Positions 1 through 64,000 of a DNA stretch of 64,000 nucleotides are shown piece after piece. The notes below the pieces were generated by a model. It was given only the letters and a program-made list of their open reading frames with translations, did not search any database and was not told where the DNA came from. Position 1 is the stretch's first letter. Each line of letters begins with the position of its first letter. The position numbers were made by a program, and so were the translations under genes. Location: NCBI RefSeq assembly GCF_963921235.1, contig NC_086097.1:118484001-118548000 (forward strand), in the 5' to 3' direction. This stretch comes from Mobula hypostoma (lineage: Eukaryota).

Positions 1-1
1 C

Positions 2-2188
2 CACGATATCCACATGAATGTGGTCGAACCTCTGGTGGGTGGGTTCGAACCGCTGCGGTGGAGCCTTGGTATGCCGCTGCACCTTGGCCGTTTGGCACTG
101 CATGCACGTTTTGGCCCATTCACTGACCTGTTTACGAAGTCCATGCCACACGAACCTGTTGGAGACCAGCCGGACAGTTGTCCTGATGGAGAGGTGCGCT
201 AAGTTGTGAATGGATTCGAACACCCGCCGGCGCCAGGCTGCTGGAACGACGGGGCGGGGTTGGCCAGTAGCTACGTCACATAGTAGGGTCCTCTCACCTG
301 GGCCTACGGGGAGGTCTTGGAGCTGCAAACCGGAGACTGCAGTCCTGTAACTGGGGGTCTCAGTGTCTGCCTGCTGTGCCTCTGCCAGCGCTGCATAGTC
401 CACCCCCTGGGACAGGGCCTGTATGGTGGGTCTGGATAGTGCGTCCGCCACGACATTGTTCTTTCCAGAGACATGCCGGATGTCCGTCGTGTACTCGGAG
501 ATGTAGGACAGATGTCGCTGCTGGCGGGACGACCAGGGGTCGGACACCTTAGTGAACGCAAAGGTAAGCGGTTTGTGGTCAGTGAACGCGGTGAAGGGCC
601 TACCTTCTAAGAAGTACCTGAAATGCCGGATTGCCAGGTATAGTGCCAATAGCTCCCTGTCGAAAGCACTGTATTTGAGTTCGGGTTTGAGTAGGTGTTT
701 GCTGAAGAACGCCAGGGGTTGCCAGCGACCCTCGATGAGTTGTTCCAGCACTCCACCGACTGCTGTGTTGGATGCCTCCACCGTGAGGGCAGTAGGAACG
801 TCCGTTCTGGGGTGCACTAGCATCACGGCGTTTGCCAAGGCTTCTTTGGTTTTAACGAAAGCGGTTGCGGCCTCTTCGTTCCAGGTAATGTCCTTGCCCT
901 TACCCGACATTAGAGTGAACAAGGGGCGCATGGTTCGGGCTGCTGAGGGGAGGAAACGGTGGTAGAAATTCACCATACCCACGAATTCCTGCAAGCCTTT
1001 GATTGTGTTGGGTCGGGGGAAGTGGCGGACCACGTCTACCTTGGCGGGCAGCGGGGTTGCCCCGCCTTTAGTAATCCTGTGGCCCAGGAAGTCGATGGTG
1101 TCGAGTCCGAACTGGTATTTGGCCGGGTCGATTGTAAGGCCAAATTCGCTCAGGTGGGCGTAGAGTTGACGGAGGTGGGACAGATGCTCCTGCCGACTAC
1201 TGCTGGCTATGAGGATGTCGTCCAAGTAGATGAATGCAAAGTCCAGGTCGCGTCCCACCGCGTCCATTAGCCGCTGGAAAGTCTGTGCGGCATTCTTTAG
1301 ACCAAACGGCATTCGGAGGAATTCGAGAAGTCCGAACGGGGTGATAAGTGCTGTTTTGGGGATGTCGTCCGGATGTACAGGGATTTGATGGTATCCCCGG
1401 ACGAGGTCTACCTTGGAAAAGATCCTTGCGCCGTGTAGGTTTGCTGCGAAGTCTTGAATGTGCGGCACAGGGTAGCGGTCTGGCGTTATAGCCTCGTTCA
1501 GTCTGCGGTAGTCACCGCATGGTCTCCAGCCCCCCGTTGCCTTGGGCACCATGTCAAGGGGGGAGGCCCATGGGCTGTCGGACCGTCGTATGATCCCTAA
1601 TCCCTCCATCTTCTTGAACTCCTCCTTCGCCAGTCGGAGCTTGTCCGGGGGAAGCCTTCGAGCACGGGCGTGGTGGGGTGGTCCCTGGGTCGGGATGTGG
1701 TGCTGTACTCCGTGTCTGGGCATGGCTGCCGTGAACTGCGGTGTCAGTACTGATGGGAAATCCGCCAGGACCCTGGTAAATTCATCGTCGGACAGCGTGA
1801 TGGAGTCCAGGTGTGGGGCTGGCAACTGTGCTTCACCCAGGGAGAACGTTCGAAAAGTCTTAGCGTGGACTAATCGCTTCCCTTGCAAGTCGACCAGCAG
1901 GCTGTGGGCTCGTAGAAAATCCTCACCCAGCAGTGGTTGGGCCACGGCGGCCAGTGTGAAGTCCCACGTGAACCGGCTGGAGCTGAACTGTAGCCGTACC
2001 GTGCGGGTGCCGTAGGTTCGTATTGTGCTGCCATTAGCGGCCCTCAGGATGGGTCCCGGTTCTCTGTTGCAGGTGTCGTAACTCGTTGGAGGTAAGACGC
2101 TGATCTCCGCTCCGGTGTCGACCAAAAAGCGGCGTCCCGACTGCTTGTCCCAGACGTACAGGAGGCTGTCCTGATGGCCAGCCGCCAT
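2..2188 (-). CDS. pol: Gypsy pol polyprotein (protease-RT-RNase H-integrase N-terminus), partial, open to window edge
   Basis: ATG at 2188, the YLDD Tyr codon at 1228 and the last HVDIV codon at 4 share one frame; manual reading found no stop, which explains its absence from the ORF track. Confidence 0.9.
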
Positions 2189-2899
2189 AGCGATCGGCAG
2201 CGGCTGGGCCTTGGCGTTTCCCGGGAATTTGCAGGGCAGTCTGCAGCGGCGGGCCTCCATGCCCCACCGCTGGTGGTAGAAACACTATTGTTCGTTGGGC
2301 TCCTCACTCCCATCACCGGGTTTTGTAGGCTCTGCTGCCGGGCCTGGTCTGGTCTGTCGTTGGGCACGCAGCTTGGTGATCTGTGCGACGGGCGCCTCTC
2401 TCTCTTTCCTGGCAATCCACAGCACATCTGCTCGGGCCACCACATCCCGGGGGTTGCTGAAATCTGCGTCGGACAGCAGCAGGCATATGTCCTCGGGCAG
2501 TTGCTCTAGGAACGCCTGCTCAAACATGAGACAGGGTTTGTGTCCTTCAACCAGGGCCAGCATCTCGTTCATTAATGCTGACGGCGGCCTGTCTCCCAAA
2601 CCATCCAGGTGCATTAAGCGGCGTGCTCGTTCGCGCTGTGAGAGTCCGAAAGTCCTTATGAGCAGGGTTTTGAATACTGTGTATTTGCCGTCCTCCGGGG
2701 GCGACTGTATAAACTCCTCAACTTGTGCAGCAGTCTCCTGGTCGAGGGAGCTCAGCACGTAGTAGTAGCGAGTGGACTCCGAGGTTATCTGCCGAATGTG
2801 GAATTGTGCTTCTGCTTGTTCGAACCATAAATGGCGTCGCAGTGTCCAGAAGCTTGGCAGTTCCAACGAAACTGCGTGAACAGATGCAGCGTCGGTCAT
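2189..2899 (-). pseudogene. gag: Gypsy gag with one premature stop (TAG at 2287-2285, probably ex-TGG)
   Basis: MTDAASVHAVSLELPSFW...WFEQAEAQF...LGDRPPSALM; the same frame continues past the stop into the Cys/His motif [18 protein letters not shown]. Confidence 0.85.
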
Positions 2900-2923
2900 C
2901 TCTGGTCCAAATATCGTTTGGGC

Positions 2924-2937
2924 CGTCGGGGTCACCA
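2924..2937 (-). promoter_or_regulatory. Primer-binding site, tRNA-Trp type
   Basis: TGGTGACCCCGACG, 2 nt after the LTR, matches the first 14 nt of the canonical tRNA-Trp PBS (TGGTGACCCCGACGTGAT). Confidence 0.85.
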
Positions 2938-2939
2938 AT

Positions 2940-3134
2940 TGTAGCGATGTGCTACACACAGCGCTAGAATAACCACACGGAGTCGGTGAGTTGGAGTTGC
3001 AATGAAAGAGGTTTATTCAAACTTCGCGGCCCGCTTTAAAGCCTTCCCGTTCCCGCCCTTTTTGCTGCCGGCCCTCTGCCTGCGCGCGCTGTTTCGTGAG
3101 CCGGTTGGTGGGTGTCAGAAAGTGGGTCGCCACA
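2940..3134 (-). repeat. 5' LTR (195 bp) of Gypsy element
   Basis: Minus strand begins TGTGGCGACC and ends CATCGCTACA, contains AATAAA, and abuts the PBS; partner LTR is outside the window. Confidence 0.85.
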
Positions 3135-3148
3135 GTCTTATGTTTTAT

Positions 3149-3527
3149 GGAAACTGATTGAATATCGAAAGGCCTAGATCGAGTGGAATTGGAGAGGATG
3201 TTTCCTAAAATGAAGCAGTCTGTGACAGAGTGCTCAGCCTCAGAATACAAGGGCATCCCTTTAGAGCAGAGATGAGTTGGAATTTTTTGAGACAGATTAT
3301 AGTAAATCTGTGGTTTTCATTGCCACAGACAGCTGTGGAGGTTAAGTCTTTAGGTATATTTAAAGTGAATGCTGATAGGTTCTTGATTAGTAAGTGTGTC
3401 AGATGTTATGGGGAGGAGACAGGAGGGTGGGGTTGAGGGAGGCCACTTATCTGCTAGGGTGGAATGGTGGGGTTCATTGAATGTGCTGAATGGCCAAGTT
3501 CTGATCCTATGTTTATAGTTTTATTAT
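3149..3527 (+). mobile_element. Degraded CR1 LINE 3' end
   Basis: Resembles the ORF2 C-terminus and 3' UTR of the intact CR1 at ~22810-23190 (GHPFRAEM...IVNLWFSLPQTAVE). Confidence 0.8.
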
Positions 3528-3692
3528 CTGGTATAAATATTATCAGCAATTCCACATGTACGCCAGAGTTATAACCTTCATTCAACGTTATATTTAAGCA
3601 ACAGTTCCAAACATGTTAATACTCTAAAGTGATATTTTTTTTGCAGTTGTCTGGCCTTTTTAGAGTTTTCTTCATCTTTTAGACTATATTAC

Positions 3693-3896
3693 TTTAATTC
3701 TCAAGGTTAGATTTCCTCGAGGCAGCAGGGCATCTGCCTGACTTCTTGCACACAACATTCTCACGTCATCTCTCAGTTTGTGGCTAATTAATTGACAGGA
3801 ACAGAGAGTCAGGTAGATTGCAAATTGAGAGGTGACTGAGTCACTGTGAATCTTTCTGGTATTAATGGCATGGACCTGTTCCACTTCAGCAATAGT
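3693..3896 (-). CDS. Candidate internal exon of unidentified host gene (TIAEVEQVHAINTRKIHSDSVTSQFAIYLTLCSCQLISHKLRDDVRMLCARSQADALLPRGNLTLRIK)
   Basis: Acceptor ttgtcattccccacag, donor AAA|gtaata, 204 nt phase 0-0, only one frame open, non-repeat sequence; no homology recognised. Confidence 0.3.
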
Positions 3897-4649
3897 CTGT
3901 GGGGAATGACAAATAATACTGGCAACCAAAACTTAGGAGAAACTTTGCAAAATAATTCCTAATTTCAAGACTCACATTATCTCACTTTAGAAAAAGTCAA
4001 CAGAGAATATCAAGCAGGAAATAATTTTAAAGAAAATTGCAATTCTTATGAGCCAAAGGGAAATGTTTTAAATATGAAGAACATTTCTAATCAATAATCA
4101 GTTATAAAAACAGATATACATTCATGTTTTAAAAAAAATAAAATTGCTGGAAACAGAGGTTCAGGAAACTGCAAGTGCTGGGATCTAGATCAATAAAAAA
4201 ACAAACTGATGAAGGAACTCAATTGCTCAGGATCTTTGGATGCAGAAGACAGGTAAATGTTTTAGCTTTTGATTCTCTTAAGAAGGGTGGAAGAAGATGA
4301 TTGTCTATGCATGCTGACATGTTGTTCTCATTTCCATGAGCATCTATCTTGTAACTTTCTATGTAATGCAATATTGAGTGCCATATGGAAATCCAACTAA
4401 GTCAAGTCAACCAGTCCTCCTTTACCTACCCATCCATTCATATTCTCTAAATGAACACTAATAAACTTTCCAAACATGTTCACTCTGTCTAAATTTATTT
4501 GATATTCTTGGTGTTCTTATACTAAATACTAATAAGGCATTCCTACAATTTTTCCATCTACTGATGTTAACAGGCATTTAGTTCCCCATTCCTTTTTTTT
4601 CTGCCTCCTTTCTTCAATAGACATTTTTCTAATAGCTTCTTGGTTATCT

Positions 4650-5030
4650 TAGGTCCCACACAATTAAGTTCAGGAACAGCTATTACATTCAACCATCAGA
4701 ACCAGTGTGGATAACTTCACTTACCTGAACACTGAACTGATTACTGAATACAACCTAAGTAATCACTCATGGCCTCTACAGCTCATATTCTCAGTATTAT
4801 TTATCTATTTATTTATGTATCTATTTATTTATTTGTTTGTTTATTTTTTCCATTTATCAATCTATCTTATCTACTTTTCTATTTAATTTTTGTGAGTTTT
4901 TTTGGACATTGGTTGCTTATCAGATCTTATGTGTAGTTTGTCACTGATTCCATTGTTCTACTGTAAATGCCTGCAAGAAAATCAATCTCAAGTAGCACAT
5001 GGTGATACTTCAAAATACATTTACTTTGAA
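4650..5030 (+). mobile_element. 3' fragment of an abundant LINE-derived repeat family (TTTGAAC-type tail)
   Basis: Shares AGGTTCAGGAACAG...CAACCATCAGA and GCCTGCAAGAAAAT...TACTTTGA blocks with copies at 6270-6628 and 12200-13018. Confidence 0.6.
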
Positions 5031-6269
5031 ATTCATGAATCTAGGGAACTTTAAAAGATCACAATAAATGCATTCACCACCTTCAAAACCCCAATGCTAC
5101 AGGCTGCCATGTTCTGGGGATTATCAGTCTTCAGCCCAAATAGCTAACCTCATACTTTAAAGCGAAAAACAATGATTGCTTTAGGTCCTTCCCTCCAATT
5201 TGCCCCCATTTTCTGATTACATTTCACACATTTTTAGTTTGTTCTGCAGTAAAACAAAATTAAAAATGTGATTTTACATCTCTGTATTTTCTAATATACA
5301 GTTGTTAATTTTCCGGACTCAGGTTTTGAGGGACCAATATTTACTTATTTACTCTCCCATTTTACACATATTTATATAATGTCTTATAATCTATGTTTAT
5401 ACTTCTTTGTTGTTTATTGTCATATTTGATTTTCTACATTTCCTTGTCTATAATTCTCCGTAATGTTATAAGCTTTCTTCAATCATATAATAATGTTCCC
5501 TTATGACATTGATTGAGGCCGCATCCATCAAATCTATGCCATCTCACAGAACAATCCCATTTGCCATTAATTTTCTTTGTAATATTTAGTCCCTTATTCT
5601 ACGACTCACCTGCACTGGAGGCAATTGGCCAATCAGAAACAAAAGTATTATGTGCTGGCAACACTCCGTAAATCAGCTAAAATCCATGGGGGTTGCCGGG
5701 AGGGAACAGAATCAAGGTTTCAGTTAAAGAATCCATCATCAGGACCATTGGTTAAATCAGAAACAGGTTTATTATCATTGGCATGTGATGTGAAATTTGT
5801 TAACTTAGCAGCAATACATAATATAGAAGAGTAAAAAAATAAAGAAGTAACTCAATTACAGTATATGTACATACAGTACATGTATACATATAAGTAGTAA
5901 TTGGTCACAGAAAACGTATACAATTGTCACAAATGTATAAATTTCATATCTGATTTGGATATGGGCCTTTGCAATATGACAAAGGAAAGATAAGTATAAA
6001 TCCGGGGGAGAGACAACATTTCCAAGAATTTGAGACCAAAGTAAACTCGGAGACCCGTAAGCTGATTAACCTATCAACATACACATCTTTGGGATGTGGG
6101 AGGAAACTGGAGAAAACACTGGGAATCCATACAGACACAGGTACAAGGTGTAAACTCTACACACATACAGTGCATGGCCCAGATTGAACCTAAGTCACTA
6201 GAATTGTGAGGCAGAAATTATACTAGTTGCGTCAACTCATCTTTAACTTTCTTCAGTGCTGTTGCGGGC

Positions 6270-6628
6270 AATCAGCATCCATCATCAAGATGGTACAGGA
6301 ACCTTATGTCCCACATCACCAGGTTCAGGAACAGTTATTACCCTTCAACCATCAGACTCCTGAACCAGCTTCACTTACCCCAGCACTGAACTGATTCCAC
6401 AACTTATGGACTCTCCAACTCATGTTCACAATATTATTTATTATCATCATTCTGTTTTTCCTTTTGTGCTTACTCAATTTGATGTCTTTTGCGCATTGTT
6501 TGTGTGCAATTTCTCATTGTTTCCATTGTTTCTTTGTATCTACTGGGAATGCCTGCAAGAAAATAAATCCCAGGGTAGTGTATGGTAACATACACATACT
6601 TTGATAATAAATTATCTTTAAGCTTTGA
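6270..6628 (+). mobile_element. 3' fragment of the same LINE-derived repeat family
   Basis: ACCAGGTTCAGGAACAGTTATTACCCTTCAACCATCAG ... GCCTGCAAGAAAATAAATC ... TACTTTGATAATAAA...TTTGAAC. Confidence 0.65.
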
Positions 6629-7329
6629 ACAGAGTAAAATTTAATGAATGAAACATGTTGAAAGGAAAAGTGATCATAGGAATTCCAATTAAGTGGATGT
6701 AATTTTTGTAAATTCAATGTTCAAAGGGAGAGAGATGTTTTTTGTGAACGGGGATTTTGGAAGCTGGTGGGCTATCCATAGCAGCCTTATCAAGTTGTCC
6801 TACAGTTTTATAGAAGTGTTGGTTTTAATTCTATCGATGAGAGACCATGAAATTTCTTCCAACTGGGATTGAATAAATAACTTTCTATCTTTTGAATCAA
6901 TGGAACGTCTACACAAAAATAATCTTATAATAATTTTATTATTTGATGTTTTGCCTTTGCAAAGGTCATGTGAATATCAAAATTTACTTAAAGTAGGGAT
7001 AGTGTATCATATTTATTTGTTGATGTTTCTTAATGCCTTTTCACTCTTGTGCTTAGATAGTGAGTTCAGCTGATGTCACACAGGTTCAGATCAATCATCA
7101 CAGAGTCAAACCCTGTTACAATGAATTACAAATCTAAGTCATTAATACAAATCTTTATATATTTTGATAGAAAAAAAAGTAAAAAGTTGAAACTCTGAAT
7201 TTGAAAAATGGAGATCTTGAAGAGCCAGATTCCATTGTGATCTCAGATGATATGTTTCTCCCACGAGTTTGAGGGGATTTTTTCACAAATTATATCATAA
7301 CCTAAACATGGAGACACAGTTGATAAAAC

Positions 7330-7529
7330 CAGAGAATTAAATGTGTGGCTCAAAGGTTGATGCGGGAAAAAGTGGGCTTGAATTCAAGTGGTGTTGACAC
7401 CAGTGTTGGGGAAGAAGGGTGCTGTTCTGATGGGAAGGGCTCTATCTGAAACATGCTGGGATGAGGGTTCTGGTATATTGCATAACTCGGGCTGTGGATA
7501 GGGCTTTAAACAAAATAGTAGGTGAATGG
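7330..7529 (+). mobile_element. Old CR1 ORF1 (SGNH esterase C-terminus) remnant, target of the RTE insertion
   Basis: Degenerate RELNVWLKG...WEGLYLKHAGMRVLVYCITRAVDRALN parallels INAWLRDW...DGLHLNPRGTNILAGRLAGATEVTLN of the CR1 ORF1 at 19500-20063. Confidence 0.7.
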
Positions 7530-8947
7530 ATGACAGAAGAAATTCCGAATCTTATGGAACGAAGAAGAAAATGTAAGGAAAACGAAAAAGCCTATGTTTC
7601 CTTGCATGCACAGATAACAACCAAGTGCAAGGAAGCAAAAGAAAAGTGGCTTAAGGACAAATGTGAGTTAATAGAACAATTGCAGAAGACCAACAACAGC
7701 AAACGTATGCACGACAAGATCAAAGAGGTCGTAAATCCGAAGAAAAGCAGGGCAACAACAGGATGTATAAAAGCAAAAGATGGCTCTACAATTATGGAAA
7801 AAGGAAAAATAATGCAAAGATGGTCAGAATACATCAAAGACCTATACAACGACAAAGACCGAGAGGACAACATTGATATTGGCAACAACAACAAGGGCCC
7901 AGCAATACTGAAAGAAGAAGTGGAACATGCAATGAAGAGAATGTGAATGGGGAAATCATCAAGACTAGATAACATTCCGGTTGAACTGTCTGAAGCACTA
8001 GAAGATTTTGGTGCAGGGAAATTAACAATCTTATTGAATAGAATATACAAAAGTGGCAAAGTACCAGAAGATCTTTTAAAGACAGTATTCATTGCACTGC
8101 CAAAGACACCAGGTGCAATAGACTGTGGACAACACAGAACAATTAGTTTAATGATCCAACTCACAAAAATTCTACTTAGAATCATCATGCTCAGAAGTAG
8201 AAACAAAATTAAACCAGAGATCTGTGAAGAACAGTGCGGTTTTGTCAAAGGCAAGGAAGCATCAAATGCCACTTATCTATTTAGGAATATTATGGAAAGG
8301 TCAATAGAAGTACAACAAGACCTATACTTCTGTTTCTTTGACTACACAAAAGCCTTTGACACAGTGAAACACTAAGTCATCATGAACATGCTTAAAGACA
8401 TTAATATTGACAGAAAAGATCTAAGAATAATCAGGAATCTCTAGGCAACAAAGTGCAGCCATACGGATAGACAGCAAGATTGGTGAATATCAGTCAATAA
8501 AGTGAGGAGTCAGACAGGATTGTGTTCTATCACCAGACCTGTTCTCCCTGTACAGTGAAAACATCATGAGGACCATACAAGACCTACCTGGAGTAAGTAT
8601 AGGAGGATACAATATCAACAAACTATGGGGATGATACAGTACTGATAGCCAACAATGAAGTAAATTTACAGAAAATAGTATTTACCATCAACATAGAGAG
8701 TGAAAGATTTGGCCTAACCTTAAACAAAAAGAAAACTGAAGTAATGGTAATATCAAAGAAACCCAATATCCCAAACTGTAGGATCGTATTGGGAAATGAA
8801 ATCCTGAAACAAGTTCACAACTTCAGTTGCCTTTGATCATGGGTAACATCTGATGGCAAATGCAAAACAGACATAAAAGTTGCAAGCAACACACATAAAA
8901 GTTGCTGGTGAACGCAGCAGGCCAGGCAGCATCTCTAGGAAGAGGTA

Positions 8948-8989
8948 CAGTTAACGTTTCGGGCCGAGACCCTTCGTCAGGACTAACTG
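8948..8989 (-). ncRNA. Minimal type I hammerhead ribozyme motif in Penelope pLTR (inverted copy)
   Basis: Minus strand CAGTTAGTC-CTGACGA-A-GGGTCTCGGCCC-GAAA-CGTT-AACTG: CUGANGA and GAAA boxes, stem II hairpin, short palindromic stem III. Confidence 0.65.
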
Positions 8990-9584
8990 AAGGAAGAGCT
9001 ACTAAGAGATTTGAAAGTGGAAGGGGGAGGGGGAGATCTGAAATGATAGGAGAAGACAGGAAGGGGAGGGATGGAGTCCCCCCCCCCTCCTGTCCGCCAA
9101 AGAAAGCAGGATCTCCCAGTGGCCACACATTTTAATTCCATGTCCCATTCCCATTCTGATATGTCTATCCATGGCCTCCTCTACTGTAAAGACGAAGCCA
9201 CACTCAGGTTGGAGGAACAACACCTTATATTCCGTCTGGGTAGCCTCCAACCTGATGGCATGAACATTGACTTCTCAAACTTCCGCTAATGCTCCACCTC
9301 CCCCTCGTACCACATCGGTTATTTATTTATATACACACATTCTTTCTTTCTCTCTCTCTCCTTTTTCTCCCTCTGTCCCTCTCACTATACCCTTTGCCCA
9401 TCCTCTGAGTTCCCCCCCCCCACTTTTCTTTCTCCCTAGGCCTCCTGTCGCATGATCCTCTCATATCCCTTTTGCCAATCAACTGCCCAGCTCTGGGCTC
9501 CATCCCTCCCACTCCTGTCTTCTCCTATCATTTTGGATCTCCTCCTCGCCCTTCCACTTTCAAATCTCTTGCTAGCTCTTCTTT

Positions 9585-9626
9585 CAGTTAGTCCTGACGA
9601 GGGGTCTCGGCCCGGAACGTCAACTG
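9585..9626 (+). ncRNA. Hammerhead motif in Penelope pLTR, GAAA box mutated to GGAA
   Basis: CAGTTAGTC-CTGACGA-G-GGGTCTCGGCCC-GGAA-CGTC-AACTG. Confidence 0.55.
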
Positions 9627-10406
9627 TACCTCTTCCTAGAGATGCTGCCTGGCCTGCTGCGTTCACCAGCAACTTTTATGTGTGTTGCTTGAAATTCCAT
9701 CATCTGCAGATTTCCTCGTGTTTGCATAAAAGCAAGAATAGCAATGGCAAGAACAGCATTTACAGAAATGAGAAATATCCTAATGAATAAGAAAATAGCA
9801 ATTGACATCTGCCTTAGAACTCTCAGCAGCTACATTCTCCCTATATTGATGTATGGCTGTGAGTCATGGACCATCACAAATGCAATGGAAAAAAGAATCA
9901 ATGCAGCAGAGATTTGGTTCCTCAGAAGAATGCTATGCATATCATATACGGACAGGATAACCAATGAAGTTCTACAGAGAATGAAAACAAAATGTACATT
10001 ACTTAAAAAAAACAGAAAACAACAATCAAAATTCTTTGGACACAATATGTGAAGAGAGACATTAGAACATTTAGTTACAACTGGAAAGCTGGAAGGAAAA
10101 AGGAGCAGAGGCAGACAGAGAATGAAAATGACAGATGGAATAACATCATGGTTAGAAACAGGGGAGGCAACAACTACAACTCAGAGGGTCAGGGACTGTG
10201 ATGGATGGAGAGACATGATCGCCCACAATGAGCGGCAAGGAACCTAAATGAATGAATGAGGTGAATGGGTTCAAGATCTTGAAAAAGTATGAAAAATATG
10301 AATGCAGGAGCGATTGCTGAAGTCTATAAAACTATCAAACATACAGTAGGAGAAAAATTAAGCTATTTAGTTCATTGAGTCTGCTCTGCCATTCAATCGT
10401 GGCTGA

Positions 10407-11215
10407 ATTGATGGTTTTGTAGCCAAGTTTGCAGATGATGCAAAGATAGGTGGATGATACAAAGAGTTGAGAAAGCAAGGAGTTTGAATAGGGACTTGGA
10501 CAGAATAGGAATATGGGCAAAGAAGTGTAAGATGTGATACAGTATAGGAAAGAGTATGGTCGTGCACACTGATAGAAGAAATAAGGACTATTTTCTAAAT
10601 GTGGAGCAAATTCAGAATCAAAGTTGAAAGGTTAAAAAGATAGTAATGAGGGCAAATGCAATGTTAGCATTCTTTTCACAAGGATTAGTACATAAAAGCA
10701 AGGATGTAATACTGACATTTGTAAGGTATTAATCACACCACAGTTGGAGTATTGTGAGCAGTCTTGGGTCCCTAATTTAAGAAAGGATGTGTTGGTATTC
10801 AAGAGGATCCAGAGGTTTATGAGAAAGATCACGGGTATGAAAGGGTTATCAGATAAGGAATGTTTGTTGGCTCTGGGCCTGTACTCGCTGGATTATAGAA
10901 TAATGAGGGGGCATCTCATTAAAACCTATTGATATTGAAAAACCCAGCTAGGATATGCAGAGGATGTTTCCAATATTGGGACAGTCTAGCACTAAAGAGC
11001 ACTGCCTCAGATGAGCAGGACATCCCTTAGAACAGGGATGAGGAGGAATTTCTTTAGTGAGAGGGTGGCAAATCTGTGGAATTGGTTCTTGTGTCAAGGT
11101 GACATTGGGAATTTTGAAGATTCGGGTTGAGATTGAAAATAAATCAGCCATGGTGGAATGGGGAAGCAGTCTTGATGGGCTAAATGGACTAATTCTGTTC
11201 CTACGTCTTATGGTG
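10407..11215 (+). mobile_element. Degraded CR1 RT and 3' end
   Basis: GCCAAGTTTGCAGATGATGCAAAG (AKFADD), LEYCEQSWVPNLRKD, LGLYSLDYRIMRGHLI, CR1-type 3' UTR. Confidence 0.85.
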
Positions 11216-11538
11216 CAAAAGAATCTGAAGCAACATCGGAAACTGGTATTAATAAATTTTGCAGGATAGAGGTATAACGTAATGGAATCATCAAATGTTA
11301 ATTATAGTTTGATGAACTGTCTGCCTTTATACAGTCATACAGTTCATCAATCTGCCCGACGCTGGCCCCCTAGGCCTGAGTCGACATAGTAGTAGTAGTA
11401 GATGAACTATACTTATTTTACATATATTTTATTAATAATGTAATACAAATGTAATTATTATATAAAGAGTATATGATAGTTGACTTACTAAGCAGAATGC
11501 ATTTCTTTACACCTGGCAATTCATTTAATACCCATTAC

Positions 11539-11734
11539 CATTATGCAGACTATTTCTCTTGAGTTCACATTGAATAAATATTTGGGAGGGATGTTCTCTG
11601 ATTCGTTCATATAGAATTATGTCTGCTGCATCTGTTCTTGCTTGCCAGGTAATGGATGCTGGCAACTTTAATTTAAGAGAGGTCCTCATATGGCTTTCAA
11701 TGAATTTCCTCAGGAAATGATTGGCTCTATCCAC
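11539..11734 (-). CDS. Candidate internal exon of unidentified host gene (VDRANHFLRKFIESHMRTSLKLKLPASITWQARTDAADIILYERIREHPSQIFIQCELKRNSLHN)
   Basis: Acceptor ttcaacag|GTG, donor ATG|gtaatg, 196 nt open, non-repeat; only a faint subjective resemblance to RGS-domain helices. Confidence 0.3.
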
Positions 11735-11868
11735 CTGTTGAATATTTTTAATTTAAGTATCCTTTCAGATCTTTCTGATATGTAGGACAAGATAGCTCTG
11801 ACCAAAAGAAAGCATTGAAAGTCCCTGTATGTGTATGTGTGGTGCAGCAGATAGTTAAGAAGGCAAAT

Positions 11869-12190
11869 GACGCAGACTGGGAGACCGCTTTACTGAACAT
11901 CTACGCTCTGTCCGCCAGAGAAAGCAGGATCTCCCAGTGGCCACACATTTTAATTCCACATCCCATTCCCATTCTGACATGTCTATCCACGGCCTCCTCT
12001 ACTGTAAAGATGAAGCCACACTCAGGTTGGAGGAACAACACCTTATATTCCGTCTGGGTAGCCTCCAACCTGATGGCATGAACATTGACTTCTCTAACTT
12101 CCGCTAGGCCCCACCTCCCCCTCGTACCCCAGCTGTTACTCACTTTTATGCACACATTCTTTCTCTCACTCTCCTTTTTCTCCCTCTGTC
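11869..12190 (+). mobile_element. Second Penelope-like GIY-YIG fragment
   Basis: RRLGDRFTEHLRSVRQRKQDLPVATHFNSTSHSHSD...NIDFSNFR; near-identical to 9092-9380. Confidence 0.88.
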
Positions 12191-12522
12191 TATGGGTTCC
12201 GTTTCAAGGATTATTTAACTCACGTTCTCAGTATTATTTATTTATTGATTGATTGATTGTCTTTTCATAGTTTCTTTTAGTCCAAAGACCTCATCCCTGG
12301 GAGAGAAAGCATTTATGCCTGGGGCCAACTTGAAAGACTGGCCCAGGATGGCGACTCTGGTGAGCTGCTGTTAGTGGCCTATGTCAGGTAAGGACGATGG
12401 GCTTAAGAAAAGGAAGCCATTTTGTTTTCTTTTCGATAATGATTGTTTGTACATCTTTATATGTAGCTTTTCATTGATTCTGTTGTATTTCTTTGTTCTA
12501 CTGTGAATACCTGTAAGGAAAT

Positions 12523-12946
12523 AGGTTGAGTGAACCCGACCTTTTTACTTTGGAGCAACGGAGGATGAGAGGTGACCTGATAGAGGTGTATAAGATGATG
12601 AGAGACATTGATTGTGTGGATAGTCAGAGGCTTTTCCCCAAGGCTGAAATGGCTAGTATGAGAGGGCACAGTTTAAAGGTGCTTGGAAGTAGGTACAGAG
12701 GAGATATCAGGGATAATTTTTTTACACAGAGAGTGGTGAATGGGTGGAATGGGCTGCTGGTGATAGTGGTGAAGGTGGATATGATAGGGTCTTTTAAGAG
12801 ACTCCTGCACAGGTGTATGGAGCTCAGAAAAATAGAAGGCTATGGGTAACCCTCGGTAATTTCTCAGGTAAAGACATGTTTGGCACAGCTTTGGGGGCTG
12901 AAGGGCCTGTGTTGCGCTGTAGGTTTTCTAGTTTATATGTTTCTAT
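12523..12946 (+). mobile_element. CR1 3' end inserted into a TTTGAAC-tail repeat
   Basis: LFTLEQRRMRGDLIEVYKMM...FFTQRVVNGWNGL, TTTCTATG-type tail; GAAAT duplicated at 12518-12522 and 12947-12951; host repeat resumes after it. Confidence 0.85.
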
Positions 12947-13024
12947 GAAATGAATCCCAAACCAATACATGGTGAAATATGTGTACTTCAATAATAAGCT
13001 TACTTTGAACTTTGAACTGTGAAC

Positions 13025-13320
13025 TCTAAGAACAGGGTTAAATCCCTCTTCTGTCTGTAGGAGTTTTTACATTTTCTTGTGCCCATTGCTGGTTTCCCCT
13101 GGGAGCTTTGGTTTTGTCCTATATTCTAAAGACATAAATTGTTTGAGTTGGTAAGTTGTGGACACGCTGTGATTGATGCCAGAAATGTGCTGACACTTGT
13201 AGGCTGGCCCTAGCGCATGACGAGTGTGTTGGTCGTTGATGCAACTGCACATTTCACTGTATATTTGGGTGTTTATATGAACATACCGTACCTGTTACAA
13301 ATAAAGCTAATCAGTAATCT
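13025..13320 (+). mobile_element. Degraded V-SINE-like SINE
   Basis: GGGTTAAATCC (B-box-like), CTGTCTGTAGGAGTTTTTACATTTTC...GGTTTCCCCTGGG core shared with 61978-62225. Confidence 0.55.
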
Positions 13321-14032
13321 TCATGGGGAGGGTATTCTTCCTGATTGAGGAGCCCAAAACAGGGATCATAGTCTCAAGGTAACGCAGATGACTGAACCGA
13401 GGGCAGCGTAAAGACAGTTCCATTCATCCAGGTTTATTCCTAATATTCAGTGCTGACTGTCTTCTCATTCCCCAGGTGACAGGGTTTCTCCAAACAGTTT
13501 TATTGTCTACTGTAAATTGGACCAAATATGTAGGTGGAAGGTAAAGTCCAGGAAGGGACGGTAAGAGTATATCAAGAACAAAATGAGATTCGCAAATGAA
13601 TGTACAAGTGGTCATTGCAGACTCAAATGGATTGAAGTCCCCAGCCTGTGAGATATGACTCAGCATAGAGAAATTCCTTGATTTGATGCAGGATGAATAT
13701 TAGAAATGCTCTATCCCAATGGACCGCGGAGACTCAGTCACTGGCTGCATTTGGAAATGAAATAGATGAAGATTAGAAAAATTAAGAAATGTGATGATTA
13801 TGCTGGACCATAGAGTTCAAGGTAGATGAGTCATGATCTTGTTGAAAGGCAGAACCAATAAAGGAGTCAAATTCCCTCCTCTTGCATCTATTTCTTTTTT
13901 TGCTGTTGATTTTTATCTAGAGTAATGTTTTCTGGATGTCTAAGGTTTTTGCACTTGATGCAGGAATCAGATTCAGATTTATCATGCACACCAGAATGTA
14001 CAGTGAAATGTGTTGTATGCCTGAACAAGCAT

Positions 14033-14793
14033 TATCATGATTTTGTAACGTACCAGCAGCAAGAGATGACAAATTGAGTCAGGTTTTAATATCAAAACCA
14101 CTATATTTATTTACATCTACTCAAAAATATAGAAAATCAAATAAACTACTTTCTTAAACAAAAGTTAACAGTGCTATGCGTCTATGCTCCCTTACAGTCA
14201 AACTTAGAACCTGTTCTTAAAAAATCTTACTCAAGCACAGTCGTAAAGAGGCAGTTCAGAGAGTCCCAGTAATTCACGAAATAGGTGAGAGGAGAGACTT
14301 GTGGATTCACAATGCAGCGATGAGGCGATCACGACGAATTCCAAAGATTCCACGGCTAGCGAACGAAGAAACGGTTACCGAAGATCTCAGCCGAGGAATA
14401 CTGTTCTGAAGTCTACGAAGAGCGATTTCACAAAGTGACTGTCATGAAATCCACACCTATGGATCATACGAAGGACAGACACATCTCCACAATGCACAGC
14501 GTGCCGCTGATTAACTCAATCCTTTGGGTTAGGGTAAGCATTACAGTTTACTCTTCTCGATCGTGAGCTGTTTCCGGATATATCAAAGTCTGCAATCTTC
14601 TCTCTCTCTCTTTCCTTCGACTCCTTCTCAGAAGAAATGTCCACATTTCTTTTATACCGTCAGCATACATCATAAGGTAACGTTCACAGAAACAAAACTG
14701 TGGACTCAAAGTAAAACGAAACTGGGGACACGTAACACCCACAGTAAACGAAACTATGTACTCCCAGGAAAACGAAACTGTGGACACATCACA
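14033..14793 (-). repeat. 3' LTR of Gmr1-like element
   Basis: Direct repeat of 17793-18555; follows the PPT on the minus strand; starts TGTGATG. Confidence 0.92.
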
Positions 14794-14999
14794 CCTTCCC
14801 CCAAGAAGAGAAAATTTTGATCTGTAAGAGCAAATTTTAACTATAATCTACAATATGTGGAATGATACAAATACGGTTATCATACAGCACACTACAAATT
14901 AAAACAGCATATTTCAGGAGCATATACAAATATTAAATTCCACTCCATTCTTAAAATTACATCGCAAGTTTAACATCTGCATTGCAGCTTTTGCCTTTC

Positions 15000-17630
15000 C
15001 AGATGTTAATCAATTACGTTATCCTTGCCTTTATAGTGAGTTATCATAATCACACTACAAAGTCAATCTCCATTGTTGAATTGGAGTTTCATTAACCATT
15101 TTCCAACATAATGTATACACAGGGTCTTGTTCAGCAATTCTACATTTTTCAATATTCATATGATATGGATGTTGTTCTATAGGTTTATTATTACCTGCAT
15201 CTACATCATGTACGGCCACTGTGGTTCTTTTTGGGATATCAGGAAATAAATCCTTAAATATCATAATTAACTGCTTCATCTGCTGCCACTGCTGTGGCTG
15301 TAAATGAACCAGTTTGTCATCAATATTTTCCAAAATAGTCGAATTTGTCAATCTGGCTGAAATAATGTTTGGTTTAAAATAGGCCTCAGATGGATCATCT
15401 AATAAATTTCCAGAGAACTCACATCCATCTTTGTTTACAGCAACCACCACAGCTGCAGTTTGTTTTTCATGACACAGTTTAAGTATATTTATGTGATAAA
15501 ACTGTGTTGGCCTTCGTCTGTCTGGTATTTTGACTACATAGTCCACATCATTAACTTTAGCCATAGTTTCAGAGGGACCATGAAACCTAGTTTGTAGAGG
15601 GTTTGCTTGTACAGAAAGCAAAACAAGCACTTTATCTTCTGGCTTGAATGACCTCATTCTGGCTTGTTTATCATACCAAGTTTTCATTCCTTCCTGGTCT
15701 GATTTTAAATTTTCCTTTGCTAGGTTGCAAGCTCTTTGTAATTTGTCCTTGATTGTCAAAACATAATCTAGCAAATTAACATGCAGGTCATTGTTAACCC
15801 ACTGTTCCTTTAACAATGCCAAAGATCCTCGGACCTGGTGACCAAATACGAGTTCAAAGGGACTAAAGCCTAGGGACTCTTGTACTGACTCCCTTACTGC
15901 AAATAAAATCAAATAAACTCCTTCATCCCAATCCAATCCTTCTCATTTTCAATACAGAATGTCCTAATCATGGTTTTGAGGGTAGAATGGAACCTCTCTA
16001 AGGCCCCTTGGGATTCTGGATGGTATGCAGATTACGTAATCTGTTTGGCTCCCAGTTTGTAAACTACCTGCTGGAATAATCAGACTGAATTTCTTTAGGC
16101 AAACTAAATAATGTAAAAAAATTTTACAAAAGTCTTCGACACGGTTTTGGCTTTTATATTTCTGAGAGGTATTGCCTCTGGAAATCTAGATGCTGTACAC
16201 ATGATAGTTTGCAGATACTGATGACCAGCTTTAGTCTTTGGCAATGGGCCAACACAATTCACAATAACTTTAGAAAAGGGTTCACCAAATGCAGGTATAG
16301 GCTGCAGCGGGGCCACTGGGTGACCTGATTAGGTTTACCCACAACCTGACAAGTGTGACAAGTCATGCAACACGTTGCAAAATCTTTCCTCAACCTAGGC
16401 CAGAAGAATTGTTTTAAAACTTAGTTCACAGTTTTCTTCACACCTAGATATCCACCTGAGGGTTTACTATGGACCAAAGTTAAAATCTCATTCCTATAGG
16501 CTTTAGGAACTACAACCTGGTGAACAATTGCCCATTCCTCACTTGCAGGAACATCAGGTGGTTTCCACTTCCTCATTAACACTCCATCTTTGAAATAGTA
16601 CCCTACTGGCACTTTATCAATCTTCTCACCTGAGAGAGCTTTTTCTTTTAAAGCTACAATCTCAGGGTCTCTGCTCTGTTCTGCTATAAACTCCTTCCTA
16701 GACAGAGATAAATCTTTATTATCAGATCTGGATCCTGGTGAAACAATGAAGGCAGAAAAGTCCGTGACAAGTCATCAAAATTTGATTCCCTTTTTGGGCT
16801 GTCATGAGTAGCCGAATCATGCTGCACAGGACCATCTGCACTCGCAAGTTTCTTGGCCCGAGCTCGAGTTACTGCACATGAGGGATAAATATTAGGATCT
16901 ATCTTTGAATCATCATTGATTGGCTTAGTTATCAGCTGCACTGCAGGAACAAATTTACCACCTGCTAGGACATTCCCTAACAACAAAGAAATAAACTGGG
17001 TCGTAGTCCAATTTTAACAAGTCCTGAAACTAACTCTGACTTCAAAACTACCTTGTGCAGAGGTACAGGAACAATGTCGCACCCAATAGCTCGAATAAGA
17101 TTTACCTCACCAATAGCAGTCTCATCACCAAACTTTAGAACACTGTCTAACATAAGTGACTGAGAAGCTGCAGTATCTCGAAGAATTTTCACCGGTACCA
17201 GGGTTGACCCTTCCTTTACTGAAACAAACCCATCTGATGTAAAATGAAGGAATTCTTTTCTAACCTGACCAGACATATTAGCCTTTGACAGAGCTTCATC
17301 TTTTTTTCTCTGCTCCTTCAGCTGCAAACCTCCTCTGTTTTTCTGCTTCTTCAGTTTCAAGCTGTTTTTGTCATAGCTCAATCTTGAGCTGTTTTCCTCT
17401 TAACTCAGCCTCGAGCTGTTTTTGTTTTAACTCAGCCTCAAACTTTAGTTCTTCCAACTTGAACTGGAGCTCAAGATCACTGGATTTACTTTCAGGAAAT
17501 CTTTTTAACACCACCTCCTCAAAATTCCTCAAAGAAATATATTGCTCAGCTATTCTCCTCTGAATCTGTACCTTTTTCATATCCCATTTTACCACAGAAA
17601 GTCCCTGCTCCTTAGCAATAGCCAACAAGT
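15000..17630 (-). pseudogene. Fragmented gag-protease-integrase-(RT/RNase H remnant) of Gmr1-like element
   Basis: ORF pieces 17371-17628 (coiled-coil gag), 16977-17381 (protease), 16421-16612 and 16104-16316 (integrase: APLQPIPAFGEPFSKVIVNCVGPLP), 15055-15936 (LGFSPFELVFGH, then KPIEQHPY RT start); many stops and frameshifts. Confidence 0.88.
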
Positions 17631-17774
17631 TGTCCTAATGCCTTAGGGATTGGTGATGCCAGAAATGCCCCGATATCCATTGCTGCTGGTTTCCCAATAC
17701 AAGTCAATCAAAAGCATAATAGCCAATGAGTTTGATAATCAATCAATTAATAAGCTCCAAATTCGTTCATTTTG

Positions 17775-17788
17775 CGGATGAACCCCCA
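17775..17788 (-). promoter_or_regulatory. Primer-binding site, tRNA-Pro type
   Basis: TGGGGGTTCATCCG versus canonical TGGGGGCTCGTCCG (two transitions). Confidence 0.8.
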
Positions 17789-17792
17789 ATTT

Positions 17793-18555
17793 TGTCACGA
17801 TTTTGTAATGTACCAGCAGCAAGAGATGACAAATTGAGTTGGGTTTTAATATCAAGACCACTATATTTATTTACATCTACTCAAAAATATAGAAAACCAA
17901 ATAAACTACTTTCTTAAACGGAAGTTAACAGTGAAATGCATCTATAGCTCCCTTACAGTCAAACTTAGAACCTGTTCTTAACAAATCTTACTCAAGCACA
18001 GTTGTAAAGTGGCAGTTCAGAGAGTCCCAGAAATTCACGAAATAGCTGAGAGGAGAGACTTGTGGATTCACAATGCAGCGACGAGGCGATCACGACGAAT
18101 TCCAAAGATTCCACGGCTAGCGAACGAAGAAATGGTTACTGAAGATCCAAGCCGAAGAATACTGTTTCGAAGTCCACAGAGAGCGATTTCACAAAGTGAC
18201 TGTCACAAAATCTGCACCCATGCATCATACGAAGGACAGACACGTCTCCACAATGCACAATGTGCCGCTGATTAACCCAATCCTTTGGGTTTGGGTAAGC
18301 ATTAGACTTTGCCCTTCTTGATCGTGAGCTGTTCCTGGATAGCTCAAAGTTTGCAATCTTCACTCTCTCTCTCTTTCCTTCGACTCCTTCACAGAAAAAT
18401 GTCCACATTTCTTTTATACTGTCGGCATACGTCATAAGGTAACGCTCACAGAAACAAAACTGGAGACTCAAAGTAAAATGAAACTGGGGACACATGATAA
18501 TCACAGTAAACAAAACTATGGACTCCCAGGAAAACAAAACTGTGGACATGTAACA
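17793..18555 (-). repeat. 5' LTR of Gmr1-like element
   Basis: TGTTACA...CGTGACA termini; about 19 differences from the 3' LTR in the leftmost ~308 bp by manual count (~6%). Confidence 0.92.
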
Positions 18556-19499
18556 ACATACATTCAAGGATATGCCTGGGGAAGCCCACAAGTTCTGGCA
18601 CCAACGTAGCATACCCACTATGCATATAAAAATAAGAGTATGAACTGGGAACGAGTAACTTTTCATCCCAGCTGACCTTAGCTTATCGAGAAACTATTAC
18701 AATTTTCAAAGTCTCTGCTTCTACGGCCCATGGAGAATGAGATTTCCAAACATTCAGAATCCTCTCAGATAAAACAATTCCCTTATATCTGTCTTAAGTT
18801 GGCGATCTTTAGTTTTATACAGTGATTTTATTTCTATATATGTACACAACAGAAAGTATCGTCTTGACATCTAACCAGACAAGGCCTCTCAGGATCTTAT
18901 ATTTCAAACAATACATATCTTGTTCTAAGTTCCAGTAAAACAGGACAAGCCTTGTAGAATGACTCTTCCTTTTGAGAACAACTTCCTCAGACAGAAATAG
19001 CATCAGTGATTTCTTTACTCTTAGGAAATATCCTTTTGTGGTCTATTTCCTTTGTGTTTCTACCTTATATGACTGTTTAGTAAACAGCCTTTGTCAGCAG
19101 CCTGTAGAGCACATTAAACAGTTGAAGGAGGCTCTGGCAGGAGACCAATCTTCTAGAAATGCTGCATTTCTCCCCAAAGGACAGTTCATGCAATATGCAG
19201 CCGTGTGAACCATGTGTGGCTGCTGTACATAGACTATCTAGTTTTGTGGAGACCAGACTAGAGACTTACAGTATTAATCTTTCGGAAATATAGCCCTGGC
19301 CAACCGAGATACCGAGAGTATGTGGTGGACTATTAGTTTCATATTCTCTTGGACTAATTGAAGCTCCCCAGACTCAGCCAGGTAATTCATACCAGAACAA
19401 GTTTAACACTTTGGAAAGACTTAAGCACCACTTTGATACACTTAACCATGATAAATTTCTTGTTTTACTCCCTTAAGGAAGTTATATACATGGAAAATA

Positions 19500-20063
19500 T
19501 TGTTGTTTGACACAACCTGCACTGTAGCTCAGAAGGGTAGGGCAAGGAAGAGGAGGGCAGTTGTGATAGGGGACTCGATAGTAAGGGGGTCAGATAGGCG
19601 ATTCTGTGGACGCAGTCCAGAGACCCGGATGGTAGTTTGCCTCCCTGGTGCTAGGGTCCGGGATATTTCTGATCGTGTCCAAGATATCCTGAAGTGGGAG
19701 GGTGAGGAGCCAGAGGTCATGGTACATATAGGTACCAATGACATAGGCAGGAAAAGGGATGAGGTCCTGAAAGGAGAATATAGGGAGCTAGGAAGGGAGT
19801 TGAGAAAAAGGACCGCAAAGGTAGTAATCTCGGGATTACTGCCTGTGCCACGCGACAGTGAGAGTAGGAATACGATGAGGTGGAGGATAAATGCGTGGCT
19901 GAGGGATTGGAGCAGGGGGCAGGGATACAAGTTTTTGGATCATTGGGACCTCTTTTGGCGCAGGCGTGACCTGTACAAAAAGGACGGGTTACACTTGAAT
20001 CCTAGGGGCACCAATATCCTGGCAGGGAGATTAGCGGGGGCTACTGAGGTGACTTTAAACTAG
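19500..20063 (+). CDS. CR1 ORF1p C-terminal SGNH/GDSL esterase domain (5'-truncated; first codons probably flanking DNA)
   Basis: GDSIV, HIGTND and DGLHLN blocks. Confidence 0.9.
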   Translation: MLFDTTCTVAQKGRARKRRAVVIGDSIVRGSDRRFCGRSPETRMVVCLPGARVRDISDRVQDILKWEGEEPEVMVHIGTNDIGRKRDEVLKGEYRELGRELRKRTAKVVISGLLPVPRDSESRNTMRWRINAWLRDWSRGQGYKFLDHWDLFWRRRDLYKKDGLHLNPRGTNILAGRLAGATEVTLN

Positions 20064-23000
20064 AATGGTTGGGGGGTGGGAATCAAATTAAAGAGGCTAG
20101 GCGTGAGGAGGTTAGTTCACAACAGAGGGATGGGAACCAGTGCAGAGAGACAGAGGGGTGTAAAGTGAGGGTAGAAGCAAAAAGTACAAAGGAGAAAAGT
20201 AAAAGTGGCAGGCCAACAAATCCAGGGCAAGCATTAAAAAGGGCCACTTTTCAACATAATTGTATAAGGGCTAAGAGAGTTGTAAAAGAGCGCCTGAAGG
20301 CTTTATGTGTCAATGCAAGGAGCATTCGTAACAAGGTGGATGAATTGAAAGTGCAGATTGTTATTAATGATTATGATATAGTTGGGATCACAAAGACATG
20401 TCTCCAGGGTGACCAGGGATGGGAGCTCAACGTTCAGGGATATTCAATATTCAGGAGGGATAGACATGAAGGAAGGGGAGGTGGGGTGGCGTTGCTGGTT
20501 AAAGAAGAGATTAACGCAATAGAAAGGAAGGACATAAGCCGGGAAGATGTGGAATCGATATGGGTAGAGCTGCGTAACACTAAGGGGCAGAAGACGCTGG
20601 TGGGAGTTGTGTACAGGCCACCTAACAGTAGTAGTGAGGTCGGAGATGGTATTAAACAGGAAATTAGAAATGTGTGCAATAAAGGAACAGCAGTTATAAT
20701 GGGTGACTTCAATCTACATGTAGACTGGGTGAACCAAATTGGTAAAGGTGCTGAGGAAGAGGATTTCTTGGAATGTATGCGGGATGGTTTTTTGAACCAA
20801 CATGTCGAGGAACCAACTAGAGAGCAGGCTATTCTGGACTGGGTTTTGAGCAATGAGGAAGGGTTAATTAGCGATCTTGTCGTGAGAGGCCCCTTGGGTA
20901 AGAGTGACCATAATATGGTGGAATTCTTCATTAAGATGGAGAGTGAGATAGTTAATTCAGAAACAAAGGTTCTGAACTTAAAGAGGGGTAACTTTGAAGG
21001 AATGAGACGTGAATTAGCTAAGATAGACTGGCAAATGACACTTAAAGGATTGACGGTGGATATGCAATGGCAAGCATTTAAAGGTTGCATGGATGAACTA
21101 CAACAATTGTTCATCCCAGTTTGGCAAAAGGATAAATCAAGGAAGGTAGTGCACCCGTGGCTGACAAGAGAAATTAGGGATAGTATCAATTCCAAAGAAG
21201 TAGCATACAAATTAGCCAGAGAAAGTGGCTCACCTGAGGACTGGGAGAAATTCAGAGTTCAGCAGAGGGGGACAAAGGGCTTAATTAGGAAGGGGAAAAA
21301 AGATAATGAGAGAAAACTGGCGGGGAACATAAAAACGGACTGTAAAAGCTTTTATAGATATGTAAAAAGGAAAAGACTGGTAAAGACAAATGTAGGTCCC
21401 CTGCAGACAGAAACAGGTGAATTGATTATGGGGAGCAAGGACATGGCAGACCAATTGAATAATTACTTTGGTTCTGTCTTCACTAAGGAGGACATAAATA
21501 ATCTTCCAGAAATAGTAAGGGACAGAGGGTCCAGTGAGATGGAGGAACTGAGTGAAATACATGTTAGTAGGGAAGTGGTGTTAGGTAAATTGAAGGGATT
21601 GAAGGCAGATAAATCCCCAGGGCCAGATGGTCTGCATCCCAGAGTGCTTAAGGAAGTAGCCCAAGAAATAGTGGATGCATTAGTGATAATTTTTCAAAAC
21701 TCGTTAGATTCTGGACTAGTTCCTGAGGATTGGAGGGTGGCTAATGTAACCCCACTTTTTAAAAAAGGAGGGAGAGAGAAACCGGGGAATTATAGACCGG
21801 TTAGCCTAACGTCGGTGGTGGGGAAACTGCTGGAGTCAGTTATCAAGGATGTGATAACAGCACATTTGGAAAGCGGTGAAATGATCGGACAAAGTCAGCA
21901 TGATTTTGTGAAAGGAAAATCATGTCTGACGAATCTCATAGAATTTTTTGAGGATGTAACTAGTAGAGTGAATAGGGGAGAACCAGTGGATGTGGTATAT
22001 TTGGATTTTCAAAAGGCTTTTGACAAGGTCCCACACAGGAGATTAGTGTGCAAACTTAAAGCACACGGTATTGGGGGTAAGGTATTGGTGTGGGTGGAGA
22101 ATTGGTTAGCAGACAGGAAGCAAAGAGTGGGAATAAACGGGACCTTTTCAGAATGGCAGGCGGTGACTAGTGGGGTACTGCAAGGCTCAGTGCTGGGACC
22201 CCAGTTGTTTACAATATATATTAATGACTTGGATGAGGGAATTAAATGCAGCATCTCCAAGTTTGCGGATGACACGAAGCTGGGTGGCAGTGTTAGCAGT
22301 GAGGAGGATGCTAAGAGGATGCAGAGTGACTTGGATAGGTTGGGTGAGTGGGCAAACTCATGGCAGATGCAATTTAATGTGGATAAATGTGAAGTTATCC
22401 ACTTTGGTGGCAAAAATAGGAAAACAGATTATTATCTGAATGGTGGCCGATTAGGAAAAGGGGAGGTGCAACGAGACCTGGGTGTCATTATACACCAGTC
22501 ATTGAAAGTGGGCATGCAGGTACAGCAGGCGGTGAAAAAGGCGAATGGTATGCTGGCATTTATAGCGAGAGGATTCGAGTACAGGAGCAGGGAGGTACTA
22601 CTGCAGTTGTACAAGGCCTTGGTGAGACCACACCTGGAGTATTGTGTGCAGTTTTGGTCCCCTAATCTGAGGAAAGACATCTTTGCCATAGAGGGAGTAC
22701 AAAGAAGGTTCACCAGATTGATTCCTGGGATGGCAGGACTTTCATATGAAGAAAGACTGGATGAACTGGGCTTGTATTCGTTGGAATTTAGAAGATTGAG
22801 GGGGGATCTGATTGAAACGTATAAGATCCTAAAGGGATTGGACAGGCTGGATGCAGGAAGATTGTTCCCGATGTTGGGGAAGTCCAGAATGAGGGGTCAC
22901 AGTTTGAGGATAGAGGGGAAGCCTTTTAGGACCGAGATTAGGAAAAACTTCTTCACACAGAGAGTGGTGAATCTGTGGAATTCTCTGCCACAGGAAACAG

Positions 23001-23192
23001 TTGAGGCCAGTTCATTGGCTATGTTTAAGAGGGAGTTAGATATGGCCCTTGTGGCTACGGGGGTCAGGGGGTATGGAGGGAAGGCTGGGGCGGTGTTCTG
23101 AGTTGGATGATCAGCCATGATCATAATAAATGGCGGTGCAGGCTTGAAGGGCCGAATGGCCTACTCCTGCACCTATTTTCTATGTTTCTATG
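19517..23192 (+). mobile_element. CR1-clade LINE, 5'-truncated within ORF1, with uninterrupted ORF2 and 3' UTR
   Basis: SGNH esterase ORF1 end, APE+RT ORF2, CR1-type 3' UTR ending TTTTCTATGTTTCTATG. Confidence 0.96.
20069..23101 (+). CDS. CR1 ORF2p (APE endonuclease + reverse transcriptase), 1010 codons
   Basis: NARSIRNK, YRPP, MGDFN, SDH (APE); KSPGPDG, NYRPVSLTS, YLDFQKAFD, QGSVLGP, KFADD (RT). Conserved-site changes: GITKTCL (expected GITETWL), QHDF (QHGF), GVLQGS (GVPQGS). Confidence 0.93.
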   Translation: MGGGNQIKEARREEVSSQQRDGNQCRETEGCKVRVEAKSTKEKSKSGRPTNPGQALKRATFQHNCIRAKRVVKERLKALCVNARSIRNKVDELKVQIVINDYDIVGITKTCLQGDQGWELNVQGYSIFRRDRHEGRGGGVALLVKEEINAIERKDISREDVESIWVELRNTKGQKTLVGVVYRPPNSSSEVGDGIKQEIRNVCNKGTAVIMGDFNLHVDWVNQIGKGAEEEDFLECMRDGFLNQHVEEPTREQAILDWVLSNEEGLISDLVVRGPLGKSDHNMVEFFIKMESEIVNSETKVLNLKRGNFEGMRRELAKIDWQMTLKGLTVDMQWQAFKGCMDELQQLFIPVWQKDKSRKVVHPWLTREIRDSINSKEVAYKLARESGSPEDWEKFRVQQRGTKGLIRKGKKDNERKLAGNIKTDCKSFYRYVKRKRLVKTNVGPLQTETGELIMGSKDMADQLNNYFGSVFTKEDINNLPEIVRDRGSSEMEELSEIHVSREVVLGKLKGLKADKSPGPDGLHPRVLKEVAQEIVDALVIIFQNSLDSGLVPEDWRVANVTPLFKKGGREKPGNYRPVSLTSVVGKLLESVIKDVITAHLESGEMIGQSQHDFVKGKSCLTNLIEFFEDVTSRVNRGEPVDVVYLDFQKAFDKVPHRRLVCKLKAHGIGGKVLVWVENWLADRKQRVGINGTFSEWQAVTSGVLQGSVLGPQLFTIYINDLDEGIKCSISKFADDTKLGGSVSSEEDAKRMQSDLDRLGEWANSWQMQFNVDKCEVIHFGGKNRKTDYYLNGGRLGKGEVQRDLGVIIHQSLKVGMQVQQAVKKANGMLAFIARGFEYRSREVLLQLYKALVRPHLEYCVQFWSPNLRKDIFAIEGVQRRFTRLIPGMAGLSYEERLDELGLYSLEFRRLRGDLIETYKILKGLDRLDAGRLFPMLGKSRMRGHSLRIEGKPFRTEIRKNFFTQRVVNLWNSLPQETVEASSLAMFKRELDMALVATGVRGYGGKAGAVF

Positions 23193-23871
23193 ATATGCCA
23201 CTGTGAAGTTACACACAGTTATTTTCAGAATATAGAACATTACAGTACACGATTGGACCATCAACCTCCAAAGTTGTGTGGACATTACTCCATCAAGTTA
23301 ACCCTTCTCTCCCACATAGCCCTCCAGTTTTAAATTGTTTACACAGATTGAAGGAAGAAATTCATGTCACCTAGCTATGTATGTGGTACACTTTGTAATA
23401 TGTTAGAAGAACTTTGAGAATAGAATGTTAACATGCCAAGACAACCTGGTTTGCTTTGATTATATAACAGATTAATTCAATGTTACATTAACAGTTATGT
23501 AAGCCTGTGATAATCTGGTACCATGACACTTCGTTGCTGCATGATTAAATATTACTCCTATTGCAGTAAACCTCCATTAATCTGCTGTCCCATTGTTGGA
23601 AATGCAGATTACTTGTTTCTATTTCCTGTAATCTCTTTAAACTTGATGCTGTCCTACTCCCACACTCACTGTGGCCCCGATTCCTTTGCCCCTTTTACAT
23701 TCAGTGCAGCCCCATTTCTGTGTTTCCTTTAAACACAATGAGTTTACAGAAAAGTTTGTGATATCTCTGTGTTAAAAATATCAACTGTAAATGCGTAATA
23801 GGAGGAATAACTAATAGTAACAAAATGTGCTGGTCCATCATGATCAAAGTCCTAAGGGTGCATGATTATTA

Positions 23872-24538
23872 AAGTTCAGAGTTCAAAGTACATTTATTAT
23901 CAAAGCATGTATAGCATACATACTTTGAGATTTGTCTTCTTGTAGGTGGCCATCAAACAAAGAAACGCAATAGAACACACTAAAACACCCCATGTAACAG
24001 TCAGACACAGGATATGCTGAAATACAGAACAAATCATGCAAACAGTAAGAAAAATAAATGGGCCACAGAGTCGCCGAAAGTGATCCAACAGCAACGGAGC
24101 AAGGTAAGTACTGCAGCTGGTCTAGGAGCCCAAAGGCTGCAAGCCATAGCCACCCAGCCAGTTCTGTGCTGCAGCTGGTCCTGGAAACTGACAACTACAG
24201 GCTACAGCCATGGAGCCAGTTTAGACTACGGCCAGTTCAGGAGCCCAGTGGGTGCAAACCAGATCCAGGGAGCCAGTTCTGTGCTGTAGCAACTCCAGGA
24301 GCCCAAAGGCTGCAAGCCACAGCCACGGAGCAAGTTTAGCACTACAGCTGTTCCAGGAAACCGATAGCTAGAGGCCACAGCTATAGAGCCAGTTCAGGGC
24401 TGAGGCGAGTAAGACCTCTCAGAGTAGTGAGTTGAAGACCGGTTCATCCCTCGTCCCTCATCCTTGACTTATAATCTTCTTAATCTGGCTCGGCGCTTAA
24501 ATCAGCTAAACATCAATTCATTTTTCGCTCTTGGACCC
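23872..24538 (-). mobile_element. TTTGAAC-tail dispersed repeat (minus strand) whose interior runs into the satellite
   Basis: Starts AAAGTTCAGAGTTCAAAGTACATTTATTATCAAAG, the reverse complement of the tail at 6598-6628 and 12990-13018; contains a 58-bp VNTR and a satellite-like motif at 24482-24505. Confidence 0.65.
24097..24400. repeat. Degenerate 58-bp minisatellite, ~5.3 copies
   Basis: GAGCCAG/GAGCAAG-like anchors at 24097, 24155, 24213, 24270, 24328, 24386 (spacing 58,58,57,58,58). Confidence 0.85.
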
Positions 24539-27500
24539 GGGCCCTGTCACTTCGATTAGGCCTCATTCCAATCTGGCCCCGTCACTTCAATCAGGCCCCA
24601 TTCCAATCTGGCCCCGTCACTCCGATCAGGAACCATTCTAATCTGGCCCGGTCACTTCCACCACGTCCCATTCCAATCTGGCCCCGTCACTTCGATCAGG
24701 CCCGATTCCAATCTGGCCCCGTCACTTCGATCAGTCCCGATTCCAATCTGGCCCCGCCACTCCGATCAGGGCCCATTCCAATCTGCCCCATCACTTCGAT
24801 CAGGCCCCATTCCAATCTGGCCCGGTCACTTTGATCACGAACCATTCCAATCTGGCCCCGTCACTCCGATCAGGACCCATTCCAATCTGGCCCCTTAACT
24901 TCCATTAGGCCCGATTCCAATCTGGCCCCGTCACTTCGATCAGGCCCGATTCCAATCTGGCCCCATCACTTCAATCAGGCCCAATTCCAATCTGGCCCCG
25001 TCACTTCAATCAGGTCCCATTCCAATCTGGCCCCGTCACTCCGATCAGGCCCCATTCCAATCTGGCCCCGTCATTTCCATTAGGCCCCATTTCAATCTGG
25101 CCCCGTCACTTCGATCAGGCCCCATTCCAGTCTGGCCCCGTAACTTCCATCAGGCCCGATTCCAATCTGGCCCCGTCACTTCCATTAGGCCCCATTCCAA
25201 TCTGGCCCCGTCACTCCGATCAGGACCCATTCCAATCTGGCCCCAGTGCTTCGATCAGGCGCCATTCCAATCTGGCCCCGTCGCTACAATCAGGCCCCAT
25301 TCCAATCTGGCGCTGGCACACCGATCAGGCCCCATTCCAAACTGGCCCCGTCACTTCGATCAGGCCCCATTCCAATCTGGCCCTGGCACTTCGATCAGGC
25401 CCGATTCCAATCTCGCCCCGTCACTTCGATCAGGCCCCATTCCAGTCTGGCCCCGTAACTTCCATCAGGCCCGATTCCAATCTGGCCCCGTAACTTCGAT
25501 CAGGCCCCATTCCAATCTGACCCGTCACTCCGATCAGGTCCCATTCCAATCTGGCCCCGTCACTTCGATCAGGCCCCATTCCAATCTGACCCGTCACACC
25601 GATCAGGTCCCATTCCAATCTGGCCCCGTCACTCCGATCAGGCCCAATTCCAATCTGGCCCCGTCACTTCCATCAGGCCCCATTCCAATCTGGCCCCGTC
25701 ACTCCGATCAGGAACCATTCCAATCTGGCCCCAGCGCTTCGATTTGGCCCCATTCCAATCTGGCCCCGGTACTACGATCAGGCCCGATTCCAATCTGGCC
25801 CCGTCACTTCGATCAGGCCCTTTTCCAATCTGGCCCCATCACTTCGATTATGCCCGATTCCAATCTGGCCCAGTCACTTCGATCAGGCCCCATTCCAATC
25901 TGGCCCCGTAACTCCAATAGGACCCATTCCAATCAGGCCCCGGTGCTTCGATCAGGCCCAATTCCAATCTGGCACCGGCACTCCGATCAGGCCCCATTCC
26001 AATCTGGCCCCTTCACTCTGATCAGGACCCATTCCATCTGGCCCCTTCACTCCGATCAGGGCCCATTCAAATCTGTCCCCGTCACTTCGATCAGGCCCGA
26101 TTCCAATCTGGCCCCGTCACTTCGATCAGGCCCCATTCCAATCTGGCCCGGTCACTTCGATCAGGCCCCATTCCAATCTGGCCCCGTCACACCGATCAGG
26201 ACCCATTCCAATCTGGCCCCGGCGCTTCGATCAGGCTCCATTCCAATCTGGTCCCATCACTCCGATCAGGCCCCATTCCTATCTGGCCCCGGCGCTTCGA
26301 TCAGGCCCGATTCCAATATGGCCCCGTCAGTCCCATCAGGCCCCATTCCAATCTGGCCCCTTAACTTCCATTAGGCCCGATTCCAATCTGGCCCCATCAC
26401 TTCGATCAGGCCGCATTCCACTCTCGCCCCGTCACTTCCATCAGGCCCTGTCACTTTGTCAGGCCGCATTACAATCTGGCCCGGTCACTTTCATCAGGCC
26501 CGATTCCAATGTGGCCTCTTAACTTGCAATAGGCCCGATTGCAATCTGGCCCAGTCACTCCGATCAGGACCCATTCCAATCAGGCCCCGGTGCTTCAATC
26601 AGGCCCAATTCCAATCTGGCACTGTCACTCTGATCAGGCCCCATTCCAATCTGGCACCGTCACTCTGATCAGGCCCCATTCCAATCTGGCCCCGTCACTT
26701 CGATCAGGCTCCATTCCAATATGGCCGCGGCACTTCCATTCGGCCCCATTCCAATCTGGCCCGGTCACTTCGATCAGGCCCCATTCCACTCTAGCCCCGT
26801 CACTTCCATCAGACCGCATTCCAATTTGGCCCGGTCACTGCCATGAGGCCCCATTCCAATCTGGCCCCGGCACTTTGATTTGGCCCCATTCCAATCTGGC
26901 CCCGGCACTACGATCAGGCTCCATTTCAATCTGGCGCCAGCACTCCAATCAGGCCCAATTGCAATCTGACCCCGTCACTTCGATCAGCCCGATTCCAATC
27001 TGGCCCCGTCACTTCGATTAGGCCCAATTCCAATCTGGCCCCGTCACTTCCATTAGGCCCCATTCCAATCTGGCCCCGTCACTTCGATCAGGCCCCATTC
27101 CAATCTGGCCCCGTCACTTCGATCAGGCCCTTTTCCAATCTGGCCCCATCACTTCGATCATGCCCGATTCCAATCTGGCCCAGTCACTACGATCAGGCCC
27201 CATTCCAATCTGGCCCCGTCACTACGATCAGGCCCCATTCCAATCTGGCCCCGTCACTTCCATTAGGCCCCATTCCAATCTGGCCTCGTCACTTCGATCA
27301 GGCCCCATTCCAATCTGGCCCCGTCACTTCGATCAGGCCCTTTTCCAATCTGGCCCCATCACTTCGATCATGCCCGATTCCAATCTGGCCCAGTCACTAC
27401 GATCAGGCCCCATTCCAATCTGGCCCCGTCGCTCCAATCAGGCCCCATTCCAATCTGGCGCTGGCACACCGATCAGGCCCCATTCCAATCTGGCCCCGTC

Positions 27501-30500
27501 ACTCCGATCAGGCCCTATTCCAATCTGGCCCCGGCACTTCGATCAGGCCCAATTCCAATCTGGCCCCATCACTTCGATCATGCCCGATTCCAATCTGGCC
27601 CCGTCACATAAATCAGGTCCCATTTCAATCTGGCCTCGTCACTTCCGTTAGTCCCGATTCCAATCTGACCCCGTCACTTCGGTCAGGCCCCGTTGCAGTC
27701 TGGCTCCGTTACGTCCATCAGGCCCGATTCCAATCTGGCCCCGTCACTTCGATCAGGCCCCATTCCAACCTGACCCGTCACTCCGATGAGGCCCCATTCC
27801 AATCTGGCCCCGTCACTTCCATTCGGCCCTATTCCAATTTGGCCCGGTCACTTCAATTAGGCCCCCCATACCAATCTGGCCCCGTCAGTCCGATCAGGAC
27901 CCATTCCACTCTAGCCCCGTCACTTCAATCAGGCCCCATTCCAATCTGGCCCGGTCACTCCGATCAGGACCCATGCCAATCAGGCCCCGGTGCTTCGATC
28001 AGGCCCAATTCCAATCTGGCCCCGTCACTCCGATCAGGGCCCATTCCAATCTGGCCCGGTCACTTCGATCAGGGCCCATTCCAATCTTGCCCCGTCACTC
28101 TGATCAGGCCCCATTCCAATCTGGCCCCGGCACTTCCATCAGGCCCCATTCCAATCTGGCCCCGTCACTCCGATCAGGAACCATTCCAATCTGGCCCCGG
28201 CGCTTTGATTTGGCCCCATTCCAATCTGGCCCCGGCACTACGATCAGGCCCCATTCCAATCTGGCGCCAGCACTCCGATCAGGCCCGATTGCAATCTGGC
28301 CCCGTCACTTCAATCAGGCCCGATTCCAATCTGGCCCCGTCACTTCGATCAGGCCCAATTCCAATCTGGCCCCATCACTTCGATCAGGCCCGATTCCAAT
28401 CTGGCCCCGTCACTACGATCAGGCCCCATTCCAATCTGGCCCCGTCACTACGATCAGGCCCCATTCCAATCTGGCCCCGTCACTTCGATCAGGCCCCATT
28501 CCAATCTGGCCCGGTCACTTCGATCAGGCCCCATTCCAATCTGGCCCCATCACTCCGATCAGGCCCCATTCCAATCTGGCCCGGTCACTTCGATCAGGCC
28601 CCATTCCAATCTGGCCCCGTCACTTCGATCAGGCCCCATTCCAATCTGGCCCCGTCACTCCGATCAGGCCCCATTCCAATCTGGCCCCGTCACTTCCATC
28701 AGGCCCCATTCCAATTTGGCCCGGTCACTTCAATTAGGCCCATACCAATCTGGCCCCGTCACTTCGATCAGGCCCCATTCCAATCTGGCCCCATCACTTC
28801 CATCAGGCCCCATTCCAATCTGGCCCCGTCACTTCGATCAGGCCCCATTCCAATCTGGCCCCGTCACTTCGATCAGGCCCCATTCCAATCTGGCCCCGTC
28901 ACTCCGATCAGGGCCCATTCCAATCTGGCCCGGTCACTTCGATCAGGCACCATTCCAATCTGGCCCGGTCACTTCGATCAGGCCCCATTCCAATCTGGTC
29001 CCATCACTCCGATCAGGCCCCATTCCAATCTGGCCCCGGTGCTTCGATCAGGCCCCATTCCAATCTGGCCCCGTCACTCCGATCAGGCCCCATTCCAATC
29101 TGGCCCCGTCACTCCGATCAGGCCCCATTCCAATCTGGCCCCGTCACATCCATCAGGCCCCATTCCAATTTGGCCCGGTCACTTCAATTAGGCCCATACC
29201 AATCTGGCCCCGTCAGTCCGATCAGGACCCATTCCAATCTGGCCCCGTCACTTGGATCAGGCCCCATTCCAATCTGGCCCCGTCACTTCCATCAGGCCCC
29301 ATTCCAATCTGGCCCCGTCACTTCGATCAGGCCCCATTCCAATCTGGCCCCGTCACTTCGATCAGGCCCCATTCCAATCTGGCCCCGTCACTTCGATCAG
29401 GCCCGATTCCAATCTGGCCCCGTCACTTCGATCAGGCCCCATTCCAATCTGGCCCCGTCACTTCGATCAGGCCCTTTTCCAATCTGGCCCCATCACTTCG
29501 ATCATGCCCGATTCCAATCTGGCCCAGTCACTACGATCAGGCCCCATTCCAATCTGGCCCCGTCACTACGATCAGGCCCCATTCCAATCTGGCCCCGTCA
29601 CTTCCATTAGGCCCCATTCCAATCTGGCCCCGTCACTTCGATCAGGCCCCATTCCAATCTGGCCCCGTCACTTCCATCAGGCCCGATTCCAATCTGGCCC
29701 AGTCACTTCGATCAGGCCCCATTCCAATCTGGCCCCGTCACTCCGATCAGGCCCCATTCCAATCTGGCCCCGTCACTTCGATCAGGCCCCATTCCAATCT
29801 GGCCCCGTCACTTCCATCAGGCCCCATTCCAATCTGGCCCCGTCACTTCGATCAGGCCCCATTCCAATCTGGCCCCGTCACTTCCATCAGGCCCCATTCC
29901 AATCTGGCCCCGTCACTTCCATCAGGCCCCATTCCAATCTGGCCCCGTCACTTCCATCAGGCCCCATTCCAATCTGGCCCCGTCACTTCGATCAGGCCCC
30001 ATTCCAATCTGGCCCCGTCACTCCGATCAGGCCCCATTCCAATCTGGCCCCGTCACTCCGATCAGGCCCCATTCCAATCTGGCCCCGTCACTTCCATTAG
30101 GCCCGATTCAAATCTGGCCCCGTCACTTCGATCAGGCCCCATTCCAGTCTGGCCCAATCACTACCATCAGGCCCGATTCCAATCTGGCCCAGTTACTTCG
30201 ATCAGCCCCCATTCCAATCTGGCCGGGTCACTCCGATCAGGGCCCATTCCAATCTGGCCCGGTCACTTCGATCAGGCCCCATTCCAATCTGGCCCCGTCA
30301 CTTCCAATCTGGCCCCGTCACTTCGATCAGGCCCAATTCCAATCTGGCCCCGTCACTCCGATCAGGGCCCATTCCAATCTGGCCCGGTCACTTCGATCAG
30401 GCACCATTCCAATCTGGCCCGGTCACTTCGATCAGGCCCCATTCCAATCTAGTCCCATCACTCCGATCAGGCCCCATTCCTGTCTGGCCCCGGCGCTTCG

Positions 30501-33500
30501 ATCAGGCCCGATTCCAATATGGCCCCGTCACTCCGATCAGGCCCCATTCCAATCTGGCCCAGTCACATCCATCAGGCCCCATTCCAATTTGGCCCGGTCA
30601 CTTCAATTAGGCCCATACCAATCTGGCCCCGTCAGTCCGATCAGGACCCATTCCACTCTAGCCCCGTCACTTGGTCAGGCCCCATTCCAATCTGGCTCGG
30701 TCACTTCCATCAGGACCCATTCCACTCTAGCCCCGTCACTTTTTCAGGCCCCGTCACTTTGTCAGGCCCCATTCCAATCTGGACCGGTCACTTCCATCAG
30801 GCCCCATTCCAATCTGGCCCCGTCACTCCGATCAGGAACCATTCCAATCTGGCCCCGGCGCTTCGATTTGGCCCCATTCCAATCTGGCCCCGGTACTACG
30901 ATCAGGCCCCATTCCAATCTGGCGCCAGCACTCCGATCAGGCCCGATTGCAATCTGGCCCCGTCACTTCAATCAGGCCCGATTCCAATCTGGCCCCGTCA
31001 CTTCGATCAGGCCCTTTTCCAATCTGGCCCCATCACTTCGATCATGCCCGATTCCAATCTGGCCCAGTCACTTCGATCAGGCCCCATTCCAATCTGACCC
31101 GTCACTCAGATCAGGCCCCATTCCAATCTGGCCCCGTCACTTCGATCAGGACCCATTCCAATCTGACCCGTCACTTCGATCAGGAACCATTCGAATCAGG
31201 CCCCGGTGCTTCGATCAGGCCCAATTCCAATCTGGCACCGGCACTCCGATCAGGCCCCATTCCAATCTGGCCCCTTCACTCCGATGAGGACCCATTCCAT
31301 CTGGCCCCTTCACTCCGATCAGGGCCCATTCAAATCTGTCCCCGTCACTTCGATCAGGCCCGATTCCAATCTGGCCCCGTCACTTCGATCAGGCCCCATT
31401 CCAATCTGGCCCGGTCACTTCGATCAGGCCCCATTCCAATCTGGCCCCGTCACACCGATCAGGACCCATTCCAATCTGGCCCCGGCGCTTCGATCAGGCT
31501 CCATTCCAATCTGGTCCCATCACTCCGATCAGGCCCCATTCCTATCTGGCCCCGGCGCTTCGATCAGGCCCGATTCCAATATGGCCCCGTCAGTCCCATC
31601 AGGCCCCATTCCAATCTGGCCCCTTAACTTCCATTAGGCCCGATTCCAATCTGGCCCCGTCACTTCAATCAGGCCGCATTCCACTCTTCACTTCCATCAG
31701 GCCCTGTCACTTTGTCAGGCCCCATTACAATCTGGCCCGGTCACTTCCATCAGGCCCGATTCCAATGTGGCCCCTTAACTTCCAATAGGCCCGATTCCAA
31801 TCTGGCCCAGTCACTCCGATCAGGACCCATTCCAATCAGGCCCCGGTGCTTCAATCAGGCCCAATTCCAATCTGGCACTGTCACTCTGATCAGGCCCCAT
31901 TCCAATCTGGCCCCGTCACTTCGATCAGGCTCCATTCCAATTTGGCCCGGTCACTTCTATCAGGCCCATTCCAATCTGGCCCCGGCACTTCCATCAGGCC
32001 CCATTACAATCTGGCCCCGGCACTACAATCAGGCTCCATTTCAATCTGGCGCCAGCACTCCAATCAGGCCCAATTGCAATCTGGCCCCGTCACTTCGATC
32101 AGCCCGATTCCAATCTGGCCCCGTCACTTCGATTAGGCCCAATTCCAATCTGGCCCCGTCACTTCAATCAGGTCCCATTCCAATCTGACCCGTCAGTCCG
32201 ATCAGGCCCCTTTCCAATCTGGCCCCGTCACTACGATCAGGCCCCATTCCAATCTGGCCCCGTCACTCCCATCAGGCCCCATTCCAATCTGACCCGTCAC
32301 TCCGATCAGGCCCCTTTCCAATCTGGCCCCGTCACTACGATTAGGCCCATACCAATCTGGCCCCGTCAGTCCGATCAGGAACTATTCCACTCTAGCCCTG
32401 TCACTTCTTTCAGGCCCCGTCACTTTGTCAGGCCCCATTCCAATCTGGATCGGTCACTTCCATAAGGCCCAATTCCAATCTGGCACCGGCACTTCCATCA
32501 GGCCCCATTCCAATCTGGCCCCGTCACTCCGATCAGGAACCATTCCAATCTGGCCCCGGCGCTTCGATCAGGCCCCATTCCAATCTGGCCCCGGTACTAC
32601 GATCAGGCCCCATTCCAATCTGGCGCCAGCACTCCGATCAGGCCCGATTGCAATCTGGCCCCGTCACTCCGATCAGGACCCATTCCAATCTGACCCGTCA
32701 CTTCGATCAGGACCCATGCCAATCAGGCCCCGGTGCTTCGATCAGGCCCAATTCCAATCTGGCCCCGTCACTCCGATCAGGCCCCATTCCAATCTGGCCC
32801 CGTCACTTCGATCAGGCCCCATTCCAATCTGGCCCGGTCACTTCGATCAGGCCCCATTCCAATCTGGCCCCGTCACTTCGATCAGGCCCAATTCCAATCT
32901 GGCCCCGTCACTTCGATCAGGCCCCATTCCAATCTGGCCCCGTCACTTCGATCAGGCCCCATTCCAATCTGGCCCCGTCACTTCGATCAGGCCCCATTCC
33001 AATCTGGCCCCGTCACTTCCATCAGGCCCCATTCCAATCTGGCCCCGTCACTTCGATCAGGCCCCATTCCAATCTGGCCCCGGCACTTCGATCAGGCCCG
33101 ATTCCAATCTGGCCCCGTCACTTCGATCATGCCCGATTCCAATCTGGCCCCGTCACTTCGATCAGGCCCCATTCCAATCTGGCCCCGTCACTTCAATCAG
33201 GCCCCATTCCAATCTGGCCCTGTCACTCCGATCAGGCCCCATTCCAATCTGGCCCCGTCACTACGATCAGGCCCCATTCCAATCTGGCCCCGTCACTTCC
33301 ATCAGGCCCCATTCCAATCTGACCCGTCACTCCGATCAGGCCCCTTTCCAATCTGGCCCCGTCACTACGATCAGGCCCCATTCCAATCTGGCCCCGTCAC
33401 TTCCATCAGGCCCCATTCCAATCTGACTTGTCACTCCGATCAGGCCCCATTCCTATCTGGCCCCGGTGTTTCGATCAGGCCCCATTCCAAACTGGCCCGG

Positions 33501-36500
33501 TCACTTCGATCAGGCCCCATTCCAATCTGGCCCCGTCACTCCGATCAGGCCCCATTCCAATCTGGCCCCGTCACTACGATCAGGCCCCATTCCAATCTGG
33601 CCCCGTCACTTCCATTCGGCCCCATTCCAATTTGGCCCGGTCACTTCAATTAGGCCCATACCAATCTGGCCCTGTCAGTCCGATCAGGACCCATTCCAAT
33701 CTGGCCCCATCACTTCGATCATGCCCGATTCCAATCTGGCCCCGTCAGTCCGATCAGGACCCATTCCACTCTAGCCACGTCACTTCTTTCAGGCCCCGTC
33801 ACTTTGTCAGGCCCCATACCAATCTGGCCCGGTCACTTCCATCAGGCCCGATTCCAATCTGGCCCCGGCACTTCCATCAGGCCCCATTCCAATCTGGCCC
33901 CTTCACTCCGATCAGGGCCCATTCAAATCTGGCCCCGTCACTTCGATCAGGCCCCATTCCAATCTGGCCCGGTCACTTCTATCAGGCCCATTCCAATCTG
34001 GCCCCGGCACTTCCATCAGGCCCCATTACAATCTGGCCCGGTCACTTCTATCAGGCCCATTCCAATCTGGCCCCGTCACTTCGATCAGGCCCCATTCCAA
34101 TCTGGCCCCGGCACTACGATCAGGCTCCATTTCAATCTGGCGCCAGCACTCCAATCAGGCCCGATTGCAATCTGGCCCCGTCACTTCGATCAGCCCGATT
34201 CCAATCTGGCCCCGTCACTTCGATTAGGCCCAATTCCAATCTGGCCCCGTCACTTCAATCAGGTCCCATTCCAATCTGACCTGTCACTCCGATCAGGCCC
34301 CTTTCCAATCTGGCCCCGTCACTACGATCAGGCCCCATTCCAATCTGGCCCCGTCACTTCCATCAGGCCCCATTCCAATCTGGCCCCGTCACTCCGATCA
34401 GGCCCCATTCCAATCTGGCCCCGTCACTACGATCAGGCCCCATTCCAATCTGGCCCCGTCACTTCGATCAGGCCCCATTCCAATCTGGCCCCGTCACTCC
34501 GATCAGGGCCCATTCCAATCTGGCCCGGTCACTTCGATCAGGCCCCATTCCAATCTGGCCCCGTCACTTCGATCAGGCCCCATTCCAATCTGGCCCCGTC
34601 ACTTCCATCAGGTCCCATTCCAATCTGACCCGTCACTCCGATCAGGCCCCTTTCCAATCTGGCCCCGTCACTACGATCAGGCCCCATTCCAATCTGGCCC
34701 CGTCACTTCCATCAGGCCCCATTCCAATCTGACCCGTCACTCCGATCAGGCCCCATTCCAATCTGGCCCCGGTCACTTCGATCAGGCCCCATTCCAATCT
34801 GGCCCGGTCACTTCGATCAGGCCCCATTCCAATCTGGCCCCGTCACTCCGATCAGGCCCCATTCCAATCTGGCCCCGTCACTACGATCAGGCCCCATTCC
34901 AATCTGGCCCCGTCACTTCCATCAGGCCCCATTCCAATCTGGCCCGGTCACTTCAATCAGGCCCATTCCAATCTGGCCCCGTCACTCCGATCAGGACCCA
35001 TTCCAATCTGGCCCCATCACTTCGATCAGGCCCGATTCCAATCTGGCCCCGTCAGTCCGATCAGGACCCATTCCACTCTAGCCCCGTCACTTCTTTCAGG
35101 CCCCGTCACTTTGTCAGGCCCCATTCCAATCTGGCCCGGTCACTTCCATCAGGCCACATTCCAATCTGGCCCCGTCACTTCCATCAGGCCCCATTCCAAT
35201 CTGGCCCCGTCACTTCGATCAGGCCCTTTTCCAATCTGGCCCCATCACTTCGATCATGCCCGATTCCAATCTGGCCCAGTCACTACGATCAGGCCCCATT
35301 CCAATCTGGCCCCGTCACTACGATCAGGCCCCATTCCAATCTGGCCCCGTCACTTCCATTAGGCCCCATTCCAATCTCGCCCCGTCACTTCGATCAGGCC
35401 CCATTCCAGTCTGGCCCCGTAACTTCCATCAGGCCCGATTCCAATCTGGCCCAGTCACTTCGATCAGGCCCCATTCCAATCTGACCCGTCACTCCGATCA
35501 GGTCCCATTCCAATCTGGCCCCGTCACTCCGATCAGGCCCAATTCCAATCTGGCCCCGTCACTTCCATTAGGCCCGATTCAAATCTGGCCCCGTCACTTC
35601 GATCAGGCCCCATTCCAGTCTGGCCCAATCACTTCCATCAGGCCCGATTCCAATCTGGCCCAGTTACTTCGATCAGCCCCCATTCCAATCTGGCCGGGTC
35701 ACTTCAATCAGGCCCCATTCCAATCTGGCCCGGTCACTCCGATCAGGCCCCATTCCAATCTGGCCCGGTCACTTCGATCAGGCCCCATTCCAATCTGGTC
35801 CCATCACTCCGATCAGGGCCCATTCCATTCTGGCCCCGTCTCTTCGATCAGGCCCGATTCCAATCTGGCCCCGTCACTCCGATCAGGCCCCATTCCAATC
35901 TGGCCCAGTCACATCCATCAGGCCCCATTCCAATTTGGCCCGGTCACTTCAATTAGGCCCATACCAATCTGGCCCCGTCAGTCCGATCAGGACCCATTCC
36001 AATCTGGCCCCATCACTTCGATCAGGCCCGATTCCAATCTGGCCCCGTCACTCCGATCAGGCCCCATTCCAATCTGGCCCCATCACTTCGATCATGCCCG
36101 ATTCCAATCTGGCCCCGTCACATACATCAGGCCCCATTCCAATCTGGCCCGGTCACTTCCATCAGGACCCATTCCAATCTGTCCCCGTCACTACGATCAG
36201 GCTGTGTTCCAATCTGGTCCCATCACTCCGATCAGGCCCCATTCCTGTCTGGCCCCGGCGCTTCGATCAGGCCCGATTCCAATATGGCCCCGTCACTCCG
36301 ATCAGGCCCCATTCCAATCTGGCCCAGTCACATCCATCAGGCCCCATTCCAATTTGGCCCGGTCACTTCAATTAGGCCCATACCAATCTGGCCCCGTCAG
36401 TCCGATCAGGACCCATTCCACTCTAGCCCCGTCACTTCTTTCAGGCCCCGTCACTTTGTCAGGCCCCATTCCAATCTGGCCCGGTCACTTCCATCAGGCC

Positions 36501-39500
36501 ACATTCCAATCTGGCCCCGGCACTTCCATCAGGCCCCATTCCAATCTGGCCCCGTCACTCCGATCAGGAACCATTCCAATCTGGCCCCGGCGCTTCGATT
36601 TGGCCCCATTCCAATCTGGCCCCGGTACTACGATCAGGCCCCATTCCAATCTGGCGCCAGCACTCCGATCAGGCCCGATTGCAATCTGGCCCCGTCACTC
36701 CGATCAGGCCCCATTCCAATCTGGCCCCGTCACTTCGATCAGGCCCCATTCCAATCTGGCCCCGGTGCTTCGATCAGGCCCAATTCCAATCTGGCCCCGT
36801 CACTCCGATCAGGCCCCATTCCAATCTGACCCCGTCACTCAGATCAGGCCCCATTCCAATCTGGCCCCGTCACTCCGATCAGGACCCATTCCAATCAGGC
36901 CCCGGTGCTTCGATCAGGCCCAATTCCAATCTGGCACTGGCACTCCGATCAGGCCCCATTCCAATCTGGCCCCTTCACTCCGATCAGGACCCATTACATC
37001 TGGCCCTTTCACTCCGATCAGGGCCCATTCAAATCTGTCCCCGTCACTTCGATCAGGCCCGATTCCAATCTGGCCCCGTCACTTCCATCAGGCCCCATTC
37101 CAATCTGGCCCCGTCACTTCGATCAGGCCCCATTCCAATCTGGCCCCGTCACACCGATCAGGACCCATTCCAATCTGGCCCCGGCGCTTCGATCAGGCTC
37201 CATTCCAATCTGGTCCAATCACTCCGATCAGGCCCCATTCCTCTCTGTCCCGGAGCTTTGATCAGGCCCGATTACAATCTGGCCCCGTCAGTCCGTTCAG
37301 GCCCCATTCCAATCTGGCCCCTTAACTTCCATTAGGCCCGATTGCAATCTGGCCCCGTCACTTCAATCAGGCCCCATTCCAATCTGGCCCCGTCACTTCG
37401 ATCAGGCCCTTTTCCAATCTGGCCCCATCACTTCGATCATGCCCGATTCCAATCTGGCCCAGTCACTACGATCAGGCCCCATTCCAATCTGGCCCCGTCA
37501 CTACGATCAGGCCCCATTCCAATCTGGCCCCGTCACTTCCATTAGGCCCCATTCCAATCTCGCCCCGTCACTTCGATCAGGCCCCATTCCAGTCTGGCCC
37601 CGTAACTTCCATCAGGCCCCATTCCAATCTGGCCCCGTAACTTCGATCAGGCCCCATTCCAATCTGACCCGTCACTCCGATCAGGTCCCATTCCAATCTG
37701 GCCCCGTCACTCCAATCAGGCCCAATTCCAATCTGGCCCCGTCACTTCCATTAGGCCCGATTCAAATCTGGCCCCGTCACTTCGATCAGGCCCCATTCCA
37801 GTCTGGCCCAATCACTACCATCAGGCCCGATTCCAATCTGGCCCAGTTACTTCGATCAGCCCCCATTCCAATCTGGCCGGGTCACTTCAATCAGGCCCCA
37901 TTCCAATCTGGCCCGGTCACTCCGATCAGGACCCATGCCAATCAGGCCCCGGTGCTTCGATCAGGCCCAATTCCAATCTGGTCCCATCACTCCGATCAGG
38001 CCCCATTCCTGTCTGGCCCCGGCACTTCGATCAGGCCCGATTCCAATATGGCCCCGTCACTCCGATCAGGCCCCATTCCAATCTGGCCCAGTCACATCCA
38101 TCAGGCCCCATTCCAATTTGGCCCGGTCACTTCAATTAGGCCCATACCAATCTGGCCCCGTCAGTCCGATCAGGACCCATTCCACTCTAGCCCCGTCACT
38201 TTGTCAGGCCCCATTCCAATCTGGCCCGGTCACTTCATGCCCGATTCCAATCTGGCCCCGTCAGTCCGATCAGGACCCATTCCACTCTAGCCCTGTCACT
38301 TCTTTCAGGCCCCGTCACTTTGTCAGGCCCCATTCCAATCTGGCCCGGTCACTTCCATCAGGCACCATTCCAATCTGGCCCGGTCACTTCGATCAGGCCC
38401 CATTCCAATCTAGTCCCATCACTCCGATCAGGCCCCATTCCTGTCTGGCCCCGGCGCTTCGATCAGGCCCGATTCCAATATGGCCCCGTCACTCCGATCA
38501 GGCCCCATTCCAATCTGGCCCAGTCACATCCATCAGGCCCCATTCCAATTTGGCCCGGTCACTTCAATTAGGCCCATACCAATCTGGCCCCGTCAGTCCG
38601 ATCAGGACCCATTCCACTCTAGCCCCGTCACTTCTTTCAGGCCCCGTCACTTTGTCAGGCCCCATTCCAATCTGGCCCGGTCACTTCCATCAGGCCACAT
38701 TCCAATCTGGCCCCGGCACTTCCATCAGGCCCCATTCCAATCTGGCCCCGTCACTCCGATCAGGAACCATTCCAATCTGGCCCCGGCGCTTCGATTTGGC
38801 CCCATTCCAATCTGGCCCCGGTACGACGATCAGGCCCCATTCCAATCTGGCGCCAGCACTCCGATCAGGCCCGATTGCAATCTGGCCCCGTCACTTCAAT
38901 CAGGCCCCATTCCAATCTGGCCCCGTCACTTCGATCAGGACCCATTCCAATCAGGCCCCGGTGCTTCGATCAGGCCCAATTCCAATCTGGCACCGGCACT
39001 CCGAACAGGCCCCATTCCAATCTGGCCCCTTCACTCCGATCAGGACCCATTCCAATCTGACCCCGTCACTCCGATCAGGACCCATTCCAATCTGGCCTCG
39101 GCGCTACGATCAGGCTCCATTCCAATCTGGTCCCATCACTTCGATCAGTCCCCATTCCTGTCTGGCCCCGGCGCTTCGATCAAGCCCGATTCCAATCTGG
39201 CCCCTTAACTTCCAATAGGCCCGATTCCAATCTGGCCCCGTCACTTCAATCAGGCCCCATTCCAATCTGGCCCCGTCACTCCGATCAGGCCCCATTCCAA
39301 TCTGGCCCCGTCACTACGATCAGGCCCCATTCCAATCTGGCCCCGTCACTTCCATTAGGCCCCATTCCAATCTGGCCCCGTCACTTCGATCAGGCCCCAT
39401 TCCAGTCTGGCCCCGTAACTTCCTTCAGGCCAGATTCCAATCTGACCCAGTCACTTCGATCAGACCCCATTCCAATCTGGCCCCGTCATTTCAATCAGGT

Positions 39501-42500
39501 CCCATTCTATTCTGACCTGTCACTCCGATCAGGCCCCATTCCAATCTGGCCCCTTCACTCCGATCAGGGCCCATTCCAATCTGGCTCCGTCACTTCGATC
39601 AGGCCCCATTCCAATCTGGCCCCGTCACTCCGATCAGGACCCATTCCAATCTTGCCTCGGTTCTTCGATCAGGCCCCATTCCAATCTGGCCCCGTCACTC
39701 CGATCTGGACCCATTCCAATCTGGCCCCGGTGCTTCGATCAGGCTCCATTCCAATCTGGTCCCATCACTCCAATCAGGCCCCATTCCTCTCTGGCCCCGG
39801 CGCTTCGATCAGGCCCGATTCCAATCTGGCCCCTTCAGTCCGATCAGGCACAATTCCAATCTGGCCCCAATTAGGCCCATCCAATCTGGCCCCGTCAGTC
39901 CGATCAGGACCCATTCCACTCTAGCCCCGTCACTTTGTCAGGCCCCATTCCAATCTGGCCCGGTCACTTCCATCAGGCCCCATTCCAATCTGGCCCCGGC
40001 ACTTCCATCAGGCCCCATTCCAATCTGGTCCCGTCACTCCGATTAGGCCCCATTCCAATCTGGCCCCGGCACTCCGATCAGGCCCCATTCCAATCTGGCC
40101 CCGACACTCCGATCAGTCCCCATTTAAATCTGTCCCCGTCACTCCGATCAGGACCCATTCCAATCTGACCCCGTCACTCCGATCAGGACCCATTCCAATC
40201 TGGCCTCGGCGCTACGATCAGGCTCCATTCCAATCTGGTCCCATCACTTCGATCAGTCCCCATTCCTGTCTGGCCCCGGCGCTTCGATCAAGCCCGATTC
40301 CAATCTGGCCCCTTAACTTCCAATAGGCCCGATTCCAATCTGGCCCCGTCACTTCAATCAGGCCCCATTCCAATCTGACCCCGTCACTCCGATCAGGCCT
40401 CATTCCAATCTGGCCCCGTTACTACGATCAGGCCCCATTCCAATCTGGCCTCGTCACTTCCATTAGGCCCCATTCCAATCTGGCCCCTTCACTTCGTTCA
40501 TGCCCCATTCCAGTCTGGCCCCGTAACTTCCTTCAGGCCAGATTCCAATCTGACCCAGTCACTTCGATCAGACCCCATTCCAATCTGGCCCCGTCATTTC
40601 AATCAGGTCCCATTCTATTCTGACCTGTCACTCCGATCAGGCCCCATTCCAATCTGGCCCCTTCACTCCGATCAGGGCCCATTCCAATCTGGCTCCGTCA
40701 CATCGATCAGGCCCCATTCCAATCTGGCCCGGTCACTTCGATCAGGCCCCATTCCAATCTGGCCCCGTCACTCCGATCAGGACCCATTCCAATCTTGCCT
40801 CGGTTCTTCGATCAGGCCCCATTCCAATCTGGCCCCGTCACTCCGATCTGGACCCATTCCAATCTGGCCCCGGTGCTTCGTTCAGGCTCCATTCCAATCT
40901 GGTCCCATCACTCCAATCAGGCCCCATTCCTCTCTGGCCCCGGCGCTTCGATCAGGCCCGATTCCAATCTGGCCCCTTCAGTCCGATCAGGCACAATTCC
41001 AATCTGGCCCCTTAGCTTCCATTAGGCCCGATTCCAATGTGGCCCCGTCACTTCGATCAGGACCCATTCCACTCTAGCCCCGTCACTGTGTCAGGCCCCT
41101 TTCCAATCTGAACCGGTCACTTCCATCAGGCCCCATTCCAATCTGGCCCCTGCACTTCCATCAGGCCCCATTCCAATCTGGTCCCGTCACTCCGATTAGG
41201 CCCCATTCCAATCTGGCCCCGGCACTCCGATCAGGCCCCATTCCAATCTGGCCCCGACACTCCGATCAGTCCCCATTTAAATCTGTCCCCGTCACTCCGA
41301 TCAGGACCCATTCCAATCTGGCCTCGGCGCTTCGATCAGGCTCCATTCCAATCTGGTCCCATCACTCCGAACAGACCCCATTCCTATCTAGCCCCGGCGC
41401 TTCGATCAGGCCCGATTCCAATCTGGCCCCTTAACTTCCAATAGGCCCGATTCCAATCTGGCCCCGTCACTTCGATCAGGACCCATTCCAATCTGACCCG
41501 TCACTCTGATCAGGCCCCATTCCAATCTGGCCCCGTCACTACGATCAGGCTCTGTTCCAATCTGGTCCCATCACTCCGATCAGGCCCCATTCCTGTCTGG
41601 CCCCGGCGCTTCGATCAGGCCCGATTCCAATATGGCCCCGTCACTCCGATCAGGCCCCATTCCAATCTGGCCCAGTCACATCCATCAGGCCCCATTCCAA
41701 TTTGGCCCGGTCACTTCAATTAGGCCCATACCAATCTGGCCCCGTCAGTCCGATCAGGACCCATTCCAATCTGGCCCCATCACTTCGATCATGCCCGATT
41801 CCAATCTGGCCCCGTCAGTCCGATCAGGACCCATTCCACTCTAGCCCCGTCACTTCTTTCAGGCCCCGTCACTTTGTCAGGCCCCATTCCAATCTGGCCC
41901 GGTCACTTCCATCAGGCCCCATTCCAATCTGGACCGGTCACTTTCATCAGGCCACATTCCAATCTGGCCCCGGCACTTCCATCAGGCCCCATTCCAATCT
42001 GGCCCCGTCACTCCGATCAGGAACCATTCCAATCTGGCCCCAGCGCTTAGATTCGGCTCCATTCCAATCTGGTTCCATCACTCCGATCATTCCCCATTCC
42101 TATCTGGCCCCGGCGCTTCGATCAGGCCCGATTCCAATCTGGCCCCTTAACTTCCAATAGGCCCGATTCCAATCTGGCCCTGTCACCTCGATCAGGCCCC
42201 ATTCCAATCTGGCCCCGTCACTACGATTAGGCCCCATTCCAATCTGGCCTCGTCACTTCGATCAGGCCCCATTCCAGTCTGGCCCCGTAACTTCCATCAG
42301 GCCCGATTCCAATCTGGCCCAGTCACTTCGATCAGGCCCCATTCCAATCTGGCCCTGTCATTTCAATCAGGTCCCATTCTATTCTGACCCTTCACTCCGA
42401 TCAGGCCCCATTCCTATCTTGTCCCGGAGCTTCGATCAGGCCCCATTCCAATCTGGCCCCGTCACTCCGATCAGGACCCATTCCAATCTGGCCCCGGTGC

Positions 42501-45500
42501 TTCGATCAGGCTCCATTCCAATCTGGCCCCGTCACTCCGATCAGGCCCAATTCCAATCTGGCCCCGTCACTTCCATTAGGCCCGATTCAAATCTGGCCCC
42601 GTCACTTCGATCAGGCCCCATTCCAGTCTGGCCCAATCACTTCCATCAGGCCCGATTCCAATCTGGCCCAGTTACTTCGATAGGCCCCATTCCAATCTGG
42701 CCAGGCCACTTCAATCAGGCCCCATTCCAATCTGGCCCGGTCACTCCGATCAGGACCCATGCCAATCTGGCCCCGGTGCTTCGATCAGGCTCCATTCAAA
42801 TCTGGCCCCGTCACTCCGATCAGGCCCAATTCCAATCTGGCCCCGTCACTTCCATTAGGACCGATACACATTTGGCCCCGTCACTTCGATCAGGCCCCAT
42901 TCCAGTCTGGCGTAATCACTTCCATCAGGCCCGATTCCAATCTGGCCCAGTTACTTCGATCAGGCCCCATTCCAATCTGGCTGTGTCACTTCAATCAGGC
43001 CCCATTCCAATCTGGCCCGGTCACTCCGATCAGGACCCATGCCAATCAGGCCCCGGTGCTTCGATCAGGCCCCATTCCAATCTGGCCGGGTCACTTCAAT
43101 CAGGCCCCATTCCAATCTGACCCGTCACTTCGATCAGGACCTATTCCAATCAGGCCCCGGTGCTTCGATCAGGCCCAATTCCAATCTGGCATCGGCACTC
43201 CGATCAGGCCCCTTTCCAATCTGGCACCGGCACTCCGATCAGGCCCCATTCCAATCTGGCCCTGTCACTTCGATGAGGCCCCATTCCAGTCTGGCACCGT
43301 CATTTCCATCAGGCTCCATTCCAATCTGGCCCCGTCACTACGATCAAGCCTGATTCCAATCTGGCTCTGTCACTTCGATCAGGCCCGATTCCAATCTGGC
43401 CCCGTCACTGCGATCAGGACCTATTCCAATCTGGCCCCGGTGCTTCGATCAGGCTCCATTCCAATCTGGTCCCATTTCTCCAATCAGGCCCCATTCCTCT
43501 CTGGCTCCGGTGCTTCGATCAGGCCCGATTCCAATCTGGCACCGTCAGTCCGATCTGGCCCCTTAACTTCCATTAGGCCCGATTCCAATCTGGCCCCGAC
43601 ACTTCGATCAGGACCCATTCCACTCTAGCCCCGTAACTTTGTCAGGCCCCATTCCAATCTGGCCCAGTCACTTCCATCAGGCCCCATTCCAATCTGGCCC
43701 CTGCACTTCCATCAGGCTCCACTCCAATCTGGCCCCGGCACTCCGATCAGGCCCCATTCAAATCTGGCCCCGGTATTGCAATCAGGCCCCATTCCAATCT
43801 GGCCCCGGCATTGCAATCAGGCCCCATTCCAATCTGGCCCTATCACTTCAATCAAGTCCCATTCCAATCTGGCCGCGTCACTCTGATCAAGCCCCATTCC
43901 AATCTGGCCCCGTCACTCCGATCAGGTTCCATTCCAATCTGGCCCCCTCACTTCCATTAGGCCCGATTCCAATCTGGCCCCGTCATTTCAATCACGTCCC
44001 ATTCTATTCTGACCCGTCATTCCGATCAGGCCCTTTTTCAATCTGCCCCGTCACTCCGATCAGGCCCAATTCAAATCTGGCCCCGGCACTCCGATCTGGC
44101 CCAATTCCAATCTGGTCCCATCACTCCGATCAGTCCCCATTCCGATCTGGCCCCGGCGCTTCGATCAGCCCGATTCCAATCTGGCCCATTAACTTCCAAT
44201 AGGCTCGATTCCAATCAGGCCCGATTCCAATCTGGCCCCGTCACTTCAATCAGGCCCAATTCCACTCTGGCCCAGTCACTTCAATCAGGTCCCATTCCAA
44301 TCTGACCCGTCACTCCGATCAGCCCCATTCCAATCTGGCCCCGTCACTCCGAACAGGCCCAATTCCAATCTGGCCCTGTCACTTCGATCAGTCCCCATTC
44401 CTATCTGGCCCCGTCACTTCAATCAGGCCCGATTCCAATCTGGCCCCGTAACTTCGATCAGGCCCAATTCCACTCTGGCCCAGTCATTTCAATCAGGTCC
44501 CATTCCAATCTGACCCGTCACTCGGATCAGGCCCCATTCCAATCTGGCCCCGTCACTCCGATCAGGCCCAATTCCAATCTGGCCCCATCACTTCCATTAG
44601 GCCCGATTCCAATCTGGCCCCGTCACTCCGATCAGGCCCAATTCCAATCTGGCCCCGTCAATTCCATTAGGCCCGATTCAAATCTGGCCCAATCACTTCA
44701 ATCAGGGCCCATTCCAATCTGGCCCCATCACTTCGATCAGGCCCCATTCCAATCTGGCCCTGTCACTTCGATGAGGCCCCATTCCAATCTGGCCTCGTCA
44801 CTCTGATCAGGACCCATTCCAATCTGGCCCCGGCGCTTCGATCAGGCTCCATTCCAATCTGGTCCCATCACTCCGATCAGGCCCCATTCGAATCTGGCCC
44901 CGGCATTGCAATCAGGCCCCATTCGAATCTGCCCCCTTCACTTCAATCAGGTCCCATTCCAATCTGGCCGCGTCACTCTGATCAAGCCGCATTCCGATCT
45001 GGCCCCGTCACTCTGATCAGGTCCCATTCCAATCTGGCCCCCTCACTTCAATTAGGCCCATACCAATTTGGCCCCATCACTCCGATCAGGACACATTCCA
45101 ATCTTGCCACAGTGCTTCTATCAGCCGCCATTCCATTCTGGCCCCGGCACTCCGATCAGGCCCCATTCCAATCTGGCCCCGGCACTCCGATCAGGCCCCA
45201 TTCAAATCTGGCCCCAGCACTCCGATCAGGCCCCATCCCAATCTGGCCCCGTCACTCGGATCAGTCCCCATTCCAATCTGGCCCCGGCACTTCGAGCAGG
45301 CCCGATTCCAATCTGGCCCCGTCACTCCAATCAGGCCCAATTCCAATCTGGCCCCGTCACTTCCATTAGGCCCGATTCCAATCTGGCCCCGTCACTTCGA
45401 TCAGGCCCCATTCCAGTGTGGCCCCATCACTTCCATCAGGCCCGATTCCAATCTGGCCCAGTCACTTCGATCAGGCCCCATTCCAATTTGGCCGGGTCAC

Positions 45501-48500
45501 TTCAATCAGGCCCCATTCCAATCTGGCCCCGGCGCTTCGATCAGGCTCCATTGCAATCTGGTCCCATCACTCCGATCTGGCCCCATTCGAATCTGGCCCA
45601 GCATTGAAATCAGGCCCCATTCGAACCTGCCCCCTTCACTTCAATCAGGTCCCATTCCAATCTGGCCGTGTCACTCTGATCAAGCCGCATTCCAATCTGG
45701 CCCCGTCACTCCGATCAGGTCCCATTCCAATCTGGCCCCCTCACTTCCATTAGGCCCGATTCCAATCTGGCCCCGTCACTTCAATCAGGTCCCATTCCAA
45801 TCTGACCCATCACTCCGAAAAGGCCCCATTCCAATCTGGCCCCGTCACTCCGATCAGGCCCCATTCCAATCTGGCCCCGTCACTTCCATCAGGCCCCATC
45901 CCAATCTGGCCCCGTCACTCTGATCAGTCCCCATTCCAATCTGGCCCCGGCACCTCGAGCAGGCCCGATTCCAATCTGGCCCTGTCACTCCGATCAGGCC
46001 CAATTCCAATCTGGCCCCGTCACTTCCATTAGGCCCGATTCCAATCTGGCCCCGGTGCTTCGATCAGGCTCCATTCCAATCTGGCCCCATCACTTCCATC
46101 AGGCCCGATTCCAATCTGGCCCAGTCACTTCGATCAGGCCCCATTCCAATCTGGCCCGGTCACTCCAAACAGGACCCATTCCAATCAGGCCCCGGTGCTT
46201 CGATCAGGCCCAATTCCAATCTAGCCCCGTCACTCCGATCAGGCCCCATTCCAATCTGGCCCGGGCACTCCGATCAGGCCTCATTCCAATCTGGCCCCGT
46301 CACTACGATCAGGCTCTATTCCAATCGGGCCTCGTCACTTCCATTAGGCCCCATTCCAAACTGGCCCCGTCACTTCGATCAGGCCCCATTCCAGTCTGGC
46401 CCCGTAACTTCCAGCAGGCCCGATTCCAATCTGACCCAGTCACTTTGATCAGGCCCCATTCCAATCTGGCCCCATCATTTCAATCAGGTCCCATTCTATT
46501 CTGACCCGTCACTCCGATCAGACCCCATTCCAATCTGGCCCCGTCACTCCGATCAGGCCCAATTCCAATCTGGCTCCGTCACTTCCATTAGGACCGATTC
46601 AAATTTAGCCCCGTCACTCCGATCAGGCCCCATTCCAATCTGGCCCCATCACTCCGATCAGTCCCCATTCAAATCTGACCCCGTCACTCTGATGAAGACC
46701 CATTCCAATCTGGCCTCGGCGCTTCGATCAGGCTCCATTCCAATCTGGTTCCATCACTCCGATCATTCCCCATTCCTATCTGGCCCCGGCGCTTCGATCA
46801 GGCCCGATTCCAATCTGGCCCCTTAACTTCCAATTGGCCCGATTCCAATCTGGCCCCTTAACTTCCAATTGGCCCGATTCCAATCTGGCCCCGTCACTTC
46901 GATCACGCCCCATTCCAATCTGGCCCCGTCACAACGATTAGGCCCCATTCCAATCTGGCCTCGTCACTTCGTTCAGGCCCCATTCCAGTCTGGCCCCGTA
47001 ACTTCCATCAGGCCCGATTCCAATCTGGCCCAGTCACATTGATCAGGCCCCATTCCAATCTGGCCCCGTCATTTCAATCAGGTCCCGTTCTATTCTGACC
47101 CGTCATTCCGATCAGGCCCCATTCCAATCTGGGCCTTCACTCCGATCAGGGCCCATTCCAATCTGGCACTATCACTTCGATCAGGCCCGATTCCAATCTG
47201 GCCCTGGCACTCCGATCAGGGCCCATTGCAATCTGGCCCCATCACTTCGATCAGGTCCCATTCCAATCTGGCCCGGTCACTTCGATCAGGCCCCATTCCA
47301 ATCTGGCCCCGTCACTCCTATCAGGACCCATTCCAATCTGGCCCCGGTGCTTCGATCAGGCCCGATTCCAATCTGGCACCGTCAGTCCGATCAGGCCCCA
47401 TTCCAGTCTGGCCCCTTAACTTCCATTAGGCCCGATTCCAATCTGGCCCCGTCACTTCGATCATGCCCAATTCCAATCTGGCCCAGTTACTCCGATCAGG
47501 ACCCATTCCAATCTGGACCCGGCGGTTCGATTAGGCTCCATTCCAATCTGGTCCCATCACTCCGATCAGGCCACATTCCTATCTGTCCCCGGCGCTTCGA
47601 TCAGGCCCGATTCCAATCTGGCCCCGTCACTTCCATCAGGTCCCATTCCAATCTGACCCGTCACTCCGATCAGGCCCCTTTCCTATCTGGCCCCGGAGCT
47701 TCGATCAGGCCCCATTCCAATCTGGCCCCGTCACTCCGATCAGGACCCATTCCAATCTGGCCCCGGTGCTTCGATCAGGCTCCATTCCAATCTGGCCCCG
47801 TCACTCCGATCAGGCCCAATTCCAATCTGGCCCCGTCACTTCCATGAGGACCGATTCAAATTTGGCCCCGTCACTTCGATCAGGCCCCATTCCAGTCTGG
47901 CCTAATCACTTCCATCAGGCCCGATTCCAATCTGGCCCAGTTACTTCGATCAGGCCCCATTCCAATCTGGCCGGGTCACTTCAATCAGGCCCCATTCCAA
48001 CATGCCCGGTCAATCCGATCAGGACCCATTCCCATCAGGCCCCGGTGCTTCGATCAGGCCCCAATCCAATCTGGCCCCGTCACTCCGATCAGGCCCAATT
48101 CCAATCTGGCCCCGTCACTTCCATTAGGCCCGATTCCAATCTGGCCCCGTCACTCCGATCAGGCCCAATTCCAATCTGGCCCCGTCAATTCCATTAGGCC
48201 CGATTCAAATCTGGCCCAATCACTTCGATCAGGGCCCATTCCAATCTGGCCCCATCACTTCGATCAGGCCCCATTCCAATCTGGCCCTGTCGCTTCGATG
48301 AGGCCCCATTCCAATCTGGCCTCGTCACTCTGATCAGGACCCATTCCAATCTGGCCCCGGCGCTTCGATCAGGCTCCATTCCAATCTGGTCCCATCACTC
48401 CGATCAGGCCCCATTCGAATCTGGCCCCGGCATTGCAATCAGGCCCCATTCGAATCTGCCCCCTTCACTTCAATCAGGTCCCATTCCAATCTGGCCGCGT

Positions 48501-51500
48501 CACTCTGATCAAGCCGCATTCCGATCTGGCCCCGTCACTCTGATCAGGTCCCATTCCAATCTGGCCCCCTCACTTCAATTAGGCCCATACCAATTTGGCC
48601 CCATCACTCCGATCAGGACACATTCCAATCTTGCCACAGTGCTTCTATCAGCCGCCATTCCATTCTGGCCCCGGCACTCCGATCAGGCCCCATTCCAATC
48701 TGGCCCCGGCACTCCGATCAGGCCCCATTCAAATCTGGCCCCAGCACTCCGATCAGGCCCAATCCCAATCTGGCCCCATCACTCGGATCAGTCCCCATTC
48801 CAATCTGGCCCCGGCACTTCGAGCAGGCCCGATTCCAATCTGACCCCGTCACTCCAATCAGGCCCAATTCCAATCTGGCCCCGTCACTTCCATTAGGCCC
48901 GATTCCAATCTGGCCCCGTCACTTTGATCAGGCCCCATTCCAGTCTGGCCCCATCACTTCCATCAGGCCCGATTCCAATCTGGCCCAGTCACTTCGATCA
49001 GGCCCCATTCCAATTTGGCCGGGTCACTTCAATCAGGCCCCATTCCAATCTGGCCCCGGCGCTTCGATCAGGCTCCATTCCAATCTGGTCCCATCGCTCC
49101 GATCAGGCCCCATTCGAATCTGGCCCCAGCATTGCAATCAGGCCCCAGTCGAACCTGCCCCCTTCACTTCAATCAGGTCCCATTCCAATCTGGCCGCGTC
49201 ACTCTGATCAAGCCGCATTCCAATCTGGCCCCGTCACTCCGATCAGGTCCCATTCCAATCTGGCCCCCTCACTTCCATTAGGCCCGATTCCAATCTGGCC
49301 CCGTCACTTCAATCAGGTCCCATTCCAATCTGACCCATCACTCCGAAAAGGCCCCATTCCAATCTGGCCCCGTCACTCCGATCAGGCCCCATTCCAATCT
49401 GGCCCCGTCACTTCCATCAGGCCCCATCCCAATCTGGCCCCGTCACTCTGATCAGTCCCCATTCCAATCTGGCCCCAGCACTTCGAGCAGGCCCGATTCC
49501 AATCTGGCCCCGTCACTCCGATCAGGTCCAATTCCAATCTGGCCCCGTCACTTCCATTAGGCCCGATTCCAATCTGGCCCCGGTGCTTCGATCAGGCTCC
49601 ATTCCAATCTGGCCCCATCACTTCCATCAGGCCCGATTCCAATCTGGCCCAGTCACTTCGATCAGGCCCCATTCCAATTTGGCCGGGTCACTTCAATCAG
49701 GCCCCATTCCAATCTGGCCCGGTCACTCCGATCAGGACCCATGCCAATCAGGCCCCGGTGCTTCGATCAGGCCCAATTCCAATCTAGCCCCGTCACTCCG
49801 ATCAGGCCCCATTCCAATCTGGCCCGGGCACTCCGATCAGGCCTCATTCCAATCTGGCCCCGTCACTACGATCAGGCTCTATTCCAATCGGGCCTCGTCA
49901 CTTCCATTAGGCCCCATTCCAATCTGGCCCCGTCACTTCGATCAGGCCCCATTCCAGTCTGGCCCCGTAACTTCCAGCAGGCCCGATTCCAATCTGACCC
50001 AGTCACTTTGATCACGCCCCATTCCAATCTGGCCCCATCATTTCAATCAGGTCCCATTCTATTCTGACCCGTCACTCCGATCAGACCCCATTCAAATTTA
50101 GCCCCGTCACTCCGATCAGGCCCCATTCCAATCTGGCCCCATCACTCCGATCAGTCCCCATTCCAATCTGACCCCGTCACTCCGATCAAGACCCATTCCA
50201 ATCTGGCCTCGGCGCTTCGATCAGGCTCCATTCCAATCTGGTTCCATCACTCCGATCATTCCCCATTCCTATCTGGCCCCGGCGCTTCGATCAGGCCCGA
50301 TTCCAATCTGGCCCCTTAACTTCCAATTGGCCCGATTCCAATCTGGCCCCGTCACTTCGATCAGGCCCCATTCCAATCTGGCCCCGTCACAACGATTAGG
50401 CCCCATTCCAATCTGGCCTCGTCACTTCGTTCAGGCCCCATTCCAGTCTGGCCCCGTAACTTCCATCAGGCCCGATTCCAATCTGGCCCAGTCACATTGA
50501 TCAGGCCCCATTCCAATCTGGCCCCGTCATTTCAATCAGGTCCCGTTCTATTCTGACCCGTCATTCCGATCAGGCCCCATTCCAATCTGGGCCTTCACTC
50601 CGATCAGGGCCCATTCCAATCTGGCTCTATCACTTCGATCAGGCCCGATTCCAATCTGGCCCTGGCACTCCGATCAGGGCCCATTGCAATCTGGCCCCAT
50701 CACTTCGATCAGGTCCCATTCCAATCTGGCCCCGTCACTCCTATCAGGACCCATTCCAATCTGGCCCCGGTGCTTCGATCAGGCCCGATTCCAATCTGGC
50801 ACCGTTAGTCCGATCAGGCCCCATTCCAGTCTGGCCCCTTAACTTCCATTAGGCCCGATTCCAATCTGGCCCCGTCACTTCGATCATGCCCAATTCCAAT
50901 CTGGCCCAGTTACTCCGATCAGGACCCATTCCAATCTGGACCCGGCGGTTCGATTAGGCTCCATTCCAATCTGGTCCCATCATTCCGATCAGGCCACATT
51001 CCTATCTGTCCCCGGCGCTTCGATCAGGCCCGATTCCAATCTGGCCCCGTCACTTCCATCAGGTCCCATTCCAATCTGACCCGTCACTCCGATCAGGCCC
51101 CATTCCTATCTGGCCCCGGAGCTTCGATCAGGCCCCATTCCAATCTGGCCCCGTCACTCTGATCAGGACCCATTCCAATCTGGCCCCGGTGCTTCGATCA
51201 GGCTCCATTCCAATCTGGCCCCGTCACTCCGATCAGGCCCAATTCCAATCTGGTCCCGTCACTTCCATGAGGACCGATTCAAATTTGGCCCCGTCACTTC
51301 GATCAGGCCCCATTCCAGTCTGGCCTAATCACTTCCATCAGGCCCGATTCCAATCTGGCCCAGTTACTTCGATCAGGCCCCATTCCAATCTGGCCGGGTC
51401 ACTTCAATCAGGCCCCATTCCAATCTGGCCCGGTCACTCCGATCAGGACCCATTCCCATCAGGCCCCGGTGCTTCGATCAGGCCCAATTCCAATCTGACA

Positions 51501-54500
51501 CCGGGACTCCGATCAGGCCCCATTCCAATCTGGCACCGGCACTCCGATCAGGCCCCATTCCAATCTGGCCCTGTCACTTCGATGAGGCCCCATTCCAGTC
51601 TGGCACCGTCACTTCCATCAGGCTCCATTCCAATCTGACCCCGTCACTACGATCAGGCCTGATTCCAATCTGGCTCTGTCACTTCCATCAGGCCCCATTC
51701 CAGTCTGGCCCCTGCACTTCCATCAGGCTCCACTCCAATCTGGCCCCGGCACTCCGATCAGGCCCCATTCAAATCTGGCCGCGGCATTGCAATCAGGCCC
51801 CATTCCAATCTGGCCCCGGCATTGCAATCAGGCCCCATTCCAATCTGGCCCCATCACTTCAATCAAGTCCCATTCCAATCTGGCCGCGTCACTCTGATCA
51901 AGCCCCATTCCAATCTGGCCCCGTCACTCCGATCAGGTTCCATTCCAATCTGGCCCCCTCACTTCCATTAGGCCCGATTCCAATCTGGCCCGTCATTTCA
52001 ATCAGGTCCCATTCTATTCTGATCCGTCACTCCGATCAGGCCCCATTCCAATCTGCCCCGTCACTCCGATCAGGCCCAATTCAAATCTGGCCCCGGCACT
52101 CCGATCTGGCCCCATTCCAATCTGGTCCCATCACTCCGATCAGTCCCCATTCCTATCTGGCCCCGTCACTTCAATCAGGCCCGATTCCAATCTGGCCCCG
52201 TCACTTCGATCAGGACCAATTCCACTCTGGCCCAGTCACTTCAATCAGGTCCCATTCCAATCTGACCCGTCACTCCGATCAGGCCCCATTCCAATCTGGC
52301 CCCGTCACTCCGATCAGGCCCAATTCCAATCTGGCCCCGTCACTTCCATTAGGCCCGATTCCAATCTGGCCCCGTCACTCCGATCAGGCCCAATTCCAAT
52401 CTAGCCCTGTCACTTGCATTAGGCCCGATTCAAATCTGTCCCAATCACTTCGATCAGGCCCCATTCCAATCTGGCCCCATCACTTCGATCAGGCCCCATT
52501 CCAATCTGACCCTGTCACTTCGATGAGGCCCCATTCCAATCTGGCCCCGTCACTCCGATCAGGACCCATTCCAATCTGGCCCCGGCGCTTCGATCAGGCT
52601 CCATTCCAATCTGGTCCCATCACTCTGATCAGGCCCCATTCGAATCTGGCCCCGGCATTGCAATCAGGCCCCATTCGAATCTGCCCCCTTCACTTCAATC
52701 AGGTCCCATTCCAATCTGGCCGCGTCACTCTGATCAAGCCACATTCCAATCTGCCCCGTCACTCCGATCAGATCCCATTCCAATCTGGCCCCCTCACTTC
52801 CATTAGGCCCGATTCCAATCTGGCCCCGTCACTTCAATCAGGTCCCATTCCAATCTGACCCATCACTCCGAAAAGGCCCCATTCCAATCTGGCCCCGTCA
52901 CTCCGATCAGGCCCCATTCCAATCTGGCCCCGTCACTTCCGTCAGGCCCCATTCCAATCTGGCCCCGTCACTTCGATCAGGCACCATTCCAGTTTCGCCC
53001 CGTAACTTCCATCAGGCCCGAACAGTCACTTCGATCAGGCCCCATTCCAATCTGACCCGGTCTCTTCCATCAGGCCCCATTCCGATATGGCCCCTTAACT
53101 TCCATTAGGCCCGATTCCAATCTGGCCCCGTCACTTCAATCAGGCCCCATTCCAATCTGGCCCGGTCTCTCCGATCAGGACCCATTCCAATCTGGCCCCG
53201 TCACTCCGATCAGGACCCATTCCAATCTGGCCCCAGTGCTTCGATCAGGCCCCATTCCACTCTAGCCCCGTCACTTCCATCAGGCCCCATCACTTTGTCA
53301 GGCCCCATTCCAATCTGGCCCGGGTGCTTCAATCAGGACCCATTCCAATCTGGTGGCCCCGTCACTTCAATCATGCCACATTCCAATCTGGCCCCGCCAC
53401 TTTGATTAGGCCCCATTCCAATTTGGCCCCGGCACTCCGATCAGGCCCAATTCCAATCTGGCCCCGGCACTCCGATCAGGCCCTATTCCAATCTGCCCCC
53501 TTCACTTCAATCAGGTCCCATTCCAATCTGGCCGCGTCACTCTGATGAAGCCGCATTCCAATCTGGCCCCGTCACTCCGATCAGGTCCCATTCCAATCTG
53601 GTCCCCTCACTTCCATTAGGCCCGATTCCAATCTTGCCCCGTCACTTCAATCAGGTCCCATTCCAATCTGACCCATCACTCCGAAAAGGCCCCATTCCAA
53701 TCTGGCCCCGTCACTCCGATCAGGCCCCATTCTAATCTGGCCCCGTCACTTCCATCAGGCCCCATTCCAATCTGGCCCCGTCACTTCGATCAGGCACCAT
53801 TGCAGTTTCGCCCCGTAACTTCCATCAGGCCCGAACAGTCACTTCGATCAGGCCCCATTCCAATCTGACCCGGTCTCTTCCATCAGGCCCCATTCCAATA
53901 TGGCCCCGGCACTTCCATTAGGCCCCATTCCAATCTGGCCCGGTCTCTTCGATCAGGCCCCATTCCACTCTAGCCCCGTCACTTCCATCTGGCCCCATCA
54001 CTTTGTCAGGCCCCATTCCAATCTGGCCCCATCATTCCGATCAGGCCCCATCCCAATCTGGCCCAGTCACTTCCATCAGGCCCCATTCCAATTTGGCCCG
54101 GTCACTTCAATTAGGCCCATACCAATCTGACCCCATCACTCCGATCAGGACCCATTCCAATCTGGCCCCGGCACTCCGATCAGGCCCCATCCCAATCTGG
54201 CCCCGTCACTCTGATCAGTCCCCATTCCAATCTGGCCCCGGCACTCCGATCAGGCCCCATCCCAATCTGGCCCCGTCACTCTGATCAGTCCCCATTCCAA
54301 TCTGGCCCCGGCACTTCGAGCAGGCCCGATTCCAATCTGGCCCCGTCACTCCGATCAGGCCCAATTCCAATCTGGCCCCGTCACTTCCATTAGGCCCGAT
54401 TCCAATCTGGCCCCGTCACTTCAATCAGGCCCCATTCCAATCTGGCCCGGTCTCTCCGATCAGGACCCATTCCAATCTGGCCCCGTCACTCCGATCAGGA

Positions 54501-57161
54501 CCCATTCCAATCTGGCCCCAGTGCTTCGATCAGGCCCCATTCCACTCTAGCCCCGTCACTTCCATCACTCCCCATCACTTTGTCAGGCCCCATTCCAATC
54601 TGGCCCGGGCGCTTCGATCAGGACCCATTCCAATCTGGTGGCCCCGTTACTTCAATCATGCCACATTCCAATCTGGCCCCAGCACTTTGATTAGGCCCCA
54701 TTCCAATTTGGCCCCGTCACTTCCATCAGGCCCGATTCCAATCTGGTCCCGTCACTCCGATCAGGCCCCATTCCAATCCGGCCCTGTCACTTCCATCAGG
54801 CCTGATTCCAATGTGATCCCGTCACTTCGATCAGGCCCCATTCCAGTCTGGCCCCGTCACTCCGATCAGGACCCATTCCAATCTGGCCCCAGTGCTTCGA
54901 TCAGGCCCCATTCCACTCTAGCCCCGTCACTTCCATCACTCCCCATCACTTTGTCAGGCCCCATTCCAATCTGGCCCGGGCGCTTCGATCAGGACCCATT
55001 CCAATCTGGTGGCCCCGTTACTTCAATCATGCCACATTCCAATCTGGCCCCAGCACTTTGATTAGGCCCCATTCCAATTTGGCCCCGTCACTTCCATCAG
55101 GCCCGATTCCAATCTGGTCCCGTCACTCCGATCAGGCCCCATTCCAATCCGGCCCTGTCACTTCCATCAGGCCTGATTCCAATGTGATCCCGTCACTTCG
55201 ATCAGGCCCCATTCCAGTCTGGCCCGGTCACTTCCATCAGGCTCCATTCCAATCTGGTCCCATCACACCGATCAGGCCCCATTCCTATCTGGCCCTGGCA
55301 TTTCGATCAGGCCCGATTCCAATCTGGCCCCGTCACTCCGATCAGGCCCCATTCCACTCCAGCTCCGTCACTTCCGTCAGGCCCCGTCAGTTTGTCAGGC
55401 CCCATTCCAGTCTGGCCCGGTCACTTCCATCAGGCCCCATTCCAATCTGGCCCCGGCACTTCCATCAGGCCCCATTCCAATTTGGCCCCGTCCCTCCAAT
55501 CAGGACCCATTCCACTCTGGCCCGGGCGCTTCGATCAGGCCCCATTCCAATTTGGTGGCCCCGTCACTCCGATCAGGCCCCATTCCAATCTGGCCCCATC
55601 ACTTCCATCAGGCCCCATTCCAATCTGGCCGCGTCACTCCGATCAGGCCCCATTCCAATCTGGCCCCAGTACTTCGATCAGTCCCCATTCCAATCTGGCC
55701 CCGTCACTTCGATCAGGCCCCATTCCAATCTGGCCCTGGTACTTCGATCAGGCCCGATTCCAATCTGGCCCCATCACTTCGATCATGCGCAATTCCAATC
55801 TTGCCCCGTCACTACGTACAGGACCCATTCCAATCTGGCCCCGGCGCTTCGATCAGGCTCCATTCCAATCTGGTCCCATCACACCGATCAGGCCCGATTC
55901 CAATCTGGCCCCATCACTCCGATCAGGCTCCATTCCAATCTGGCCCCGGCACTTTGATTAAGCCCCATTACAATCTGGCCCCGGCACTCCAATCAGGCCC
56001 CATTCCAATCTGGCCCCGTCACTCCGATCAGGCCCGATTCCAATCTGGCCCCATCACTTCCATTAGGCCCCATTCCAGTCTGTCCCCGTATCTTCCATCA
56101 GGCCCGATTCCAATCTGGCCCAGTCACTTCAATCAGGCCCCATTCCAATCTGGCCCGGTCACTTCAATAAGACCCATTCCAATCTGGCCCCGTCACTCCG
56201 ATCAGGACCCATTCCAATCTGGCCCCAATGCTTCTATCAGGCGCCCTTCCAATCTGTCCCTGTCACTCCAATCAGGCCCCATTCCAATCTGGCTCCGGCA
56301 CTCCGATCAGGCCCCATTCAAATCTGGCCCCGTCACTCCGATCAGGCCTCGTTCCAATCTGGCCCCGGCACTTCGATCAGGCCCGATCCCAATCTGGCCC
56401 CATCACTTCGATGATGCCCGATTCCAATCTGGCCCCGTCACTTCGATCAGGGCCCATTCCAATCTGGTCCCAGCACTCCAATCAGGCCCCATTCCAATCT
56501 GGCCCCGTCACTTCGATCAGGCCCCATTCCAATCTGGCCCCGTCACTTCGATCAGGCCCCATTCCAATCTGACCTGTCACTCCGATCAGGCCCCATTCCA
56601 ATCTGGCCCCGTCACTTCGATCAGGCCCCATTCCAATCTGGCCCCGTCACTCCGATCAGGCCCCATTCTAATATGTCCCCGGCACTTCGATCAGGCCCAG
56701 TTCCAATCTAGCGCGTTACTACAATCAGGTTCCATTACAATCTGACCCATCACTCCAATCAGGCTCCATTTCAATCTGGCCCCGTCACTCCGATCAGGCC
56801 CCATTCCGTTCTGGCCCCATCACTTCCATCAGGCCCCATTCCAATCTGGCCCCGTCACTCCGATCAGGCCCCATTCCAATCTGGCCCGAGTACTTCGATC
56901 AGCCCCGATTCCAGTCTGGCCCCGTCACTCCGATCAGGCCCCATTCCAATCTGGCCCCGTCACTCCGATCAGGCCCCATTCCAGTCTGGCCCCGTCACTT
57001 CCATCAGGCCCGATTCCAATCTGGCCCCGTCACTTCAACCAGGTCCCATTCCAATCTGGCCCCGTCACTTCCATTAGGCCCGATTCCAATCTGGCCCCGT
57101 CACTTCGATTAGGCCCCATTCCAGTCTGGCCCCGTCAGTTCCATCAGTCCCGATTCCAATC
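24539..57161. repeat. ~32.6-kb tandem array of a 35-bp monomer GGCCCCATTCCAATCT-GGCCCCGTCACTTCGATCA (~930 copies)
   Basis: Directly visible; single orientation; no foreign insertion seen; variant monomers form repeated higher-order blocks. Confidence 0.99.
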
Positions 57162-58482
57162 CCACAGCTTATTTAATGACCAGCAATTAAGCAAAGTGTG
57201 TTTCTTAATTATGCTGGAAAAGAAGACAAACCGGGCAAATATTTAAAAAAAGTTCCGAGAATGTCTTTTGTTATCAACAGAGCATTGGACGTCAATGTAA
57301 TTGGATATTGCGTCCATGTATAAATAAGTGAGGGATTGGATTGCTGGAAAAGAAGAGAAACTGTGCAAATATTTGAAAAAAACAAACAGGCACATAAATA
57401 AATAGATAAATAAAAACCAAGAATATGAGCCCTGGACTATATATGAAATCTTTTTCTGTGACTTTTAAAAAAAATTTTGTTTTTGCTCACGATTTTGAAT
57501 GTGCTGTGTATGCTTTGCGCCTTAGCACCAGAGGAACTCTCTTCTGTTTGGCTGTATTCATGTATGGTTTGAAAGATAATTAAACTTCAGTTTGATTTGG
57601 TTTGTCCCTGAAAGTGAGTCCACAGGTTGTTCAGGAGCCTGATGGCTGACGGGTGATAACTGTTCCTGAATCTGGTGGTGTGGGACCTAAACCTCCTGTA
57701 CCTCATTCTCGCTGGCAGCAGCAAGGAGAGAACATGGCTTGGATGGTGGAGGTTTTTGATGATGGATGCTGCTTTCTTGCTTACCGTTCCTTGCAGTTGT
57801 GTTCAATATTCTCACTGAAATCACTAACACAAGTTTACAAAAGGGTTTACATGCAGTGATCTCAACATGTACACCTCACAATCTATTTTGTCATGGCCTT
57901 GCACCTTATTGACTGCCTACACTACACTCTTTGAAGCTGCAATACTCTATTCTGTATTCTTCAATTTTTTTTCCCTTGTGCTTACCTTGATGAACAGACA
58001 TAATGAAATGATAGCTATGGATCTTGTGTAGAACAAAGTTTTTAACAATACCTCATTACATGTGATAATCATAAACCAATTAACAGTTAAGTGCTTGAGC
58101 CAGTACCTCAACAAATGCTGACACATAACAAGTTTAACCTCCAATTTTGCTGGCTTCTTTAGTGCTAAACAATTCTTTAACTACTATAATAAAATCCCTT
58201 ATTACGCTAAATCATTCTGTGTTCCAAACAGAACAGAGCAGTTCCTGTTTACTTTGGTGCATTTGGACTGTAGCTCTCTATAGCTACTACCTATCTTTAC
58301 GGTGAATTTATTTCCCAAATGTGTACTCCAGAATGACTCTGACCAAAATTTGTTCAACAGAAACATTCAACCTCTCTTTAATATTTCAACGTCCTTGGCA
58401 TAAAAGGTAAAATTCTATTAATTTGAATAACATCCAAAATCTGAATTATCATTTGTAAGCATTTTATATCTGAACATCTTAC

Positions 58483-58573
58483 CCTTAGGAAAATATGCAT
58501 ATCATCTGTTGGTTGAATGGACAAAATTACTGCAAGTGGAATATGGACTTCATGATGCAGCTTAATCCATATC
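58483..58573 (-). CDS. Candidate exon (IWIKLHHEVHIPLAVILSIQPTDDMHIFLR)
   Basis: catgacag|G acceptor, AGG|gtaaga donor, open frame, phase-compatible with 59642-59709. Confidence 0.2.
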
Positions 58574-58749
58574 CTGTCATGTGAACAATCGTAGGTAATA
58601 TTTTGTTCCTTTTTACAAACTAGGTTGTTTTTCTTAATTTAGCACCATCTGAAAACATGAAGGTCTCTACCCCTTCACTCAAGTTGTAATCCTATGTGAT
58701 AAAGGACCCTAAATGTGGCATTGTTGGAGACACCATTTGTCACATAAAA

Positions 58750-59092
58750 ACTATAGAGCACTGAAAGGCTTGAATAGAGGGGATTTGGAGAGAATGGTTC
58801 CAACAGCGGGTGAACCTAGGACCAAGGGGGAGAGCCGCTGAATAGAAAGATGGCCCTTTAGATCAAAGATGAGGAGGAATTTCTTTAGCCGGGGGTGGTA
58901 AATCTGTGGAATTCATTGCCACAGGTGGCTGCACAGTGCAAGTCAGTGGGTATATTTTAAACAGAGATTAATAGGTTCTTGATTAGTAAGTGCTCCCAGG
59001 AGAATGTGTTTCAGAGGGATAGTAAGTCAGCCAGGATGGAACTGATAGGCTGACTGGCCTGTTTCTGCTCTTATGTCTTATGGTCTTATGAT
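58750..59092 (+). mobile_element. Degraded CR1 3' end
   Basis: GAGGAGGAATTTCTTTAGCC...AATCTGTGGAATTCATTGCCACAG...TCTTATGGTCTTATG tail. Confidence 0.8.
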
Positions 59093-59641
59093 GGTTAACA
59101 AATTAAACCTACAGCACACAGGTGATGTAGTTATTAACATAAACAGTGTTAAACAATTTTACAATGTTATTACCCCAAATTATCTTCTATTGCACCTGCA
59201 CCATGGGATTTTTCATGTCAGCCTATGATTTAATGTTGGAGCTTGTTGAGCTCATTGAGGTATTTATAGTGGAAGTGATAGAAAGAGAAAAAAATATGTG
59301 AAAAGCCCTAGAGGCCACTTCATAGGTACGCGACAGAAAAAAAAAAGATGCTAGATCTGTGCTTATTATATCTTTCTTACTCACAACGGTTTCTCTAGGG
59401 TACCTCATAGTTGATATGCTTGGATCTGAATTTCAATTAAGTTAGACAACTAAGTTGTGAGTACATCTTGTCATGCTAGACAGCAGTTATTGTATCGCTG
59501 CCTCAAACCAAGCTTTATAAAAAGTAATGAGGAAGGATAGTTATAAAGAAAGCATAATTATACAAAAGTACTCATAAATAACTGGAGAACGTCAATGAGG
59601 ATGACATTATGGAAAAATTTATATCTCTTCACGTCACTTAC

Positions 59642-59709
59642 CAGAGAAATGTTTTGCATGGTTGGTAACTAATTTGCCTGACGAGTAATCCAACTGTGTA
59701 ATGCTCCAT
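59642..59709 (-). CDS. Candidate 68-nt exon
   Basis: catgcctgtag acceptor and consensus CTG|gtaagt donor; two frames open (MEHYTVGLLVRQISYQPCKTFL or WSITQLDYSSGKLVTNHAKHFS). Confidence 0.2.
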
Positions 59710-59809
59710 CTACAGGCATGAAATACACCACAAATACCGGGTAAGATAGGGTCTCTGAGGATAGTAATTCATCAAAGTCCTAACTTTTGTCCTTGAACAT
59801 AGTGAAATG

Positions 59810-60130
59810 AAAGCAGGTGGTTTTTCAGTGAGGTTGGCTGAAACCAGAACCAAAAGTCATAGGTTAAAGGTGAAAGGTGAAGTACTTAAAGGGAACCTGA
59901 GGGTGAATTTTTTTTTACTCAGAGTGTGGTGCAAATGTGGAACAGACTATAAGTGGTGCATGCGGGTTTGATTACAACATTTAAGAGAAGTTTGGATAGG
60001 GACTTGGTTGGGAGGAGTTTGGAGGGATATGACACAGGTGCGGGCCAATGGGACAAAGCAGAATAATAGTTCAGCACAGACTAGGTGTATCAAAGGGGCT
60101 GTTTCTGTGCGTAATGCTCTATGACTCTCT
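59810..60130 (+). mobile_element. Degraded CR1 3' end
   Basis: TTTTACTCAGAGTGTGGTGCAAATGTGGAAC...TTTAAGAGAAGTTTGGATAGG...CTCTATGACTCT tail. Confidence 0.75.
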
Positions 60131-60226
60131 GACTTAGAAGATTTATTTTTCATTGTTTGTAAACAAATTATCTAAGTTACAGAATCTTTGGCTGTGAAAT
60201 TATATCATATATAATATATTTTTATC

Positions 60227-60500
60227 AAAGTTCAAAGTTCAAAGTAAATTTATTATTGAAGTACATATGTGTCACCAAATACTATTGTGAGGTTCGTTTG
60301 CCTCCTTGCATTCACAGTAGATCAAAGAAATGCAATAGAGTCAATGAAAAACTACACACAGACTTACAAACAACCAAATGTGCAAAAGAAGACAAACTGC
60401 ACATACAAATAATAATGAATAAATAAATAAATAATGCTGAGAAAATTGGTTGCAGAGTTTCTGAAAGTGAGTCCGTTGGCTGTGTTCACTGACCAGTTCA
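60227..60500 (-). mobile_element. TTTGAAC-tail repeat 3' end (minus strand)
   Basis: AAAGTTCAAAGTTCAAAGTAAATTTATTATT start, same family as 23872. Confidence 0.65.
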
Positions 60501-61479
60501 GTGTTATGAACATAGAAGACTACAGCACAGGAACAGGCCCACAATCAGCCAAATGGTGAGAGAAGTTGGCTCGTGCTCTTCATATGACTCTCTCTTAGGT
60601 CTCTCAATGTGCATCACACAGCTCTATGTACAGACTCCATGAAGCGCTCTTGTTATGAGAACCACGTGGTCACCAGAAAGGTAATGGAGCCACCAAGTAA
60701 GTTCCGATGCAATGACTAATCAGGAAGCACACTACAGGCACTGTAGTGTTCCCCTCTTCATTATTCTTAGTAGGTGCTGCACAATATAGCCATCATATGA
60801 ATATAGTCCTTATTCATGACTGGATAGAAGGACTAGGAATTGATAGAAGGGTCAAGTGTGGATGCAATTGGGAAATCCCTCTCTGCAAGTACTGTAAGCA
60901 ATCAAATAATTTGGCCTCTGTTTTCATAACAAGACTAAGTAGAATTATTAAAAGTAGAATTATTAAATTATTAATACTGTGTCTGACCACAGTATTACTG
61001 ATAAGTAGTAAACAGTTTTTATTCTTCACAAATTCCAGGCGATGACCAACTGCAACAAGAGAGAGTCCAATTGCTTCTCTTTGGTGTTGATGCTGAATCC
61101 TAGGGTACCACTAACCAGATACTAAGCTAGATCAGGTAGTGGCATACAAGCCCATGTCAGTGGTTGTATATACTATGGTGAAAGTCTCACCTTGACAGTC
61201 CATAAAAGTCTAGAATTGTAAATTAGCAGTTTCTGAGTACAAGGGATATTCTTTACTTGTTTGGATGGATTGCTTCTCCAATAACACACAATAGTGTAAT
61301 ACCATCAAAAACTGGCATGGGGAACATCTATTGCTTAGGGTACAGCTATCCATTAGCACATTAAGACACCAAGAACGGTGAAAAAAACATATTGAAAGGA
61401 CACAAAAGTAAAAGAACTGAAGATTTAATGGGGCAAGCATTAAAGCAGTCTGATAAAAGGCTGAGATAATATGTAAAGA

Positions 61480-61860
61480 CCTCCAAGAGGACTACTAGCT
61501 TGCTGTGGTTTGGAGGCTTGTGTGCCTCAACGATCCAGAGACCTATGTTGGCAGGAGTCAGGGCTTTATGATTTGGCACTTGGTAGGGTCACCCATGCCA
61601 ACAGGTCAAAGGGTAGAGGCCAGACTAAGAGTGGTCCACCGGTCCTCCAGGTTTGGGGATTCAGTTTAGGACTAAAAATCCTGACTGGTAAAACAAAACT
61701 GTTATGGAAACAGCAATGAAGAACCTTTCTACATATGAGTGCAACCGTATACCTGAGTCTCCACCTGGGACTAGCATGACCAATAGCAGTGAAAACTGAC
61801 AGGAAGCCACTGACATGATGAAGGAAGCCCTGAACACTGGCAGAGATGGATGCCCTAAAC
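61480..61860 (+). mobile_element. RTE-type 5' UTR-derived repeat
   Basis: CTTGCTGTGGTTTGGAGGCTTGTGTGCCTCAACGATCCAGAGACCTATG...GGTAGGGTCACCCATGCC...GCCAGACTAAGAG resembles vertebrate RTE 5' ends (recognised from memory only). Confidence 0.5.
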
Positions 61861-61977
61861 AGCAGAGGCATAGTGGGCAGTGGGATAATATGGTAAGATA
61901 TATGTAAAAGCTATGACATTTCTCAGTTTGAAAACCCTATCACGAAGCATGCTGTGACGTGAGGATGGGGGTGGGAG

Positions 61978-62230
61978 GTGACATGGTCGTGTAGTAGTTA
62001 GTATAACACTGTTACAGTGCCAGCAAACTGGATTCAATTCCTGCTGCTGTCTGTAAAGTGTTTGTATGTTCTCCTTGTGAATGTATGAGTTTCCTTTGGG
62101 TGCTCTGTTCCCCCCCCCCCCCCCACCACTCATGTTCCAAAGACATTTAGATCAGTGGTTAATTGGGCAGTGTGGGCTCATTGGACTGGAAGAGTCTATT
62201 AAAGTGCTGCATCACTAAATAAAAAAATAA
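61978..62230 (+). mobile_element. tRNA-derived V-SINE-like SINE
   Basis: A-box-like TGGTCGTGTAGTAG, B-box-like GATTCAATTCC, core GTTTGTATGTTCTCC...GTTTCCTTTGGGTGCTC, A-rich tail. Confidence 0.65.
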
Positions 62231-64000
62231 ATAAATACTGTAAATATGTCAAAGGTGCTATATAAATGAAGAGTAATATCTTTGATGTTCGATTTTGAAA
62301 TTAATGTACTTAACTTTTATTTCAACAATGAATTACATTCCGTATTTCTGCATTTAACTTTTTTTAAATGAAAAATACTCCTAAGTTTTGATTTTTAAAA
62401 AGTTCCACATTATAGTTTTATTGTGAGGTCCTGAGGTAAAATTGGAGAAAGGCTCAGATGATTGAGAATAACATCTGTCCTTTGATTCTCAAGGAAAGTA
62501 TGAGAAATAAGATAACTTTTTCTACCTTTATTAGTCATACAGCTGCAGACTTATAGATAAGCACCCAATGAAACATTTCATGTGACATATCCATTGATAT
62601 GTAACCTGTCAACAGCAGGTTTTTGAAGCACAAACTACTCCAAATAGCTCTAAAGTCAATGGTGCATTTTTATTCATAACATCAGAGCAGCGCATCAACA
62701 GTTCCCTGGAAAAAAAACATTTCTGATATCTTTTGGAAATGTTTCAATTTGAGTCACTGCTGATCCTGGGCCTCTGAATATCATCAAGGGTTCTAGATAC
62801 ATCACTCTAAGATTCAGTGTATTTTACTGCAAGTAAGTCTGGTTATTTCTAAGGGATAAGATACATATTTCTTGCTTGATGTATAAATGAGCAGGTCATC
62901 TCAGTGACTGCACTTAGAATGAAGGAAAGCTTAGTTATCTAATTGCTTGAATAAACTTTAAGCATTACAAGTTATGAAACCACTTTCAGGAGCATTTAGG
63001 ATCAATTTACCAATATCACAAAATACTATCTGCTGCAAATTCCAATACTCTGGGTTAAAGTTCTCATAGACATATCTTCATTTTTTTTCAATGGGAAATA
63101 AAGGGTCAAGCAAGATGAAAAATATGATTGAGTGAAGGTACCCAAGATCCATACAAATCACATTTTGGGCCTCACCTTCAGTAGTTATTATCAGATCCAC
63201 TAATTCCAAAGATATAAAATTCTATGTAAATATCCTGGCCACAAATAAATCTGATTAATGCGATGTAGTGAAGAAATTTTTGAAGAATTAACTGCCTCAA
63301 GGAATTCCCCAAAGCTATATCAACAGAAAAAAAATTGAGGTGTGCAGGTTCAAAAATGATTGCAGTTGTCAGTTCAAAACAGTCCAAAGCAATATCTGCA
63401 GTATTTTAATTTTCAATGTGTTTACATCGAAAGAGTTTACCTATACAATCCAGAAGTTTTTGGAGTAATGTAAGTGAGATATAAGGTTACGGCACTCAGT
63501 TTTACTGAAAATAATTTGTGCTTTTGTAATTTTTTCTTATAAACTAAAAGAAGAACTGTAGTCATACTGTGTGTGTGTAAACGTGACTTTAACAACAAAA
63601 ACTCAGATTTGAAACTGAATGCCATTTTGTTCAAGAAGTTGTGCAGACTAATTGAAATGGCTGTATATCATTTGGCAAATTATGTTTAATTTAGCAATCT
63701 AACCTCGCAGTATCCAGCAGTACAGGAGCTAATGAGTTCCGGTGAAGAACTCCAGGCTGAACTTAAAACATGCTCCTGTTTCCACTGTTTACTTCCTGCT
63801 GCTAAGTTCAAGTGTATTCTCTGTGGGGACCAATTCGTCGTGGATCTCTGCAGGCACCGACATTGAGGAAAGAACACAAGCGAGACACTTGGTGATCAAG
63901 TGGCGCTGGTAAGAGCTTAACCTGCTGAAATAGAAGTCTGCAGAAAGACTTAAGGAATAAAGACACAGACTATCTTCTTGAAGTGGAGAAAATTCAGAAA

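Follow-up and report, generated by a model that had tools for sequence, protein, structure and literature searches.

Recoding and ORF2 translation in described systems

Programmed −1 ribosomal frameshifting (PRF) is a well-known mechanism in viruses and LTR elements. According to a review of frameshifting (PMC5009743), U_UUA_AAC, G_GGA_AAC, and A_AAA_AAC are among the most shifty heptamers, the first being the site of the coronavirus IBV and the two other types also being viral, and G_UU(A) is the form of equine arteritis virus. The same review reports a plant umbravirus whose shift site needs a stop codon just 3′ of it. In arteriviruses, a complex of nsp1beta and PCBP acts at a structure-free motif after a 10-nt spacer (PMC4937337).

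In non-LTR retrotransposons, the start of ORF2 translation is described as an open and important question (PMC3894237). For the Dictyostelium elements TRE5-A and TRE3-A, a −1 frameshift is stated to be needed for ORF2 (PMC5911963). In SART1, ORF2 starts in the −1 frame, at the stop codon of ORF1 (PMC3894237). Most vertebrates have CR1-group elements as their dominant retrotransposons (PMC13343379), and no case of frameshifting in CR1 was found in the literature covered; the 1997 turtle and chicken CR1 papers, which lie outside that scope, may comment on the overlap. In their available portions, PMC13343379, PMC3894237, PMC2881922, PMC3905857, and PMC4120745 do not contain the term ‘frameshift’, nor does the main text of the first contain ‘slippery’ or ‘overlap’, and the translation of ORF2 is not a subject of those portions of PMC13343379; the review PMC5009743 does not mention CR1, and the frameshift passages of PMC11835228 concern retroviruses.

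The CR1 junction described here resembles viral −1 PRF in its heptamers, its phase, and the placing of a polymerase at −1 behind an abundant upstream protein (PMC5009743), but differs in its host, a non-LTR retrotransposon, in the lack of a detectable hairpin, and in a stop codon that abuts the heptamer. TRE5-A and TRE3-A are likewise APE-type non-LTR elements with a −1 frameshift for ORF2 (PMC5911963), although they are amoebal and target tRNA genes, whereas the elements considered here are animal CR1s with an esterase ORF1. With the canonical vertebrate CR1 of PMC13343379 they share the esterase ORF1, APE, and RT, and the junction matches shark and ray consensus rows in the available part of its supplement. 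We consider, with a probability of roughly 0.8, that −1 frameshifting at this junction gives an ORF1-ORF2 fusion; both the slippage and its rate are what we infer from sequence comparison.

The CR1 copy in the window

The window is a 64,000-nucleotide stretch of the Mobula hypostoma genome (NC_086097.1:118484001-118548000; genome size 3.48 Gb). Comparisons were based on 15 lineage representatives, namely six subfamilies from the same genome and nine of 36 retrieved metagenome loci (those left out were truncated, junction-broken, or L2-like), which form only about 5–6 groups below 60% identity. The features, all on the + strand, are as follows.

19519..23192, +, young CR1 family A copy, 5′-truncated, with a 3′ end of (TTTCTATG)n; 98.4% ungapped identity to the full-length copy L153
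19530..20063, +, 3′ part of ORF1 with the SGNH/GDSL esterase domain (Pfam PF13472, E 1e-16), ending in ...EVTLN* by frame reading
20054..20060, +, slippery heptamer T_TTA_AAC in X_XXY_YYZ phase in ORF1, from the sequence and the synonymous-site test
20061..20063, +, ORF1 stop TAG abutting the heptamer; TAG/TAA in 15/15 lineage representatives, TGA in none
20065..20091, +, AUG mini-ORF of eight codons in the +1 frame, not the ORF2 start; out of frame in sibling copies too
20071..20080, +, G-run GGGGGG-T-GGG, starting 11 nt past the heptamer and a candidate stimulator on its 3′ side; conserved in representatives
20054..20305, +, AUG-less linker of 84 codons, starting at the heptamer and reaching the first endonuclease strand, open only at −1 (stop counts in L153)
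20048..23101, +, ORF2 frame with APE endonuclease and reverse transcriptase (Pfam PF03372, PF14529, PF00078), first ATG at 20699
7331..7521, +, old fragment of a CR1 family B ORF1 end, in which TTTAAAC is in phase at 7505-7511 and the stop has decayed; 78-79% identity to family B copies

ORF1 ends with ACT TTA AAC TAG at 20052-63. The −1 frame relative to it is that of ORF2, which is preceded by a TGA at 20045-47 and is open over 1017 codons (20048-23101). No ATG occurs in this frame before codon 218, which sits midway through the Pfam endonuclease match (residues 102-288). The original prediction, made from the sequence of the window, had described a phased heptamer adjoining the TAG, an ORF2 open from 20048 with no early AUG, an out-of-frame ATG at 20065, and a G-rich stretch 6 nt after the heptamer, and each of these coordinates was confirmed (GG at 20067, with the G6 run at 20071-76). 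The heptamer TTTAAAC alone is not rare, as the window has five copies of it on one strand and two on the other; what exceeds chance is its phase, position, and conservation, rather than its mere presence.

The copy combines an ORF2 carrying APE and RT with an SGNH esterase ORF1, as expected of a canonical CR1; in the full copy L153, the ORF1 frame spans 341 codons from stop to stop. CR1 LINEs end 3′ in short tandem repeats and are frequently truncated at their 5′ end, and both the (TTTCTATG)n tail and the truncation at 19519 fit this trait. In pairwise comparisons, the reverse transcriptase of the family is 55-60% identical to bird-like and invertebrate-like loci and 28% identical to an L2-like locus. 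The nearest named relatives of its ORF1 come from rays and sharks, and the junction resembles consensus rows named CR1 in the available part of the PMC13343379 supplement. Because the copy is 5′-truncated and carries a Lys where sibling copies have a conserved endonuclease Glu, it is a dead element in which the junction is preserved. The catalytic positions were taken from Pfam and from motifs that we presume to apply, including the identity of this Glu motif, since the first 320 residues of ORF2 gave no match among solved structures.

The family B fragment had been seen in the original prediction as a much older CR1 relic keeping the same phased heptamer. The phased TTTAAAC does stand at 7505-11, but its esterase is only 51% identical to that of the family A copy and belongs to a different CR1 family; the stop position reads AAA, and about 10 nt further begins a fragment unlike CR1 ORF2. 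That fragment (7522-8270) has no Pfam match and no similarity to CR1 ORF2; by its motifs, it looks like an RTE-type LINE ORF.

Elsewhere in the window, positions 24540-57161 are occupied by a tandem satellite of ~32.6 kb, with a 35-bp unit and higher-order periods of 70 and 105 bp, which gives rise to the window’s many Pro-rich open frames. Two open frames on the − strand (2285-3016 and 15055-15942) look, as judged by eye, like pieces of LTR-retrotransposon gag/pol.

Junction layout in genomic copies

The layout is found across the family. The heptamer followed by TAA or TAG is intact in 28 of 30 copies retrieved with the junction DNA, and in 25/30, 12/12, and 12/12 copies retrieved with three protein queries; the first of these queries ends in GN, so that the 25/30 set was not selected for the heptamer. 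Older copies are decayed: among 30 old copies of family B, 20 retain both heptamer and stop, and the heptamer itself is intact in 22/30 copies of family B and 25/30 of family C.

Family A is young, with many near-identical ORF1 copies. In its two intact full-length copies, the open ORF2 frame, measured from the heptamer, has 1015 and 1004 codons, and the first Met is codon 216 and 207, respectively. As this lies about 100 codons past the endonuclease Glu motif, no AUG in the ORF2 frame could give family A a complete ORF2p. Subfamilies A2, A3, and D also have no Met ahead of the endonuclease. The original prediction had noted that a different G-run length could bring the ATG at 20065 into frame; an in-frame ATG within 10 codons was found in 0/30 and 0/12 copies of two sets containing family A, and among 32 family A records (one locus occurring twice, 31 matched), 28 keep the in-frame spacing across the G-run.

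Between ORF1 and the endonuclease, only one frame is usable. In the sibling copy L153, the linker contains 0, 6, and 8 stops in the −1, 0, and +1 frames. The phase to ORF2 is −1 in all 15 representatives, and the −1 frame is stop-free from heptamer to endonuclease in 14 of them, with linkers of 23-93 codons; the count of 14 is inflated by the choice of L018, L028, and L043 as representatives for their open −1 frame. A 27-nt in-frame linker deletion (approximately window positions 20257-20283) recurs in L005, L008, L129, L133, L138, and L154, which are young copies including an intact one.

In principle, splicing could also produce the fusion or a separate ORF2 mRNA at the RNA level, as could a polymerase that slips on the T/A or G run and inserts a base. 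A single extra base near the junction would be enough, as seen in individual copies with a fused frame: in the family D copy L151 (1237-4527), a longer G-run just before the heptamer joins ORF1 and ORF2 into 1097 codons. Two gene models also read through the junction, and these and L151 are each a single copy; among 26 longer proteins, a weak search gave no natural single-ORF fusion lineage. Runs of three T and three A are short for polymerase slippage, and the resulting changes would be copied into new insertions, yet the standard spacing persists in 28 of the 31 matched family A records mentioned above. No GT..AG joint was present among the 15 listed of 46 joints, in contigs from 4 of 24 runs whose RNA status was guessed, an observation given no weight here. 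Of the routes considered, an origin at the RNA level is the least probable, and very unlikely.

Constraint on nucleotides and exchange of heptamers

The original prediction had proposed conservation at synonymous sites as a check of −1 frameshifting, and this conservation is indeed strong. Across the representatives, whose ORF1s go down to about 25% identity, the terminal Leu is encoded by TTA in 14/14 and the terminal Asn by AAC in 15/15. As control columns, five other conserved Leu use TTA in only 5/69 cases, and another conserved Asn uses AAC in 4/14. The base preceding the two terminal codons is T in 13 representatives and G in two. Both exceptions are known slippery forms: L091 ends in CAG GGA AAC TAG, that is, G_GGA_AAC, and its −1 frame runs open for 930 codons, covering endonuclease and RT; L096 has G_TTA_AAC, with ORF2 at −1. 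On these comparisons, the constraint acts on nucleotides and not on the peptide alone. The three L2-like esterase loci have no heptamer and no G-run, and their stop is TGA.

In L095 (1675-1684), two phased heptamers, T_TTT_TTA and T_TTA_AAC, overlap before the stop, and the linker has just 23 codons.

Distant ORF1 proteins and consensus elements

Clustering at 50% yielded 150 esterase representatives, 101 of which have the catalytic motif and a sufficiently long tail (94 with a CR1-like motif and seven with Pro after the catalytic His). A slip-compatible C-terminal tripeptide is found in 56 of the 94 CR1-like proteins, versus 3.7% of background positions, and in 2/7 of those with Pro after the catalytic His; the remaining 38/94 have no compatible end. 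GN ends are preceded by Gln in 9/9 cases, as G_GGA_AAC allows, and LN is preceded by Q, E, K, M, or W, which cannot supply the needed U, in 1/52 cases versus 17% nearby. A further group has K-N fixed 25 residues past the catalytic Asp, the ending expected of A_AAA_AAC.

The KN and FF/FL types are known from protein sequence only; viral contigs gave no match to DNA for KN- or FF-ending lineages, and genome contigs gave one weak bacterial match. On a quick tree of the esterase core, with the tail excluded and the FF label permissive, the LN, GN, KN, and FF types are intermingled; a clade containing the three L2-like loci is well supported and has none of these end types, bar one doubtful FF label.

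Some single proteins stand apart. At the heptamer position, ORF1 ends in EN or SN in P0112, P0167, P0121, and P0125, which could be non-canonical slip sites or decayed copies. Among P0041, P0209, and P0220, CR1 ORF1 sequence carries the label of a Proteus mirabilis hydrolase and lies within gene models called ribosomal protein S24 and hydroxyacid oxidase 2, which is likely contamination or mis-annotation.

The end of ORF1 might be conserved for another purpose, either as a C-terminal Leu-Asn signal or as a site where a protein binds RNA or DNA, with ORF2 reached by an unrelated route such as internal initiation. The T/A run could serve as a binding site, and no canonical stimulator fold was found. 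A peptide signal, in turn, would not fix synonymous codons, and the peptide varies between LN, GN, and KN while the X_XXY_YYZ rule holds. With ORF2 at −1 in every representative as well, such a role in place of frameshifting is very unlikely.

Start codons beside the ORF1 stop

The available part of the PMC13343379 supplement contains 23 matches to TTTAAACTA, 17 of which, by our reading, lie at the ORF1 end of consensus elements, a search that selected for the heptamer and has no denominator. The ORF1-end rows are labelled as sharks, rays, chimaera, bowfin, coelacanth, frog, and crocodilians. Three shark rows carry TAATG, a stop-start of the SART1 type.

Such motifs bear on termination-reinitiation, in which ribosomes that have stopped at the end of ORF1 would start again close by, using an AUG or a near-cognate codon in frame with ORF2, and make a separate ORF2p. 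An in-frame AUG two nt after the stop (codon 5) is present in four of the seven bird-like loci with readable sequence, and a near-cognate TTG lies at 20069 in the window copy. L1 is also a case of termination-reinitiation. The UAAUG of SART1 provides a further precedent (PMC3894237), although SART1 needs an AUG overlapping the stop, whereas family A has TAGAATG, whose AUG is not in frame with ORF2. No start codon is conserved at any position. Moreover, reinitiation requires neither the TTA and AAC codons, nor an XXX triplet, nor an exchange for G_GGA_AAC, and the lineages that do bear an AUG retain the heptamer. Reinitiation remains a rival because some bird-like and shark lineages carry an in-frame AUG beside the stop, but as a general explanation it is improbable. 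An in-frame linker Met is also present in families B and C and in loci L091, L095, and L096, which speaks against a view based on frameshifting only. In lineages with an in-frame AUG or linker Met, reinitiation could operate alone or additionally.

What could stimulate the proposed shift

The −1 frameshift would normally call for a stimulator, and the original prediction had proposed a G-quadruplex. A run of 4-6 Gs does start +8 to +13 nt after the heptamer in all 15 representatives, mostly with a GGG another 1-3 nt on; in background windows, the frequency of a run of four or more Gs is 4.5%. Quadruplex patterns are found in 0/15 (three-tier) and 8/15 (two-tier) representatives; no conserved hairpin was detected at 14 junctions (folding z-scores −1.6 to +1.6), and the G-run has no common long-range partner, the best partners sitting at differing places per lineage. 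Of the virus-style frameshift proposed originally, comparative evidence strongly supports the −1 shift giving an esterase-APE-RT fusion and does not support the quadruplex.

Some types of stimulator were rejected as candidates. Structure-stimulated PRF of the coronavirus type, with a stable fold 5-9 nt after the heptamer, does not agree with folding z-scores of about 0, computed for pseudoknot-free structures, and the missing three-tier quadruplex. A G-quadruplex or hairpin as stimulator was set aside as not conserved. In shark families A, C, and D, the stop is followed by UGGGA, the tether motif of caliciviruses, which is absent in B, bird-like, and invertebrate-like loci and is also on the wrong side of the stop.

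The ORF1 stop is TAA or TAG in every representative, though TGA would keep the same −1-frame Leu. By analogy, the pause may come from the adjacent UAR stop, through slow termination, and from a protein bound to the G-run ~10 nt downstream, and not from folded RNA, a suggestion we advance weakly. The −2/−1 PRF at PRRSV nsp2 (nsp1beta-PCBP) is alike in having no downstream fold, a short low-complexity motif, and a 10-nt spacer (PMC4937337), but its motif is C-rich and the one here G-rich, so that the analogy is one of spacing.

Proposed mechanism and significance

Four features were observed directly: the geometry of the junction, its conservation at the nucleotide level, the exchange of heptamers in DNA, and a linker open only at −1. 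As judged from sequence, the signal is real, deeply conserved, and of the recoding type. In the proposed mechanism, ORF1 ends on a phased U_UUA_AAC with its stop, and the ORF2 frame, set back by one base, carries on from there with no AUG. A minority of ribosomes would slip by −1 at the heptamer, possibly assisted by pausing at the UAR stop and by the G-run acting as a protein-binding site, to give a predicted fusion of ~1,320 residues comprising esterase, linker, endonuclease, and reverse transcriptase. The remaining ribosomes would terminate at the ORF1 stop and release ORF1p.

A wider version would have esterase CR1 LINEs of vertebrates and invertebrates make a fusion of the Gag-Pol kind by a −1 shift at interchangeable heptamers, with fold-free stimulation by the UAR stop and a protein on the G-run 10 nt downstream. 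Taken as a whole, this version is speculative and rather doubtful. If true, it would mean that a protein-stimulated frameshift is encoded in animal genomes and was kept across the animal CR1 radiation.

If −1 frameshifting does occur at the CR1 junction, CR1 ORF2p would be a fusion with ORF1p at its N-terminus, produced at a constant ratio like retroviral Gag-Pol. Annotations that place the start of ORF2 at an internal Met would then be truncated, and a working CR1 assay would require an intact junction. The junction itself would be a short, naturally occurring signal for frameshifting that shows no evident RNA fold.

Follow-up and report, generated by a model that had tools for sequence, protein, structure and literature searches.

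A 32.6-kb array of 35-bp units in a ray genome, probably a giant locus-restricted minisatellite

Introduction

Giant locus-restricted arrays of short units are an ordinary, well-described class of tandem repeat. Minisatellites, by the definition given in PMC5615363, have units of 10-100 bp arranged head to tail, and the human VNTR arrays tabulated by Warburton et al. 2008 (PMC2588610, Table 1) include a 34-bp unit spanning 47.8 kb at 13q34, a 38-bp unit spanning 49.8 kb at 19p12 and a 40-bp unit with higher-order structure spanning 52.9 kb at 1p36.32. The array described here resembles these tabulated human VNTRs in having a unit close to 34-40 bp, an extent of tens of kb and an apparently locus-specific distribution, and also in that several of them show higher-order structure and lie outside catalogued repeat classes; the human arrays belong to another lineage, however, and the likeness is one of description, not of sequence. 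Human HSAT4, listed in the same table with a 35-bp unit and arrays of 26-531 kb, is a multi-locus human satellite, and equal unit length alone implies no kinship. Megasatellites and macrosatellites, such as the 3.3-kb repeat at 4q35 and DXZ4, are locus-restricted, as this array seems to be, and like it GC-rich and tens of kb long, but the term is used in that paper for units of up to several kb, as against 35 bp here, and the label "megasatellite" suggested for this array by the first-pass annotation therefore names the wrong class: a 35-bp unit makes a minisatellite or VNTR. As to origins, at least 23% of human minisatellites and satellites are reported to be TE-derived and to have grown by local duplication (PMC3389668). 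We found no satellite catalogue for rays in the literature searched. In this report we examined a window of 64 kb, the whole stretch of DNA analysed, which contains the array with both its edges. Our main reading, to which we assign a probability of about 0.75, is that the array is a giant minisatellite (VNTR) at a single locus or a few loci, near-neutral and non-coding.

Results

The array is real, and wrap-around alignment places it as follows.

24540-57161 (+): giant array of 943 head-to-tail 35-bp units, 32.6 kb

Both edges are sharp. The unit count rises from the earlier estimate of about 930. In the same alignment 815 of the 943 units measure 35 bp and 92 measure 34 bp, all in a single orientation (no inverted units, and no reverse-complement 15-mers in common). 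Each unit consists of a 19-bp and a 16-bp subunit, both opened by GGCCCC, and a perfect example lies at 25344-25378. Mean identity to the commonest unit is 89.9%, mean difference between pairs of units 17.4%, and 465 distinct unit types occur. G+C content is 57.9% (C 40.5, G 17.4), against 33-43% in those bins of the flanks that lie clear of the LTR element at 1-3 kb. The array holds 573 GATC and 1388 GGCC sites, the latter amounting to about 1.5 per unit and not the two per unit once proposed. A 20-mer of the monomer, sought on either strand in published papers, found no match, and a 30-mer sought in metagenome contigs found 0 matches; the monomer is apparently uncatalogued. An Rfam search of the 64-kb window gave 0 matches. 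No stable DNA hairpin was detected (z 0.12 for four units), and no canonical G-quadruplex was found on the G-rich strand with loops of up to 7 nt, while 251 motifs appear when loops of up to 15 nt are allowed; a G4 mechanism for the array is unsupported.

Could the array be a coding VNTR, such as a mucin-like exon? The consensus lacks a stop on the plus strand, and 44 stop-free frames of at least 200 aa, almost all of them plus-strand frames and the longest of 770 aa, overlap the region. Yet stops are spread evenly over the three plus frames (97/99/84, none depleted), 35 is not divisible by 3, Pfam gives the longest frame only a sub-threshold match of 24 residues, and no host-gene domain appears among 149 flank frames scanned, making a coding role extremely improbable.

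The array is heterogeneous, with three sequence domains and irregular higher-order block duplications. Blocks were detected in unit space, a megablast self-search having given no rows.

24540-39058 (+): left domain, a patchwork of 0.3-1.6 kb blocks in common
29696-30080 and 32761-33075 (+): runs of near-consensus units within the left domain
41855: seventh exact copy of the diagnostic cassette, which carries a 19-bp half-unit; the other six lie in the left domain
39059-41319 (+): block of 32 units (1.1 kb) duplicated in tandem, copies 1.5% diverged
44546-51391 (+): largest higher-order duplication, 44546-47968 versus 48073-51391
54479-55220 (+): block of 11 units (371 bp) duplicated exactly and in tandem, 0 differences

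The largest duplication, of up to 3.4 kb, aligns 94 units with 5 unit gaps at 1.0% divergence and occurs in two copies only. Blocks less than 4.1% diverged take in 782 of the 943 units, and among 5-unit windows 36% can be paired with another that differs by 2% or less, compared with 0% once unit order is shuffled. Units of 18-21 bp record half-unit losses at GGCCCC motifs. Variant units are thus interspersed and blocks duplicated, as in giant minisatellites. A regular higher-order array of the alpha-satellite type was considered and rejected, a fixed n-mer period repeated many times being absent: the best unit offset (101) yields only 8.9% near-identical pairs, and no period dominates. Nor did we see a symmetric layered expansion, with old layers outside and a left edge like the right; the first and last 60-unit bins have 1 rare unit type in common.

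The first-pass annotation had named expansion during assembly as what would undo its account, and this is not borne out by the public contigs. The exact 371-bp duplication is either a very recent event or an assembly stutter, but the 465 unit types, the lack of any exact repeat of 500 bp, duplicated blocks that differ by 0.6-1.8% with unit-sized gaps, and a read-derived depth at or above expectation make it very improbable that a short repeat was artificially expanded. The data lean the other way. The contig carrying the cassette stands at 24-28x single-copy depth, whereas the assembled array predicts about 8. This excess of about threefold suggests that an allele is longer, that sequence was collapsed or that there is a second locus, and makes the assembled array an incomplete account. 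It is possible, though we do not favour it, that length and inner order are partly wrong, with a left domain both collapsed and consensus-polished and a true array about 2-3 times longer. Besides the cassette depth, this would fit the near-consensus runs of 11 and 9 units (0.0004 runs of at least 8 expected by chance) and the finding that runs whose flank contigs match perfectly hold only 0.37-0.40 of the sampled array words. Against it, rare variants are lost when contigs are built, no exact repeat reaches 500 bp, which would let long reads resolve the array, and the depth is accounted for just as well by a second, longer allele or by another individual. Loss of block-specific variants, used as a test for a polishing mosaic, amounts to 14-35% in all eight regions, beyond the near-consensus runs too, and does not discriminate. 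Array length probably varies between alleles.

Genome-wide amounts were estimated from summed contig depths, which are not copy numbers. On this measure the repeat amounts to roughly 0.6 to 6 array-equivalents in the window's species (organism A): 0.6-0.8 of the unitig expectation for one array, and at most 4.6-5.9 arrays if nothing was overcounted. This favours the earlier suggestion that the array is locus-specific, and the array seems confined to one or a few places. Unlikely is the alternative that it belongs to a larger satellite family with many loci, perhaps in heterochromatin or at centromeres, which some library types under-sample and of which the window would show just a small part. 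Run X5 of a second species, organism B, gives 14-104 array-equivalents, and the cassette excess in A could be read in the same way. Runs X1, X2 and X7, however, are concordant at about 0.6-9 array-equivalents, so that depth in three of the four runs argues against a Mb-scale heterochromatic or centromeric satellite. Moreover, all three A variant motifs tested occur in this array, one with four copies showing a depth of 4.8x single copy, and the X2/X1 depth ratio of the monomer (0.92-1.09) lies nearer that of the local flank (about 0.8) than the median of dispersed repeats (1.35), which is a soft hint. Relative to element bins, monomer depth in X5 is about 9x that in X7, from the same B sample, and this 9-fold gap counts against locus restriction; GATC sites stand at 17.6 per kb in the array versus 2.5 per kb in the flanks, and our guess is that a restriction-based library would inflate such an array.

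Organism B also bears on age. One of its contigs (X5 record 18) covers 23302-24592 and so crosses the same left junction; over 1293 bases it shows 53 differences and 2 gaps, a flank divergence of about 4%. The orthologous site shows that junction and the first 1.5 units only. Two flank matches to contigs of organism A, of 594 and 625 bases, are free of differences. Tandem arrangement of the unit at this site predates the split between A and B. The content is another matter: only the present sequence is young, and most blocks are younger than the split. Run X7 has a summed monomer depth 1.1-1.2x that of A, with element bins at 1.0, but holds 0.07 of the sampled array words as against 0.37-0.40 in A; the one B variant motif tested is absent from the window. 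That X7 leaves part of the unique flank uncovered carries no evidential weight. The first-pass annotation proposed a recently expanded array or nascent family, free of insertions since it is new. The youth of most blocks and the absence of insertions would suit this, but the array is not nascent, because B shares the left junction and first 1.5 units with a comparable amount of the repeat in X7; a 17% difference between units and their 465 types also speak against a recent birth, which we regard as improbable. The shark mutation rate in PMC10587355 is given per generation.

The left edge of the array adjoins a retroelement relic, whose strand was inferred from the position of its tail.

23871-24539 (-): retroelement-like relic, multi-copy and non-autonomous, adjoining the left edge
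23871-23913: very high-copy tail of the relic, presumably Rex1/Babar-type
24088-24402: internal repeats of about 58/116 bp
24472-24526: multi-copy segment
24482-24505 (+): 25-bp look-alike of the monomer junction, within the multi-copy segment and 58 bases before the array
57212-57802 (-): fragment of a LINE 3' end, to the right of the array and 86% similar to a copy at 6292-6365

Positions 24479 and 24516 are covered by 48-65 contigs, and in other copies the multi-copy segment is joined to the tail (joint 23910-24472). At 25 columns the look-alike is the top profile match over the two flank strands together (21.9 bits, the next at 15.9), but with 20, 30 and 35 columns it belongs to sets of 15, 7 and 25 peaks that score as high or higher. 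By plain alignment it reaches a p of 0.03 against shuffles, and as high a score occurs in 26 of 888 control windows. An nhmmer search of the flanks with the monomer reported nothing under E 5.8 and did not pick up the look-alike, and BLAST of the monomer against the flanks gave no matches. Among those listed, other copies of the element cease aligning at 24513-24526, before the first monomer, and no resumption of the element is visible right of the array. The LINE fragment there is of the same family and orientation as the left tail and shows no similarity to the monomer; a right-flank peptide, which we take to be Rex1/Babar, has no Pfam match and falls only in unnamed atlas clusters.

Discussion

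As judged from sequence, the look-alike is a candidate seed homologue with modest support, and a transposon seed for the array is likely, because the array adjoins a multi-copy relic that carries this 25-bp resemblance. The closest parallel is with the SINE-derived satellites (sSats) of squamates described in PMC10702118, which have up to about 1000 units and an element extending from one end only; this array, too, is contiguous with a multi-copy element, at its left end. In the sSats of that paper the unit clearly comes from a known SINE, whereas here the resemblance to the element is limited to 25 bp with about five differences. A TE seed is also a common origin of the human minisatellites treated in PMC3389668, and such a derivation is likely here. 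The first step may have been a GC-rich segment of a non-autonomous retroelement bearing two GGCCCC motifs 16-19 bp apart, which slippage or misaligned repair would have duplicated into the 35-bp unit; that unit was in tandem before A and B split. We place low odds on a fuller version, in which a GC-rich stretch of a non-autonomous ray retroelement gave rise to the array on the spot, the array kept its address across the split while its variants were replaced, and in which X5, if unbiased, would mean an approximately tenfold growth or spread in B.

The block pattern would reflect out-of-register exchange and conversion between sister or homologous copies, copying 5-100 units at a time across offsets of about 1-8 kb, deleting half-units at GGCCCC motifs and replacing variant content within each lineage. 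No foreign insertion was detected by wrap-around alignment (the longest stretch called non-monomer, 12 bases near 31685, proved on reading to be a truncated monomer), while Pfam matches and self-matches give a count of at least 16 copies or pieces of elements in the 31.4 kb of flank, which upholds the first-pass observation of an insertion-free array between flanks with several elements per 10 kb. Set against the two young elements in the flanks, this lack is unremarkable because the array rewrites itself and has few AT-rich target motifs. The bulk of its present sequence would be younger than nearly all flank elements, the flanks are 10-60 times richer in AT-rich endonuclease targets, and deletion within the array would remove the occasional insertion. 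Of the proposal that the array purges insertions by unequal exchange, turnover by unequal exchange or block copying stands, and active purging is unneeded to explain the data. CpG transitions occur at 3.5x the rate of non-CpG C/G transitions (29 versus 42 events, p 8e-7), and the array may be methylated in the germ line.

No function of the array is indicated by its sequence. Its value is mostly that of a resource: it is a marker, probably variable in length, whose two junctions are resolved and which has an orthologous counterpart in a second species, so that it can be used for measuring tandem-array turnover in a slowly evolving lineage. If the transposon seed were confirmed, it would be a further example of a recognised way in which satellites arise; and if X5 is unbiased, the step from a single-locus VNTR to a major satellite would have been caught between two close relatives.

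Results

The tandem repeat array extends from 24540 to 57161 with a 35-bp period in Tandem Repeats Finder, which bears out the position assigned to it by the first-pass annotation. Wrap-around alignment resolves 943 units, of which 815 measure 35 bp and 92 measure 34 bp, with a mean identity of 89.9% to the commonest unit. These comprise 465 unit types that differ pairwise by 17.4% on average, and no inverted units were found in the array. The 35-bp unit is composed of a 19-bp and a 16-bp subunit, both beginning GGCCCC, and a set of 18–21 bp units has lost one subunit at this motif. The array is also free of insertions, as had been claimed, since a truncated monomer accounts for the sole long stretch that looks like an insert (12 bases near 31685). 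Its G+C content is 57.9%, with a marked strand skew (C 40.5 versus G 17.4). Stops are few on the plus strand, an effect of the consensus, and their even spread among the frames (97/99/84) rules out a coding array.

The order of the units is far from random. Five-unit windows with a partner within 2% account for 36% in the array versus 0% after shuffling, and 782 of the 943 units fall inside blocks of <4.1% divergence. The largest duplications measure 3.4 kb (1.0% divergence), 1.6 kb (1.8%) and 1.1 kb (1.5%), together with an exact 371-bp pair; shared 45-mers delimit left, middle and right domains, and no fixed higher-order period was found in the array. This block pattern matches that expected of unequal exchange and conversion, which we infer to be the mechanism. 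Among private changes, CpG transitions occur at 3.5 times the rate of other C/G transitions (29 versus 42 events, p = 8e-7), an excess that would be consistent with germ-line methylation.

The flanks are rich in transposons, with at least 16 element copies in 31.4 kb by our own count from Pfam hits and self-matches. The searches name Pfam domains only; the family labels CR1, Gypsy and Rex1/Babar are those we presume to apply. Besides numerous fragments, the main elements are as follows.

1-3130 (frames 2-3016), minus strand: young LTR retrotransposon whose gag-like (DUF7041) and pol frames are open, extending past the window start
7.4-10.2 kb: broken LINE
14032-18548: second LTR element; its 758-bp LTRs are 90.9% identical, and its pol is broken and apparently internally deleted, the Pfam matches to pol being integrase pieces only
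19455-23190: young, nearly intact LINE with a GDSL-esterase frame followed by an endonuclease-RT frame (20048-23098, 1017 codons without stops)

An element of ~815 bp with 200-bp inverted ends (93%) lies inside a LINE at 8880-9694, and its core is 92% like 11908-12190. A 40-bp direct repeat (57212-57251 and 57342-57381, 90%) is found right beside the array, within a LINE 3' fragment.

At its left edge, the array adjoins a 670-bp relic (23871-24539) of a multi-copy, non-autonomous retroelement-like element, which has a very high-copy tail, its own degenerate 58/116-bp tandem repeat (24088-24402, 5.4 copies) and a multi-copy segment at 24472-24526. In other copies of the element this segment is directly joined to the tail, and internal deletions bring the tail to differing points; among the matches listed, other copies end their alignment at 24513-24526. 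Within the segment, 24482-24505 is like the junction of the monomer; its columns 8 and 10 hold the G,G pair found together in 78 array units versus 16 expected. In a profile of 25 columns this stretch scores 21.9 bits versus 15.9 for the next peak, the best on both strands of the flanks with every rotation allowed, whereas at 20, 30 and 35 columns it is one among 15, 7 and 25 peaks, respectively. Plain alignment to the monomer gives p = 0.03, and nhmmer did not report the stretch as a monomer match. No monomer similarity was found in the right flank, where the LINE 3' fragment shares its family and orientation with the left tail. We consider the odds slightly better than even that the array was seeded by a transposon, the adjoining retroelement relic.

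Eight of 14 listed public sequencing runs contain part of 24400-34000, four from each of two sources, organisms A and B (one sample each), and the share of words from this interval is 0.37–0.40 in A and 0.06–0.20 in B. The left junction was compared in four of these eight runs. The A contigs show 0 differences from the flank over 594 and 625 bases at a depth of 10–14; this identifies A as the species of the window; it may also be the source sample, and would then not be an independent one. A contig from B (run X5, record 18) spans 23302-24592, its 1293 bases showing 53 differences and 2 gaps, and runs through unique flank, the left relic and 1.5 units. An organism that is ~4% diverged thus shares the site at which the array begins, with those 1.5 units seen directly there. 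Monomer depth in another B run (X7) is 1.1–1.2 times that in an A run (X1), with equal element bins; the three A variant motifs tested all occur in the window array, and the one B variant motif tested is missing from the window even allowing 2 mismatches. Between A and B, the amount of repeat looks conserved, but the variants are not.

Because summed contig depth is not copy number, we give the amount as a bracket, in multiples of the 32.6-kb window array. Measured against unitigs simulated from the window array alone, X1, X2 (also from A) and X7 hold 0.6, 0.8 and 1.2 arrays; assuming no overcount, they hold 4.6, 5.9 and 8.8, the X7 baseline of 8 being our estimate from adjacent contigs. These brackets fit a single locus or a small number of loci. 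A variant with four copies in the middle and right domains is present at 4.8 times single-copy depth, as the array predicts. However, two observations complicate the picture. First, the contig of the 19-bp cassette, a diagnostic cassette that includes a 19-bp half-unit and has its exact copies mostly in the left domain, reaches 24–28 times single-copy depth, where the window array predicts about 8. This excess could come from a longer allele, from collapse of the left domain or from a second locus; in a test for polishing mosaics, the loss of block-specific variants was 14–35% in all eight regions. Second, relative to element bins, monomer depth over 24523-24644 is ~9 times higher in X5 than in X7, although both runs come from one sample. 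The X5 excess could be an effect of a restriction-based library, as GATC occurs 17.6 times per kb in the array versus 2.5 in the flanks; either library bias or real under-sampling may lie behind the gap. An array inflated by assembly, the possibility that the first-pass annotation named as a refutation, finds no sign in its favor, the longest exact repeat being <500 bp.

Discussion

While the original observation is confirmed, its interpretation as a recently expanded or insertion-purging array, perhaps a megasatellite or nascent satellite family, is upheld only in part. The array is probably a giant, locus-restricted minisatellite. Minisatellite units are defined as 10–100 bp (PMC5615363), and the term megasatellite covers units as long as several kb (PMC2588610). 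Human single-locus VNTRs are described with units of 34, 38 and 40 bp in arrays of 48–53 kb, some with higher-order structure (Warburton et al., PMC2588610). Squamate SINE-derived satellites of up to 1000 units carry element sequence at one end (PMC10702118), and the TE-derived share of human mini/satellites is put at ≥23% (PMC3389668). The accessible parts of a shark genome paper (PMC11406177) and of the main text of a mobulid genome preprint (10.64898/2026.10.27.761883) contain no description of the monomer. A monomer 20-mer had no match on either strand in the literature searched by sequence, and a 30-mer had 0 matches in metagenome contigs.

The lack of insertions is significant when all flank elements are considered (Poisson probability 3e-5 for 10 elements), but not when compared with the two elements that have intact frames (0.125); for five elements the probability is 0.006. 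LINE endonucleases favor AT-rich targets, and TTTT, AAAA and TTAA occur 0.28, 0.12 and 0.64 times per kb in the array versus 6.7, 7.0 and 6.2 in the flanks. Most of the sequence now in the array was copied after A and B split (4%). Young content and poor targets suffice to account for the lack of insertions; active purging, as first proposed, is possible but not required. The position of the array is old, its content young.
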